DNA of 36,397 nt. Source: Gemmatimonadota bacterium (lineage in GTDB: Bacteria > Gemmatimonadota > Gemmatimonadetes > Palauibacterales > Palauibacteraceae). Numbering within the stretch: position 1 is the stretch's first letter; the number at the start of each line of letters is the position of its first letter. Shown one piece after another: positions 1 through 36,397 of this stretch. Made by a program: the position numbers and the translations under genes. The notes under the pieces are model-generated. The model worked only from the letters and a program-made list of their open reading frames with translations, ran no database searches and was not told the DNA's origin. The stretch is taken from assembly GCA_039656095.1 (NCBI GenBank), contig JBDHMQ010000002.1, forward strand, positions 1 to 36,397, given 5' to 3'.

Positions 1-100
1 TTTCGTTTTCTACGGGATAGAGCTGCAACGCTTTGGTGGCGTTGTACATTGACGTGAGTACCTCGGTGCTGACTCCCTGCTGAGGTTCGGTGGTATTCAT
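1..100 (-). CDS. N-terminus of a gene running off the left edge; probably HD-GYP/HD phosphohydrolase partner of the HEAT protein
   Basis: ATG at 100 overlaps the HEAT gene stop (ATGA); open frame MNTTEPQQGVSTEVLTSMYNATKALQLYPVENE. The 'KALQLYPxEN' start resembles HD-GYP proteins that follow such HEAT genes (recalled, not searched). Confidence 0.5.
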   Translation of the reverse strand, partial: MNTTEPQQGVSTEVLTSMYNATKALQLYPVENE

Positions 101-1830
101 TCTTCGTCCTCTTCAGGATGCGAATCGCTGGTCTGCTCGCTATGACGCAAGCACAATCGGACAGCATCCGATACGGTGCTGTTCTTATCGCCCTTTGCCT
201 TGGTCAGCTCTTGAACCGCCTCCGGTGTCGCGACTGATGCCAGGGCTCGCGCAGCGCCGGCCCTGACGATCGCCGCCTGCTTGCCACCCCAGCGGCCTCT
301 TCCATTCAGGAGTATCGCAAGTTCAGGAACGGAGTCCTCTGGTCCGGCAGCAACCAGCGCCCTGAGGAAGGCGGCCTGCTCCACTTCCTCTCGACTTGCG
401 AAGCGCCGGCTCGTGATGTGTTGCCGAAGATTCTGGGCTGCACCCGGCGGGGCGAGGCGTGTGATCGCCCCAAGCGCTGTCTTGCGTACCGTCCAGTCGA
501 GATCGTCAAGCGCTGCGAAGACGCTGGTTCCTGCTTCGTCAGCCGACATGAATCCGAGAGCCTCGATGGCTGCACGCCTTGCAACTGTCTCGGGCCGTTG
601 GGCCAGCCGTGCCAGATCCTTCACAGCCGAGACGATGCCGAGTCGCGCCAGGGTCATCGCAGCTTCGGCCGCGAGTACGGGGTCATCGGATCCCAGTAGT
701 TCTGTCATGTGGGCCGGAAAGCGAGCCACCAGATCGTCAATCGCCTGTTCGATCCGTTCGCGGAGGTTCGGGTCAGATACGGACGGAAGAGCCCGCACCA
801 AGGTGGGGAGGGCCTCCGCCTGGAGAGCATTGAGTAGACTATCTACGTCAGAGCCTTCGGGATCATGTTCGGCTCCTTCCATTACCGTGCTCACGAGAGT
901 CGCCATGGCCTCGCTCATATCCCTCAACAGGGCTACCACGAGTTCTTGCGTGTCCCGTTCACCCGTCTTGTTCGCCAGCAACTGCAACTCGTTTACGATG
1001 AGCGCAACTGACGCAAAATCGGGGATGGCAAGCAGCTCAGGAAGGAACCTTCGGAGAATGTCCACCACCTGCTGACGTCGCTCATGGTCGCGCATCTCAA
1101 ACTGGTCGAGTAGCGCTAACGTGACATCATGGACCAGGTTTCGTTCCTGATCGAGCTCAATTTCCCTCTGCAGGTACCCCTGATCAGCTTCGGAAAGCAG
1201 GATCTCCTGGAACCCGTCGTCAACCTCAGTCGATACCGGCCCGGCTTCGACGACGCGCTCGATCTCCGACATGTCTGTAATGGTCTCGCCGGCGCCTGCA
1301 TTCCTGTTTCCTGCGGGCACGTCCAGATTCTCATCTTCGCCGATATCCACGTACTCGATTCGGATAAACGAGAAATCCCGGTGCCACAGGGTGGCCAACA
1401 GGTCCGAAGATCTTCCCCTGCGCACATTCGCGAGGATTTCCACGAATTCGCGCAATTCGCCTTGCTCACAGCCAGGAAGCACCGCGAGGGTCCGAATCCC
1501 CTCGCGAAAGAACATGAAAGCAAAGTTGTCATGTCCGATCGGCTGGTCGTAGACAGGCTGGTCCTGCCAGACAAGCTGTCCTTCGTCGATCGTCAGGGTG
1601 AGATGAGGGAGGTCTTCCCAGAGATTTCGAACCTGATCCAGTAGGGCCCGGTGAAATCGCTCGATCAGCTGATTGCCGCGTACATATGCCTGTCTCGTCC
1701 TGTAATCTTTCAACAGGGCGACAACAACTTCTTCAATCCGGAGTGCCGAATCGCGGTCGATGTCGTCGACCGAGACGCCTGCACCGCCGGACTTCAAGTT
1801 CACCGAGCTTTGATCCTGAACGTTGTCCAT
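97..1830 (-). CDS. HEAT repeat domain-containing protein
   Basis: 599-aa ORF; C-terminal HEAT/PBS-like repeats (DPVLAAEAAMTLARLG, ARRAAIEALG, DWTVRKTALGAI, VRAGAARALA). Start placed at ATG 1830 (MDNVQ) because the ORF-track start 1896 overlaps the pduO 3' end. Confidence 0.8.
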   Translation of the reverse strand: MDNVQDQSSVNLKSGGAGVSVDDIDRDSALRIEEVVVALLKDYRTRQAYVRGNQLIERFHRALLDQVRNLWEDLPHLTLTIDEGQLVWQDQPVYDQPIGHDNFAFMFFREGIRTLAVLPGCEQGELREFVEILANVRRGRSSDLLATLWHRDFSFIRIEYVDIGEDENLDVPAGNRNAGAGETITDMSEIERVVEAGPVSTEVDDGFQEILLSEADQGYLQREIELDQERNLVHDVTLALLDQFEMRDHERRQQVVDILRRFLPELLAIPDFASVALIVNELQLLANKTGERDTQELVVALLRDMSEAMATLVSTVMEGAEHDPEGSDVDSLLNALQAEALPTLVRALPSVSDPNLRERIEQAIDDLVARFPAHMTELLGSDDPVLAAEAAMTLARLGIVSAVKDLARLAQRPETVARRAAIEALGFMSADEAGTSVFAALDDLDWTVRKTALGAITRLAPPGAAQNLRQHITSRRFASREEVEQAAFLRALVAAGPEDSVPELAILLNGRGRWGGKQAAIVRAGAARALASVATPEAVQELTKAKGDKNSTVSDAVRLCLRHSEQTSDSHPEEDEE

Positions 1831-1859
1831 TGTCTGGATCCGTGTGGGTTTTCCGCTTG

Positions 1860-2424
1860 CTATCTGTCGGGCCGACGCCTTCGCATCGGCTCCCATCGGG
1901 CTTCCACTGTTCCCGAAAGGTTATTCACGGATCGTGCCAGCGTGAAAAGCAGGTCGGACAGCCGGTTGATGTAGGGCAGGAGCACGTCGCCGAATTCGGG
2001 CCGGCCATCAAGTAACGGCTCTTCGACACACCGTGCGAGCCACGTGCAGGTGGGCCCCCGCAGGTGATCCACCCGGAAGGATGAACGCGTCAAGTGGCTG
2101 CAGCCCCGAGTCCAGCCTGTCTATCCAGGCCTCCAGGTCGGACACCCGGCTGGCCGGAAGCTCCGGGAGCGTGGCCTGCTTCATGGCCCGCTCTGGATCG
2201 GCGGCTGCGAGAAGCGCTCCCAGAGTCAGGAGGTCGGACTGCACCTCGACTAGATCACCTGTGCCGAGATCACCCTGTGGATCGAGGGCGATGACAATGC
2301 CGAGTACAGCGTTGAGTTCATCAACCGTCCCATACGCTTCGACCCGCGCGTCATGTTTGGGAACGGTGACCCCGCCATAGAGCTTTGTTTTTCCCCGATC
2401 TCCTGTCTTCGTGTAAATCTTCAT
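1860..2424 (-). pseudogene. pduO: PduO-type ATP:cob(I)alamin adenosyltransferase, frameshifted
   Basis: MKIYTKTGDxG, VEAYGTVDELN, FILPGG and ARTVCRRA lie in ORF 2008..2427; the C-terminal YINRLSDLLFTLAR lies in another frame (1860..2093). The ER of RRAER is missing at the junction near 2016. Confidence 0.85.
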
Positions 2425-3032
2425 CACAGCGCCTCGTCGACGGGTAGACCGTAAAGTATTTGTACCGATCGAATGTCACGGTGGGAGAGTTCCAGGTTGC
2501 GGTTGCCGGGGTGCATGGCATCTGCCGGGTTCTCGCTATGGGGCAGACCCACAACGTGTCCGATTTCATGCAGGGCCACGAGCCGAATGAACTCATTGCT
2601 CATTTGCATTCCATCCGAGTGTGTGTCCGCGAGCGTCACCGTAACACGCTCGATGAATCCCGAGTCATCCAGCTGCCGATCGGTCAAACCGGCTTGAGTC
2701 GTCGGGAACCTGGGGATCCAGCGAAACTCGATGTCGGCTTCGGCGACATCTTGAACAGGCTTGAACTGCAGCGGAAACCCTGAAATGCCTTCCCACACCC
2801 GCAAGGATCGGCGTGCTTCATTCCAGTAATCGTCGCGCTGTTTGGGCGGGGGGGCGAAGTACACGTTCAGCGTTCGGGATCCTGAGGTGGGGAGCTGCCA
2901 ACGGGCCATCGAACCAGATCGGGCGATACCGGATTCTGCTACATAGGTTTCGCCTGGTGGTACGACTGCCTGTGCCTCGATGCTGGCCGCGAGAGGAAAA
3001 ACGGAAGCAACGGCAGAGATCAATACCAGCAC
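2424..3032 (-). CDS. Secreted matrixin-family (M10, metzincin) zinc metalloprotease
   Basis: HEIGHVVGLPH zinc motif, Met-turn (DAMHP), ADIEFRW, hydrophobic N-terminal signal. The true start may be CTG at 3050. Confidence 0.85.
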   Translation of the reverse strand: MLVLISAVASVFPLAASIEAQAVVPPGETYVAESGIARSGSMARWQLPTSGSRTLNVYFAPPPKQRDDYWNEARRSLRVWEGISGFPLQFKPVQDVAEADIEFRWIPRFPTTQAGLTDRQLDDSGFIERVTVTLADTHSDGMQMSNEFIRLVALHEIGHVVGLPHSENPADAMHPGNRNLELSHRDIRSVQILYGLPVDEAL

Positions 3033-3161
3033 TAGGGTTCGAATCGTCAGCCGAGGTTCTCCTGTTGTCGGTGCGGGAGCCGTTCAGGCAGTAACTATAG
3101 AGGTGTCCGGCCGGATGGCGGAAGTCAAGTCCGATCGTCCAATCTGACCGTGATTTTCGGG

Positions 3162-3190
3162 TTGACATTATTTGGGGTGCGGCGTACCAT
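3162..3190 (+). promoter_or_regulatory. sigma70 promoter of the tRNA cluster
   Basis: TTGACA (3162-3167), 17-bp spacer, TACCAT (3185-3190), 10 nt before tRNA-fMet. Confidence 0.85.
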
Positions 3191-3200
3191 CGGTGCCCGA

Positions 3201-3274
<74 letters not shown>

Positions 3275-3289
3275 CTTCTAATGATGGCG

Positions 3290-3329
3290 TGCCCCGTGCG
3301 CTGGCGACGGCAGGCGGGGCATTTTGTTT
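3290..3329 (+). terminator. Putative intrinsic terminator after tRNA-fMet
   Basis: TGCCCCG...CGGGGCA stem with inner GCTG-GCGA-CGGC hairpin, followed by TTTTGTTT. Confidence 0.6.
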
Positions 3330-3367
3330 GGATCAAATGCTGTTTGAAAGTTGTAGGAGAGTCCCAT

Positions 3368-3440
3368 TCCGGGGTAGCTCAGTGGCCAGAGCGGGTGGCT
3401 GTTAACCACTAGGTCGAGGGTTCGAATCCCTCCCCCGGAG
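3368..3440 (+). tRNA. tRNA-Asn (GTT)
   Basis: TCCGGGG/CCCCGGA acceptor; anticodon GTT 3401-3403; GGTTCGAATCC T-arm. Confidence 0.96.
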
Positions 3441-3449
3441 CTCGACGGC

Positions 3450-3523
3450 GGCTGGGTAGCTCAGCCTGGTAGAGCACCGCGCTGAAAACGCGGGTGTCGG
3501 CGGTTCGAGTCCGCCCCCAGCCA
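3450..3523 (+). tRNA. tRNA-Phe (GAA)
   Basis: GGCTGGG/CCCAGCC acceptor; CCGCG-CT-GAA-AA-CGCGG. Confidence 0.96.
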
Positions 3524-3537
3524 TGTCGCATTTGCAC

Positions 3538-3610
3538 AGGGGCGTAGCTCAACTGGCAGAGCACCGGTCTCCAAAACCGAAGGTTGGAGGTTCGAGTCCT
3601 CCCGCCCCTG
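3538..3610 (+). tRNA. tRNA-Trp (CCA)
   Basis: AGGGGCG/CGCCCCT acceptor, G73; CCGGT-CT-CCA-AA-ACCGA with a C27/A43 mismatch. Confidence 0.96.
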
Positions 3611-3633
3611 TTTGCAGGCGATCTCAATAGCGG

Positions 3634-3705
<72 letters not shown>

Positions 3706-3754
3706 CTCAGGCAAGTTGAATGAGGGGCAGGAAGGGCGAGATTCTCAGTCGCGA

Positions 3755-3828
3755 GCGCCCGTAGCTCAGCTGGATAGAGCATCGGCCTTCTAAGCCGAGG
3801 GTCGCAGGTTCGAGTCCTGCCGGGCGCA
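3755..3828 (+). tRNA. tRNA-Arg (TCT)
   Basis: GCGCCCG/CGGGCGC acceptor; TCGGC-CT-TCT-AA-GCCGA. Confidence 0.96.
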
Positions 3829-3831
3829 TCG

Positions 3832-3855
3832 AAAAAGCCGAAGCGGTGCTTCGGC
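3832..3855 (-). terminator. Minus-strand intrinsic terminator-like hairpin inside the tRNA cluster
   Basis: GCCGAAGC-GGT-GCTTCGGC perfect 8-bp stem preceded by AAAAA, which is a U-tract on the - strand. Confidence 0.5.
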
Positions 3856-3864
3856 AGTGGGTGG

Positions 3865-3936
3865 GCTCCCATCGTCTAACGGTCAGGACACCACTCTTTC
3901 AAGGTGGAGATAGGGGTTCGATTCCCCTTGGGAGCA
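3865..3936 (+). tRNA. tRNA-Glu (TTC)
   Basis: GCTCCCA/TGGGAGC acceptor; CCACT-CT-TTC-AA-GGTGG. Confidence 0.95.
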
Positions 3937-3940
3937 TCGC

Positions 3941-4013
<73 letters not shown>

Positions 4014-4038
4014 TAGTTCAATCAGTTTGCAGGAATGC

Positions 4039-4111
4039 GCGCCGCTAGCTCAATCGGCAGAGCAACTGGCTCTTAACCAGTAGGTTGAAGGTTCGATTCC
4101 TTCGCGGCGCA
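4039..4111 (+). tRNA. tRNA-Lys (CTT)
   Basis: GCGCCGC/GCGGCGC acceptor; ACTGG-CT-CTT-AA-CCAGT. Confidence 0.96.
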
Positions 4112-4157
4112 TTCCGGTTCGGACCAGCGGGTCCAGTAGATCCGCGTACCGGTTCAT

Positions 4158-4231
<74 letters not shown>

Positions 4232-4254
4232 CTAGAGCAACCTCATTGAAACTT

Positions 4255-4644
4255 CTAGGCCTTACTTGCCTGCCCTCCGAGGATTCTCCAGCTGACAATG
4301 AACAGCGCCAGAAATCCGAGATCTGCCCAGGCCCACGGCATCCACATGGCCGGGATACTCGATGTCAACGCATAGCCAAACGTCATCGAACAATAAGCAA
4401 CTTTCAGCCCGCTTCCGTAGAGAATCAGTTCGCGATTCTTGATCGGATCCATCGCAATGCGGTAGAACATTATGCCGAACAGGATCAATAGCAGTGCCGG
4501 GAACTGCACATATGCCATGTGGTTTGGCGGGGTTACGCCAAACATGTCGAATATGGCTCCCGGGGCACTGAAAAAGGCCACACCAAGTACAGCTTCATAG
4601 AGCGCGGCCACTAGAAAGAACGGCTTGATCCAAGGTCTGGTCAT
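4255..4644 (-). CDS. Hypothetical integral membrane protein (about 4 TM)
   Basis: 129-aa hydrophobic ORF; ATGA-coupled to the upstream radical SAM gene. Confidence 0.8.
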   Translation of the reverse strand: MTRPWIKPFFLVAALYEAVLGVAFFSAPGAIFDMFGVTPPNHMAYVQFPALLLILFGIMFYRIAMDPIKNRELILYGSGLKVAYCSMTFGYALTSSIPAMWMPWAWADLGFLALFIVSWRILGGQASKA

Positions 4645-5981
4645 ACTGCACCCCCAACGTGAACTCGTTCACGGCTCTTCATCTCACGCAGCTTCCCCAG
4701 GAAAGCCACGCGACGGGACTTGGTTGCTTCCTCGCTATACAGTTCCTTCGCGAGCCACACAAATCTACTCTCGAGTTCCTCCACGGTCATGCGGTCCGGC
4801 TGGAAGTTCACATCGAACAACGTGCAGAGCTCCCACGCATTTTCCTTGAGAATCCGCCCTTCGCGTTTCAGCCTCTCGTACAGCGGCGTGGACGGAAACG
4901 CCGTCTGAATTGTAATCTGTACTTCACGAAGGCCGCTAGTCTTGACGAAGTCCCGGACCTCTTCAAAGCTCTCCTGTCCCGTGCCGTCGAGACCGAGTAC
5001 GAAACAACCATTGACGCTTATCCCATGGCTCTGAATCCGGTCGATGGCACTCACATATGAATCGAGCTGTCGAGCCTTCCAATCCGACTTCTGTTCCACA
5101 CCATGGAGTCCTGCCTTCGACGTACTCTCGAGGCCGATCAAGACCTGCGCGCAACCACTATCACGCATCAGGGCAAGGAGTTCTTCGTCATGCGCCAGAG
5201 AGATGTCCGACTCGGTAAACCAGAGGATGTCTTCACGCGCAATTGCCCGCAGCAAGTCTTTCGCGTGCTTTTTGTTGACGAACGTGTTGTCATCGGCAAA
5301 TTCGATGAATGGTCGCGGCCAGATTTCCTTGATACGGCGGATCTCGGCGATCACCCGGTCGACAGGCTTGACGCGAAACGCGGGCTGCAGGCGTATGGAT
5401 GACGCGCAAAACTCGCAATTGAAGGGACAGCCTCGCTGGGTCTGGACGGTAATGCGGTTGTAACGATCAGGATCGAGCAAATCGAACCGCGGCATGGGCG
5501 AATTGGCCAGGTCAAACGGCGTGGCTCTCGCATCGTACCGGGCCTGCAACTTCCTATTGCGCAGGTCGCTGACGACCTGTGGCCATACCGGCTCACCCTC
5601 ACCAATAACCACACAGTCGGCGTGCTGAAGTGCCTCATCAGGCATCGCCGTGACATGAAGCCCGCCAAGGATGACCACGACTCCGGCGGCGCGGAATCGA
5701 TCGGCCAGCTCATAGGCTTCATTCATCTGTGCCGAGAATGACGAGATGGCAACGGCGTCGTAATCTCCAGGCAAGCCGTCCAACGCGTTGAGATCCGCGA
5801 TCTCTTTATAGTCGATCTCAACCTCGGTTGGCGTGAGTCCCGCCAGTGTGAGGAGACCGAGACTGGGCAACGATGCAATGATCTTGTTGCGCTCGACAAA
5901 CCCCGGCAGAGTCAGGCCCAGACGCGTGAGTTCCTCATTGTGGGCGCGTACGCCGCTCATTGCTACGAGTCCGAGTTTCAT
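4641..5981 (-). CDS. Cobalamin (B12)-binding radical SAM protein
   Basis: B12-binding domain (PSLGLLTLAGLTP, ILGGLHVTAMPDEA); RGCPFNCEFC CxxxCxxC; FADDN; IGLES. Start ATG 5981 is coupled (ATGA) to the upstream gene. Confidence 0.92.
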   Translation of the reverse strand: MKLGLVAMSGVRAHNEELTRLGLTLPGFVERNKIIASLPSLGLLTLAGLTPTEVEIDYKEIADLNALDGLPGDYDAVAISSFSAQMNEAYELADRFRAAGVVVILGGLHVTAMPDEALQHADCVVIGEGEPVWPQVVSDLRNRKLQARYDARATPFDLANSPMPRFDLLDPDRYNRITVQTQRGCPFNCEFCASSIRLQPAFRVKPVDRVIAEIRRIKEIWPRPFIEFADDNTFVNKKHAKDLLRAIAREDILWFTESDISLAHDEELLALMRDSGCAQVLIGLESTSKAGLHGVEQKSDWKARQLDSYVSAIDRIQSHGISVNGCFVLGLDGTGQESFEEVRDFVKTSGLREVQITIQTAFPSTPLYERLKREGRILKENAWELCTLFDVNFQPDRMTVEELESRFVWLAKELYSEEATKSRRVAFLGKLREMKSRERVHVGGAV

Positions 5982-6364
5982 GATTGTAGCCCGAGCAAGA
6001 TCGGTATGATTCCCGCCAGCACGGCAAGTACCGGAATCGGAAAAAAGTGTCTCAGGGGCTTCTTCCAGGCCGTCAGGAAGCAGGTCAGCGGCATCGCGAT
6101 TACGCCGACAAGGAATCCGGCTGAGGCGATGCTCGAGTGCAGTGGTGGCAGTGAGGCGACGGATATTGTTAGCCCGAACAGCAGATTCAGAAAGCCGATG
6201 CCAAAAAACGATATATGACCCAATCGAAGCATGCGTCGGCGATACGACGAATATCCACCCGCCCAACCTTCTTTGTGAAAGAACAGTCCGAGTACGCCGC
6301 CGGAGACGACCCCGAACAACATGGCGACCCACCCTACATATAGATGAAGGCTGTCAGTTGTCAT
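5978..6364 (-). CDS. Hypothetical membrane protein (GGYxSxRRRxLRLGH motif)
   Basis: GAGGAG RBS 9 nt before ATG 6364; about 4 hydrophobic helices. Confidence 0.8.
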   Translation of the reverse strand: MTTDSLHLYVGWVAMLFGVVSGGVLGLFFHKEGWAGGYSSYRRRMLRLGHISFFGIGFLNLLFGLTISVASLPPLHSSIASAGFLVGVIAMPLTCFLTAWKKPLRHFFPIPVLAVLAGIIPILLGLQS

Positions 6365-6400
6365 TTGATCCGACTCCTCGATATGTGTTCCGGTTTCGGC

Positions 6401-6434
6401 GTGTGCCCCGACAGCGAGTTCTGTCGGGCACACT
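6401..6434. repeat. Hairpin containing a degenerate direct repeat of the tRNA-Arg(CCG) 3' end (att-like remnant)
   Basis: 6415-6434 CGAGTTCTGTCGGGCACACT matches 4214-4233 CGAATCCTGTCGGGCGCACT at 17/20; it also forms the inverted repeat GTGTGCCC(C)GACAG/CTGTCGGGCACAC. Confidence 0.6.
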
Positions 6435-6466
6435 CCTCAGCCGCGGTCAATGCTCAACGCACACGA

Positions 6467-6940
6467 TCAAAATCCAAAGCGCAACAATTGTAATCCGATA
6501 GTGGTCTGCCCGTCGGAGCGAATCGCGACGAGTTCGGGCTTTACCTGAAGTCCTTCCTGGCGGACCTTGACGTTGTATGCCTTCGCGTCGCTTACGCCAG
6601 ATGTAATCGACCAGATCCAGTTGATGATAAATACGCCGGCTGAGATTCCTAACAGGGTGCAATTGTCGTCCGGGCTACTGAAAACGAGCCCACAATTGTC
6701 ACTGCCAGCCTGTATCCCTGCAGCACTCACAAGGCCTATGGCGAGATGTCTTATTCCATGGCCTGAGTTTCCCGCATAGAAGGATCCGGCCCCTGGGAAT
6801 ACCAAACCGCTCAGTAGCCCGGCGGTGGTCGGACTCTTTTCACTAATGATGACAACCGTTTGTTGTGCCTCCTGGGCCAGAAGTTCGGGTGCCTGCGTGA
6901 CCGAGATGACGGCGAGCAGGGCTAATAACGTGCTCTTCAT
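6467..6940 (-). CDS. Exported/membrane protein with TM2/DUF5683-like motif
   Basis: GGGAGG RBS before ATG 6940; signal peptide MKSTLLALLAV...LLAQ; KSPTTAGLLSGLVFPGAGSFYAG motif; C-terminal F. Confidence 0.75.
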   Translation of the reverse strand: MKSTLLALLAVISVTQAPELLAQEAQQTVVIISEKSPTTAGLLSGLVFPGAGSFYAGNSGHGIRHLAIGLVSAAGIQAGSDNCGLVFSSPDDNCTLLGISAGVFIINWIWSITSGVSDAKAYNVKVRQEGLQVKPELVAIRSDGQTTIGLQLLRFGF

Positions 6941-7164
6941 GTGAACCTCCCGTTGGGGTGTGAGCCAACGGTGCCCGGAGCCGGTCAAGCGGCAGTCAAG
7001 TGGTTGCTTCGCGACGCCAAAGGACACGCGCAATATGCGCCGGCTCACGCTGCGTTTGGTGGATTGGAGGGGACTTTATTGCATCGAGTTTGTGGCTGGA
7101 AGATGCCCGCAGTGGCCACGGTCGCTCGATGCTGTGTTCGCCGTTCGGCGAAGTCAGGCCTGAC

Positions 7165-7986
7165 TTACGATCCCAGGCTTCCCGGGCCAAAGAACAGCAA
7201 TCTCGCTGCAACCCGCCGCCGGTATTCAGCCGTGGACCGGATGTCGTCGATCGGAGAAACGTCTGCCGCCAGGGCAGTTTCGAACGAAGCAGGTGTGTCG
7301 GCGTCCTTACCTGAGTCCAGGAGGGCTTCAACTGCGGGGCACCTACAAACCGTTGGGGCAAGACTGGCCGCAACAACACGCCAACCGTCCTCCGCCCGCA
7401 CCGTCGCCAGGCCGACCTTGGCTATCGCCTGTGCCCGCCGCGAGCCGACTTTGTCGAACCGGTGATTTGTGCGAGGCGCCAGCGGTACGCGGATCGAAGT
7501 AATCAGCTGGTCGTCTGCCAGCAGCATTTTCTTGTAGCCGAAGTAGAACTCAGACAGGGGAATTTCACAGATGTCGCGCTCGGACTGGACCACGACGACA
7601 GCGTCGTAAGCCATCAGCACCGGAACGCCATCAGCGGCCGGTGACCCGTTAGCGATGTTTCCTGCCCATGTTCCGCGGGCCTGGATCTGAACAGCGCCGA
7701 CTTGCCGGGCTGCATCCACGAGCAATGGCAGGTCTTTGGCACTGCGTGGATCCCGAATCAGGTCCCAGTAGGTTGTCGTGCCGCCCAGGATGAGCGCGTC
7801 GTCCGTCCAGCGGTGCTGCCGTATTTCCGGAATCCGACCGAGATCGACATAGGTCGCCTCCCGCGCTTCATGATGGGCAGGCCAATGAACGAGCAAATCC
7901 GTGCCGCCTGCGAGAGGGATGGCCTCGGGTTCTTCGGCCATCATGCCTAGCGCCTCGCGAAGCGAAGTCGGACAGAGAACGTTCAC
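7165..7986 (-). CDS. xdhB: Xanthine dehydrogenase-family FAD-binding (medium) subunit
   Basis: LAGGTDL, QIQARGTWAGNIANGSPAAD, SPIDDIRSTAEYRR. Confidence 0.93.
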   Translation of the reverse strand: MNVLCPTSLREALGMMAEEPEAIPLAGGTDLLVHWPAHHEAREATYVDLGRIPEIRQHRWTDDALILGGTTTYWDLIRDPRSAKDLPLLVDAARQVGAVQIQARGTWAGNIANGSPAADGVPVLMAYDAVVVVQSERDICEIPLSEFYFGYKKMLLADDQLITSIRVPLAPRTNHRFDKVGSRRAQAIAKVGLATVRAEDGWRVVAASLAPTVCRCPAVEALLDSGKDADTPASFETALAADVSPIDDIRSTAEYRRRVAARLLFFGPGSLGS

Positions 7987-8501
7987 GCACTACCCCCAGC
8001 GCCATCCGCTTTGAGCGCCGCCTCGATGCTGTCCACGATTCCATCGTAGCCCGTACAACGGCAGAGGTTTCCTGCCATGAGCTCGCGGATTCGGTGTGTA
8101 TCCAACAGATCACGATTTTCGAGCAACCAGTTTGCGGTGATCACAACGCCGGGTGTGCAAGCGCCACACTGCGTAGCGCCGCCCTCGAGGAACGGAGCCA
8201 GCACTGCCTCATCGAGTGACTCCACGGTATCGATCTGCCGATCAGCGGCCTGGAACGAAAGAATGAGGCAGGAGTTAACCGGAAGGCCGTCCATGAGAAC
8301 CGTGCAAGCCCCGCACTCTCCCTCGGCACAGCCTTCTTTCGTGCCGGTCAGGCTGAGGCGGTATCGCAGTGTATCCAGCAGACGTTCGGCCGGATCAACC
8401 TCGATCTCCGTCTCCACACCGTTGAGTTGGCACCGAAAGATGATTGTATCGCCCGTTACCGGGAGGTCTCCCCTGACAGGTCCATTTGTCTGCTGACTCA
8501 C
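7983..8501 (-). CDS. xdhC: Xanthine dehydrogenase-family [2Fe-2S] (small) subunit
   Basis: GTKEGCAEGECGACTV...NSC, QCGACTPG, GNLCRCTGY. Confidence 0.95.
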   Translation of the reverse strand: MSQQTNGPVRGDLPVTGDTIIFRCQLNGVETEIEVDPAERLLDTLRYRLSLTGTKEGCAEGECGACTVLMDGLPVNSCLILSFQAADRQIDTVESLDEAVLAPFLEGGATQCGACTPGVVITANWLLENRDLLDTHRIRELMAGNLCRCTGYDGIVDSIEAALKADGAGGSA

Positions 8502-10687
8502 GAGGCCTCCAGCGCGGCGATGGAATCGAGCTCGCCCATCAGCCGCTCCGGCGTGATGGGAATTGCTGTGGCCGGGATCCCCAGGGCGTGCGCCAGGGCA
8601 TTGGCTATCGCCGGTCCCGGTCCGTCCATGGGAAGCTCGCCGATGCCCTTCGATCCCTGGGCGCCGAATGGGTACGGCGTTTCAAGGAATTCGACCTGAA
8701 TGGGCGGAAGATCGTCGCTGGTCGGGATGATGTAGTTAGTGAGCTGGCAATTCTGCATGGCCCCGTCTTGCCAACGGAAATCTTCAAGCAAGGCCCAACT
8801 GATACCCTGCGCGACGCCTCCCTGGATTTGCCCCCTTGCCAGTGTTTCGTTGAGCACGCGTCCGATTTCCTGTACGGCTACAAAATTCGTGACTCGTGTC
8901 CCGTATGTGCGCAAATCCACTTCGACCTCCGCCACGTAAGCGGCCCAGGCATACGCCCCGTAAGCATCTCCCAGGTAGGTTTCCTCGTCCCAGTCGATGT
9001 GGTGGGGCTGTTCGTAGGTGGACTCTCCAATCAAATCCGCGGAACTCGAATCGGAATACCAGGCTTTGATGGCCTCGGTTACGGCCGATCCCCGGACGTC
9101 GTCTGCCAGTCCCAGCTGGCGGCGCAGATCATCGCAAGCCTGTTCGACGAGGAATCCGACTACCATGGACGTGCGCGATGCCACGGACGGCCCGCTGTTG
9201 GGCACCCGGTGCGTGTCCGGCTGCGCTATTGCTACCGAGTCTGCATCCAGGCCGAGCCGGTCAGCGGCGAGCTGCGTGAAGATCGTTGTCATGCCCTGAC
9301 CCATTTCCACGCTGGCGGTGCGCACTTCGACGCCGCCTTCCTGTGTACCAGCTACATGAACGACAGACTGGAGCATGAGTTCACCGTTTCCGGTGAATCC
9401 GGCGCCGTGATGAACCATGGCGAGGCCCAGGCCCCTCTTTATCAACGGGTCGTCAGCGTTCTGCCGATCGAATTCAGCGCGTCGAGCGGTCCAATCTGAC
9501 GAGCGGAGAGCAGAGTCGAGCACTTCGAGTCTGTCCACGCCGTCCTTGATCGTCTGCCCGGTAGCGGTTTGCTGCCCGTCACGAATGAGATTGATCCGCC
9601 GGAACTCGACGGGGTCCATGCCCAGCCGTTCGGCGACGACGTCCATGTGTCGTTCGAGGCCGAAGAATGCCTGGGGAGCACCGAAACCCCGGAATGCGCC
9701 GAACGGAACCGCATTCGTAAGCATTGCCCGTCCGTCGATCCTAACGGCATCACACGCGTACGGGCCCGCCGCATGGATCACGGCTCTGCTCAAGACGACC
9801 GGTGAAAGCGTGAGATAAGCGCCTCCATCGAGTACGACCTCGATATCCTGCGCCAGCAGACGGCCCTGTTCGTCGACTCCCGTCCGGTGCCGGACGCGCG
9901 ACGGATGACGCTTCGTAGTAGCCGCCATGTCCTCCCAGCGATCGTAGATCAGCTTGACCGGACGCCCGGATTTCAGAGCCAGAAGCGCGGCGTGGCCAGC
10001 GATCATCGACGGGTACTCCTCCTTGCCACCGAAACCGCCGCCCGTGGGCGTCTGGATGATGCGGATCTCTGACTCGTCCCGGGCGAGCATCGGCTTCAGC
10101 GCCTTGAGTACGTAGTACGGGCACTGCATCGAACCCTGGATGACGACTACATCGCCGTCGACGTGCGCACGCATACCCTGCGTCTCCAGGTAGACGTGCT
10201 CCTGGGAGCCCGTGAAATACTCTCCTTCAACTACGATTGGCGCAGCAGCCAGCGCTGCCTCGACATCGTCCTTTTCGATGAGGATCCGCTTGAACACGTT
10301 GTCGGGCCCGTACTGGATGTCTTCCGTCGAAGGTTCGGCGCAGAAGTCCAGCACGGGAGATTCAGTCTCTACGTGAACGGTTACGAGCTTAGCCGCGCGC
10401 CGAGCGGTTTCCCGGGAAGGGTGGGCAAGTAACAGCACGGCTTCATGGATGTGGCGGACATAACCGTCTGCGAGTGCCGGCTGGTCGTACTCCATGAGAA
10501 ACACAGCATTTCGGCCCGGGATGTCTTCCGCCGTAACCACGACAAATTCGGACCAATCCACCCCGCTACCGAAATCTACACCCGTGATACGACCCCGTGC
10601 AGAAGGGCTGCGAACGGTGGCCCCCCAGAGATGGTCCGCCGACGGAATGTCGTCGACATAGAGTTCGCGGCCAGTAAGCTTGGCCAT
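8498..10687 (-). CDS. xdhA: Xanthine dehydrogenase-family molybdopterin-binding (large) subunit
   Basis: KLTG...YVDD, GGGFGGKE, AFRGFGAPQ, EMGQG, VASR, SKGIGE. Probable true start is CTG at 10705. Confidence 0.93.
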   Translation of the reverse strand: MAKLTGRELYVDDIPSADHLWGATVRSPSARGRITGVDFGSGVDWSEFVVVTAEDIPGRNAVFLMEYDQPALADGYVRHIHEAVLLLAHPSRETARRAAKLVTVHVETESPVLDFCAEPSTEDIQYGPDNVFKRILIEKDDVEAALAAAPIVVEGEYFTGSQEHVYLETQGMRAHVDGDVVVIQGSMQCPYYVLKALKPMLARDESEIRIIQTPTGGGFGGKEEYPSMIAGHAALLALKSGRPVKLIYDRWEDMAATTKRHPSRVRHRTGVDEQGRLLAQDIEVVLDGGAYLTLSPVVLSRAVIHAAGPYACDAVRIDGRAMLTNAVPFGAFRGFGAPQAFFGLERHMDVVAERLGMDPVEFRRINLIRDGQQTATGQTIKDGVDRLEVLDSALRSSDWTARRAEFDRQNADDPLIKRGLGLAMVHHGAGFTGNGELMLQSVVHVAGTQEGGVEVRTASVEMGQGMTTIFTQLAADRLGLDADSVAIAQPDTHRVPNSGPSVASRTSMVVGFLVEQACDDLRRQLGLADDVRGSAVTEAIKAWYSDSSSADLIGESTYEQPHHIDWDEETYLGDAYGAYAWAAYVAEVEVDLRTYGTRVTNFVAVQEIGRVLNETLARGQIQGGVAQGISWALLEDFRWQDGAMQNCQLTNYIIPTSDDLPPIQVEFLETPYPFGAQGSKGIGELPMDGPGPAIANALAHALGIPATAIPITPERLMGELDSIAALEAS

Positions 10688-10851
10688 TCCTTCACGACGC
10701 TTCAGGTGTGCCTCCTTGCCGTCTGTGAGGACTGGAGCCGGCTTCGAGCGTGGTTCCCGAACCTGTCGAGTCTGTCAGCCGCAGCCGGCTGCAACAGGAT
10801 CGCAGTGGCGCGCGCTTGTCGGGTCACCGTGTTCTCCCCAATGTACGCGAC

Positions 10852-11334
10852 ATGACCATGAATCAAGATCCTGCAGATTATCTGAGGCAGGCCATCCGTC
10901 TGGCCCGTGAGAATGTAGAGAGCGGGTCGGGCGGGCCGTTTGGCGCCGTCGTCGTGCGCAATGGTGAAGTGATTGCAACGGGAACGAACCAGGTGACGGC
11001 AACGGACGACCCCACGGCGCATGCCGAAGTCGTCGCGATCCGTAAAGCCTGCGAGATCCTGGGTACATTTCAATTGGACGACTGTGAGATCTTCTGCAGT
11101 TGCGAGCCCTGTCCGATGTGCCTGGGTGCGATCTATTGGGCCCGCCCGGTCCGTGTCGTGTTCGCCAGCACAGCACACGATGCCGCCGACGCCGGGTTCG
11201 ACGACAGTTTCATCTACGACGAAATCCGCAGTCCCCGGGATCGCCGACGAATGCCATTGGAGCAGCTCGTAGTACCTGAGGCCGGAGAAGAATTCGAGGC
11301 ATGGATGGAGAGCGAGGATCGCGTCGAGTATTGA
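10852..11334 (+). CDS. guaD: Guanine deaminase, cytidine-deaminase superfamily (B. subtilis GuaD type)
   Basis: GGPFGAVVV, DPTAHAE, CEPCPMCLGAIYWA, AGFDDSFIY, C-terminal Tyr; divergent from the xdh genes. Start 10852 or 10858. Confidence 0.88.
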   Translation: MTMNQDPADYLRQAIRLARENVESGSGGPFGAVVVRNGEVIATGTNQVTATDDPTAHAEVVAIRKACEILGTFQLDDCEIFCSCEPCPMCLGAIYWARPVRVVFASTAHDAADAGFDDSFIYDEIRSPRDRRRMPLEQLVVPEAGEEFEAWMESEDRVEY

Positions 11335-11373
11335 GGGCGGCGCGGTCCGCGCCCCGGGCGTGTATCATCCCGG

Positions 11374-13296
11374 ATGATTTCTGCATCGAACGTCGGAAAG
11401 TCCTATGGAATCCAGACGCTGTTTCGCGACGCGTCCTTCCAGCTCAACCCCGGGGAGTGCTACGGCCTCGTCGGCGCAAACGGGTCCGGCAAGACAACCC
11501 TGCTCAAAATTCTCACCGGAGATGAGGACCTGACCGAAGGGGCTGTCTCGATCCCCAAGAAGCTGCGGCTCGGCGTGCTCCGGCAGGATCAGTTTCTGTA
11601 TGAGAGCCAGCTCGTTCTCGAGGTGGCGATGATGGGCAATCGCGAGCTGTGGGATGCGATGTCCGCGAAGGATCAGTTGTTGGAAGCTCCCGCGGAGAAA
11701 TTTGACGCCGATCGGTTTTCCGAATTGGAGGAGACCGTTCAGCGGCTCGATGGATACGGTGCTGAGGCTCGGGCTGCAGAAATCCTCGAGGGCCTGGGGT
11801 TTCCCTCGGAGGTTCATAGACAGCCTCTATCGACTCTGTCGGGCGGGTTTAAGCTTCGCGTTCTATTGGCCCAGGCGTTGGCGGGATCGCCGGACATCCT
11901 GCTGTTGGACGAGCCGACGAACCACCTCGACATCCTGTCGATCCGCTGGCTTGAAAAATTCCTCGCGAAATTTGCCGGGCCCGTCGTGGTCATTTCCCAC
12001 GATCATCGATTCCTCGACAATGTAGTGACGCACATTCTCGACGTGGACTATGAGACTGTCACGCTGTATCCCGGTAACTACGGGCAGTTTCAACTCGCCA
12101 AGTCCGCTGAGAGAGCGCGGCGCGAGAAGGAAATCGGCGAACGCGAACGCGAAATCGCCCATCACCAGGTGTTCGTTGACCGCTTTCGCGCCAAGGCAAG
12201 CAAGGCGAGGCAAGCGCAAAGCAAGCTGCGCCTGATCGAAAAGAAAACGGACTCGCTTCAGGAATTACCGAACAGTTCGCGGCGCTACCCCAATTTCCGT
12301 TTCGAGCAAAAGAGGCCCAGCGGTCGTGAAGTTCTGAAGATCGACGGCATTCGTAAGGCATTCGACGACAACGAAGTCCTCCACGGTGTTGATCTGACGG
12401 TGGGCAGGGGTGATCGACTGGCCATCATGGGCCCGAATGGCATCGGAAAGTCCACCCTGCTGAAGATACTCATGGGAGTGCTGGACGCTGATGCCGGGTC
12501 CGTGGAATGGGGATACGAAACCCACACGGGATATTTTGCCCAGGACCACCACGAACAATTTGAGAATCCGCGATGGACAGCTGAGGAGTGGATCGCCGCC
12601 TCGTGTCCCGGGCGAAACAAGGGGTTCATCCGGGGCGAATTGGCACGGGTTCTGTTTTCGGGAGAAGAAGCCGAGAAAAGGCTGGGGGTGTTGTCGGGCG
12701 GAGAAGCGGCACGGCTCGTTTTCTGTCGACTCGCCATTCAACGGCCAAACGTACTGGTACTCGACGAGCCCACGAATCATCTGGACATGGAAGCGATCGA
12801 GGCGCTCGTCGAGAGTCTCCGCTCGTTTGACGGCACCCTGATTCTTGTATCACACGATCGCTGGTTCGTGTCTCAGCTTGCCACCCGGATCGTCGAAATC
12901 AAGTCTGATACCATCCTCGACTACGTCGGTTCGTATGAGCAATACGTCCATGCTTGTGGAGATGACCACCTGGACGTGGACACGGTCGTTCTCAAGGCGC
13001 AAAAGAAGAAAAGTGTCGAAAAGAAAACCCGAAGATCGGCCAGGGCGCAGCCGGGGGCAGATCAGAACACGAAGAATCTGCAGAAACGGCGCGAAGATAT
13101 CACAATGAAAATCGAAACTTGTGAAGCCAGACTTGGCGAGTTGACCACGACATTTGCCGATCCCACGTTCTATGACCGATCGTCGCCTGACGACGTGCGG
13201 ACACTGGAATCCGAGCGGTCAGCCCTGGATGAACAGCTTCAGGAGCTCATGGCCGATTGGGAAGCGCTGGAGGAGGAGCTGGAAAGTCTCACGTAA
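11374..13296 (+). CDS. ABC-F family ATP-binding protein (ribosome-associated)
   Basis: Two NBDs (GANGSGKTT/LSGG/DEPTNHLD and GPNGIGKST/LSGGE/DEPTNHLD), linker FRAKASKARQAQSK, C-terminal coiled coil, no TM segments. Confidence 0.95.
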   Translation: MISASNVGKSYGIQTLFRDASFQLNPGECYGLVGANGSGKTTLLKILTGDEDLTEGAVSIPKKLRLGVLRQDQFLYESQLVLEVAMMGNRELWDAMSAKDQLLEAPAEKFDADRFSELEETVQRLDGYGAEARAAEILEGLGFPSEVHRQPLSTLSGGFKLRVLLAQALAGSPDILLLDEPTNHLDILSIRWLEKFLAKFAGPVVVISHDHRFLDNVVTHILDVDYETVTLYPGNYGQFQLAKSAERARREKEIGEREREIAHHQVFVDRFRAKASKARQAQSKLRLIEKKTDSLQELPNSSRRYPNFRFEQKRPSGREVLKIDGIRKAFDDNEVLHGVDLTVGRGDRLAIMGPNGIGKSTLLKILMGVLDADAGSVEWGYETHTGYFAQDHHEQFENPRWTAEEWIAASCPGRNKGFIRGELARVLFSGEEAEKRLGVLSGGEAARLVFCRLAIQRPNVLVLDEPTNHLDMEAIEALVESLRSFDGTLILVSHDRWFVSQLATRIVEIKSDTILDYVGSYEQYVHACGDDHLDVDTVVLKAQKKKSVEKKTRRSARAQPGADQNTKNLQKRREDITMKIETCEARLGELTTTFADPTFYDRSSPDDVRTLESERSALDEQLQELMADWEALEEELESLT

Positions 13297-13324
13297 AGCC
13301 GGCCGACGCTCAATGGTAGTGATG

Positions 13325-13945
13325 TCAATTTCCCTCCAGCCGCCGACTCCCATCTCCCTGGTAGACATACTCAATCGTCATGCATCCGGGCTCGGGTCCC
13401 GGACAGTAGTAGCCTAGTATGCGAAGCTTTGCGTATCGGCCGTCGGCGGTGCGCAGAACGAATGTCACCGGGTCCGGTTCAAGCAAATGGGAGAAAAAAT
13501 CGTACGAGTACCACTCGTCGAGAACAGCACTGACGGTGTCCCCGCCGGGGGTTACCCGGCTTGAAGCGTAGCCGTCAGTCGGTGCCTCGAAAACTTGTTC
13601 GAACGGAATTTCGAGGCGAATCACGCCAGCGTTGCCGCTGAATCCGTCGCCTCCGTTCACGGCCAGGCGATGACGCCGAACCCCGATATCCCAGGCATTA
13701 CCAGTAGTCTCGATCTGGCCGGTCGCGAGATCCAACAGGGTCCAACGGTCAGCATTCCTAGCGTCCAAAGTAACCGTGTCCGGGCCGGAAACCTGCGCCG
13801 GCTGGACTCGCGGTTCGAGGTCAGAAAGCCCGAACACCGGGGGATCGGGTTGCCTGAGTGAACCCACCACAATGGTGGCGACGGTGGCGACGAATAGTCC
13901 GCCGAGAACCAGCAGCCAAACGGGAGTAGTTTCGGTCGGCGTCAC
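13325..13945 (-). CDS. hmuY: HmuY-family heme-binding protein, N-terminally membrane anchored
   Basis: WDIGVRR...NGG, WYSYDFFSHLLEP, FVLRTADGRYAKLRILGYY are typical HmuY-fold motifs. Confidence 0.85.
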   Translation of the reverse strand: MTPTETTPVWLLVLGGLFVATVATIVVGSLRQPDPPVFGLSDLEPRVQPAQVSGPDTVTLDARNADRWTLLDLATGQIETTGNAWDIGVRRHRLAVNGGDGFSGNAGVIRLEIPFEQVFEAPTDGYASSRVTPGGDTVSAVLDEWYSYDFFSHLLEPDPVTFVLRTADGRYAKLRILGYYCPGPEPGCMTIEYVYQGDGSRRLEGN

Positions 13946-14143
13946 CTACTTGCGGTGCAAAATTCGATTGAGATTTGCCAGGTAAACGCCCAGTCCGATT
14001 GCCAGCGTCGCGAATACAATTGCGATCACAAGTGCACCTGAGCCGGATCCGTTCGAATAGGCAACGAATTCCCAGCCGGCGTATCCAAGGCAAAACAAGA
14101 TTGCTACTGAAATCAGAAATCTGTGAAATCCAATGATTCCCAC
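13946..14143 (-). CDS. Small 2-TM hypothetical membrane protein
   Basis: GGAGG before GTG 14143; FHRFLISVAILF...; its stop abuts the hmuY start. Confidence 0.7.
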   Translation of the reverse strand: MGIIGFHRFLISVAILFCLGYAGWEFVAYSNGSGSGALVIAIVFATLAIGLGVYLANLNRILHRK

Positions 14144-14186
14144 GGCGCCTCCACTGGACATTGGGGACTATGCTCGTGCGCCAATC

Positions 14187-14192
14187 TATAAT
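14187..14192 (+). promoter_or_regulatory. Possible -10 element for the Mrp operon
   Basis: Perfect TATAAT in the divergent intergenic region; the -35 (GGGACT) is weak. Confidence 0.4.
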
Positions 14193-14255
14193 CCTGCGAG
14201 GCCGCGGGGCGAGTCGTTCGTTGCCAAACGTTCCAGGCAGAAAGACCTTTGGCCG

Positions 14256-15140
14256 ATGACGCTCAAGCACCGGACCTATTCAGAAGTCACCGGCGCCGAT
14301 ACCTCCCGGATGGTCGAACAGGTAGCCGCGCAGCACGCTCGCGTCGCCGAACGATTGGATGGCGTAAAGGCGTGCATCGCGGTGATGAGCGGGAAGGGTG
14401 GTGTCGGAAAGAGTCTGACAACGGCGGCTCTTGCTTCCGCTTGTGCGAATCGCGGGCTCACCGTCGGCCTGCTTGATGCCGACCTCGTCGGACCCAGCGC
14501 CGCCCGGCTGTCGGGCGTACAGGTGACCGGCCTTACGGTGGATGAGAACGGGCTCGATCCGGCAATATCGCCGACTGGAGTTCGAATCATGTCGATGGAA
14601 TTGCTGCTTGAAGATGGCGCGCCACTGGCGTTCAGGCAGCCCTCGTCTGAGAGTTTCGTATGGCGGGGGGCGCAGGAACGTAGTGCGCTGCGTGAGTTTC
14701 TGGCCGATGTCCGATGGGGGAACCTCGATCTGCTGCTGGTCGACCTGCCGCCGGGTACGCAGCGACTCACAGACCTCGACGAGCTGCTACCCCGTCTGGA
14801 CGGATTGATCGTGGTCACGATTCCCTCGGCGGCTTCACAGGCGGCGGTGGGACGCTCGATGGAGCTGGCCAGGCAAAGGGACATTCAGATTCTTGGTATC
14901 GTAGAAAACATGGCCGGTTACGCCTGTGCGGATTGCGACGAGATTCAGCCACTGTTTCCGGGCGACGCCGGAGAGCAGCTTGCGTCCGCGTACGATACAG
15001 TTCTGCTCGGACGGATTCCGTTTGACGCTGAAGCCGCGGTTCACGCGAACACGGGTGCACTGGATCAACTAATGAACCACACGCTGGCGGGTGAAGCGAT
15101 CGACGCTGTCGCGCTGCAGCTCCTGGAGGCGATCGCATGA
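14256..15140 (+). CDS. apbC: Mrp/NBP35/ApbC-family P-loop ATPase (Fe-S carrier)
   Basis: SGKGGVGKS, DADLVGPS, WRG, DLPPGT, ENM...CADC; start ATG 14256. Confidence 0.9.
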   Translation: MTLKHRTYSEVTGADTSRMVEQVAAQHARVAERLDGVKACIAVMSGKGGVGKSLTTAALASACANRGLTVGLLDADLVGPSAARLSGVQVTGLTVDENGLDPAISPTGVRIMSMELLLEDGAPLAFRQPSSESFVWRGAQERSALREFLADVRWGNLDLLLVDLPPGTQRLTDLDELLPRLDGLIVVTIPSAASQAAVGRSMELARQRDIQILGIVENMAGYACADCDEIQPLFPGDAGEQLASAYDTVLLGRIPFDAEAAVHANTGALDQLMNHTLAGEAIDAVALQLLEAIA

Positions 15141-15601
15141 AATTTCTCTGCGTCGAATGCGACGAGCAGATGATCTTCGAAGAGCGCAACCTGCCGGGAG
15201 ACGGTACACTGGCCGCCGCTTTCCGCTGTCCTGGCTGCGAGCGCATTGTGGCAATGCTCACCAATCCCATGGAGACGCAGCTCGTCTCTGCTCTGGGCAT
15301 CAAGATCGGTGGCAGTGAAGTACCTGGGCAGCCGTTGGAGCTCGTGCGTAGCGAAATGGTCGGCGGTCGCGAGGACGCATTCGTGGACACCGAACCGACA
15401 GCCGCGGCGAATGTCTCTAAAGGCTCACCCGGCGTTGTCTGGAGTCTGGCGGCCGTAGAGCGTCTTGAGAGCGTTCCTCGCTTCGTGCGGGGCATGGTAA
15501 AGCGGATATATACGGACTACGCGCAGGAAAACGGCATTTCCCAGATCACACCAGACGTCATGGACCGCGCGCGCAGCGACCTCGGGCTTGAGGGCATGTG
15601 A
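15137..15601 (+). CDS. CxxC...CxxC metal-binding ribbon plus PCP_red (BchB C-terminal-like) domain protein
   Basis: CVEC...CPGC; C-terminal WSLAAVERLESVPRFVRGMVKRIYTDYAQENGISQITPDVMDRAR. Confidence 0.85.
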   Translation: MKFLCVECDEQMIFEERNLPGDGTLAAAFRCPGCERIVAMLTNPMETQLVSALGIKIGGSEVPGQPLELVRSEMVGGREDAFVDTEPTAAANVSKGSPGVVWSLAAVERLESVPRFVRGMVKRIYTDYAQENGISQITPDVMDRARSDLGLEGM

Positions 15602-15864
15602 GCGCTGAGGCCACGGATGACAGGGAGATCGTGCGCGTCGTTGGTGAGCTCACGATCACGATCGACCGTCTCCTGTGTGTCGGATTCGGAGATTGCATCG
15701 ACGAGGCCCCCGTGGCGTTTGAATTCGACGATGAGGACATAGCGATCCTGACACACCCTGAAAAAGTAGATCGGGAGCACCTTCTGCGAGCCTGCGAGTC
15801 CTGTCCCGTAGACGCGATCACGGTACTGGACGCGGCCGGTTTGACGATCGTCCCGCAGGACTAG
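15598..15864 (+). CDS. Single-cluster ferredoxin (probably [3Fe-4S])
   Basis: IDRLLCVGFGDC...ACESCPVDAI; the second cluster Cys position is Phe. Confidence 0.88.
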   Translation: MSAEATDDREIVRVVGELTITIDRLLCVGFGDCIDEAPVAFEFDDEDIAILTHPEKVDREHLLRACESCPVDAITVLDAAGLTIVPQD

Positions 15865-15873
15865 CGGCCGGCC

Positions 15874-16782
15874 ATGTCCAGTCGAATAGCGTTCGCAGAG
15901 AATCTGAAATTCTCCTACGGGACAGGTCCCGCAGTTCTCGATGATGTTTCACTGGAATTGCGATCCGGTGAAATCCTGGGGCTTCTCGGGCTGAATGGCT
16001 CGGGAAAGACGACGCTGCTCCGGCTTCTATCGCGACTCCTTCAGCCGACCAGCGGCCAACTGGGCGCAGCCGAAGCACCCGCTGTCGTGTTTGACCGGGC
16101 CCCGTTTCAGGCAAGTCTGTCCGGTCTGGAAAATATTGCTCTGGCGCTTGCTCTTCGCGGAGTGCGTGGAGATGAAGCGAAGACGGCCGCAAGCGCCTGG
16201 TTGCAGAGATTCGACCTGAGCGCCGATGAGCACCGACCCGTCGGTGAGTACTCCCTGGGCATGCGCCGTCGCCTGGGCCTGGCGGAAGCGTTTGCGTCCG
16301 AACGATCGTTGTGCTTGCTCGATGAGCCTACCCTCGGGCTGGATCCCGCCGGCCAGCAACTCCTCGGCCAGGCCCTGGCCGCCGGCGCTACGGCGGGACG
16401 CTCGGCGATCATTGCGACCAACGATGCGAACTTTGCCCAGCGAGTCTGCCATCGCGTACTCCTGCTTCATGACAGCCGTGTGCTCGCCGAAGGCACGCCT
16501 GACTCACTGATCACGTCGTTGGACGCACCGACGATCATCGAGGTTGTGACGGCCGGCGGTTTGCCCGTGGACAATCCACCGGAAGGACTATCTGTCGTCG
16601 CGTCAGCAGACAATCGCCTCACATTGTCAGGGACGGATTGCTCGGGTCGTCTTCCCGATGTGTGCCGATGGATTGAGGCCAGCGCGGGTTCGGTCCAGAC
16701 GATCAGAGTCCGGGAGCCTGATCTCGCCGATGTGTTTCTTCGTCTTGCCGGCCAGCCGCTAGTCACGGAATCTGAATCATGA
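15874..16782 (+). CDS. ABC-2 type exporter ATP-binding subunit
   Basis: GLNGSGKTT, YSLGMRRR, LLDEPT; C-terminal REPDLADVFL domain. Confidence 0.9.
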   Translation: MSSRIAFAENLKFSYGTGPAVLDDVSLELRSGEILGLLGLNGSGKTTLLRLLSRLLQPTSGQLGAAEAPAVVFDRAPFQASLSGLENIALALALRGVRGDEAKTAASAWLQRFDLSADEHRPVGEYSLGMRRRLGLAEAFASERSLCLLDEPTLGLDPAGQQLLGQALAAGATAGRSAIIATNDANFAQRVCHRVLLLHDSRVLAEGTPDSLITSLDAPTIIEVVTAGGLPVDNPPEGLSVVASADNRLTLSGTDCSGRLPDVCRWIEASAGSVQTIRVREPDLADVFLRLAGQPLVTESES

Positions 16783-17507
16783 CGGGTGCGATCTGGCGCC
16801 TGACCTGGGCGCTGGCCGTTCGACGACGACGTCTTCTGATCTGGAATTTTCTCGTGCCGATTCTGCTCCTCGTCCCCGTCATGACGAGTGCGGCCGCTGC
16901 ACAGCATCGAGCCGTGGTTGTGGCCGTATTCGTGATGTTCTTTGGGGTTTATGGCAGCTGTATTCCGCTGATTCGAGACTGAATGTCCGGGTGGGTGGAA
17001 AAAATTGGGCTCACCGGATTCGGGGGACGGCGCTGGCTGGTCGAGCGAACCCTCGCATCGACAGCCGTCGACTGGATGCAATTACTCCCCGTGAACCTGC
17101 TGCTGGTTCTGCTGTTAGGGATCCCAACCGATGCAGCATCCGCCATTCTCGTGGCAACTCTGCTCGCGTTGCTGTTTGCAAACCTGCTGGGCGTTCTGGT
17201 CGCCGCGTTCGTCCGAGCTCTAGGAGAGGCAGCGCTCGGATGTGCCGTGCTCTCGTTGTTTGCGCTTCACCTGGCCGGTGTGTTTCGCACGCCGGATCCC
17301 GGATCTCTGGGGGCGGCAGCCGAAGCGTGGAGCCCGCTGCGGCCGCTGCACGATTCCTGGGTGGGCGCTCTTCTGTCGGGAGGCTCCGAGGTCCTCTGGG
17401 CCAAGTGGATGATTCCGGTGGCTGCTCTGGGCGCGTTGCTGGTGCTGGTCGCATTTGCCGGGGATCGACTGGCGGCCCGAATTGCGGCGACCGATTCGGG
17501 CGCCTGA
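16779..17507 (+). pseudogene. ABC-2 type permease interrupted by an in-frame TGA (nonsense, read-through or sequence error)
   Basis: ORFs 16779..16982 and 16983..17507 are in the same frame, separated only by TGA; together they give a ~6-TM permease ending WSPLRPLHD. Confidence 0.7.
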
Positions 17508-17533
17508 TTCCGGATTTTACCGCCCACGGCCTG

Positions 17534-17794
17534 CTACAACCGCAAACCCTTCGGTACGACCCAGTGCTCCAGTGCGTCGAACAGTGCCTGTGCGCCCAGC
17601 GCCAGCAGCGCGGCCGGCGTGGCCGTCCCGATGTTGATTACGACGGCCGTCTTGATTCCGGCCATGATCAACGGGGACGCGAGGGGCAGCTCGATGCGGC
17701 GGAGAATCGTCCCGCGTGACAGTCCTAGCGCCTCGGCAGATTCACGCAGAGGACCTGGAATTCCGGTCAGTCCGGCGTGAGTGTTCCGTACGAC
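17534..17794 (-). pseudogene. Remnant of osmoprotectant (ProW/OpuBB-type) ABC permease
   Basis: VVRNTHAGL...[10 protein letters not shown]...[28 protein letters not shown] joins directly to PAALLAL; the N-terminus and the AxIGAGGxG segment are missing. Confidence 0.8.
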
Positions 17795-17865
17795 TTGCAG
17801 AGGCCGCTGATCTGAATCACGCCTGACAATAGAGCGTGTTACGAGACCGTGTAAGGGGTCCCGGG

Positions 17866-18573
17866 TCAAGCGCCGCCGAACTTGATCATCGTCATCGCCG
17901 GCAGCAGGTTGATCATCGTGTGCACGAGCACGGGTGCCACCAGGTTTCGTCCGCTACGCTCATACACGGCTCCCAGAACCAACCCCCCGATGACGCCCTG
18001 ACCCATCGCCGAGCCTATGGCGGGGCCTAACTGGCCATGCGTCGGCCAATTGGGATTCAAGTAGGCATACGGGATATGGTACATCCCGAACAGGACAGAC
18101 GTCACGACAACAGCCCACAACCTATTCTGAAACCACGCTCCGAGCCGTCCCTGGATGATGCCACGGAAGAAGAACTCTTCCGTGAAGGCGGCCGTCGCCA
18201 ACAAGAGCACGAAAGCGATCGGAAGCAGGAACAGGGCCTTGCCCGACCTGATCAACGACCAGATTGCCTCTGCCCGGTTCGACATGAACAGCTGCGCTAC
18301 ACTGAGTGCCAGGCCGAGAATTGCGGCCCACCAGAGGCCTGTCCGCCATGTCTCTCTCCGGAGTCCAATGGAAGCCAGTGTATCTCGAAACGTACCGTTC
18401 TTCTTGAGTTGAACCACGTGGAACAACGCTAACGGCAGGATGACAAGCGACAGCCAATGTTTCGCCTCGTTCTCGGGATAAAAGAACAGATAGATGAAGT
18501 ACAAGGCGAAATATGCGAGACTCAAGGCTGCTTCAACTCGATAGTGAGCGGATCTGACTTCTGAATCGGACAT
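17866..18573 (-). CDS. CPBP/Abi family intramembrane metalloprotease (type II CAAX)
   Basis: EEFFFRG, FGMYH and HTMIN motifs; multiple TM helices. Confidence 0.92.
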
Positions 18574-18657
18574 GGTTCTCTGCCATCGTAGAGGTCGACC
18601 ACAATTAGCTGAATTCCCTACGAAAAAATCCGTAAATAGGTTTCGGTTTTGGCAGGT

Positions 18658-18687
18658 TTGACGCGATATGCGGGGGCCTCATATATT
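18658..18687 (+). promoter_or_regulatory. Putative sigma70 promoter for the USP-rSAM-oxidase operon
   Basis: TTGACG, 18-bp spacer, TATATT, in an AT-richer intergenic region. Confidence 0.55.
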
Positions 18688-18859
18688 TTTGCCTGTCGCG
18701 TGTCCCCATTCGACCGGAAACGCAACGACTGGCAGGATCAATAACTGACATCGAGCGGGCCAGGTGGCCCGCTCCGCGCATAGATAAGGCCCGCTGTCTC
18801 CAATGGTGACCGGGTCGATTTGTTTGACGTTAAACATGGCTCGAACCACCGAGGTGGCG

Positions 18860-20974
18860 ATGTACCGTCAGGTACTCGTTCCGGTCGACAATTCAATTCA
18901 TTCTGATCTGGCAATGGATCGTGCCCTTGAGATCTGCTCGCGCAGCGGGGGACGCATCACGGCCACTCACGTGTATGCCGCCCGGCTACACGACATTCGC
19001 TTCCGCCAACTTGAAGTCGGTCTTCCGGCGCAATTCCAGGAGCCGCAGGAAATTCGCCGACAGAGGAAGATCCACGACAAGCTGATCGAGAAAGGGCTGC
19101 AGCTGATCTCGGACAGCTTTCTGGATGAGGTGGACAAGAAGGCGAAGCTTGCTGAAATCCCAATGACCCGGCAGCTGCTCGAGGGCATCCACTTTGAAGA
19201 GGTCGCCAGGGAGGCCAACAAGGGAGCCGGACGGTTACCAAGCCTGATCGGGTTTGATGCCAACATCGCCAGCAAGTACGACGGCGGTGACAACGTGCGC
19301 AGCGATGTGCAACTCACCGATGACGGCCGAATCATCGCCGAGGACGAGGATTCCGACGAAAAGCTCGCGGGCCGGAGCGATCGCGACTACGACCTGGTCG
19401 TCATGGGCGCGTATGGAATCGGCCGTCAGCCGCTCAGCCGAATCGGCGGAATGTCGGGCCGTGCACTGCGAAAGATCGAGAAAGACGTACTGATCGTGAG
19501 AGACGAGCGGCCGCTCGACGGCGGCTCACTCATGGTCTGTATCGACGGCTCCGCTTACTCCTACAAGTGCATGCGCATCGCCCTGGAACTGGCGCAGGAA
19601 TATGGCTGCAAGTTGTTCGTCGGGAGCGCTTTCGACGTCGAGTATCACCATGCCGTGTTCAACAACATCAAGGACGTTCTGTCTGTCCAGGCTTCAAAAG
19701 TGTTCAAGTTCGAGGAGCAGGAAGCCCTCCACAACAACATCATCGATAAGGGACTGTTGCGGCTGTGCAAGGCGAATCTGAAGCGTGCTGCCGTGATGGG
19801 AACCGAGTATCCGGACGTCGAAATCGAGACACAGATCCTGGTCGGCAAGCCGTTCCAGGTGATCCTGCAATGGGCAGAGGAAGAAAAGCCGTCACTGCTG
19901 GTTCTGGCACGACACGGATCCCATCGTATCGAGGGCACGGAGCTGGGATCGCAGGCCGAGGAAGTGGTGCGTGCCGTTGATGTCAACACGCTGCTTGTCG
20001 GGATCACGGACGTGCGTCCTGATGACATTCCGTGGATCGAAGAAGATGGTGAGACAGGCCTTGAATGGACTCCGGAGGCAGAAGTCCGCATCCTCCGCGT
20101 GCCGCCGTTCGCGCTTGGCATCGCCCGAAAAGCGGTCGAAGAGTATGTGCTGGAGCATCACGGCCCGGGCAGTCGCTATGCCGCCGCGTTCGTCGACGGG
20201 CCCAGCAAGATGGAAGTGCTGGCCGAAGGAAATAGCGCCTCGGTCAACGGATCCTCAACCGAGACGGCGGACGTTTCAGCTGAAACGCCCATCGTAACAC
20301 CCGAAGAGCTCCCGATCGTGACGAGTGAACGTCTCGACGAGGCGATCACGAAGCTCTTGCCGACCCACATGCAGCTGATCATGGGCATTGGTACCGCCGA
20401 AGAACTGGTCCTGGCCGAGTTGAAGGCGGAGCAGGCGATGGAGCGCACGGTCGTCAAGGGAATCGACGCCGACCCGGAGCCGGAGACGGCGATGGTCGAA
20501 ACGAAGTGCCCGGTCACGGGCCAGGCCCAGACCCGGGAGCGCACCGAGACTGATCCGGTCGAGTGGACACTTGAAGCATTCGCTCGCCTGAAGGCCGTGC
20601 CGCTTATTGCCCGTCCACTCGCCAGGAATACGGTCGAGAAATTCACCCGAGAAGCTGGTATGTGGCGGGTGACAACAATGGTGATGGACGACAACAAGCA
20701 GGCAATGATCGACGCGGACACATTCGATGTCGACACGATGCTTGTGATGTTTAAGGAATTGCAGACGAAGCAGATTCAGGCCGCAGCAGAGGGCGTAGAC
20801 GGAATGACGCCGGAGATGCGAAAGTTCATTGAAGAGGCGAAGGCGAGCGGCGTTACTCGTTGTCCGATACGCGACATGGAAGCCCAGGCGGAGAAGTGCC
20901 CGGTCGACTTCAAGACGGTTACGCCGGAAGAAGCAAGACAGGCGATGGAACAGTTCATGGCGGAGTCGGACTAG
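18860..20974 (+). CDS. Multidomain universal stress protein (USP-USP, 2x PCP_red-like, 3 Cys-Pro motifs)
   Basis: GAGGTGG RBS before ATG 18860; VLVPVDNS...DLVVMGAYG and MVCIDGS...LLVLARHG USP domains; WTPEAEVRILRVPPF and WTLEAFARLKAVPLI; KCPV, RCPI, KCPVD. Confidence 0.88.
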   Translation: MYRQVLVPVDNSIHSDLAMDRALEICSRSGGRITATHVYAARLHDIRFRQLEVGLPAQFQEPQEIRRQRKIHDKLIEKGLQLISDSFLDEVDKKAKLAEIPMTRQLLEGIHFEEVAREANKGAGRLPSLIGFDANIASKYDGGDNVRSDVQLTDDGRIIAEDEDSDEKLAGRSDRDYDLVVMGAYGIGRQPLSRIGGMSGRALRKIEKDVLIVRDERPLDGGSLMVCIDGSAYSYKCMRIALELAQEYGCKLFVGSAFDVEYHHAVFNNIKDVLSVQASKVFKFEEQEALHNNIIDKGLLRLCKANLKRAAVMGTEYPDVEIETQILVGKPFQVILQWAEEEKPSLLVLARHGSHRIEGTELGSQAEEVVRAVDVNTLLVGITDVRPDDIPWIEEDGETGLEWTPEAEVRILRVPPFALGIARKAVEEYVLEHHGPGSRYAAAFVDGPSKMEVLAEGNSASVNGSSTETADVSAETPIVTPEELPIVTSERLDEAITKLLPTHMQLIMGIGTAEELVLAELKAEQAMERTVVKGIDADPEPETAMVETKCPVTGQAQTRERTETDPVEWTLEAFARLKAVPLIARPLARNTVEKFTREAGMWRVTTMVMDDNKQAMIDADTFDVDTMLVMFKELQTKQIQAAAEGVDGMTPEMRKFIEEAKASGVTRCPIRDMEAQAEKCPVDFKTVTPEEARQAMEQFMAESD

Positions 20975-20977
20975 ATC

Positions 20978-22258
20978 GTGCCGATTCCGCACGTCGTCGC
21001 CTGGAACGTCACGCAACGCTGCAATCTTGCATGCGCCCATTGTTACATCTCGGCGGGTTCCTGGCACTCAGCGCAATCGGAACTGTCGACCGATGACTGC
21101 CTGCGCGTGGTTGATGAGATTCTCGCAGCGAATTCCTCGCCGATGCTTATCCTTTCAGGTGGAGAGCCTCTCGTGCGCGACGACCTGGAAACGATTGCGG
21201 CCCGGGCGACTGCCGGCGGCGCCACAGTCGTAGTCGGTACGAACGGAATCGGGCTCACCGACGAGCGGATCATTTCGTTGAAGGCGGCCGGCGTTCAGGG
21301 CGTGGCGGTAAGTATCGACTCGCTCGACCCGACCTACCACGATCGCTTCCGCCACGGTGCGGGCGCACTCGGTCAGACTCTTGAGGCCATCGATCGCCTG
21401 GCCCGGCACGAACTCGACTTCATCATCCAGACGACGGTCACACGGGGGAATCGAGCTGAGCTCGCTGATCTGGTCGACTGGGCGGCGGATAAGGGTGCGG
21501 TCTCGTTCAATCTCTACTTCCTGGTCGAGACAGGACGCGGAGAGGGGATGAAGGGGATGTCGCCCGAGGAGAACGATTCGGTTCTGGCAGAGCTGTTGTT
21601 ACTCGAGGCGAAGTACCGGGGCCGCATGATGGTTCGCTCGAAGTGCCAGCCCCAGATCATGCGCCACGCGTTTGAGGGTAGCAGCGATTCGCCGTTGTTG
21701 AACTACGAAACGCGGTGTCCGTGCGGCGTTCACTACTGCCGGATCACGCCCGAGGGTAAGGTCACGCCCTGCCCGTATATGCCTGCCGTGGCAGGCGATC
21801 TCATGGTGTCCACATTCAGCGAGATCTGGACCGGTTCAGAATTGTTCGCCTCACTGCGAGATCCGGAGCTTGGCGGGAAATGCGGCGTCTGCGAGTATCG
21901 AGAGGTTTGCGGTGGTTGCCGGGCGCGGGCGTATGCAAACTCGGGTGATCCGCTGGGCCCCGACGAGTCCTGTGCGTACGAACCGGACGGTAGCGCTGAG
22001 CTGATCCAGCCGGCTGCGACATCGGTGACTTACGGCTCTTCCGAACGTGAGTTTGTTCTGGCGTGGACGCCGGAAGCAGAAGCTCGGATCGGCCGAATAC
22101 CGTCGTTCGTACGCGGCGTAGTAGTAGACCGCGTTGAGACCTGGGCCCGGGAAAACGGACACGATGAGGTGACCGCTGAAATGTTGAGTCAGATGCGTAG
22201 CCGGATGCCGGTCGAATTTTCTCGTCGTCGCCCGTTCTTTCTTGGAGGAAAGCGATGA
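20978..22258 (+). CDS. Radical SAM/SPASM protein of AhbD/NirJ type with C-terminal PCP_red-like domain
   Basis: WNVTQRCNLACAHCY, SGGEPL, SPASM GKCGVCEYREVCGGCRARAY...DESC, C-terminal WTPEAEARIGRIPSFVR. Confidence 0.9.
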   Translation: MPIPHVVAWNVTQRCNLACAHCYISAGSWHSAQSELSTDDCLRVVDEILAANSSPMLILSGGEPLVRDDLETIAARATAGGATVVVGTNGIGLTDERIISLKAAGVQGVAVSIDSLDPTYHDRFRHGAGALGQTLEAIDRLARHELDFIIQTTVTRGNRAELADLVDWAADKGAVSFNLYFLVETGRGEGMKGMSPEENDSVLAELLLLEAKYRGRMMVRSKCQPQIMRHAFEGSSDSPLLNYETRCPCGVHYCRITPEGKVTPCPYMPAVAGDLMVSTFSEIWTGSELFASLRDPELGGKCGVCEYREVCGGCRARAYANSGDPLGPDESCAYEPDGSAELIQPAATSVTYGSSEREFVLAWTPEAEARIGRIPSFVRGVVVDRVETWARENGHDEVTAEMLSQMRSRMPVEFSRRRPFFLGGKR

Positions 22259-24051
22259 GCGGGGTGACTGCGCGACGTATCGGAATCTGGAGCTTTCTGG
22301 CTCTCGCCGGCTTGGCCCTTCTGGCGCTCGTCGCTCCGGAAAGTCTGCTTGCCCAGGACGCATCGCAGATTCGTAACTATGGCGACTTTCCGATCATCGG
22401 TGCCCGCGGGGCAATCTGGATCACGGCACAAGTTCACTTGATGTTTGCCGCTTTCGTGCTCGGCGTACCGATGTTCGCGGTCGTGGTCGAAGCGATCGGC
22501 ATTTTCGGAGGCGACAAGCGGTACGATAAGCTCGCTAAAGAATTCGCGCGGCTACTGCTGATCGCCTACAGTGCCACGGCGATCTGGGGCGCGATGTTGA
22601 CATTCGCGCTGTCCTCTCTCTATCCGGTGTTCTGGGCCTACCTGACAACGATCTTTGGACCCTCGATGTGGGTCTACGCGGGCCTGTTCCTGGTAGAATC
22701 ATTCACTCTCTATCTCTACTATTACGGTTGGGATCGATGGAGCGTGGGGAGGGCGAAGTATTGGCACTGGGGCCTCGGAATTCTGCTCAACATCTGGGGC
22801 ACGATCGTGATGTTCATCGCGAACGGGTGGCTCACTTACATGATGAGCCCGCCGGCCGAAGTGACGGCAGACACCGCGCCGGACCAGGTTCAGTTGTGGA
22901 GTGCAATTTTTAACGCGACCTGGATGCCGATCAATATCCACCGCATGATCGCGAATGTCGTTTTCGGTGGTGCAATCGTCGGGATGTACGCGGGCTACCG
23001 GTTCCTTGCTGCGAAGACTGATGAAGAACGGGCGCATTACGATTGGATGGGGTACATCGGCAACTTCATCGCAATCGGTGCGCTGATCGTTCTGCCATTT
23101 GCCGGCTACTACCTCGGCCGTGAGATCTACGAATTCAACCAGCAGATGGGGATCACCATGATGGGTGGTTTCATGAGCTGGCTGTGGATCATCCAGGCAT
23201 TCCTGATCGGTGTTCTGTTCCTGGCCGGTAACTACTACCTGTGGATCGGAATGGGCCGGATTCCCGGTGCCGAGCGATTCACCCCGTACATCAAGTACAT
23301 GCTGGTGGTCCTTGTTCTCGGGGTCATCGTCTGGGCAACGCCTCACACCATGATTGCGAGCCGCGACGAGATTGCGGCAATGGGAGGTACGCACCACCCG
23401 TTCCTCGGCGCCCTTGGCGTGATGAGCGCAAAGAACACAGCGGTCAACCTGATGATCCTGACGACCTTCCTTTCATTCATGTTGTATCGGAGGGCGAACA
23501 AGATTCCGGTCGTCAGCTGGGCAAAATCGGGGACCATCGCGCAGGGCGCGGCGCTGGTGATCGCGGCGGTTGTCGTCGTCTTCTATGGTGTCTACGGCTA
23601 CTTCGTCACGGCAATTGTGAGAATTGGGTTCAGCGTCTACCAGGTGATGGCTGTCCTGGTCGCGATGCTGTTTGTGGTCGTCCTCGATGTGATGATGTTG
23701 CGGGGAGCGCAATCGCGCGGTGAGATCCGCTGGGGCCAGATGCCGGCTCGATCTCAGTACGCGCTATTCATCCTGGCTGTGACTTTCACGTGGCTCATGG
23801 GCCTCATGGGCTTCGCACGGAGCGGTATCCGCCAGCACTGGCATGTCTACGAAGTGATTCGTGATACCAGTAGCCAGGCGGCGACACCGGCGCTCGGACC
23901 GGCCGCAACGATGATCAGTGTGTGCGTATTGATTTTCCTGTCTCTCGTCGCGGTCATCTTCTGGCTCGGAGGTCTCGCCGAGAAGCCGGCGCACATAGAC
24001 CGGGCAGATCTCGTCACATCTGTACCTGCTCCGACCGGAGGGGAGGCCTGA
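22255..24051 (+). CDS. Cytochrome bd-like (CydA-fold) oxidoreductase, divergent family
   Basis: VHLMF, FLVESFTLYLYYYGWD, ANGWLTYMMSP, NIHRM and C-terminal GIRQHW align with the CydA motifs H19, E107/GWD, ANGWMQxP, H186 and GRQPW. Confidence 0.85.
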   Translation: MSGVTARRIGIWSFLALAGLALLALVAPESLLAQDASQIRNYGDFPIIGARGAIWITAQVHLMFAAFVLGVPMFAVVVEAIGIFGGDKRYDKLAKEFARLLLIAYSATAIWGAMLTFALSSLYPVFWAYLTTIFGPSMWVYAGLFLVESFTLYLYYYGWDRWSVGRAKYWHWGLGILLNIWGTIVMFIANGWLTYMMSPPAEVTADTAPDQVQLWSAIFNATWMPINIHRMIANVVFGGAIVGMYAGYRFLAAKTDEERAHYDWMGYIGNFIAIGALIVLPFAGYYLGREIYEFNQQMGITMMGGFMSWLWIIQAFLIGVLFLAGNYYLWIGMGRIPGAERFTPYIKYMLVVLVLGVIVWATPHTMIASRDEIAAMGGTHHPFLGALGVMSAKNTAVNLMILTTFLSFMLYRRANKIPVVSWAKSGTIAQGAALVIAAVVVVFYGVYGYFVTAIVRIGFSVYQVMAVLVAMLFVVVLDVMMLRGAQSRGEIRWGQMPARSQYALFILAVTFTWLMGLMGFARSGIRQHWHVYEVIRDTSSQAATPALGPAATMISVCVLIFLSLVAVIFWLGGLAEKPAHIDRADLVTSVPAPTGGEA

Positions 24052-24052
24052 T

Positions 24053-24832
24053 ATGTGGCGTACGAACCTGTCGGTCGCGCTGGTCGTCCTGGGTACGCTC
24101 GGCATCTATACGGCCGTGGCGAACATGATTCCGCAGTTGGAGTCGGACGTGCCCGAAGAGCTCGTGTTTAGCGCGGACGTCTCGCCTGAGGAGCTCGTGG
24201 CCGCCGGTGAGGTGCTGTATACCGGTGGAGGCGGCTGCATCGCCTGCCACGGTCTCGGCACAAGAGCGCCAAGGTTGGTCGGCACGATCGGAACCGTATG
24301 TGACTCGCGCGCACCTGCAATGTCCTGCAAGGACTATCTGCACGAGTCCCTCGTGAACCCGACCGCCTACGTGGTCGATGGCTTTCAGCCCATCATGCCG
24401 GACATGAGCCGCACTCTGTCCGATGCTCAGATCTGGAGTCTGGTGGCATTCCTGCAGAGCCAGGGCGGCGAGGTGACGGTGACAGCGGCCGATCTCGCGC
24501 CAAGAGGCGATGCTGCAGACTCAGGCGCCGGTCCCGCGCCAGTAACTGGAGAAGCCACGGCCAGAGACATCGATGCCGCGGCGCTTGTCCAGTCCCTCGG
24601 CTGCACCGCTTGCCATGCTTCCGGTGATGCGCCCGGCGGGATCGGGCCGGCTATGTCGGCGATGGCCGAACTCGAACCCGAGTACATTCGCCGCTCGATC
24701 GTCGAACCAGCCGCAGATACGGCGGTTGGATTCGAAGCGTTCGCCGGTACCATGCCACCGACACTTGGAGAACAGCTCACGGAATCTCAGCTCGAGGCAC
24801 TGGTGACCTACCTTGCGAGCGGAGCAGAGTGA
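24053..24832 (+). CDS. Membrane-anchored di-heme cytochrome c
   Basis: CIACH and CTACH, each with a downstream MP ligand motif; N-terminal TM. Confidence 0.9.
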   Translation: MWRTNLSVALVVLGTLGIYTAVANMIPQLESDVPEELVFSADVSPEELVAAGEVLYTGGGGCIACHGLGTRAPRLVGTIGTVCDSRAPAMSCKDYLHESLVNPTAYVVDGFQPIMPDMSRTLSDAQIWSLVAFLQSQGGEVTVTAADLAPRGDAADSGAGPAPVTGEATARDIDAAALVQSLGCTACHASGDAPGGIGPAMSAMAELEPEYIRRSIVEPAADTAVGFEAFAGTMPPTLGEQLTESQLEALVTYLASGAE

Positions 24833-25653
24833 TGACCCAACCAGGCAATTCACCCCGAGGCCTGAAGCATCCGTTCTGGCAGGCTGCCCTGCTGCTCGTC
24901 CTGTCATTTCTCCTGATCCGGTATGGAATCGCGATACTTCCGCCGCTGGTCGGCGTGGAGAGTGCACCCGTACCTGCATCCGTCGTCCTGCAGTTCATGG
25001 TGACTGCCCTGGTGGGTGTGCTGCTGTACGTGAGTGCTGATGAGACGCGCTGGACACAGTTCAAGCAGCCGATTCACGGCGTGGCCGTCGACGCGGACAA
25101 AAAGCTACTGCGCACCGCCATGTTGGTTGGCATTCCGGTGTTCGTCGGCTTCCTGACGTATCAGCAGGTTAGTGCCAGCGTCGGAGCTCCACCGGCCCTG
25201 CGCTCCATACATCCAGCGCCGCCCAATCAGGTCACGTTCCGTGGGTCGTCGATGCGCCTCGCCGGTCTAGAGAATCCACTGAGGACGACCGGCGACATGA
25301 CAGTACACTTGCAGACGGGAAAGACGGTCTACGTCCGTAACTGCATGCCATGCCATGGCGACCTCCTGGATGGTAGAGGGCACTTCGCCCGTGGATTCAA
25401 TCCCGTCCCGGCCGATTTCACTAGCAATGGGACGATAGCCCAGCTTACCGAGAGCTATGTGTTCTGGCGGATCGCCAAAGGCGGCCCTGGCCTGCCGAAG
25501 GAAGGGACGCCCTGGGACTCTGCGATGCCCGCCTGGGAAGATGTTCTGACGGAGAACGAAGTCTGGTCGGTCATCCTGTACCTGTATGACCAGACCGGCT
25601 GGTCGCCTCGCACCTGGGAAGAAGCGGAAGAGGGCGAAGGGGGTGAACATTGA
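24832..25653 (+). CDS. Membrane-bound (3 TM) mono-heme cytochrome c
   Basis: CMPCH, SAMPAW; three N-terminal hydrophobic helices. Confidence 0.9.
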   Translation: MTQPGNSPRGLKHPFWQAALLLVLSFLLIRYGIAILPPLVGVESAPVPASVVLQFMVTALVGVLLYVSADETRWTQFKQPIHGVAVDADKKLLRTAMLVGIPVFVGFLTYQQVSASVGAPPALRSIHPAPPNQVTFRGSSMRLAGLENPLRTTGDMTVHLQTGKTVYVRNCMPCHGDLLDGRGHFARGFNPVPADFTSNGTIAQLTESYVFWRIAKGGPGLPKEGTPWDSAMPAWEDVLTENEVWSVILYLYDQTGWSPRTWEEAEEGEGGEH

Positions 25654-27197
25654 ATACCGTCCGCCTGAGCCGCGTCGTCGCGGCCGTTCTCGGCCTGTCT
25701 GTATTTCTGGTGCTTCCTGTTGCCGCGCAGGACGTGGATAATGGCGAGCTGATCTACGACAAGTGGTGTGCCGAGTGCCATGGTGTGGAGGGGCGCGGCG
25801 ACGGTCCGGCTGCTGACTATATGCTCCCAAGGCCCCGCGACTTCGTGCAGGCCCGATACCAGATCCGCACCACGGCCAACGGCGAATTACCTACCGACGC
25901 AGACATCCTTCAAGTGCTTCAGCTGGGTATGCCGGGCACGACCATGCCGGCTTGGCCAAATCTCAACGATACGGAACGCCGTGATGTCATAGCGTTCATC
26001 AAGAGTTTTTCCCGCTTCTTTGACGGGTCGGATCCACAGTTGCCAGAGGTCGTGTCCGACCCGGGCGGTGGAGCCGATGCCATCGAGTCCGGCCGAACCG
26101 TTTTCGAAACGCTCGAGTGCTGGAAGTGTCACGGAGAATCGGGACGAGGCAGTGGCCAGTCGACAGCGACGCTCGAGGATTGGCGGGAATACCCGATTCG
26201 GGCAGCTGACCTGACGGAACCCTGGATGTTCAACGGCGGCGGCAGCGCTGACGCTATTTACCTTCGGATGATGACAGGCCTGGACGGCACACCCATGCCT
26301 GCCTACAGCGACGCCGTCGATTCGGAGGTCGTGAGCCCGGAAGAGCTGTGGAACGTAGCGCACTACGTAGCGAGCCTGGCCCCGACGCTTGCGCCACGAA
26401 CTGCCGACTTCATCTCCGCGTCCCGCGTCGAGGGAGAGCTGCCGACGGCACCTGATGACGATGTCTGGGCTTCAGCAAAAGCGTTCTATGTTCCGCTCGT
26501 GGGCCAGGTGATCCGCCCGCCGCGAAATTTCGCCCCGACGGTAGACGGGATGTGGATTCGCGCCCTGCACGACGGTTCAAGCGTAGCACTGCACCTGAGT
26601 TGGGGCGATCCGTCCAACAGCCCGGACTCGTCCTGGACCGAGTGGCAGACGAAGGTCGTAGATGCCATGACGCCGGACGGGGCAACGCTGTCGCCCACCG
26701 ATCCGATGACAGACGGAATCGCCGTGCAATTTCCGGCGAGCATCCCGGACGGTACCGAACGCCCGTATTTCTTGATGGGCGAGGCAAATGATCCGGTAAC
26801 GCTATGGACGTGGGACAGTCGATCTGGGGTGGCAGAAGCCAGTGGCCGCGGTCTCGGCCACATCGACGGACTCACGGGAAGCGATCTTAATGCCGAGGCG
26901 CGCTGGAACGAGGGTCACTGGGAGTTGATGCTGACCCGATCAATCGTTTCGGAAGCTGAGGGCGCGATCGATCTGGCCGAAGGCGTTGTGATTCCTGCCG
27001 CGATGTTTGCATGGGACGGTTCGAGCGCCGAGTCGTCGGACCGAGGATCTGTAAGCAGCTGGATCTATTTGTATCTCGAGGAGCCATCTTCTTCCAATGT
27101 CGTCATTGCTCCGATCGTCGCAATCCTGCTCAGCGGAGGGCTGTTGCTCCTGCTGGTCCGGGGTGCGCAGAAGCGCGCGGCGACCGTAGAAATCTAG
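25650..27197 (+). CDS. Di-heme cytochrome c fused to an EB_dh/DOMON-like heme-b domain and C-terminal TM anchor
   Basis: Signal peptide; CAECH and CWKCH; WGDPS...DGIAVQFP...PYFLMG...AWDG pattern of ethylbenzene dehydrogenase gamma-type domains. Confidence 0.87.
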   Translation: MNTVRLSRVVAAVLGLSVFLVLPVAAQDVDNGELIYDKWCAECHGVEGRGDGPAADYMLPRPRDFVQARYQIRTTANGELPTDADILQVLQLGMPGTTMPAWPNLNDTERRDVIAFIKSFSRFFDGSDPQLPEVVSDPGGGADAIESGRTVFETLECWKCHGESGRGSGQSTATLEDWREYPIRAADLTEPWMFNGGGSADAIYLRMMTGLDGTPMPAYSDAVDSEVVSPEELWNVAHYVASLAPTLAPRTADFISASRVEGELPTAPDDDVWASAKAFYVPLVGQVIRPPRNFAPTVDGMWIRALHDGSSVALHLSWGDPSNSPDSSWTEWQTKVVDAMTPDGATLSPTDPMTDGIAVQFPASIPDGTERPYFLMGEANDPVTLWTWDSRSGVAEASGRGLGHIDGLTGSDLNAEARWNEGHWELMLTRSIVSEAEGAIDLAEGVVIPAAMFAWDGSSAESSDRGSVSSWIYLYLEEPSSSNVVIAPIVAILLSGGLLLLLVRGAQKRAATVEI

Positions 27198-27238
27198 GAT
27201 TTTCAGAAGCAAACCTTAGCAACAAACAGGAGGCCAGG

Positions 27239-28096
27239 ATGTCATTCAGGGACTCAACGTGGGTCGCTCTTTTCGCGGCCGTCGCTCTCGGCTGTGGTGG
27301 CGGAGACGGTGACGCGGGCAGCAGTGATGGTGGTGGTGATGCCGGTAGCGATGCACCGGCAGCAGCGCCTGCTGTCGATCCGGCCATAGCGGCCACGGTC
27401 AGTGGTACGGTGAGCTTCACGGGCACCGCACCGGCGGGCACGGCGATCGATATGTCCGAGGAGCCGGCCTGCGCAGAAAAGCACACGACCACGCCGATGA
27501 TCCAGCCCGTACGAGTCGGTGACGGGGGCGGACTTGGCGATGTGTTTGTCTACGTGAAGGAAGGTCTCGGCGACATGACGTTTCCGACGCCGGCAGCCGC
27601 AGCCGTTCTCGATCAGAACGGCTGCGAGTACGCACCGCATGTGGTCGGAGTGATGGCGGGCCAGGATCTCAACATCAGGAACAGCGACCCTGTGCTCCAC
27701 AACATCAACACGCAGCCCGAGATCAATCGCGGCTTTAACGTCAGCCAGCCGCGTGCCGGCATGGAGTCTACCCGGACGTTCCGGGATGCCGAGGTCATGA
27801 TCCCGGTCAAGTGCGACGTCCACGGCTGGATGAACGCGTACATCGGCGTGACAGACAATCCGTACCATGCCGTGTCGTCGGCAGACGGCAGCTTCACGAT
27901 CAGCGGTCTTCCGCCGGGTGAGTATGTGATCGAGGCCTGGCATGCTACGCTCGGCGTATCCACGCAAACCATTACGGTTGGGGACGCGGAGACTGGTACG
28001 GCGGACTTTTCGTTCAGCGAAGACATGGCTGGCGGGCCGGTTCCGATGGGCGAAACCGTCGATCTGGCACACCCGGCAGGCCACACGGCGGGCTGA
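27239..28096 (+). CDS. Lipoprotein with cupredoxin-like and carboxypeptidase-regulatory-like domains
   Basis: AGGAGG RBS; lipobox ALGC; LHNIN...CDVHGWM type-1 copper ligand set; DGSFTISGLPPGEYVIEAWH. Confidence 0.85.
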   Translation: MSFRDSTWVALFAAVALGCGGGDGDAGSSDGGGDAGSDAPAAAPAVDPAIAATVSGTVSFTGTAPAGTAIDMSEEPACAEKHTTTPMIQPVRVGDGGGLGDVFVYVKEGLGDMTFPTPAAAAVLDQNGCEYAPHVVGVMAGQDLNIRNSDPVLHNINTQPEINRGFNVSQPRAGMESTRTFRDAEVMIPVKCDVHGWMNAYIGVTDNPYHAVSSADGSFTISGLPPGEYVIEAWHATLGVSTQTITVGDAETGTADFSFSEDMAGGPVPMGETVDLAHPAGHTAG

Positions 28097-28149
28097 CCGC
28101 TGCAGGACAGCTTGTTCCGAGCAGCAATCTTTTAGAGAGAGAATACGCC

Positions 28150-28833
28150 ATGGATTGGTCGTTTCCGATCAACATCTCCACGCAGGGCGTGGGGATCGAC
28201 AACATGTTCTGGTTGATCTTCTGGATCACCGGCGCCGCCTTCTTAATCGTAGAAGTCGGCGTGCTGTGGTTCCTGTGGAAATACCGGGCTCGCGACGGCC
28301 ACAAGGCCAGATACACGCATGGTCATCTGGGGGCGGAAATCATCTGGACCACGATTCCCGCGGTCACGATGGTCGCCCTGGGCATCATGAGTGGCCAGAT
28401 GTGGGCTGATATTCGCAGCCCGAGTTCGTTCCCGGAGAATGCGCTGACCATAGGCGTCAGCGCGAAGCAGTTCGAATGGAACGTCACGTATCCCGGCGCC
28501 GATCGTGTGCTCGGTAACGAAGACGATTTCACGATCAGGAATCGATTTGAGTTTCCTGTTGATGAACCGGTCATTGTTCGGCTCGAGTCCGAAGATGTCA
28601 TCCATTCCTTCTTCATTCCGGAGATGCGGGTGAAGCAGGACGCCGTACCCGGCATGACGATCCCCATCTGGTTCGAAGCGACCCAGACCGGGGAATTCCA
28701 GATAGCGTGTGCGGAACTATGTGGCCTTGGCCATTACCGCATGAGAGCCCGTGTCGTCGTGCACGAGGCGGATGCATTCAATCGCTGGTACGACGAACAC
28801 ACGGGCGCGGCTCAAGTCGCCGCTGCCGATTAA
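28150..28833 (+). CDS. coxB: Cytochrome c oxidase subunit II
   Basis: Two TM helices; DVIHSF and CAELCGLGHYRM CuA motifs; no fused cytochrome c. Confidence 0.96.
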   Translation: MDWSFPINISTQGVGIDNMFWLIFWITGAAFLIVEVGVLWFLWKYRARDGHKARYTHGHLGAEIIWTTIPAVTMVALGIMSGQMWADIRSPSSFPENALTIGVSAKQFEWNVTYPGADRVLGNEDDFTIRNRFEFPVDEPVIVRLESEDVIHSFFIPEMRVKQDAVPGMTIPIWFEATQTGEFQIACAELCGLGHYRMRARVVVHEADAFNRWYDEHTGAAQVAAAD

Positions 28834-28851
28834 CTGGAGGAAGTTTCGCGT

Positions 28852-30606
28852 ATGGCGACGATGATGGCCGAGCCTACGGGCGTTCCGGTGCGGGTGGAAG
28901 AGCACCCGCAGTCCTTTATACGGAAGTACATTTTCTCGACTGATCACAAGATCATCGGGATACAATTCCTGTTTACATGCTTGTTCTTCCTGCTCATCGG
29001 CGGGTTGTTGGCAGTGATGCTTCGCTTCCAGCTGGGGTTTCCGGGCGCAACGATGCCAGGCGGCAGCCTGCTGCCCGAGACCATGGCACCCGACGGAATC
29101 ATCCTTCCGGAGTTCTACAATTCGCTGGTCACCATGCATGGCACATTCATGGTGTTCTTTGCCGTCATGCCCCTGCTCGTGGGCGTGTACGCGAACTACT
29201 TGATTCCCGTCCAGATCGGGACGCACGACATGGCATTCCCGCGACTCAACATGATGTCGTACTGGATGTTCCTGGTGTCGGGCCTGATCATGCTGTCCAG
29301 CTTCTGGGTAATCGGAGGAGCCTCGGCGTCGGGATGGACGCAGTACGCCCCGCTCAGTGCTTCTCCGGAAGCGTCCGGCGTATCCACTGGCCAGATCTTG
29401 TGGATCGTCAGTATTGCCATATTCGCTTTCAGTTCGCTGCTGGGTTCGGTCAACTACATCACGACGATCATCAATCAGCGTGCGCCGGGAATGACCTGGC
29501 TCCGCCTTCCGCTGGTGATCTGGACCCTGTTCATCACGGCAATACTCGGATTGCTCGCCATCCCTGTGCTCACTGCGGCGTTGATCATGCTGCTGTTCGA
29601 CCAGACGATCGGCACGACATTCTTCCTGCCGGATACGGGTGGCCAGCCTTTGCTCTGGCAGCACCTGTTCTGGTTCTTCGGCCATCCTGAGGTATACATC
29701 CTCATTCTTCCGGGCATGGGATTCGTGTCCGAGATCATCGCGAACGGGTCGCGCAAACCAATCTTTGGTTACAAGAGCATGGTTTACGCGATTATCGCGA
29801 TCGCGGGTCTCGGGTTCATCGTCTGGGGTCACCACATGTTCCAGTCGGGGATGAATCCGGCGCTCGGGATGAGCTTCATGATTACGACCCTGATCATCGC
29901 GGTGCCTTCGGCGATCAAGGTGTTCAACTGGATGGGTACGATGTGGGGCGGATCGATTCGCTTTCACACGCCGTTTCTGTTCGCCGTCGGCTTTGTGATG
30001 CTGTTCGCGATCGGTGGATTCAGCGGCATTTTCATGGCCTCGTCGCCGGTCGACATCTTCATTCACGACACGTATTTCATTGTCGCGCATATTCATTATG
30101 TGCTGTTCGGCGGGAGTCTGTTCGCCATCTTCGGCGCGATTTACTACTGGTTCCCCAAGATGTTCGGGCGGATGATCAACGAGACGGCCGGGAAGATCCA
30201 CTTTTTCCTGACCTTCGTGCTGTTCAACCTTGTATTCTTCCCGATGCATGGTCTAGGAATGGCCGGGATGATGCGTCGCATCTACGAGCCAGCGCAGTAC
30301 GAGCATCTGTCGGGAATCCAGGATACAAACACGATGGTTTCGTGGGCCGCATTCGGCCTGTTCGCTTCCGGGCTGTACTTCATGGTTCTGTTCTTCTGGA
30401 GCCTGTTCAAGGGTAAGCCGGCACCGGAGAATCCCTGGGAAGCCACAACGCTGGAATGGACTCTTCCGTCGCCGCCCATGCACGGCAACTGGAAAGAACT
30501 TCCGACGGTTTATCACGGTCCGTACGAGTACAGTCATCCGGATATGGAAAAAGACTGGCTGCTGCAGAACGAGAGGCCAGATGTCGTTTCGCCGGCACAC
30601 CACTGA
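28852..30606 (+). CDS. coxA: Cytochrome c oxidase subunit I, type A1
   Basis: TDHK, MHG, DMAFPRLN (D channel), GHPEVY, WGHHM, AIKVFNW (K channel), VAHIHYV, GMMRR. Confidence 0.98.
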   Translation: MATMMAEPTGVPVRVEEHPQSFIRKYIFSTDHKIIGIQFLFTCLFFLLIGGLLAVMLRFQLGFPGATMPGGSLLPETMAPDGIILPEFYNSLVTMHGTFMVFFAVMPLLVGVYANYLIPVQIGTHDMAFPRLNMMSYWMFLVSGLIMLSSFWVIGGASASGWTQYAPLSASPEASGVSTGQILWIVSIAIFAFSSLLGSVNYITTIINQRAPGMTWLRLPLVIWTLFITAILGLLAIPVLTAALIMLLFDQTIGTTFFLPDTGGQPLLWQHLFWFFGHPEVYILILPGMGFVSEIIANGSRKPIFGYKSMVYAIIAIAGLGFIVWGHHMFQSGMNPALGMSFMITTLIIAVPSAIKVFNWMGTMWGGSIRFHTPFLFAVGFVMLFAIGGFSGIFMASSPVDIFIHDTYFIVAHIHYVLFGGSLFAIFGAIYYWFPKMFGRMINETAGKIHFFLTFVLFNLVFFPMHGLGMAGMMRRIYEPAQYEHLSGIQDTNTMVSWAAFGLFASGLYFMVLFFWSLFKGKPAPENPWEATTLEWTLPSPPMHGNWKELPTVYHGPYEYSHPDMEKDWLLQNERPDVVSPAHH

Positions 30607-30631
30607 ACGCACCCGGAACGAGAGAGTCTGA

Positions 30632-31234
30632 ATGAGCAGTCACGCTATGGAGGCCGAAGCGAGCCGGTTCGAGCCGGCCACTTTTCAGGTCAATGACAAG
30701 AAACTTGGGATGTGGATCTTTCTTGCATCCGAGGTGATGTTCTTTACCGGTCTGATCGGTGCCTACATCATCCTGCGCTGGGGCGCGGCCAGTCCGTGGC
30801 CAGTGCCAGGCGAGGTGCTGAACGTGCCGATAACAGCAGGAAATACGTTCATCCTCATCTGCTCGAGCGTCACCATGGTCAAGGCGTTTGCGGCCATCGA
30901 AGAAGGCAACCAGAAAATGCTCAAGGTCTGGCTGCTGGCGACTGCATTCATCGGTGCAAGCTTTGTCGGGGTACAGGTGTACGAGTACACCGAGCTCATA
31001 CATCACGGTTTCCTTCCGAGCTCGGGGCTATACGGTTCGGCGTTCTTTACGATGACCGGCTTTCACGGACTGCACGTTACGATCGGCGTCCTGTGTATAC
31101 TCTGGGTCGCGATGAAGGCGTTTCGTGGCAGCTACTCGCAGGCAGATCATCAGGGCGTTGAAATCATCGGTTTGTACTGGCATTTCGTAGATCTCGTGTG
31201 GATCATCCTGTTCACCATTGTCTACCTGATCTGA
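30632..31234 (+). CDS. coxC: Cytochrome c oxidase subunit III
   Basis: MWIFLASEVMFF, TGFHGLHV, YWHFVDLVW. Confidence 0.96.
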   Translation: MSSHAMEAEASRFEPATFQVNDKKLGMWIFLASEVMFFTGLIGAYIILRWGAASPWPVPGEVLNVPITAGNTFILICSSVTMVKAFAAIEEGNQKMLKVWLLATAFIGASFVGVQVYEYTELIHHGFLPSSGLYGSAFFTMTGFHGLHVTIGVLCILWVAMKAFRGSYSQADHQGVEIIGLYWHFVDLVWIILFTIVYLI

Positions 31235-31243
31235 GGCACGGAT

Positions 31244-31516
31244 ATGAGCGCTGAAGGCAAAAAGAAACCCAGGTACATGGCGGTGTTCGGCGGGCTCGCG
31301 GCACTCACTGCAATCGAAGTAGCGGTAGCGTTCATGGGCTTCGAGCGGCGAGCGACCGTGCTACTTCTGATCGGACTCGCGGTCTACAAGGCGTTGCTGG
31401 TCGCCATGTATTTCATGCATTTGAAATGGGAGACGCGGTCGTTGAAGATTTTGGCGGTGGCACCTCTTCTTCCTGCCGCGATCATGGTGATCGTCGTTTT
31501 GATGGAGAACTTCTAG
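31244..31516 (+). CDS. ctaF: Cytochrome c oxidase subunit IV (COX4_pro)
   Basis: LTAIEV, KALLVAMYFMHLKWE. Confidence 0.9.
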   Translation: MSAEGKKKPRYMAVFGGLAALTAIEVAVAFMGFERRATVLLLIGLAVYKALLVAMYFMHLKWETRSLKILAVAPLLPAAIMVIVVLMENF

Positions 31517-31517
31517 C

Positions 31518-31739
31518 TTGACGACGATGTTTTTCGTCGAAGTGGTGGGATACGTATTTCAGGCGACACCGAGTTGTCCGGGCTGTATCGAAACGTCGAG
31601 CCCGACCATGATGTCTGGAATGCTTATCGGACTGGTGCTCCTCATGGCAGCGCCCTTCCTGGTGATATTCGGTATCGGAGGCGGAATCTTTCGGGCCCGC
31701 CGCCGAGCACTTGCCGAAGCCGACGAACGTGAAGGCTGA
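31518..31739 (+). CDS. Small CxxC membrane protein at the end of the cox operon
   Basis: TTG start 1 nt after the ctaF stop; CPGC followed by a TM helix and a basic tail. Confidence 0.65.
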   Translation: MTTMFFVEVVGYVFQATPSCPGCIETSSPTMMSGMLIGLVLLMAAPFLVIFGIGGGIFRARRRALAEADEREG

Positions 31740-31972
31740 AAGCCTGTCGAAGAACTGGGGTGGCCGCGCGAGTATTGCTTGCGCGTGTTCAGAGGAGGAG
31801 AGACGAACTATCAACCGCGCAATCAGCACTCGTCCGAAGGGTTACGGCGGCACAGGGCCGTCTCCTTCGTTGGCGTTCCTATGCGTAGCTTTCGCTATGC
31901 CTGCGTCGCGCCGCTTCGGATGCGCCCCTGTGGCGCTCGTAACGCGGCTCGCCCCAGTTTTTCAACAGGCTT
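31740..31972. mobile_element. Putative MITE (non-autonomous element with terminal inverted repeats)
   Basis: 21-bp TIRs AAGCCTGTCGAAGAACTGGGG / CCCCAGTTTTTCAACAGGCTT (19/21, extendable to about 30 bp); nested internal hairpins; no transposase. Confidence 0.75.
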
Positions 31973-31985
31973 CTAGGAGGATAAA

Positions 31986-32948
31986 GTGGGATCCGACCGA
32001 GCCGTAGTTCGTAGAGGCGCAATCGCAGGTTTGTTGGCTGGCGCTACGTTGATCGTGTTGTTTTTTGCGATGGACCTCATAGCTGGCCGACCACTGGCAA
32101 CGCCGACGTTTCTGGCAGGTGTCCTGTTCGGAGACGCGATGGCGGAAGCAGGATCTCTCCAGATTGGCCTGTACACCGCTACGCATTTTCTCGTGTTCAT
32201 CCTGCTTGGCATCATAGCCGCGCTGTTCTTCACGACATTTGGTGTGCCGCGTAACTTGATGATCGGTGCCGCGTACGGCCTGTTTGCTTGTTCAGCGGTG
32301 TTCTATCCCGCACTGATAATGACCGGCACGGATATCCTGGCGGCACCGGCGTGGCCAGCGGTGTTCTTCGGAAACGTGATAGCTGGCGTGGTGATTGTCG
32401 GCTACCTGCATTGGGTGAGTGACGAGGACGGAATTACAGGGCTCCGGGCTCTCTTGCGAACAAACCCGGTCCTGCGCCAGGGGATTTCTGCGGGGCTAAT
32501 CGGAGCCGGTGTCGTGGCCGTGTGGTTCCTCATCGTCGATTCGGTAGCCGGTCGCCCCCTGTTCACTCCAGCAGCGCTTGGATCGGCGATCTTCAACGGC
32601 GCGGCCGGACCTCCAGGTGTCGAGTTTTCGACGACCACGCTCCTCGGATACACGCTGATGCATATCGCTGCGTTTCTTCTGGCAGGTGTCGTGGCATCCG
32701 TACTCGTAACTCAGGCCGAAAAAGCACCACATCTCGTGTTCGGGATCATCATCCTGTTTATCATCGTCGAAACCTTCTTCATTTTCATGGTTGCGATGCT
32801 GGGCACATGGCTGATGGAAGAACTTGCCTGGTGGTCGGTACTTGTCGGCAACGTCCTCGCGGCAATTTCGATGGGCGGATACCTGCTGAAGGTCCATCCC
32901 GTGTTGAGGGCCGAACTCAGGGACGACAAGCTCTGGGCAGAGCCTTGA
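31986..32948 (+). CDS. Hypothetical 8-TM membrane protein with internal duplication
   Basis: AGGAGG RBS; two repeats of G..AGL.....D..AGRPL.TP..L.....YT..H. Confidence 0.85.
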   Translation: MGSDRAVVRRGAIAGLLAGATLIVLFFAMDLIAGRPLATPTFLAGVLFGDAMAEAGSLQIGLYTATHFLVFILLGIIAALFFTTFGVPRNLMIGAAYGLFACSAVFYPALIMTGTDILAAPAWPAVFFGNVIAGVVIVGYLHWVSDEDGITGLRALLRTNPVLRQGISAGLIGAGVVAVWFLIVDSVAGRPLFTPAALGSAIFNGAAGPPGVEFSTTTLLGYTLMHIAAFLLAGVVASVLVTQAEKAPHLVFGIIILFIIVETFFIFMVAMLGTWLMEELAWWSVLVGNVLAAISMGGYLLKVHPVLRAELRDDKLWAEP

Positions 32949-32963
32949 GCTAGCGGTCGAAGA

Positions 32964-34577
32964 TCAGAAAAAGCGGATACTACTCCCTGCACTGATCACC
33001 AAGCGGCTCCCGGCGATGCCCGGTCCGATCAAATATCCAAAATCTATACGGCCTGATTCTGCGATGGCTCCCAGCCGGGAACTCGTTCGCAAGCCGATTC
33101 CCAACTCGCTACCCCAACGCGAGTCCTGATCCGCAAACCAGGCACCGCCGAAGTCGAAGTACCCTGCGAGGCCCAGGCCGAACTGGTCAAGAATCCTCGG
33201 TAGTGCATACCAACGGTGTTCCACAGTACCCCAAAACGCTCGTGTGCCCACGAATGAATGGGGCTCAAATCCGCGCAGGCCAACAGAAAATCCCAGATCA
33301 AACTCATTGCCGGGCGCAGGATTGCTGAGAACCCCCCCCTGAATCCTGAGCAGGGTCGCGTGGCGATTTCCCGGCAACAAGGCTGCTGTTACCGCTGCAA
33401 CAACTTTTCCAGAATCGAGCCCCGCTGAGTTGAACAGTCCGTTTGCTACGATATCACCGCGCAGCATGACGGGTCCTGTGGATACACCGCCGCGTATCCA
33501 GATGGCCGGTCCAAATCCAGTGCGCGCATACCCAAATCCTGACGGCGCGATTCGAGCTTCGAGAACGATGCTGGTCGAGAGATCCACGTCCTGCTGGTTC
33601 AGTCCGTCCAGGTAACTCACGACGCGAAATTTGGGTCGTTGGAATTGTACAAATAGTCCGACGTCAACGAACACGGAGTCCGGCACAGGCAACAGGGAAT
33701 CGGCCGCTGCCAGAATTCGCTCGTTTCGGTACGTGCTGAGCGCTCCTATGCGAACGGCTTGTCGCGGTGTAGCCGTGATCGCACGCCCGACGTGCAGGTC
33801 CTGACGATATAGATGCTGCCGAAATTCTGTTGTGTCGCGCCTCGTCGGGGAATTCGACCGGTAACGAAGCCGCCGCCGGTCTGCGATTTGTCCGCCAACG
33901 GACACCAGCGTCCGGTCCACCATTGAACGCCAGGGATCACTGACTTGCCATGCACCCGACGAGCCGTCGGAAAGCAGAAATGCGCTACCGGAGATGGTCA
34001 CTTGAGAAGCCAGTAGTCGTCGCCATCTCAACCCCAACTCTGCTCCGTCGCGGTCAACATCCCTGCGATAGGCCCCACTTATTCGATTTCCGGTGCCCAG
34101 GAAGTTCTCCTCAGTGAGGCCGAGCCTGCCCGTCAGTGTTCCATCACTCGCGATTCGTCCACTGATAATCGGCAGCGTGCTCCAGCCGTCTTTCGTGACG
34201 ATCCGGGCAACCAGGCGCCCTTCAACCCTTATCGTATCCACATCTACACGTCGAAAAATGCCGAGTGCACGAAGGTTCCGCTCTGTTTCCGCCAACAGAG
34301 CTGAGTCTGCCGGTTCACCGGCGGCGAACAGGAGTTCTCGGGATACGACCCAGGCGCGGGTCCTCACGCGGAGAGAGTTTGCTGTCCGATACAGCCAGTG
34401 ATCTGCCGCCTCTGCGTCACCAAACACGTTGTCTGTGTCGATGAACACTTCATCAATCAGCGGGGCTGTCGTGCGGTTATGATCATGCTCGGCGGACTCC
34501 TGGGCCATAAGCCCGGGTGCCACGTATAGTATCAGGCCCAGGAGGGCCGTTGAGCGGCTGAAACGTGCAGGTCCCAT
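32964..34577 (-). CDS. Omp85 (BamA/TamA-like) outer-membrane protein with one POTRA domain
   Basis: Signal peptide from ATG 34577; RELLFAAGE...ETERNLRALGIF POTRA; EENFLGTG; GLRGF; FDFGGAW; C-terminal F. Confidence 0.85.
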   Translation of the reverse strand: MGPARFSRSTALLGLILYVAPGLMAQESAEHDHNRTTAPLIDEVFIDTDNVFGDAEAADHWLYRTANSLRVRTRAWVVSRELLFAAGEPADSALLAETERNLRALGIFRRVDVDTIRVEGRLVARIVTKDGWSTLPIISGRIASDGTLTGRLGLTEENFLGTGNRISGAYRRDVDRDGAELGLRWRRLLASQVTISGSAFLLSDGSSGAWQVSDPWRSMVDRTLVSVGGQIADRRRLRYRSNSPTRRDTTEFRQHLYRQDLHVGRAITATPRQAVRIGALSTYRNERILAAADSLLPVPDSVFVDVGLFVQFQRPKFRVVSYLDGLNQQDVDLSTSIVLEARIAPSGFGYARTGFGPAIWIRGGVSTGPVMLRGDIVANGLFNSAGLDSGKVVAAVTAALLPGNRHATLLRIQGGVLSNPAPGNEFDLGFSVGLRGFEPHSFVGTRAFWGTVEHRWYALPRILDQFGLGLAGYFDFGGAWFADQDSRWGSELGIGLRTSSRLGAIAESGRIDFGYLIGPGIAGSRLVISAGSSIRFF

Positions 34578-34692
34578 GGCGTCCTGAATCGAGCGGTTAC
34601 GAACTGGTGTCCCGACAGCATGCAAGCTCGAACAACCTATCACTTTGTGAACATATTGTTCGCATTGCTGTTGAGGCACTATATTACATTCA

Positions 34693-34720
34693 TTGACCTT
34701 AGTAGATTGTGGAGTAGAGT
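34693..34720 (+). promoter_or_regulatory. Putative sigma70 promoter for the ompA-like gene
   Basis: TTGACC, 16-bp spacer, TAGAGT, in an AT-rich divergent intergenic region. Confidence 0.45.
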
Positions 34721-34763
34721 GTCTTTTAGCCATTCGTCCCAGGATTCGATCCAGGAGGGGACC

Positions 34764-36233
34764 ATGCAGCACTTACGTTCGTTCGCCGCACTATCCGCGG
34801 CTTTGCTGTTCGTAGTATCGCCGCTGACGGCACAGGACAACTTTGGCCGCGGTGGCGTCGAGCTCAACGTTTCTTGGGGCGTTCTCAACGGCGTGGGCAA
34901 CGAGTACGTGGACTTGGATCCGGTGGCGCTCGAAGTCGATAATAATCACTTTTTTGCTGGTCGGTTGGGCTATGTCCTGAAGGCCGGACTCGGCGTCGAG
35001 GGCTTTTTCGGTTATATGTCCAATGACCTTCAGACTACCGGCGTGGCTCCGTCTGACGTGACATTTCTCAACTACGGCGGCGACCTGGTTTGGAATCTCC
35101 AGCCTGAGAGCGCACTCCAGGTTTTCTTCATGGGTGGTGGGGGCCAGCAGCAGATCGATGTCGACCCCGTAGATGGAGCTGATACGGATAGCGAATCGTT
35201 CTTTGCCTGGAACTACGGCGCCGGTGTCAAGCTGTTCGTGGGGCGACATCTGGCGTTCCGAGTTGACTGGCGTAACTACCTCGCGCCCACCGGTCCCAAG
35301 GCAATTCGAGGGATGCTCAATCCTGGTGCAGTCCTCGACAGTGACGAGGGACTCTCCAGCACTGAGTTTACCGCCGGTCTCAGTATCTTCATGGGTGGAC
35401 CAGCCGACGAAGATGGTGACGGCGTGGCAGATACTGAGGATCTCTGTCCCGGTACGCCAAGCGGGGTGGCTGTGGACGGTGACGGGTGCCCGTTCGATGA
35501 CGACGGCGACGGCGTCTACAATTACATGGACAACTGCCCGGACACGCCGGCCGGCGCTTCCGTAGACGCCAATGGCTGCCCGACTGATTCGGACGGTGAC
35601 GGAGTCTTCGATGGCCTCGACCAGTGCCCCGACACACCGAGCGGCGCAACCGTGGACGACAATGGTTGTCCGACGGACAGCGATAGCGACGGTGTGTTTG
35701 ACGGGATCGACCAGTGCGACAATACGCCAGCCGGCGCCGTTGTCGATGCCACAGGTTGCCCGACGGACAGTGATGGCGACGGAGTTCTCGACGGAATCGA
35801 TCAGTGCCCGGGAACACCGGCTGGTCGCGAAGTTGATGCCGAGGGTTGCGGCGAGTTCGAGGCAGCGCTCGCAGAGGGTCGTCTAGTACTGACCGGTGTC
35901 CAGTTTGAGTTCAACAGCTCGGACATCAAGGATGAGTCGAAGGGCGATCTGGATCGTGCCGCGGCTGCTATCCGAGGCGCCATCGCCAATCGGCCAGGCA
36001 TTTCCATCGAAGTTGGCGGTCACTCTGATGCAATCGGTTCTGAGACCTACAACCAGAGTCTGAGCGAGCGGCGTGCAGCTTCAGTTCGCGACTATGTCGT
36101 TTCTGTCGAGCCGTCGATCGCTGGTGCGCTTACGACTGCTGGATACGGTGAGTCTCAGCCGATCGCTTCCAACGATACGGAAGATGGCCGGACACAGAAT
36201 CGCCGGGTCGAGTTCGTAGTAAGTGGTGACTAG
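34764..36233 (+). CDS. OmpA-family outer-membrane protein (beta-barrel, TSP3 Ca-binding repeats, peptidoglycan-binding domain)
   Basis: AGGAGG RBS; signal peptide; VQFEFNSS, GHSDAIGSETYNQSLSERRA, GYGESQP, NRRVE. Confidence 0.93.
   Translation: MQHLRSFAALSAALLFVVSPLTAQDNFGRGGVELNVSWGVLNGVGNEYVDLDPVALEVDNNHFFAGRLGYVLKAGLGVEGFFGYMSNDLQTTGVAPSDVTFLNYGGDLVWNLQPESALQVFFMGGGGQQQIDVDPVDGADTDSESFFAWNYGAGVKLFVGRHLAFRVDWRNYLAPTGPKAIRGMLNPGAVLDSDEGLSSTEFTAGLSIFMGGPADEDGDGVADTEDLCPGTPSGVAVDGDGCPFDDDGDGVYNYMDNCPDTPAGASVDANGCPTDSDGDGVFDGLDQCPDTPSGATVDDNGCPTDSDSDGVFDGIDQCDNTPAGAVVDATGCPTDSDGDGVLDGIDQCPGTPAGREVDAEGCGEFEAALAEGRLVLTGVQFEFNSSDIKDESKGDLDRAAAAIRGAIANRPGISIEVGGHSDAIGSETYNQSLSERRAASVRDYVVSVEPSIAGALTTAGYGESQPIASNDTEDGRTQNRRVEFVVSGD
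35406..35855 (+). repeat. Five in-frame 90-bp (30-aa) thrombospondin type-3-like repeats
   Basis: DxDGDGVxDxxDxCPxTPxGxxVDxxGCP repeated five times. Confidence 0.9.
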
Positions 36234-36283
36234 TAGCTGAAGTTGATGGAGGCGTTCTCGGAAGAGTGCGCTGACAGCAGGAT

Positions 36284-36320
36284 CGGGCCCGTCTCTACTC
36301 TGGAGGCGGGCCCGTTGTTT
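36284..36320 (+). terminator. Intrinsic terminator after the ompA-like gene (possibly bidirectional)
   Basis: 13-bp stem CGGGCCCGTCTCT/GGAGGCGGGCCCG followed by TTGTTT. Confidence 0.7.
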
Positions 36321-36397
36321 ATGGGACTTGCCCGATCGCGTCTTCGGCCGCAGCCGATTCATCCGGGACCACCTCAACAGGGGCACCAATCCATTCG
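36319..36397 (-). CDS. 3' end of an unknown gene entering from the right edge
   Basis: Open frame ...EWIGAPVEVVPDESAAAEDAIGQVP-TAA ends just before the hairpin. Confidence 0.4.
   Translation of the reverse strand, partial: EWIGAPVEVVPDESAAAEDAIGQVP

Follow-up and report, generated by a model that had tools for sequence, protein, structure and literature searches.

According to the text of Murali, Gennis and Hemp (bioRxiv 10.1101/2021.01.16.426971), the OR-N family of the cytochrome bd superfamily comprises proteins with the CydA fold that keep the first four helices and the equivalent of His19, have about 14 helices, and lack both the quinol-binding loop and CydB. They are encoded alongside proteins that supply electrons in place of quinol, one of them a periplasmic cytochrome b, and in the published passages we draw on they are viewed as oxygen reductases whose donor is not quinol. 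PMC12342949 and PMC9040806 discuss the NIDE0901-like or 'TO_1' bd-like clusters, which also contain a periplasmic cytochrome b, as putative terminal oxidases in Nitrospirota.

Here, we analyse a locus from a Gemmatimonadota bacterium (GCA_039656095.1, contig JBDHMQ010000002.1), where a protein of this type is encoded together with an aa3 oxidase and a candidate maturation set. The window, i.e. the whole stretch of DNA that was analysed, is 36,397 nt long, and the genome is an 85%-complete MAG. The OR-N family, which includes this bd-like protein, has been described before, and it is the genomic context that is new; our literature search found no description of such an island. The genes are the following.

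13325-13945, minus strand: HmuY-like protein (PF14064, 49 bits)
14133-15140, plus strand: Mrp/NUBPL-type Fe-S cluster carrier P-loop NTPase (PF10609, 208.7 bits)
15137-15601, plus strand: four-Cys ribbon (CxxC at 5 and 31) carrying PCP_red at its C-terminus (PF08369, 46 bits)
15598-15864, plus strand: small single-cluster ferredoxin (Fer4_13, 38.7 bits)
15874-17507, plus strand: ABC ATPase (15874-16782), then a weak ABC-2 permease (Pfam)
17866-18573, minus strand: CAAX protease gene
18860-20974, plus strand: tandem USP with two PCP_red stretches (Usp 105 bits, three stretches; ORF open from 18803)
20978-22258, plus strand: radical SAM protein (rSAM) of the AhbD/NirJ clade with SPASM and PCP_red domains (Radical_SAM 88.5 bits, PCP_red 54.7 bits)
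22255-24051, plus strand: CydA-like membrane protein, bd-like of the OR-N type (PF01654, 72.5 bits)
24053-24832, plus strand: dihaem cytochrome c anchored by an N-terminal helix (Pfam cytochrome c domains; CxxCH at residues 62 and 184)
24829-25653, plus strand: monohaem cytochrome c with an N-terminal membrane domain (CxxCH at residue 172)
25650-27197, plus strand: dihaem cytochrome c (CxxCH at 40 and 157) with an EB_dh domain (haem b, 53 bits) and a C-terminal helix
27236-28096, plus strand: type-1 copper (cupredoxin) lipoprotein with an N-terminal signal ending in LGC and a C-terminal beta-sandwich
28150-28833, plus strand: CoxB (COX2, COX2_TM; CuA motif)
28852-30606, plus strand: CoxA, haem-copper oxidase subunit I (COX1, 502 bits)
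30632-31234, plus strand: CoxC (COX3, 100.6 bits)
31244-31516, plus strand: CoxIV (COX4_pro, 58.6 bits)
31518-31739, plus strand: 73-aa CxxC membrane peptide that belongs to no Pfam family

ORF and domain searches agree on all the genes listed in the initial annotation and on their arrangement as a co-directional block with overlapping or short junctions. From the USP gene through the CxxC peptide the gaps are 3, -4, 1, -4, -4, 38, 53, 18, 25, 9 and 1 bases, and from these junctions alone we infer that the block is probably co-transcribed. A USP start at 18860 is probable, since tblastn finds matches in other genomes only from about residues 18-20 onwards. A promoter-like site is located ahead of this gene at 18658-18687, though shuffled sequence yields such sites at least as often. 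Further upstream, the Mrp and Zn-ribbon-PCP_red genes overlap by 4 bases. Between the USP gene and the upstream genes from Mrp to ABC lies the minus-strand CAAX protease gene, which is found in 0/44 related loci. The "shared domain" said to link these upstream genes to the main block is PCP_red (PF08369).

The bd-like protein is a member of the OR-N branch without CydB and without a Q-loop. Its PF01654 match spans only profile positions 2-248 of 418, and the NCBIfam CydA equivalogs score 26-29 bits against cut-offs of 968-1025. The model (pLDDT 85.3) has 13 long helices and an N-terminal helix, and the best 10 matches of a fold search are all CydA chains. No CxxCH is present in the protein. 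The Q-loop is absent: the Pfam and PDB alignments end ahead of it, and the model helix 223-252 runs straight into 256-294. H61 is aligned with His19/21, E148 with Glu107/108, and H229 with a conserved His of 9r2g chain A, which we take to be the haem b558 ligand; across 38 sequences, each of the three reaches at least 90% conservation. At the Glu99/101 position (E. coli Glu99) there is a tyrosine, Y141, also at least 90% conserved in these sequences, which makes the O2 site non-canonical. The protein shares with canonical CydAB[X] the subunit I fold and the equivalents of His19, Glu107 and, presumably, the b558 histidine, whereas it differs in the missing Q-loop, the tyrosine, the cytochrome c partners and the lack of any CydB found in its own 85%-complete MAG.

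Homologues named Nitrospira sp. and Ca. Manganitrophaceae give full-length alignments with the protein, with 37-40% identity. Unlike the OR-N proteins of Nitrospirota, the island proteins form a clade (at least 60% identity, four phyla) always accompanied by the same three cytochromes c and a cupredoxin, and tied to an aa3 operon and the PCP_red/rSAM set. In 4/5 Nitrospirota-type metagenome loci, none of the island neighbours is found within 10 kb, and in the fifth, L128, they occur only beside a second, closer bd-like gene. The passages compared here from the OR-N and Nitrospirota publications mention neither an aa3 pairing nor radical SAM genes; the operons themselves are described in a figure and supplements of the OR-N publication.

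The five CxxCH motifs noted earlier are distributed 2+1+2 over the three cytochromes c. Residues 28-244 of the EB_dh cytochrome match PDB 6h5l_B with 177 bits, and the DMSO reductase type II gamma subunit model scores 91 bits, below its cut-off of 170. In 3/10 long homologues of the bd-like protein a dihaem cytochrome c is fused to the C-terminus, which argues for cytochrome c as the redox partner. Such fusions resemble OR-C, i.e. CydA with a fused C-terminal cytochrome c; however, in the window the cytochrome c is a separate gene, and the bd-like protein has about 14 helices and no adjoining second CydA, against the 8 helices and the OR-C1b partner given for OR-C in the published excerpts. 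The monohaem cytochrome c and the dihaem/EB_dh protein form one fused product in three loci. The initial annotation had proposed modelling the bd-like protein with the cytochromes, and with the monohaem cytochrome c the complex model scored 0.77 compared with 0.00 for the best control, with at least 49% of contacts in agreement between runs and a partner pLDDT of at least 76. That mark is attained by 58/80 solved complexes and 2/110 mismatched pairs, calibration counts that apply only approximately since the model was built from our own alignments. The gene fusions and the complex model both support a single predicted bd-like/cytochrome c complex.

The initial description of the next protein as a Cu lipoprotein is borne out. 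Its His155, Cys193, His196 and Met199 are invariant in 23/23 aligned homologues, and a fold search with its model (pLDDT 85.3) gives amicyanin, pseudoazurin and plastocyanin as best matches (E 5e-6 to 4e-4). The cox genes that follow encode an ordinary A-family aa3 cytochrome c oxidase, whose CoxB has the CuA motif and no CxxCH, i.e. it lacks a fused cytochrome c as claimed. The layout is similar to that of ACIII-aa3 systems, with a multi-haem membrane-anchored cytochrome c module directly upstream of cox and a tethered blue-copper or cytochrome carrier in between. Unlike in those systems, the island has no homologues of ActB, ActC, ActD or ActF and its membrane core has the CydA fold.

The island content is conserved in two gene orders and in at least four phyla. 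For Gemmatimonadota we compared 64 loci, counting each gene among the loci with enough flank. Here the order is Mrp, Zn-ribbon-PCP_red, ferredoxin, USP-PCP_red, AhbD/NirJ-like rSAM-PCP_red, bd-like, three cytochromes c, cupredoxin lipoprotein and CoxBAC-IV, and the core genes are present in between 36/37 and 56/57 loci. Mrp is found in 40/40, Zn-ribbon-PCP_red in 41/41, USP in 44/44, rSAM in 56/57, CoxB in 44/44, CoxA in 43/43, CoxC in 39/39 and CoxIV in 36/37. The cytochromes are equally constant in Gemmatimonadota and in other phyla: dihaem 54/54 and 15/15, monohaem 52/52 and 13/13, dihaem/EB_dh 46/46 and 12/12. For the cupredoxin the counts are 45/46 and 10/11, and the cox genes are present in 8/10 loci of other phyla. 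The ferredoxin occurs in all Gemmatimonadota loci (40/40) and in 0/9 elsewhere. In the second order, seen in 4/4 contig-resolved genomes of Rokubacteria, Methylomirabilota and Chloroflexi, the bd-like gene, cytochromes, cupredoxin and cox are followed on the same strand by USP-rSAM-(ribbon)-Mrp. Mrp lies next to the rSAM in these phyla. In the NC10-type loci L084 and L097 the accessory set lies directly ahead of the bd-like gene.

The initial annotation had let its proposal depend on the accessory genes co-occurring with the bd-like gene across genomes. They do so by synteny and also in whole genomes: PCP_red is found in 41/41 bd-like-positive compared with 5/110 bd-like-negative Gemmatimonadota genomes, and in 63/63 compared with 6/38 in a Methylomirabilota sample, although these figures overstate functional dependence because related genomes are not independent and clustered genes are inherited together. 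The PCP_red set occurs without a bd-like gene in six Methylomirabilota genomes and in one Gemmatimonadota genome, G057, where the contig is cut within the rSAM gene. Of the neighbouring genes named initially, Mrp, the ribbon protein, ferredoxin, USP and rSAM are constant parts of the island. HmuY (17/38 loci) and the ABC exporter (12/41) are not, and the CxxC peptide does not appear to be conserved either, with 4/37 loci by tblastn, a search of low sensitivity for so short a query.

PCP_red has four matches in the whole genome, all inside the window, and among 14 control genomes it is found only in Synechococcus. In BchB, according to the family description, this domain is part of a tetrapyrrole enzyme. 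By family models, the rSAM is nearest to the tetrapyrrole-modifying AhbD/NirJ2 enzymes. It matches the AhbD and NirJ2 models over their full length (positions 1-339 and 1-325) with 276 and 277 bits, compared with 132 bits for the mycofactocin maturase and 108 for PqqE, and shares with AhbD and NirJ/NirJ2 the rSAM cluster motif and SPASM. However, these scores are about half the curated cut-offs (500), and the protein differs from those enzymes in its extra C-terminal PCP_red and in its place in a respiratory island rather than in a haem or haem d1 pathway. The Radical_SAM/SPASM/PCP_red architecture is common to all of the best 120 homologues listed. The Mrp protein scores 202 bits with MrpORP and 135 bits with ApbC, both under the cut-offs.

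We propose, at about even chances, that these genes form one conserved respiratory island, made up of a bd-like complex reducing O2 (or NO), an aa3 oxidase and a tetrapyrrole maturation set. The first module would combine the OR-N-type protein with three anchored cytochromes c and a blue-copper lipoprotein, carrying five c haems and one EB_dh-type b haem. With the quinol loop lost, electrons would enter the bd-like protein periplasmically from the c and b haems and the cupredoxin instead of from quinol. O2, possibly NO, would most likely be reduced at the retained di-haem site, providing a second, non-pumping exit. This exit would draw on the same electron donors as the aa3 oxidase encoded directly behind it, and the two would probably form one physical assembly. 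In the third module (Mrp, ferredoxin and three PCP_red proteins including the AhbD/NirJ-like rSAM), the rSAM, supplied with clusters by Mrp and with electrons by the ferredoxin, may modify or deliver an iron tetrapyrrole for the complex, the PCP_red domains holding it. The island would supplement a chain in which ACIII is already present rather than take the place of complex III. It offers a concrete route to testing what the poorly understood bd-like enzymes do.

Possible, but on balance unlikely, is that the bd-like protein and its cytochromes c act as a new quinol:cytochrome c (or cupredoxin) oxidoreductase, passing electrons through their c and b haems and the cupredoxin to the CuA of aa3, i.e. 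an ACIII-like role on a CydA scaffold, perhaps in a supercomplex. The tethered cupredoxin between the module and cox, with cox fixed downstream, fits such a donor-to-aa3 arrangement equally well, and in the published excerpts ACIII genes are known ahead of oxidase genes. Five c haems, a b haem and type-1 copper make a longer wire than the input of an oxidase needs, and the replacement of Glu99 by Tyr points the same way. However, the Q-loop is the only known quinol site of the CydA fold, and the residues of the di-haem site are retained in the protein that lacks it. Two loci, L084 (with full flank) and the Myxococcota locus L092, lack cox genes within 10 kb of the module, which shows that it need not be coupled to aa3. 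The relation to other quinol-oxidising complexes argues against it as well. The window contains no cydB, bc1, ACIII, ctaA or SCO, as the initial annotation stated, but elsewhere the same genome has a Rieske protein and cytochrome b, two ActD/ACIII loci and CtaA. ActD is present in 41/41 bd-like-positive Gemmatimonadota genomes (one, G132, has a complete ActA-F locus), and cytochrome b is equally frequent in bd-like-positive (24/41) and bd-like-negative (64/110) genomes. The anticorrelation with bc1 and ACIII proposed earlier is not seen, and we reject the module as a replacement for either.

The accessory genes might also have nothing to do with a cofactor of the bd-like protein, the rSAM being a plain oxygen-independent haem b synthase (AhbD) and the USP proteins stress regulators of the operon, or the set serving aa3. 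We consider this improbable. Some database sources call homologues of the rSAM 'AdoMet-dependent heme synthase', and in the four other-phylum genomes the set stands behind cox and not beside the bd-like gene. Neither ChdC nor HemF was found in the 85%-complete MAG, where the rSAM is the only strong AhbD-like gene, so in this genome it may have a housekeeping haem role. Across the phylum, the rSAM is found solely where the island is, in 41/151 sampled Gemmatimonadota genomes, and is therefore not the general haem synthase. The AhbD score well below the cut-off, the PCP_red domain that three island proteins share and no other protein of the genome has, and the position of the set in L084 and L097, the former without nearby cox, also speak against it. 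Very improbable is a role of the rSAM as a peptide or protein maturase, with the CxxC peptide or a subunit of the complex as its substrate. It has a SPASM domain, among solved structures SkfB (77 bits) and PqqE (73.5 bits) are closest to it in sequence, and the peptide gene closes the operon in the window; against this, the NirJ2 and AhbD models score far above those of the maturases, the peptide is detected in just 4/37 loci, and the PCP_red of BchB belongs to a tetrapyrrole enzyme.

A second, paralogous bd-like module is located on contig C15 of the same genome, with the accessory genes not beside it. Near the window's island, HmuY is a variable neighbour, on the same strand in only three loci, as are the ABC ATPase and the ABC-2 permease (11/43 loci), the frame of the latter being interrupted by an in-frame TGA at 16980-16982.

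The window is contig C2 of a MAG of 2.31 Mb in 347 contigs, 85% complete, and the proteins and loci that match it most closely carry names that place it in Gemmatimonadota. All genes named in the initial annotation were recovered in an ORF listing with family scans. The genes considered here as an island are the following.

14133-15864: Mrp, ribbon-PCP_red and ferredoxin genes, with 4-base overlaps at each junction by their coordinates
18860-31516: USP-PCP_red and radical SAM-PCP_red (rSAM) genes, the bd-like/cytochrome c module, the cupredoxin gene and the aa3 (cox) genes; within this part:
22255-24051: bd-like protein
24053-24832: dihaem cytochrome c
24829-25653: monohaem cytochrome c
25650-27197: dihaem/EB_dh protein
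27236-28096: cupredoxin-like lipoprotein

From the USP gene to the gene of a 73-aa peptide the junctions are 3, -4, 1, -4, -4, 38, 53, 18, 25, 9 and 1 bases. Neither promoter-like sites (3, and a mean of 5.7 in shuffled sequence) nor terminator-like sites (16 and a mean of 14.4) are enriched. A minus-strand gene for a CAAX/Rce1-like protease, 17866-18573, lies before the USP gene and splits the accessory set into two halves; it is found at that place in 0/44 related loci and was dropped as a part of the island. The frame of an ABC-2 permease (16779-17507, plus strand) has an in-frame TGA at 16980-16982, leaving 67 aa and 174 aa; a pseudogene, two separate genes or an error in the assembly could each account for this.

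The bd-like protein matches PF01654 with 72.5 bits (cut-off 26.2), covering only the first 248 of 418 CydA positions, and it scores 26-29 bits against the curated CydA equivalogs, whose cut-offs are 968-1025. Its AlphaFold model (pLDDT 85.3, pTM 0.85) has 13 long helices and an N-terminal helix, and its ten best Foldseek matches in the PDB are all CydA chains, with E-values from 1e-8 to 1e-5. According to the model, a helix at 223-252 is followed after a three-residue gap by a helix at 256-294, which leaves no space for a Q-loop; the alignments to Pfam and PDB stop at about residue 300, before the Q-loop. In alignments to solved CydA sequences H61 corresponds to His19/21 (His21 of 5doq), E148 to Glu107/108, Y141 to the Glu99/101 position and H229 to a conserved histidine of 9r2g chain A, which we take to be the haem b558 ligand. 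We likewise assume that His19, Glu99, Glu107 and His186 belong to particular haems or channels. Across 38 diverse homologues, conservation of H61, E148, H229 and Y141 is 90% or more at each position. The protein contains no CxxCH motif.

A canonical CydAB quinol oxidase has a CydB partner and a Q-loop with quinol-binding residues, whereas the bd-like protein has no Q-loop. CydB (PF02322) was not found in the 85% complete MAG, and the window contains no second CydA-like gene. More than 7,800 homologues were returned in one search, and full-length ones at 37-40% identity are named Nitrospira sp. and Ca. Manganitrophaceae. According to the parts of the preprint by Murali, Gennis and Hemp cited here (bioRxiv 10.1101/2021.01.16.426971), the OR-N family of the cytochrome bd superfamily has no quinol site and is often alone in its operon, and the subfamilies N1/N2 have 14 helices. 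The bd-like protein fits this family by its predicted properties: a CydA fold, the first four helices, a His19 equivalent, no Q-loop and about 14 helices. The full-length Nitrospira and Manganitrophaceae homologues point indirectly to the OR-N clade as well. The core enzyme family is consequently probably one already described, though uncharacterised. Clusters of the Nitrospirota type, with a bd-like protein and a periplasmic cytochrome b, are discussed as the terminal oxidase 'TO_1' in the relevant sections of PMC12342949 and PMC9040806.

The three cytochromes c contain exactly five CxxCH motifs (2+1+2), as initially counted. In three of ten long homologues of the bd-like protein, cytochrome c domains that align with the dihaem gene of the window are fused at the C-terminus, and three loci encode the monohaem cytochrome and the dihaem/EB_dh protein as a single fusion. 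When the bd-like protein was modelled together with the monohaem cytochrome, the complex scored 0.77 and the best of three controls 0.00. This mark was reached by 58/80 solved complexes and 2/110 mismatched pairs, counts which calibrate our score only roughly as we used our own alignments. At least 49% of contacts are shared between runs, and the partner pLDDT is at least 76. The modelled interface joins residues 316-384 of the bd-like protein, including the region of the conserved P363, E372 and H381, to residues 34-75 of the cytochrome. The model supports binding between the two proteins; a solved structure of a bd-type protein with a cytochrome c is not known to us. Residues 28-244 of the EB_dh protein, its dihaem part, match PDB 6H5L chain B with 177 bits. 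This is a Kuenenia HAO entry that lists chain B under the title 'conserved hypothetical cytochrome protein', presumably the dihaem partner of the HAO-like enzyme.

The lipoprotein, first described as a copper protein, is a predicted cupredoxin: His155, Cys193, His196 and Met199 are invariant in 23/23 homologues. A sequence search of solved structures gave no match, but a fold search with the model (pLDDT 85.3) found amicyanin, pseudoazurin and plastocyanin as best matches, with probability 1.00. It has both the fold and the His, Cys, His, Met ligand set of type-1 copper cupredoxins, i.e. a predicted copper site.

Downstream, subunits I, II (with CuA), III and IV of a predicted A-family haem-copper aa3 oxidase are all encoded (COX1 502 bits, COX2 55.6, COX3 100.6, COX4_pro 58.6). 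CoxB carries the CuA motif H-x34-C-x-E-x-C-x3-H-x2-M and no haem c site, in agreement with the initial annotation. Three related loci from Rokubacteria and Methylomirabilota (L119, L121, L122) differ in that CoxC-like genes occur twice, CoxIV is followed by another cupredoxin-like gene, and further genes spanning 2-4 kb separate CoxA from CoxC.

A paralogous copy of the module is present on contig C15 of the own genome (L017):

C15, 8210-16840: two cupredoxin-like lipoproteins, a cytochrome c/beta-propeller protein, a bd-like protein of 664 aa, two cytochromes c and a dihaem/EB_dh protein

Its bd-like protein is 48% identical to that of the window. It has neither rSAM nor USP genes upstream and no accessory genes alongside; the contig ends 232 bases later. 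The same paralogue type is found in a Myxococcota locus (L092), divergent and adjoining the orthologue.

To follow the island through other genomes, a pattern scan with one genome per species was used, in which 597 of 600 candidate stretches were confirmed as relatives. The best 80 of the 597 loci (64 Gemmatimonadota, 16 from other phyla) were analysed, a set that leans towards close relatives. All window proteins were searched by tblastn; matches with coverage below 0.5 were excluded, and a gene was counted only in loci with enough flank. In the Gemmatimonadota loci the accessory set is nearly invariant: Mrp 40/40, ribbon-PCP_red 41/41, ferredoxin 40/40, USP-PCP_red 44/44 and rSAM-PCP_red 56/57. 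The same holds for the three cytochromes (54/54, 52/52 and 46/46), the cupredoxin (45/46), CoxB (44/44), CoxA (43/43), CoxC (39/39) and CoxIV (36/37). All these conserved genes are on the strand of the bd-like gene. HmuY, the ABC exporter and the CxxC peptide had also been proposed as parts of the system, but they are not conserved and were dropped: HmuY is found in 17/38 loci, mostly on the opposite strand, the exporter genes in 12/41 and 11/43, and the 73-aa peptide in 4/37.

In the loci from other phyla the three cytochromes are present in 15/15, 13/13 and 12/12, the cupredoxin in 10/11 and CoxB, CoxA and CoxC in 8/10. USP and rSAM are upstream in only 2/13. PCP_red was found in 5/5 other-phylum genomes tested, and all four contig-resolved genomes (two Rokubacteria, one Methylomirabilota, one Chloroflexi) have cox followed immediately, on the same strand, by USP-PCP_red, rSAM-PCP_red and Mrp. 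In two NC10-type loci (L084, L097), USP, rSAM, Mrp and ribbon immediately precede the bd-like gene; cox genes are absent within 10 kb in L084, whose flank is complete. Comparing gene orders across phyla, the three modules thus travel together in at least two orders.

Whole genomes agree with the proposal that the accessory genes co-occur with the bd-like gene. Of 151 Gemmatimonadota genomes, 41 carry a bd-like orthologue (72-100% identity) and 46 carry PCP_red; the latter is present in 41/41 positives and 5/110 negatives. The positive genomes usually have four PCP_red matches. Four of the five PCP_red-positive, bd-like-negative genomes have one or two high-scoring matches in frames of BchB size. 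The fifth (G057) carries the accessory genes on a contig of 9.6 kb whose end falls within the rSAM gene. Among 101 Methylomirabilota genomes, 63 are bd-like-positive and 69 PCP_red-positive, with PCP_red in 63/63 positives and 6/38 negatives; these counts include three unpublished genomes (G184, G202, G213) positive in both, without which they are 60/60 and 6/38. Two phyla show this pattern, and it persists through the change of gene order; in such counts, however, relatedness makes the genomes non-independent, and genes in one cluster are passed on jointly.

The domain noted as shared between the accessory proteins is PCP_red (PF08369), which in the DPOR subunit BchB is C-terminal and acts as a tetrapyrrole lid. 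The own genome has four copies, all inside the window. In BchB, nitrogenase-like catalytic domains precede PCP_red; these are absent from the three island proteins, which have the C-terminal domain alone in common and match BchB models only at profile positions of about 445-535 of 512-535.

The rSAM protein has the radical SAM core (PF04055, 88.5 bits) with its cluster motif and the auxiliary-cluster domain SPASM (PF13186, 30.2 bits), as radical SAM/SPASM enzymes do, with CxxC at residues 19, 302 and 311. It matches the NirJ2 and AhbD models over the full length with 277 and 276 bits, about half of the cut-offs of 500 and well above peptide maturases. Judged by its sequence, it is a relative of the AhbD/NirJ2 clade and not a member by the NCBI criterion. 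The rSAM+SPASM+PCP_red architecture is common to all of the best 120 homologues listed; they are named 'radical SAM protein' or, in one source, 'AdoMet-dependent heme synthase'. Since the gene is confined to the island-bearing genomes (41/151), it is not the general haem synthase of the phylum. ChdC and HemF were not found in the 85% complete MAG, so a local housekeeping role in haem synthesis may still apply to rSAM. A radical SAM/SPASM enzyme needs several Fe-S clusters, and Mrp-type proteins carry Fe-S clusters according to their family names.

The island had been proposed to replace bc1 or ACIII, with anticorrelation expected between them, and we reject this. Cytochrome b is equally common with and without the bd-like gene, in 24/41 positive and 64/110 negative Gemmatimonadota genomes. 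The ACIII marker ActD is present in 41/41 positives and in 142/151 genomes overall, including two unpublished ones (G062, G102) that are ActD-positive and bd-like-negative. An NrfD gene of ActC size is present in each of five nearly closed genomes that are negative for cytochrome b, and a full ActA-F locus was verified in one of these (G132). ACIII is built from ActB (molybdopterin-like/Fe-S), ActC/ActF (NrfD) and ActD; no such family is found among the island proteins, and genuine ACIII loci lie on contigs other than that of the window. The own genome itself encodes a Rieske/cytochrome b/multihaem c locus, a second cytochrome b, two ActD loci and CtaA.

The observed composition and linkage, with the fusion and model support for one complex, suggest how the system might work. 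As there is no Q-loop, the bd-like protein would receive its electrons from the haems and copper on the periplasmic side. The retained equivalents of His19, Glu107 and the b558-type histidine suggest that the di-haem site works and that O2 (or NO) would be reduced there. In the literature OR-N enzymes are assumed to reduce O2, and the bd-like proteins of Nitrospirota are assumed to be the main oxidase there. We give about even chances to two oxidases, bd-like and aa3, that share donors and assembly. The order module-cupredoxin-cox fits such a shared-donor assembly and a relay to aa3 equally well. A relay, in which the module passes electrons to aa3 as a quinol:cytochrome c version, lacks a quinol site, however, and ACIII is universally present; we find it rather doubtful.

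For the accessory set, Mrp and ferredoxin may serve rSAM, and the PCP_red domains may hold a tetrapyrrole. The fullest version, in which the AhbD/NirJ-like enzyme makes or inserts a haem derivative with PCP_red proteins as carriers, Mrp as cluster donor and ferredoxin as reductant, and in which the complex forms an obligate supercomplex with aa3, appears unlikely. If it were true, the haem derivative would be what lets a bd-type protein without CydB and Q-loop work, and the island would be a new branched or relay terminal respiratory segment in Gemmatimonadota, Methylomirabilota/Rokubacteria and Chloroflexi.

In the literature we found no measured electron donor, cofactors or reaction for the widespread OR-N bd-like proteins. 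Nothing was found on the invariant three-cytochrome/cupredoxin subunit set or on a fixed aa3 pairing across phyla, on which the OR-N operon figure and supplements of Murali et al. may bear. A PCP_red/AhbD-like maturation set was not found either, with PCP_red papers judged by titles and abstract openings; the same supplements may bear on it. The cofactor part has a real chance of being new biology. For purification and structural studies the island supplies a fixed set of subunits, and it has a fixed partnership with the well-understood aa3 oxidase. The dedicated rSAM/PCP_red set offers a handle on the need for a special haem, which could explain why such enzymes resisted heterologous expression, and would give PCP_red domains their first context-based role outside chlorophyll synthesis. 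The labels 'cytochrome ubiquinol oxidase subunit I' and 'heme synthase' for these genes are probably wrong.

Four further features of the window were noted.

31986-32948, plus strand, 3' of the cox genes: membrane protein of 320 aa, about ten hydrophobic segments by a crude hydropathy scan
32964-34772, minus strand: ORF of 602 aa with no Pfam match at E <= 0.001, adjoining the gene of an OmpA-family outer-membrane protein (34620-36233)
4641-6332, minus strand: B12-binding radical SAM protein with DUF4070, unrelated to the island rSAM
7165-10687, minus strand: molybdenum enzyme of the xanthine dehydrogenase/aldehyde oxidase family, large subunit 729 aa, with smaller ORFs downstream

The 320-aa membrane protein matches no Pfam family, and an Atlas search gave unnamed clusters only, the nearest from Binatota, Gemmatimonadota and Methylomirabilota. 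Of the 13 loci with enough flank, 8 contain it.

Follow-up and report, generated by a model that had tools for sequence, protein, structure and literature searches.

A PCP_red domain common to three proteins encoded beside a bd-like terminal oxidase in Gemmatimonadota

The gene cluster and its four PCP_red copies

The stretch of Gemmatimonadota DNA analysed in this study (GCA_039656095.1, JBDHMQ010000002.1:1-36397; 36,397 nucleotides, hereafter the window) carries the following genes and features.

14256-15140, plus strand: Mrp/NBP35-type P-loop ATPase (PF10609, 208.7 bits), without a DUF59 N-domain
15137-15601, plus strand: ribbon protein of 154 aa, whose N-terminal Cys4 ribbon is joined by a conserved linker to a C-terminal PCP_red domain (nt 15440-15574; PF08369, 46.2 bits)
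15598-15864, plus strand: ferredoxin, single-cluster [4Fe-4S]/[3Fe-4S]-type (PF13370, 38.7 bits)
15874-17507, plus strand: ABC ATPase (15874-16782; PF00005, 88.4 bits) and ABC-2 permease (weak PF01061 match)
18803-20974, plus strand: USP protein of 723 aa, with tandem USP domains ahead of two PCP_red copies (PF00582, 105.3 bits; PF08369, 59.6 bits in two stretches)
~20057-20158 plus ~20318-20362, plus strand: PCP_red copy 1 of the USP protein, split by a loop of ~50 residues (AlphaFold2 model, local HMM)
20507-20512, plus strand: Cys-Pro motif 1 (C569-P570), 19-20 residues ahead of the copy 2 Trp, invariant in 79/79
20564-20701, plus strand: PCP_red copy 2 of the USP protein (PF08369)
20861-20866, plus strand: Cys-Pro motif 2 (C687-P688), 48 residues past copy 2, invariant in 79/79
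20897-20902, plus strand: Cys-Pro motif 3 (C699-P700), 60 residues past copy 2, invariant in 79/79
20978-22258, plus strand: radical SAM/SPASM enzyme (rSAM) of the AhbD/NirJ2 clade by family score, with a C-terminal PCP_red domain (nt 22064-22198; PF04055, 88.5 bits; PF13186, 30.2 bits; PF08369, 54.7 bits)
22255-24051, plus strand: CydA-like ("bd-like") membrane subunit (PF01654, 72.5 bits)
24053-27197, plus strand: three cytochrome genes, for a dihaem cytochrome c, a cytochrome c, and a dihaem cytochrome c fused to an EB_dh-type haem b domain (PF13442, PF00034, PF09459; TIGR03477, 90.9 bits)

Start and stop codons overlap by 4 nt between the Mrp and ribbon genes, the ribbon and ferredoxin genes, and the rSAM and oxidase genes.

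An earlier note on this DNA had pointed to four PCP_red copies on three different proteins, and this was borne out by hmmscan against Pfam-A, in which PF08369 exceeded its gathering cut-off of 32.5 bits in the ribbon protein (46.2 bits, residues 102-146), the USP protein (59.6 bits, the better of its two stretches being residues 588-631, nt 20564-20695) and the rSAM (54.7 bits, residues 363-407). A six-frame search of the whole MAG returned four matches, each at one of the copies that the note had located. The fourth match (nt 20066-20155) covers profile positions 1-30 only and, at 26.1 bits, falls below the cut-off when taken alone. It is, however, the first two helices of copy 1 in the USP protein, as evidenced by three observations: positions 2-35 of a local HMM built from the other copies align to residues 419-452 (28.6 bits), copy 1 shows, in an AlphaFold2 model of residues 405-723, the same succession of bridge, two helices, bridge and helix as copy 2, and a paralogue in a related genome has only ~10 residues at the site of the loop. 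The stretch that separates the two halves (model residues 59-90) has pLDDT <50. The insert of ~50 aa seen previously is confirmed.

The model of USP residues 405-723 also has the three-helix fold of solved PCP_red structures. In Foldseek, 2KRU ranked first (probability 1.00, TM to target 0.78, rmsd 0.8 over 51 columns), 2L09 second (probability 1.00, TM to target 0.69) and ChlB of 2YNM (chain D) fourth (probability 0.94), with E-values of 0.11-0.88 and none of the 279 matches at E <= 0.001, the query being a multi-domain chain of 319 residues. The model of the rSAM (pLDDT 59) shows a secondary structure pattern of the PCP_red type, but is of too poor a quality to place the domain within the enzyme.

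These copies belong to the same family as the C-terminal domain of BchB/ChlB (2KRU; 2YNM chain D; stand-alone as Asr4154 in 2L09), with scores of 46-60 bits against 32.5, the same bridge-helix-helix-bridge-helix fold and the same conserved Trp, Arg, Pro and Arg, and in both settings PCP_red ends an iron-sulfur enzyme that acts, or in the rSAM may act, on a tetrapyrrole. The nitrogenase-like body of BchB/ChlB, on the other hand, is absent here: TIGR01278 and NF002789 match over their last ~70 positions only, at 37-40 bits versus 490-509, and no BchB-type copy was found in the six-frame PF08369 search of the whole genome. A further difference lies in the arrangement of the domain, which here occurs in several copies on three proteins, with a loop splitting one copy and Cys-Pro motifs flanking the domain. 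All four are genuine instances of the small, self-folding unit of three helices found at the end of BchB/ChlB.

Across the copies, the conserved columns are Trp, Ala, Arg, Pro, Arg and Thr. No His, Cys, Met or Tyr is conserved within the domain in the alignment of copies, so that the domain is unable to ligate haem iron by itself. Two sequence classes can be told apart in helix 2, "FVRG" being common to BchB, the ribbon protein and the rSAM, and "FALGIAR" or "LIARPLAR" being found in the two USP copies. Entire helices are invariant inside each set of orthologues.

The adjoining oxidase and the radical SAM enzyme

The CydA-like subunit matches PF01654 over profile positions 2-248 of 418 only, and its gene was present in 80 of 80 related loci with 59-91% identity. 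Lacking the quinol-binding half, and accompanied by two cytochromes c and a periplasmic EB_dh-type cytochrome b, it agrees with the bd-like oxidases described, in the available sections of the respective papers, as OR-N (10.1101/2021.01.16.426971) and as TO_1 of Nitrospirota/Manganitrophus (10.1101/2021.11.15.468770). According to the accessible part of the latter paper, nitrite- and manganese-oxidising bacteria express such oxidases at high levels. USP-PCP_red proteins are known from the same phyla. The rSAM, USP, Mrp and PCP_red genes go unmentioned in the available sections of both papers, "Radical SAM" having no occurrence in the OR-N paper. No description of the module that joins PCP_red genes to the oxidase was found in the literature searched.

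The order Mrp, ribbon-PCP_red, ferredoxin, USP-PCP_red, rSAM-PCP_red, bd-like oxidase and cytochromes recurs across the 80 related loci, of which 77 are assigned to Gemmatimonadota, Gemmatimonadetes, Gemmatimonadales, Gemmatimonadaceae, Longimicrobiales or Ca. Palauibacter and three (L025, L030 and L052) to Gammaproteobacteria. The rSAM and CydA-like genes occur in all 80, the USP-PCP_red gene in 79, the ribbon-PCP_red gene in 71, the ferredoxin in 66 (either ahead of Mrp or behind the ribbon gene) and Mrp in 65, counts that are limited by contig ends. The ABC ATPase and permease are an optional part of the module (45 of 80 loci); in the window the permease is interrupted by an in-frame TGA at 16980-16982, where the frame is continuous in 44 of the 45 relatives. 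PCP_red and the oxidase were jointly present (25) or jointly absent (14) in 39 of 41 relatives, which are not independent, all co-occurrence counts given here coming from one phylum and metagenome contigs. PCP_red without the oxidase was seen in two relatives, both with fragmentary genomes, and the oxidase without PCP_red in none.

One relative (G018) possesses a second, paralogous oxidase cluster that has its own USP-PCP_red gene at its end, with no rSAM or Mrp found nearby in a stretch of 18 kb. A paralogous oxidase cluster in the genome of the window (contig C15) stops ~260 nt from the contig end, exactly where a relative has a further USP-PCP_red gene, and the genome total of four copies may for this reason be an undercount.

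The best NCBIfam families for the rSAM are NirJ2 (TIGR04055, 277.1 bits) and AhbD (TIGR04545, 276.0 bits), with alignments that span the full models (positions 1-325 and 1-339, respectively). The CX3CX2C motif (C15, C19, C22) is invariant in 12 of 12 sequences, as is CX2CX5CX2CX17C (C302, C305, C311, C314, C332), which matches exactly the auxiliary-cluster motif of AhbD; both motifs are those given for AhbD in the available text of PMC10114771. Since scores of 276-277 bits compare with equivalog cut-offs of 500 for both families, the enzyme is, on sequence grounds, a separate subfamily of the AhbD/NirJ2 haem clade whose reaction may differ. It departs from AhbD and NirJ2 also in its additional C-terminal PCP_red (three copies in some other lineages) and in the fixed position of its gene beside the USP-PCP_red gene and the bd-like oxidase. 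No AhbC-like partner was found in the TIGR04545 genome search, in which the next-best matches in genome G000 scored 77 and 64 bits.

It has been suggested that an AhbD-like enzyme "might be responsible" for O2-free decarboxylation of coproheme in organisms with the coproporphyrin pathway (PMC10114771, in the part available). ChdC, the oxygen-dependent enzyme of this pathway, was found in 28 of 41 relatives, on the same contig as the module in four, and in 18 of 27 module-positive genomes, which makes the module dispensable for haem b as such.

The USP protein and its kin in other lineages

The C-terminal half of the USP protein is its best conserved region. Both residues of the three Cys-Pro motifs that flank PCP_red are invariant in 79 of 79 USP-PCP_red sequences, and no other Cys of the protein is invariant among them. 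Motif 1 lies in a beta-hairpin loop within a model block of mean pLDDT ~90, and motifs 2 and 3 lie in segments with pLDDT <50. All three thus resemble haem-regulatory motifs, with a hydrophobic residue after Cys-Pro and a position in a loop or a disordered region, and according to the available part of PMC10377097 such motifs are mostly found in loops, with the thiolate binding Fe(III)-haem; haem binding here is putative.

The spacing of motif 1 (19) is seen again in 13 further representative proteins, and the +48/+60 pair in several others. Cys-Pro is found in iron-sulfur and zinc sites too, and the cysteines could instead be metal ligands, in which case the invariant H522 could complete a 3Cys+His site.

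A profile made from the four copies recovered 1518 representatives at E <= 0.001, with tandem arrays of 2-6 copies being common. Among the best 150 of these 1518, 33 combine PCP_red with Usp, 18 with a rubredoxin-like ribbon, eight with Radical_SAM and one with a haem-oxygenase-like domain, the first three being the window's own architectures. Within the same 150, 56 proteins have a Cys-Pro motif outside the domain at preferred spacings, and 83 of 366 Cys outside CxxC pairs precede Pro, compared with a Pro frequency of 0.049. Members of the USP-PCP_red family come from Nitrospinota, Ca. Manganitrophus, Myxococcota and Dormibacteraeota/Chloroflexota. In 80 metagenome loci of this family from other lineages, an AhbD-like rSAM was found in 54 (three of them weak cross-matches), a CydA-like gene in 18 and Mrp in five, and the rSAM ORF itself carries PCP_red in 44. 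PCP_red marks three cytoplasmic proteins of an accessory module adjoining a bd-like (OR-N / TO_1-type) terminal oxidase in Gemmatimonadota, with variants in other phyla.

The domain occurs on both partners where USP and rSAM genes adjoin (44 of 80 metagenome loci; 79-80 of 80 Gemmatimonadota loci), which may suggest that it is purely a device for protein-protein pairing, with the USP repeats as a scaffold for the rSAM and the Mrp-bound ribbon protein, and that it binds no tetrapyrrole. Tandem arrays would agree with this, the two classes of helix 2 would suit heterotypic pairing, and whole helices invariant within orthologue sets are more than stability of the fold would need. Copy numbers, however, do not correspond, the USP proteins of the metagenome loci having 2-5 copies and the rSAM one or three, with no fixed relation. 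In DPOR there is one PCP_red per BchB, which is not known to have a PCP_red partner protein. Pairing alone is a possible but rather doubtful explanation.

The Mrp ATPase and a possible haem hand-over line

The ATPase is a member of the Mrp/NBP35 family by its PF10609 score (cut-off 27.1 bits), its deviant Walker A motif (SGKGGVGKS, invariant in 31 of 31 orthologues), which the earlier note had recognised, and its CxxC motif (CADC in the window), which is kept in 27 of 31 orthologues and lost in four. Its longest ORF starts at 14133, and orthologues align from 14256. The protein differs from Mrp/NBP35/ApbC carriers in having no DUF59 N-domain (the Pfam search found PF10609 and related P-loop families only), in its MrpORP score (201.9 bits, below the equivalog cut-off of 450), in the occasional loss of CxxC, and in a partner that bears PCP_red.

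This partner, the ribbon protein, belongs to a large family (4339 proteins at E <= 0.001 among 4385 candidates scored), and its C5, C8, C31, C34 and tail LGLEGM are invariant in 32 of 32 sequences. A complex model with the Mrp dimer reached an ipSAE of 0.67, against 0.01 for the best of three controls, with contact agreement between runs of at least 87% and a partner pLDDT of at least 77; in calibration, 58 of 80 solved complexes attained the ipSAE mark, as did 2 of 110 mismatched pairs, counts that apply only roughly here since own alignments were used. The confident contacts are ribbon residues 1-86 plus 123, outside PCP_red (102-146), the residues not named being uncertain rather than shown to be free. 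The ribbon protein is thus predicted to sit on the Mrp dimer via its N-terminal half and not via PCP_red. Pairs of a SIMIBI NTPase with a zinc-ribbon protein exist, such as HypB-HypA, and the predicted placing of a small Cys4-ribbon partner on Mrp would be analogous.

The earlier note had seen in PCP_red a tag that recruits clients to Mrp, each domain docking directly on the dimer as on a partner of the NifH/BchL kind. The deviant Walker A is common to Mrp and BchL, and the Mrp and ribbon genes are always adjacent and overlapping. Among the best 50 of the 279 Foldseek matches, moreover, the sole DPOR chain aligned on the PCP_red fold was ChlB of 2YNM, a complex with the L protein, and NB-only entries that hold the sequence (2xdq, 3aek, 8vqi) were not among these 50, which could mean that the domain becomes ordered upon binding of the ATPase. 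The proposal is nonetheless very improbable, as the confident modelled contacts fall outside the domain, the N-terminal half of the ribbon protein suffices to explain the adjacency of the genes, CxxC is dispensed with in some Mrp orthologues, and Mrp is rare in USP loci of other lineages (5 of 80, compared with 54 of 80 for the AhbD-like rSAM).

The module might alternatively be concerned with iron-sulfur clusters, which PCP_red and its flanking Cys-Pro motifs would receive from Mrp and pass to the three-cluster rSAM or, in DPOR, to the NB protein. NCBIfam names describe Mrp/NBP35 proteins as cluster carriers, the ribbon protein is predicted on Mrp, a rubredoxin-like ribbon accompanies PCP_red in the 18 representatives noted above, and all known PCP_red-bearing enzymes (BchB, rSAM) are iron-sulfur enzymes. 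Cys-Pro is, furthermore, typical of the DUF59/SufT cluster-assembly motif, while DUF59 is absent from Mrp here. Against this, the four Mrp orthologues without CxxC still keep the gene pair, Mrp is scarce in USP-family loci outside the phylum, and the paralogous oxidase cluster retains its USP-PCP_red gene with no rSAM or Mrp alongside, making a role in cluster transfer quite unlikely.

The earlier note had also offered a tetrapyrrole-modifying assembly in a non-photosynthetic context, with the ferredoxin as reductant. This fits better than docking on Mrp and draws support from its context, namely the haem clade of the rSAM, the haem-rich oxidase operon, and the presence of PCP_red, across phyla, on both the rSAM and the USP protein that partners it. 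In general terms, the idea of a shared tag still holds, its binding partners being putative.

The reading that we prefer, at a probability of roughly 0.4, is that PCP_red is a shared handle on a line of haem making and hand-over for the bd-like oxidase. The rSAM would act as an oxygen-independent enzyme of the AhbD type on a haem-type tetrapyrrole, most simply converting coproheme to haem b, consistent with its family and cluster motifs, and the electron for cleaving SAM would come from the ferredoxin. Mrp, to which the ribbon protein attaches by its N-terminal half in the model, would load or repair the iron-sulfur clusters of the rSAM. The tandem-USP protein, with its two PCP_red copies and three invariant Cys-Pro motifs, would take up or sense the haem product and couple it to the oxidase. 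PCP_red itself would be a flexibly tethered common handle by which otherwise unrelated proteins meet on one tetrapyrrole hand-over line, either holding the tetrapyrrole with a neighbouring Cys-Pro as iron ligand or pairing with the PCP_red of partners, and would not be the part that docks on Mrp. HemW, a radical-SAM-type protein, delivers haem to respiratory enzymes (PMC10114771, in the part available), a likeness of function only, without relation in sequence.

It is also conceivable, although unlikely, that PCP_red and its flanking Cys-Pro motifs form an unrecognised cytoplasmic tetrapyrrole-carrier unit, with arrays on USP, rSAM and ribbon proteins relaying haem from an oxygen-independent synthase into the bd-like oxidase; the haem could even be a new derivative made by the divergent AhbD-like enzyme. 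If this were true, BchB would use its C-terminal domain in the same way for chlorophyll precursors.

For the hand-over line that we favour, as for the module in general, the significance lies in a set of conserved helper genes welded to bd-like oxidases, which encode a haem-type rSAM, a USP protein that binds nucleotides and bears Cys-Pro motifs, and an Mrp-adaptor pair. The module offers an experimental handle on how bd-like oxidases obtain their haems at scarce oxygen, on the role of the orphan PCP_red domain, that of DPOR included, and on whether AhbD-like enzymes serve the coproporphyrin pathway anaerobically, a question left by PMC10114771 in its available text.

PCP_red copies in the gene module

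The earlier note proposed that four copies of PCP_red (PF08369), the small helical domain that ends BchB/ChlB of dark protochlorophyllide reductase (DPOR), lie on three proteins encoded in the window, and this was confirmed. The three proteins are a short metal-ribbon protein, a tandem universal stress protein (USP) and a radical SAM (rSAM) protein, found among the following genes.

Genes of the module and its surroundings
13325-13945, minus strand: HmuY-like protein (haem-binding family), divergent and directly upstream of Mrp
14256-15140, plus strand: Mrp/NBP35 ATPase (PF10609, 208.7 bits)
15137-15601, plus strand: 154-aa ribbon-PCP_red protein (PF08369)
15598-15864, plus strand: small ferredoxin
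15874-17507, plus strand: ABC ATPase and ABC-2 permease
17866-18573, minus strand: CPBP/Rce1-like protease (PF02517, 71.4 bits), between the permease and USP genes
18803-20974, plus strand: tandem-USP protein, 723 aa
20978-22258, plus strand: radical SAM/SPASM protein
22255-24051, plus strand: CydA-like membrane protein
24053-27197, plus strand: three cytochrome genes, the third carrying a fused EB_dh haem b domain
27011-28096: CarboxypepD_reg-domain protein, between the bd-like cluster and the aa3-type oxidase
28150-31234, plus strand: aa3-type oxidase (COX2, COX1, COX3)

The domains are real. PF08369 scored above its cut-off of 32.5 bits in all three proteins, with 46.2 bits in the 154-aa protein, 59.6 bits over two stretches in the USP protein and 54.7 bits in the rSAM protein, and a six-frame search of the whole MAG (2.3 Mb, 85% complete) returned four matches, all where the earlier note had placed the copies. 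The fourth match (20066-20155) covers profile positions 1-30 only, with 26.1 bits. That it is the front of a split copy is shown by three observations: USP residues 419-452 align to positions 2-35 of a local PCP_red HMM; copy 1 repeats the bridge-helix-helix ... bridge-helix pattern of copy 2 in the AlphaFold2 model made for residues 405-723 (mean pLDDT 67.6, pTM 0.49; pLDDT below 50 in the intervening stretch); and a paralogue in the related genome G018 has only about ten residues at the position of the loop. With this model as a long, multi-domain query, for which none of 279 Foldseek matches reached E ≤ 0.001, 2KRU ranked first (probability 1.00), 2L09 second (1.00) and ChlB of 2YNM fourth (0.94); among the same 279 matches the rest of the USP C-terminal half had no fold relative besides the PCP_red entries. 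The rSAM structure model (mean pLDDT 59, pTM 0.56, 12-row alignment) was too weak to place its PCP_red.

Among the 50 Foldseek matches listed, the PCP_red fold was aligned in one DPOR chain, ChlB of 2YNM, which is a complex with the L protein, and was unaligned in NB-only DPOR entries that have PCP_red in their sequence. The domain may be disordered in DPOR unless the ATPase is bound. The accessible text of six DPOR sources describes the trans-acting BchB helix (residues 398-420) and leaves the terminal domain unmentioned (PMC12022308, PMC4071322, PMC13474568, PMC7317204, PMC7242693, 10.1101/2025.02.17.634645).

Conservation of the module beside a bd-like oxidase

The names that sources give to close homologues assign the window to Gemmatimonadota. 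Scanning with an rSAM alignment, one genome per species, gave 274 relatives, and the best 80 loci were compared by tblastn with the window's proteins as queries. Their titles are Gemmatimonadota, Longimicrobiales or Ca. Palauibacter, except for three bins labelled Gammaproteobacteria. The shared order is [ferredoxin]-Mrp-ribbon-[ferredoxin]-[ABC]-USP-rSAM-CydA-like-cytochromes-aa3 oxidase, with rSAM and CydA-like genes in all 80 loci, USP in 79, ribbon in 71, ferredoxin in 66, Mrp in 65, ABC in 45, HmuY-like in 32 and CPBP in 1, contig ends cutting many of the loci. The Mrp, ribbon and ferredoxin genes are linked by 4-nt overlaps of stop and start codons, as are those of rSAM and the oxidase. 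The module is conserved, and it is inherited along with the oxidase: across 41 genomes of the same order, 27 have PCP_red and 25 the CydA-like protein, with both present in 25, neither in 14 and the oxidase by itself in 0, and the only two with PCP_red and without the oxidase are fragmentary genomes (G005, G029).

A CPBP protease occupies the module position in a single related locus of the 80 (L006), and is thus a recent insertion. The ABC-2 permease gene (16779-17507) has an in-frame TGA at 16980-16982 with an ATG directly after it, giving 67 + 174 aa. In 44 of 45 related loci the frame stays open over 68 residues or more ahead of this site, which means that the window's permease is broken, mis-sequenced or read through. 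The CarboxypepD_reg junction between the bd-like cluster and the aa3-type oxidase is kept in 59-63 of the 80 loci.

The match of the CydA-like protein to PF01654 is confined to the first half of the profile, and its gene precedes those for two cytochromes c and a periplasmic cytochrome b of EB_dh type. This composition equals that of the Nitrospirota 'TO_1' bd-like complex, which according to the accessible text is the terminal-oxidase cluster with the highest expression in Ca. Manganitrophus strain Mn1 (10.1101/2021.11.15.468770). The OR-N family, in which the quinol site is missing, is also a fit, as far as its available description goes; the term 'radical SAM' has 0 occurrences in the paper (10.1101/2021.01.16.426971).

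A paralogous bd-like cluster, comprising a CarboxypepD_reg protein, a CydA-like protein (52% identity) and three cytochromes, occurs on contig C15 of the window's genome (G000 C15:11576-13393, L168) and in G018 (C15, L087), the CarboxypepD_reg-domain gene preceding the paralogous cluster. In G018 the CydA-like and cytochrome genes are followed by the cluster's own USP-PCP_red gene (617 aa, two of three Cys-Pro motifs kept), and neither rSAM nor Mrp was found in the 18-kb stretch. Contig C15 of the window's genome ends about 260 nt past the last cytochrome gene, just before the position of USP-PCP_red in G018, so a fifth PCP_red gene may lie unassembled.

Mrp, the ribbon protein and the radical SAM enzyme

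The complex model of two Mrp chains with the ribbon protein reached an ipSAE of 0.67; the highest-scoring of three controls had 0.01. The mark is passed by 58 of the 80 solved complexes and by 2 of the 110 mismatched pairs in a calibration that is rough for the 31- and 32-row custom alignments used. Contacts agreed by at least 87% between runs, and partner pLDDT was at least 77. Confident Mrp contacts involve residues 1-86 of the ribbon protein, which form the invariant Cys4 ribbon and a conserved linker, and residue 123, any residue that the predictor does not name counting as an uncertain contact; these include PCP_red (102-146), except 123. The model supports binding to Mrp through the N-terminal half, and the ribbon protein looks like an adaptor, with that half on Mrp and PCP_red facing something else. 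The docking of PCP_red on Mrp, as the earlier note had it, did not hold up in this model, in which only residue 123 of the domain makes a confident contact, and it is now given very little probability. An ESM Atlas search with residues 1-95 of the ribbon protein returned its own family only.

Neither cysteine of the CxxC cluster motif remains in four of 31 Mrp orthologues (L014, L016, L021, L043), which weakens a strict cluster-carrier reading of Mrp. These four genes still adjoin a ribbon-PCP_red gene whose Cys4 is invariant. Apparent Mrp-ribbon gene fusions in six loci were rejected, the text before the ribbon protein being off-frame and rich in Arg, Gly and Pro.

The rSAM protein belongs to the AhbD/NirJ2 clade and has the AhbD motifs. 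Its best NCBIfam matches are NirJ2 (277.1 bits) and the haem b synthase AhbD (276.0 bits); the alignments span the two models in full, and neither score reaches the equivalog cut-off of 500 bits. The motifs CX3CX2C (C15, C19, C22) and CX2CX5CX2CX17C (C302 to C332) are invariant in 12 of 12 homologues, the latter being the AhbD auxiliary-cluster motif in the accessible text of PMC10114771, which also names an AhbD-like enzyme as one that 'might be responsible' for O2-free coproheme decarboxylation in organisms with the coproporphyrin pathway. ChdC, the aerobic enzyme for this step, is present in 28 of the 41 relatives, comprising 18 of the 27 module-positive and 10 of the 14 module-negative genomes. 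In G004, G015, G016 and G023 it shares a contig with the module. It was not found in the window's genome, which is 85% complete, and synteny with G004 puts its place just past the contig end. On account of these family matches, the AhbD motif and the distribution of ChdC, the protein is best read, from sequence, as the member of a new subfamily of haem-type side-chain enzymes that needs no oxygen and was probably added to a pathway with an existing aerobic route.

AhbD-like rSAM proteins of module-negative genomes (293-303 bits) were considered as orthologues without PCP_red and rejected as a different subfamily; the one compared (G030) shares 29% identity over 350 residues with the window's protein and has no fourth Cys in the AhbD motif. 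A B12-binding rSAM with DUF4070 is also encoded in the window (4641-6332, minus strand), with no family above cut-off (HpnJ 98 bits, BchE 83).

Cys-Pro motifs and distribution beyond the phylum

No His, Cys, Met or Tyr is conserved within PCP_red, so that if a tetrapyrrole is held, this would be through stacking and Arg-propionate contacts, with the iron ligand coming from outside the domain. C569-P, C687-P and C699-P of the USP protein are invariant in 79 of 79 sequences and all its other cysteines vary. The first lies 19-20 residues before the Trp of PCP_red copy 2, in a hairpin of high model confidence, and the others lie 48 and 60 residues after copy 2, where pLDDT is below 50. The cysteines could form a 3Cys+His metal site with the invariant His, H522.

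A profile of the four window copies matched 1518 representative proteins (50% clusters) at E ≤ 0.001, many of which have 2-6 tandem copies. In the best 150 of these, Pro follows 83 of 366 non-CxxC cysteines, versus a Pro frequency of 0.049, and 56 of the 150 have Cys-Pro outside the domain, counts that overstate independence as the representatives are interrelated. Recurring forms include [KR]CP[YVI]TG at -19 and, between about -22 and -31, GGCPF[SA]. Cys-Pro is also contained in metal and iron-sulfur sites, and an iron-sulfur role of PCP_red and Cys-Pro, instead of a haem one, is improbable. Cys-Pro in a loop is a hallmark of transient haem-binding motifs, according to the accessible text of PMC10377097.

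Pfam domains on the best 150 of the 1518 include Usp (33), rubredoxin-like ribbon (18), Radical_SAM (8), SPASM (7) and haem-oxygenase-like (1), so the window's three architectures turn up together elsewhere too. Where members are named, they belong to Nitrospinota, Ca. Manganitrophus, Myxococcota and Dormibacteraeota/Chloroflexota, phyla with described bd-like oxidases among them. In 80 metagenome loci collected with an alignment of USP-PCP_red proteins, tblastn found rSAM in 54 (three of these matches, at ≤ 48 bits, being domain cross-matches), CydA-like in 18, ribbon-type in 8 and Mrp in 5. PCP_red sits on the rSAM-core ORF in 44 of the 80, as one copy in 38 and three in 6, and the USP proteins have 2-5 copies. 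These counts point to a stable core formed by the pair of USP-PCP_red and rSAM-PCP_red, which occurs across phyla, and Mrp with the ribbon protein is a frequent addition in Gemmatimonadota. A reading in which PCP_red units serve purely in protein-protein pairing is less probable than the preferred explanation given below, and the likeliest of its rivals.

The idea that USP copy number equals the sum of rSAM and small-protein copies was rejected, since the 2-5 copies in USP stand in no constant ratio to the 1 or 3 copies in rSAM. In 29 of the 80 metagenome loci, representing a different lineage of the USP-PCP_red family, a slr0320-like B12-binding rSAM precedes the USP gene, with 445 bits against slr0320 ('photosystem II high light acclimation' protein; cut-off 775). 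Its equivalence to the window's B12-binding rSAM was rejected, as the match spans only 126 residues at 30% identity. A CopD-like membrane protein follows the rSAM gene in 35 of the 80. Examples of loci with such neighbours are L158:7398-9809 and L139:7268-7867.

The preferred explanation, with a probability of roughly 40%, is that PCP_red is a common handle along a haem line that supplies the oxidase. The rSAM enzyme would act on coproheme with the ferredoxin as its reductant, Mrp would load its clusters, and the USP protein may be a haem acceptor or sensor for the oxidase. Some explanation not thought of takes the weight left by the readings weighed here.

PCP_red, the AhbD/NirJ2 clade, USP, Mrp and bd-like oxidases are all established families. 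A literature search on PCP_red and PF08369 returned no description of the module, as judged by titles and abstract starts, and one on bd-like oxidases with universal stress and radical SAM proteins likewise gave none among the papers listed, which do not contain 'radical SAM', though supplements may hold operon tables. The combination, absent to that extent from the searchable literature, is a haem enzyme of AhbD-like type that is linked to bd-like oxidases and has its own dedicated PCP_red partners.

Follow-up and report, generated by a model that had tools for sequence, protein, structure and literature searches.

The membrane protein encoded at positions 22255 to 24051 of a 36,397-nucleotide stretch of Gemmatimonadota DNA (the window) is probably a subunit of a 'bd-like' complex linked to cytochrome c, namely the one that sits in the membrane and carries haem. 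Its operon, a natural gene fusion and a predicted complex make electron exchange with c-type cytochromes very probable. The gene lies in the following series of reading frames:

18803..22258, + strand: Usp-PCP_red protein and AhbD/NirJ2-like radical SAM/SPASM enzyme with a PCP_red tail (Pfam, synteny)
22255..24051, + strand: CydA-like 'bd-like' membrane haem protein, probably of OR-N type, 598 aa, 13 TM helices plus an N-terminal signal/anchor helix
24053..24832, + strand: membrane-anchored dihaem cytochrome c, 259 aa, two CxxCH motifs and an anchor helix (Pfam)
24829..25653, + strand: three-TM monohaem cytochrome c, 274 aa (Pfam, hydrophobic segments), predicted to dock on TM7/TM8 and the His loop of the CydA-like protein
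25650..27197, + strand: dihaem cytochrome c-EB_dh fusion (type II DMSO-reductase gamma, haem b domain; PF09459 and two cytochrome c domains)
27239..28096, + strand: lipoprotein with a CarboxypepD_reg-like domain (sub-cut-off Pfam matches; conserved synteny)
28150..31234, + strand: aa3-type haem-copper cytochrome c oxidase CoxB-CoxA-CoxC (Pfam, NCBIfam)

The 598-aa reading frame is open, and its product carries the marks of the cytochrome bd superfamily, namely a PF01654 match above the gathering score (E = 3.4e-20, 72.5 bits against a cut-off of 26.2), a CydA fold and an H19-equivalent ligand. The AF2 model (pLDDT 90.1, pTM 0.87) aligns with ten solved CydA chains at Z scores of 32 to 35 over 346 to 367 residues (VIA-align), and the top 10 Foldseek matches are all CydA; VIA-align also returns ActF/ActC of alternative complex III (Z 20-23) and PsrC (Z 14.8). 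Beyond an N-terminal helix, the model shows 13 membrane helices, where CydA has 9. The CydA fold and the extra transmembrane helices that a first-pass annotation had recognised from the sequence are thereby borne out. No CxxCH motif occurs in the sequence, and the Pfam scan returned no PF00115 match.

With respect to the canonical CydA residues, hhalign places residues 49-250 on residues 9-212 of E. coli CydA with 94% probability. The positions discussed below are the following:

22435..22437, + strand: His61 codon, equivalent to CydA H19, the axial ligand of the O2-binding haem (hhalign)
22675..22698, + strand: Tyr141 to Glu148; Tyr141 replaces E99/E101, and Glu148 corresponds to E107/E108 (proton channel)
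22765..22767, + strand: His171 codon, equivalent to E. coli H126 (HMM alignment, hhalign)
22939..22941, + strand: His229 codon, equivalent to H186, a haem b558 ligand (hhalign)
23338..23400, + strand: periplasmic loop TPH364 ... TH380H381P; His381 conserved, His364 and His380 variable; predicted to contact the 274-aa cytochrome c
23422..23433, + strand: Met390-Ser-Ala-Lys393, where TM9 begins on the periplasmic side; candidate for the sixth ligand of a b558-like haem
23809..23844, + strand: GFARS523GIRQH528WH530; Ser at the E445 position; Arg522, Arg526 and His530 conserved

Conservation was scored in 25 diverse homologues, 120 close orthologues (76-92% identical) and 120 Nitrospirota homologues, and counts are given in this order. 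The H19 and H186 equivalents, which the first-pass annotation had reported as kept, are retained almost throughout (His61: 23/25, 120/120, 119/120; His229: 23/25, 120/120, 120/120), as are His171 (24/25, 120/120, 120/120), whose E. coli counterpart H126 is termed a proton-channel residue in the available text of Murali et al. (bioRxiv 10.1101/2021.01.16.426971), and Glu148 (17/25, 120/120, 119/120). An ungapped HMM alignment to Geobacillus CydA pairs E101 with residue 141 and E108 with residue 148, so that the E99 position is taken by Tyr141 (22/25, 120/120, 119/120) or by Val140. The reported change of GWxxxExGRQPW into GFARSGIRQHW (residues 519-529, 23809-23841) also holds: aligning R526-Q-H-W with R448-Q-P-W puts Ser523 at the E445 position. 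The C-terminal local alignment behind this is sub-threshold alone and is backed by the structural alignment, which extends to the C-terminus, and by Pfam profile positions 2-409 of 418. Ser523 is kept in 18/25 (Glu in 2/25), 120/120 and 120/120 sequences, and the neighbouring His528 in 7/25, 119/120 and 19/120. Both E445, the haem b595 ligand, and E99, near haem d, which are traits of quinol oxidases (qOR), are therefore replaced, and because these residues of the canonical di-haem site are gone, O2 chemistry may differ or be absent.

The quinol-site motif and the CydB partner, the lack of which had been noted from the sequence, are indeed not found. The Q-loop with the quinol-site residues K252 and E257 is absent: the hmmscan match to PF01654 covers only profile positions 2-248 of 418, and in the AF2 model helix 256-294 continues directly into helix 296-335 where the Q-loop would be, with four extra helices standing in its place. 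CydB (PF02322) was not found in the source genome, which is 85% complete, nor above cut-off in 23 of the 25 related genomes carrying an orthologue; the CydB-free relatives include one single-contig genome that is 98% complete. In the two relatives with CydB, its gene lies beside that of a canonical CydA, which shares 26-29% identity with the CydA-like protein. That the protein is an ordinary quinol oxidase subunit I with its CydB encoded elsewhere, a possibility that the first-pass annotation had itself named, would suit the incompleteness of the source genome and the label 'cytochrome ubiquinol oxidase subunit I' that the protein bears in public records. However, the missing Q-loop and the distribution of CydB among relatives, including its place beside canonical CydA where it is present, contradict this reading, which we consider barely credible.

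Coupling to cytochrome c, as the first-pass annotation had supposed, is very probable on three grounds. The operon is tightly packed and conserved, with gaps of -4, +1, -4 and -4 bp from the radical SAM stop onward (a 4-bp overlap between this stop and the CydA-like start), and it encodes three cytochromes c and no second CydA-like gene. Its order, Usp, radical SAM, CydA-like, dihaem cytochrome c, cytochrome c, dihaem cytochrome c-EB_dh, lipoprotein and CoxBAC, recurs in nearly every locus of sufficient length among the 80 fetched, and in Gemmatimonadota almost all loci that extend far enough have CoxBAC immediately downstream. Furthermore, C-terminal cytochrome c fusions occur in 3 of 33 long representatives; one protein, P0122, is a natural fusion of a CydA-like and a dihaem cytochrome c part, which aligns to the 259-aa cytochrome c (34% identity, E = 2e-39). 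Lastly, a predicted complex of CydA-like residues 40-585, the 274-aa cytochrome c and three haems has an ipSAE of 0.65 (0.64-0.69 in three runs), compared with 0.00 for the best of three controls. This score is a model output, and its calibration, in which 116 of 157 solved complexes but 2 of 215 mismatched pairs came up to the mark, gives counts that are only rough here, since the prediction relied on custom alignments and included riding ligands. Between the runs at least 50% of contacts agree, the partner pLDDT is at least 73, and the predicted interface comprises residues 361-363, 366-369, 372, 375-377 and 381-384 of the CydA-like protein.

Among the accompanying genes, the EB_dh fusion protein has two CxxCH motifs and a C-terminal anchor helix, matches TIGR03477 below cut-off (E = 6.8e-26) and shares its architecture with Nitrospira 'alt_NxrC' as described in the available part of PMC6606698. 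The radical SAM enzyme scores 276-277 bits against TIGR04055 and TIGR04545 of NCBIfam, under their 500-bit cut-off, and a Cys-x2-His-x2-Met motif makes the lipoprotein a possible cupredoxin at the level of the motif. A CydA-like paralogue on contig C15 of the same genome carries its own module, which, like that of one Myxococcota locus, stands without a nearby oxidase. The source genome also contains two cytochrome b genes as well as NrfD and molybdopterin-type genes resembling alternative complex III, with four molybdopterin genes found.

The first-pass annotation had further proposed a possible haem-metal binuclear site from a TPH...THHP cluster, and this is where the sequence comparison departs from it. 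The cluster is present (TPH at residues 362-364 and THHP at 379-382; His codons at 23344, 23392 and 23395), but the protein contains 10 His in 598 residues, and in 3981 of 20000 shuffles (20%) at least three His fall into a span of 18 residues; taken by itself, the cluster is thus within chance. The conservation of its histidines, on which the proposal had been made to depend, is divided: His381 is kept in 18/25, 120/120 and 120/120 sequences, but His364 only in 16/25, 77/120 and 118/120, being Asn or Ala in 43 of the 120 close orthologues, and His380 in 5/25, 104/120 and 0/120 (Gln in 117 Nitrospirota homologues), while in the paralogue encoded elsewhere in the genome the two residues are Arg and Val, respectively. 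Since two of the three His vary in orthologues that are 76-92% identical, the binuclear site does not stand in the form given, with this cluster as its ligands. In haem-copper oxidase subunit I the CuB site consists of three invariant His; the named cluster lacks such a set, and the alternative trio His364/His381/His530 is near-invariant in the Nitrospirota clade only. The loop also has a lower pLDDT (67-77), and the variable TPH/THH segment may, judging from the complex model, serve mainly as a docking surface for the three-helix cytochrome c.

The best-conserved extra residues are ones that the first-pass annotation does not mention, namely His171, Tyr141, Met390, His381 as a single residue, and His530 (19/25, 120/120, 120/120). 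Met390 is invariant in both sets of 120, with Met or Glu in nearly all members of the wider set, and Lys393 is kept in 23/25; Met and Glu, which alternate at position 390, are both haem ligands in the bd superfamily. By its position at a helix start and its invariance, Met390 would be the analogue of M393. His61, His171, His229, His381, Met390, Ser523 and His530 are each kept in 120/120 close orthologues and 119-120/120 Nitrospirota homologues, and the pattern His61/His229/His364/His381/Met390/Ser523/His530 is identical in 117 of the 120 Nitrospirota sequences. His381, His530 and Met/Glu390, which are conserved family-wide, may be read more simply as haem ligands.

Under the mechanism that we propose, His229 and Met390 would hold a low-spin b haem and His61 a high-spin haem, with periplasmic cytochromes c, not quinol, delivering the electrons and with cytoplasmic protons reaching the His61 haem via the retained Glu148/His171 path. 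On the simplest view, His381 and His530 would take over from E445 as haem ligands or as partners of haem propionates, roles suggested by their position and conservation. We tentatively suggest, at somewhat under even confidence, that the enzyme is a cytochrome c oxidase that reduces O2 in parallel with the aa3 oxidase encoded beside it; counting against this, a second oxidase looks redundant because the aa3 oxidase is in the same operon. A rather unlikely alternative is that the bd-like protein and its three cytochromes reduce no O2 themselves and form a non-catalytic conduit that wires electrons to the aa3 oxidase, with handover via a cytochrome c or the putative copper lipoprotein, a periplasmic donor or the quinone pool as source (compare alternative complex III), and possible reversal. 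The loss of E99 and E445, the position of the module just before coxBAC in almost every Gemmatimonadota locus, the structural resemblance to ActF/ActC and PsrC, and an EB_dh subunit of the kind that anchors periplasmic molybdoenzymes are all consistent with such a role, and an ACIII-like or reverse-electron-flow function has been the subject of speculation in the available text of PMC3578206 and PMC6606698. Nevertheless, the known quinol-site residues are all absent, the genome already has its own cytochrome b and ACIII-like genes, and the module also occurs away from any nearby oxidase (contig C15; the Myxococcota locus). The near-invariance of the H19, E107 and H126 equivalents, moreover, points to proton-coupled chemistry at the His61 haem.

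The metal site can be restated with other ligands, such that Cu or non-haem Fe replaces b595 next to the His61 haem, bound by His381, His530 and usually His364 with Tyr141 nearby, the whole being a convergent, independently evolved O2 or NO reductase fed by cytochrome c; taken jointly, we regard this as improbable. In its favor, Ser has replaced E445 in all members of both sets of 120 and three new His are seen, E99/E101 have given way to the conserved Tyr141, the trio lies on the periplasmic side at haem level (as judged from the topology of the AF2 helices), and the gene is accompanied by those for a possible cupredoxin lipoprotein and a haem-type radical SAM enzyme. In the Nitrospirota the trio His364/His381/His530 (118, 120 and 120 of 120) fits a three-His metal site, an observation that counts against reading these residues as haem ligands there. 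The idea is not new: haem b and copper sites were proposed for the Nitrospira bd-like oxidase (bd-like_2) by Lucker et al. in 2010, as cited in the available part of PMC6606698. Set against it are the variability of His364 and His380 described above and the placing of the lower-confidence His loop at the predicted contact with the partner cytochrome. His530 is present beside Glu at position 523 in P0156, P0162 and P0178 and thus did not arise to make good the loss of E445. The protein also lacks a PF00115 match, and its insert aligns with haem-copper oxidases at a weak Z of 6.6-7.5, which is equalled by crystallin matches. If the metal-site reading were true, the Gemmatimonadota Asn364 forms would be natural two-His variants.

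We place the CydA-like protein, with some confidence, in the described OR-N 'bd-like' branch of the cytochrome bd superfamily, in its 14-helix N1/N2 type. According to the available text of bioRxiv 10.1101/2021.01.16.426971, PMC3578206 and PMC10839748, proteins of this type have 14 TM helices, no quinol site and a cytochrome c donor. We observe neither a quinol site nor haem c motifs (the latter would mark OR-C), an AF2 model whose 13 helices and N-terminal helix suit the 14 of N1/N2 rather than the 10 of N3-N5, and an operon with three cytochromes c as alternative electron donors. The absence of a second CydA, seen in this operon, is described as frequent in OR-N2 in the available part of Murali, Gennis & Hemp 2021 (bioRxiv 10.1101/2021.01.16.426971). 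The nearest Atlas clusters are Nitrospirota, and identity to the Nitrospirota proteins sampled is approximately 38-40%, with approximately 40% to a Nitrospira sp./Manganitrophaceae protein. In a tree with an unresolved backbone and no labelled N1/N2 references, the protein falls among Nitrospirota and Nitrospinota homologues, apart from E. coli CydA.

In Nitrospira and Nitrospina the chief terminal oxidases are presumed to be OR-N bd-like proteins, and because no member has been purified, with confirmation of subunit composition and function lacking (PMC10839748; PMC12342949), their chemistry is an open question of bioenergetics. The Gemmatimonadota copy is no new kind but provides a useful comparative set, which separates constrained extras (His381, His530, Met/Glu390, Tyr141) from unconstrained ones (His364, His380) and offers a testable predicted contact between TM7/TM8 with the His loop and the three-helix cytochrome c. 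The module is not bound to nitrite oxidoreductase; its companions are an aa3 oxidase and a gene for a haem-type radical SAM enzyme. Biochemical work might be easier with heterotrophic Gemmatimonadota as the source than with nitrite oxidisers.

Compared with known systems, the protein resembles E. coli CydA (PDB 6RKO, 6RX4) in fold (approximately 350 residues aligned), in the H19, H126, H186 and E107 equivalents and in R-Q-x-W, but differs in lacking the Q-loop (K252, E257), in E445 being Ser and E99 Tyr/Val, in having four more helices and in having cytochrome c partners instead of CydB/CydX. The likeness to haem-copper subunit I is one of working only, with periplasmic-side His near a high-spin haem ligand and a cytochrome c donor; there is no sequence or convincing fold relationship, and the candidate His are not invariant. 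Clusters of a bd-like gene, two membrane cytochromes c and alt_NxrC are described for Nitrospira, Nitrospina and anammox bacteria in the available text of PMC6606698. The bd-like_3/alt_NxrC_2 cluster of that source (Mundinger et al. 2019) combines, as here, a bd-like protein with mono- and dihaem membrane cytochromes c and an EB_dh protein of approximately 55-60 kDa with two haem c motifs and one anchor helix; however, the present module adjoins coxBAC, not NXR genes, in a host that is no known nitrite oxidiser. Closest is the bd-like oxidase of Nitrospira (NIDE0901-like) and Nitrospina (Lucker et al. 2013, PMC3578206), with which the protein shares the CydA N-terminal core, the H19/H186 ligands, membrane helices in place of the Q-loop, 14 helices, the absence of CxxCH and CydB, and an operon with c-type cytochromes. 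It is set apart from the Nitrospirota OR-N proteins by its Gemmatimonadota host, in whose clade His364 is dispensable, and by its operon partners, which include an AhbD/NirJ-like radical SAM gene and an aa3 oxidase, not NXR or complex III.

The reading frame that the first-pass annotation placed at 22255-24051 (+) is open and encodes 598 aa, with histidine codons where that annotation placed them (His61 at 22435, His229 at 22939, His364 at 23344, His380 at 23392 and His381 at 23395) and the motif GFARSGIRQHW at residues 519-529. We consider it well supported that the product is an OR-N-type, cytochrome c-linked bd-like haem subunit. An AF2 model built on a 93-row alignment (pLDDT 90.1, pTM 0.87) predicts 13 membrane helices in addition to one at the N-terminus, with loop 361-390 being less confident (pLDDT 67-77), and all of the best ten Foldseek matches are CydA chains (10/10). 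When the model is compared by VIA-align, CydA chains score Z 32.0-34.9 (rmsd 3.3-4.0 Å, 346-367 residues aligned), and the rows that come next are the alternative complex III subunits ActF/ActC, at Z 19.6-22.9, and PsrC, at Z 14.8. The matches to PsrC and to ActF/ActC, which are NrfD-like subunits, far exceed those to unrelated rows; the model hints that CydA-type and NrfD-type membrane subunits may share a scaffold. For region 305-486, haem-copper oxidases score lower (cbb3 3mk7_A, Z 7.5; ba3 1ehk_A, Z 7.1; qNOR 8zgo, Z 6.6), and we regard this likeness of the inserted helices as noise, since delta-crystallin/lyase rows score equally (Z 6.4-8.0) and the haem-copper rows lie under the level that the tool gives as noise where helical bundles are compared.

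The absence of CydB was borne out at the genome level. A search with PF02322 across 41 genomes, the window's own among them, gave no match in the window's own genome (85% complete) and none over the cut-off in 23 of the 25 genomes carrying a strong orthologue (71-100% identity); one of these 23 consists of a single contig and has a completeness rating of 98%. CydB scored over the cut-off in 11 of the 41 genomes, and only two of these also have the orthologue (G012 and G036), in each case with CydB next to a canonical CydA that shares 27-29% identity with the query. From these genomes we reject a remote CydB partner.

The CydA-like gene and its neighbors, to which it is translationally coupled, are separated by gaps of -4, +1, -4 and -4 bp. 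The operon and its surroundings are as follows.

13325-13945 (-): HmuY-like ORF (haem-binding lipoprotein family), immediately upstream of the genes for the Fe-S and radical SAM proteins
14133-22258: three proteins with a PCP_red (BchB C-terminal-like) domain, namely one of 154 aa, the radical SAM enzyme and the Usp protein, where it covers two stretches; grouped with a Mrp/NUBPL-type Fe-S loader
Upstream in the operon: Usp-PCP_red protein
Upstream: AhbD/NirJ2-like radical SAM/SPASM protein with a PCP_red tail, closest to NirJ2/AhbD at 276-277 bits, under both 500-bit cut-offs
22255-24051 (+): CydA-like protein
First after the CydA-like gene: anchored dihaem cytochrome c
Second: three-helix monohaem cytochrome c
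Third: C-terminally anchored fusion of a dihaem cytochrome c with an EB_dh haem-b domain
27239-28096: lipoprotein bearing a Cys-x2-His-x2-Met motif, its gene placed after those of the cytochromes and before coxB
End of the operon: CoxB, CoxA, CoxC
31986-32948 (+) and 32964-34772 (-): ORFs of 320 and 602 aa downstream of coxC, without a Pfam/NCBIfam match

The operon order, from the Usp-PCP_red gene to the cox genes, is common to nearly all of the 80 fetched public loci long enough to show it; these loci, gathered with an 11-row alignment, are almost entirely from Gemmatimonadota and include no Nitrospira locus. The lipoprotein has an LGC lipobox, a CarboxypepD_reg-like beta-sandwich domain and a Pro-His upstream of Cys-x2-His-x2-Met; the motif resembles a type 1 copper site, and none of the cupredoxin Pfam models matched the protein at E up to 0.01. 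Related core modules also occur elsewhere. A Myxococcota MAG contig (L080, about 3400-16000) holds two divergent five-gene core copies, head to head, with CydA-like proteins 50% and 61% identical to the query. In the window's own genome, contig C15 (L003:10567-16840) has another core module, whose CydA-like protein is a paralogue at 52% identity, consisting of a lipoprotein, the CydA-like protein (664 aa, with an extra helix pair), two cytochromes c and a dihaem cytochrome c-EB_dh; upstream of it, on the opposite strand, is a gene for a cytochrome c/beta-propeller protein.

Electron exchange via cytochrome c, as proposed from the sequence, gains support from the query's overlapping operon, from gene fusion and from complex prediction. 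The query itself has no CxxCH motif in its 598 aa, and five of 33 long representatives have one, in three of them within a C-terminal extension. The representatives P0122 (889 aa), P0123 (784 aa) and P0132 (807 aa) join a CydA-like protein to one or two C-terminal cytochrome c domains, and residues 630-884 of P0122, which is 56% identical to the query, are a homologous counterpart of the 259-aa dihaem cytochrome c encoded in the window (34% identity, E 2e-39). A joint prediction of residues 40-585, three haems and the 274-aa cytochrome c gave an ipSAE of 0.65 (runs 0.64, 0.65 and 0.69) versus 0.00 for the best of three controls. Among the 157 solved complexes of the calibration, 116 attained the mark of 0.65, as did 2 of the 215 mismatched pairs; this calibration is only rough here, given our own alignments and the riding ligands. 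At least 50% of contacts agree between runs, partner pLDDT is at least 73, and the confident contacts link residues 320-384, 497 and 499, which correspond to the His loop and the additional hairpin of TM7 and TM8, to partner residues 34-75. As a prediction, the model supports binding of this cytochrome c by the CydA-like protein.

Profile comparison by hhalign aligns residues 49-250 with E. coli CydA (L084) 9-212 at 94% probability, pairing His61 with H19, His171 with H126, His229 with H186 and Glu148 with E107. The E99 position falls on Val140 in this gapped alignment with E. coli CydA and on Tyr141 in an ungapped HMM alignment with Geobacillus CydA (E101). As the hhalign comparison of the family covered the N-terminal 200 residues only, C-terminal equivalences rest on local matches, weak alone, and on the range of the structural alignments: R526-Q-H-W pairs with R448-Q-P-W, placing E445 at Ser523, in agreement with a Pfam match spanning profile positions 2-409 of 418 and with structural alignments running from residue 42 to 584.

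Residue conservation in 25 diverse full-length representatives, 120 close orthologues (76-92% identity) and 120 Nitrospirota homologues of P0271
Residue; diverse; close; Nitrospirota
His61; 23/25; 120/120; 119/120
His171; 24/25; 120/120; 120/120
His229; 23/25; 120/120; 120/120
His381; 18/25; 120/120; 120/120
His530; 19/25; 120/120; 120/120
His364; 16/25; 77/120 (Asn 41, Ala 2); 118/120
His380; 5/25; 104/120; 0/120 (Gln 117)
His528; 7/25; 119/120; 19/120
Met390; no entry; 120/120; 120/120
Ser523; 18/25 (Glu 2); 120/120; 120/120

The first-pass annotation had linked TPH...THHP to a possible haem-metal binuclear site. This trio does not hold as a conserved site, because His364 and His380 vary across the counted sets and are Arg364 and Val380 in the own-genome paralogue, which nevertheless keeps His381 and His530. 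The clustering is also unremarkable by composition, with at least three histidines falling within 18 residues in 3981 of 20000 shuffles. Across the alignments, His381 and His530 are under genuine constraint, and His364 is so in Nitrospirota. A His-ligated metal site is a possible though unlikely reading, weakened for the Gemmatimonadota clade. In a 53-row set, Glu is retained at 523 in four rows, of which three still have His530, so His530 was not acquired to take the place of E445. Position 390 (23422-23424) is Met or Glu in nearly every row of that set, with Glu390 marking a clade of seven representatives (P0159, P0169, P0174, P0177, P0180, P0196 and P0198) and Met390 found in most clades. 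Both residues serve as haem ligands in the cytochrome bd superfamily, and a swap of this kind would be expected of a haem axial ligand.

As to function, we favor that the protein reduces O2 at its His61 haem with electrons from cytochrome c, since the H19, E107 and H126 equivalents are almost invariant; we give this a little less than an even chance. A serious rival is that the protein would act as an electron conduit towards the adjacent aa3 oxidase, whose genes close the operon. Radical SAM and cox genes are absent beside the core modules of both L080 and C15, and L080 has no oxidase genes in the 21 kb covered. There is no need to invoke an ACIII-like role as sole quinol:cytochrome c oxidoreductase, given that two cytochrome b genes as well as NrfD/molybdopterin genes are present in the genome.

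A quick tree groups the query with Gemmatimonadota orthologues and puts the own-genome paralogue in a separate, well-supported clade; OR-N1 versus OR-N2 is not settled by this tree, which contains no labelled references for either and leaves 14 of 33 inner branches open, including the backbone. The supplements of PMC12342949 hold no entries for OR-N1, OR-N2, NIDE0901 or DNFV4_00092. Our literature search returned nothing joining bd-like oxidases with cryo-EM or Gemmatimonadota with bd-like proteins, and papers from 2024 and 2025 still term the family uncharacterised (PMC10839748, PMC12342949). Representatives 33-49% identical to the query come from Nitrospira/Manganitrophaceae, Nitrospirota, Nitrospinaceae and a Nitrospinae bin. 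Murali, Gennis and Hemp (bioRxiv 10.1101/2021.01.16.426971) define OR-N as a family without the quinol site, give OR-N1/N2 14 helices, with OR-N2 often being without a second CydA, and describe H19 as universally kept. Lucker et al. 2013 (PMC3578206) portray the Nitrospina bd-like protein in matching terms, its gene lying in a cluster with those for an alternative NxrC and for cytochromes c of the mono- and dihaem type. Mundinger et al. 2019 (PMC6606698) describe a matching four-gene cluster in Nitrospira and attribute to Lucker et al. 2010 the proposal that one bd-like oxidase has sites for haem b and copper.
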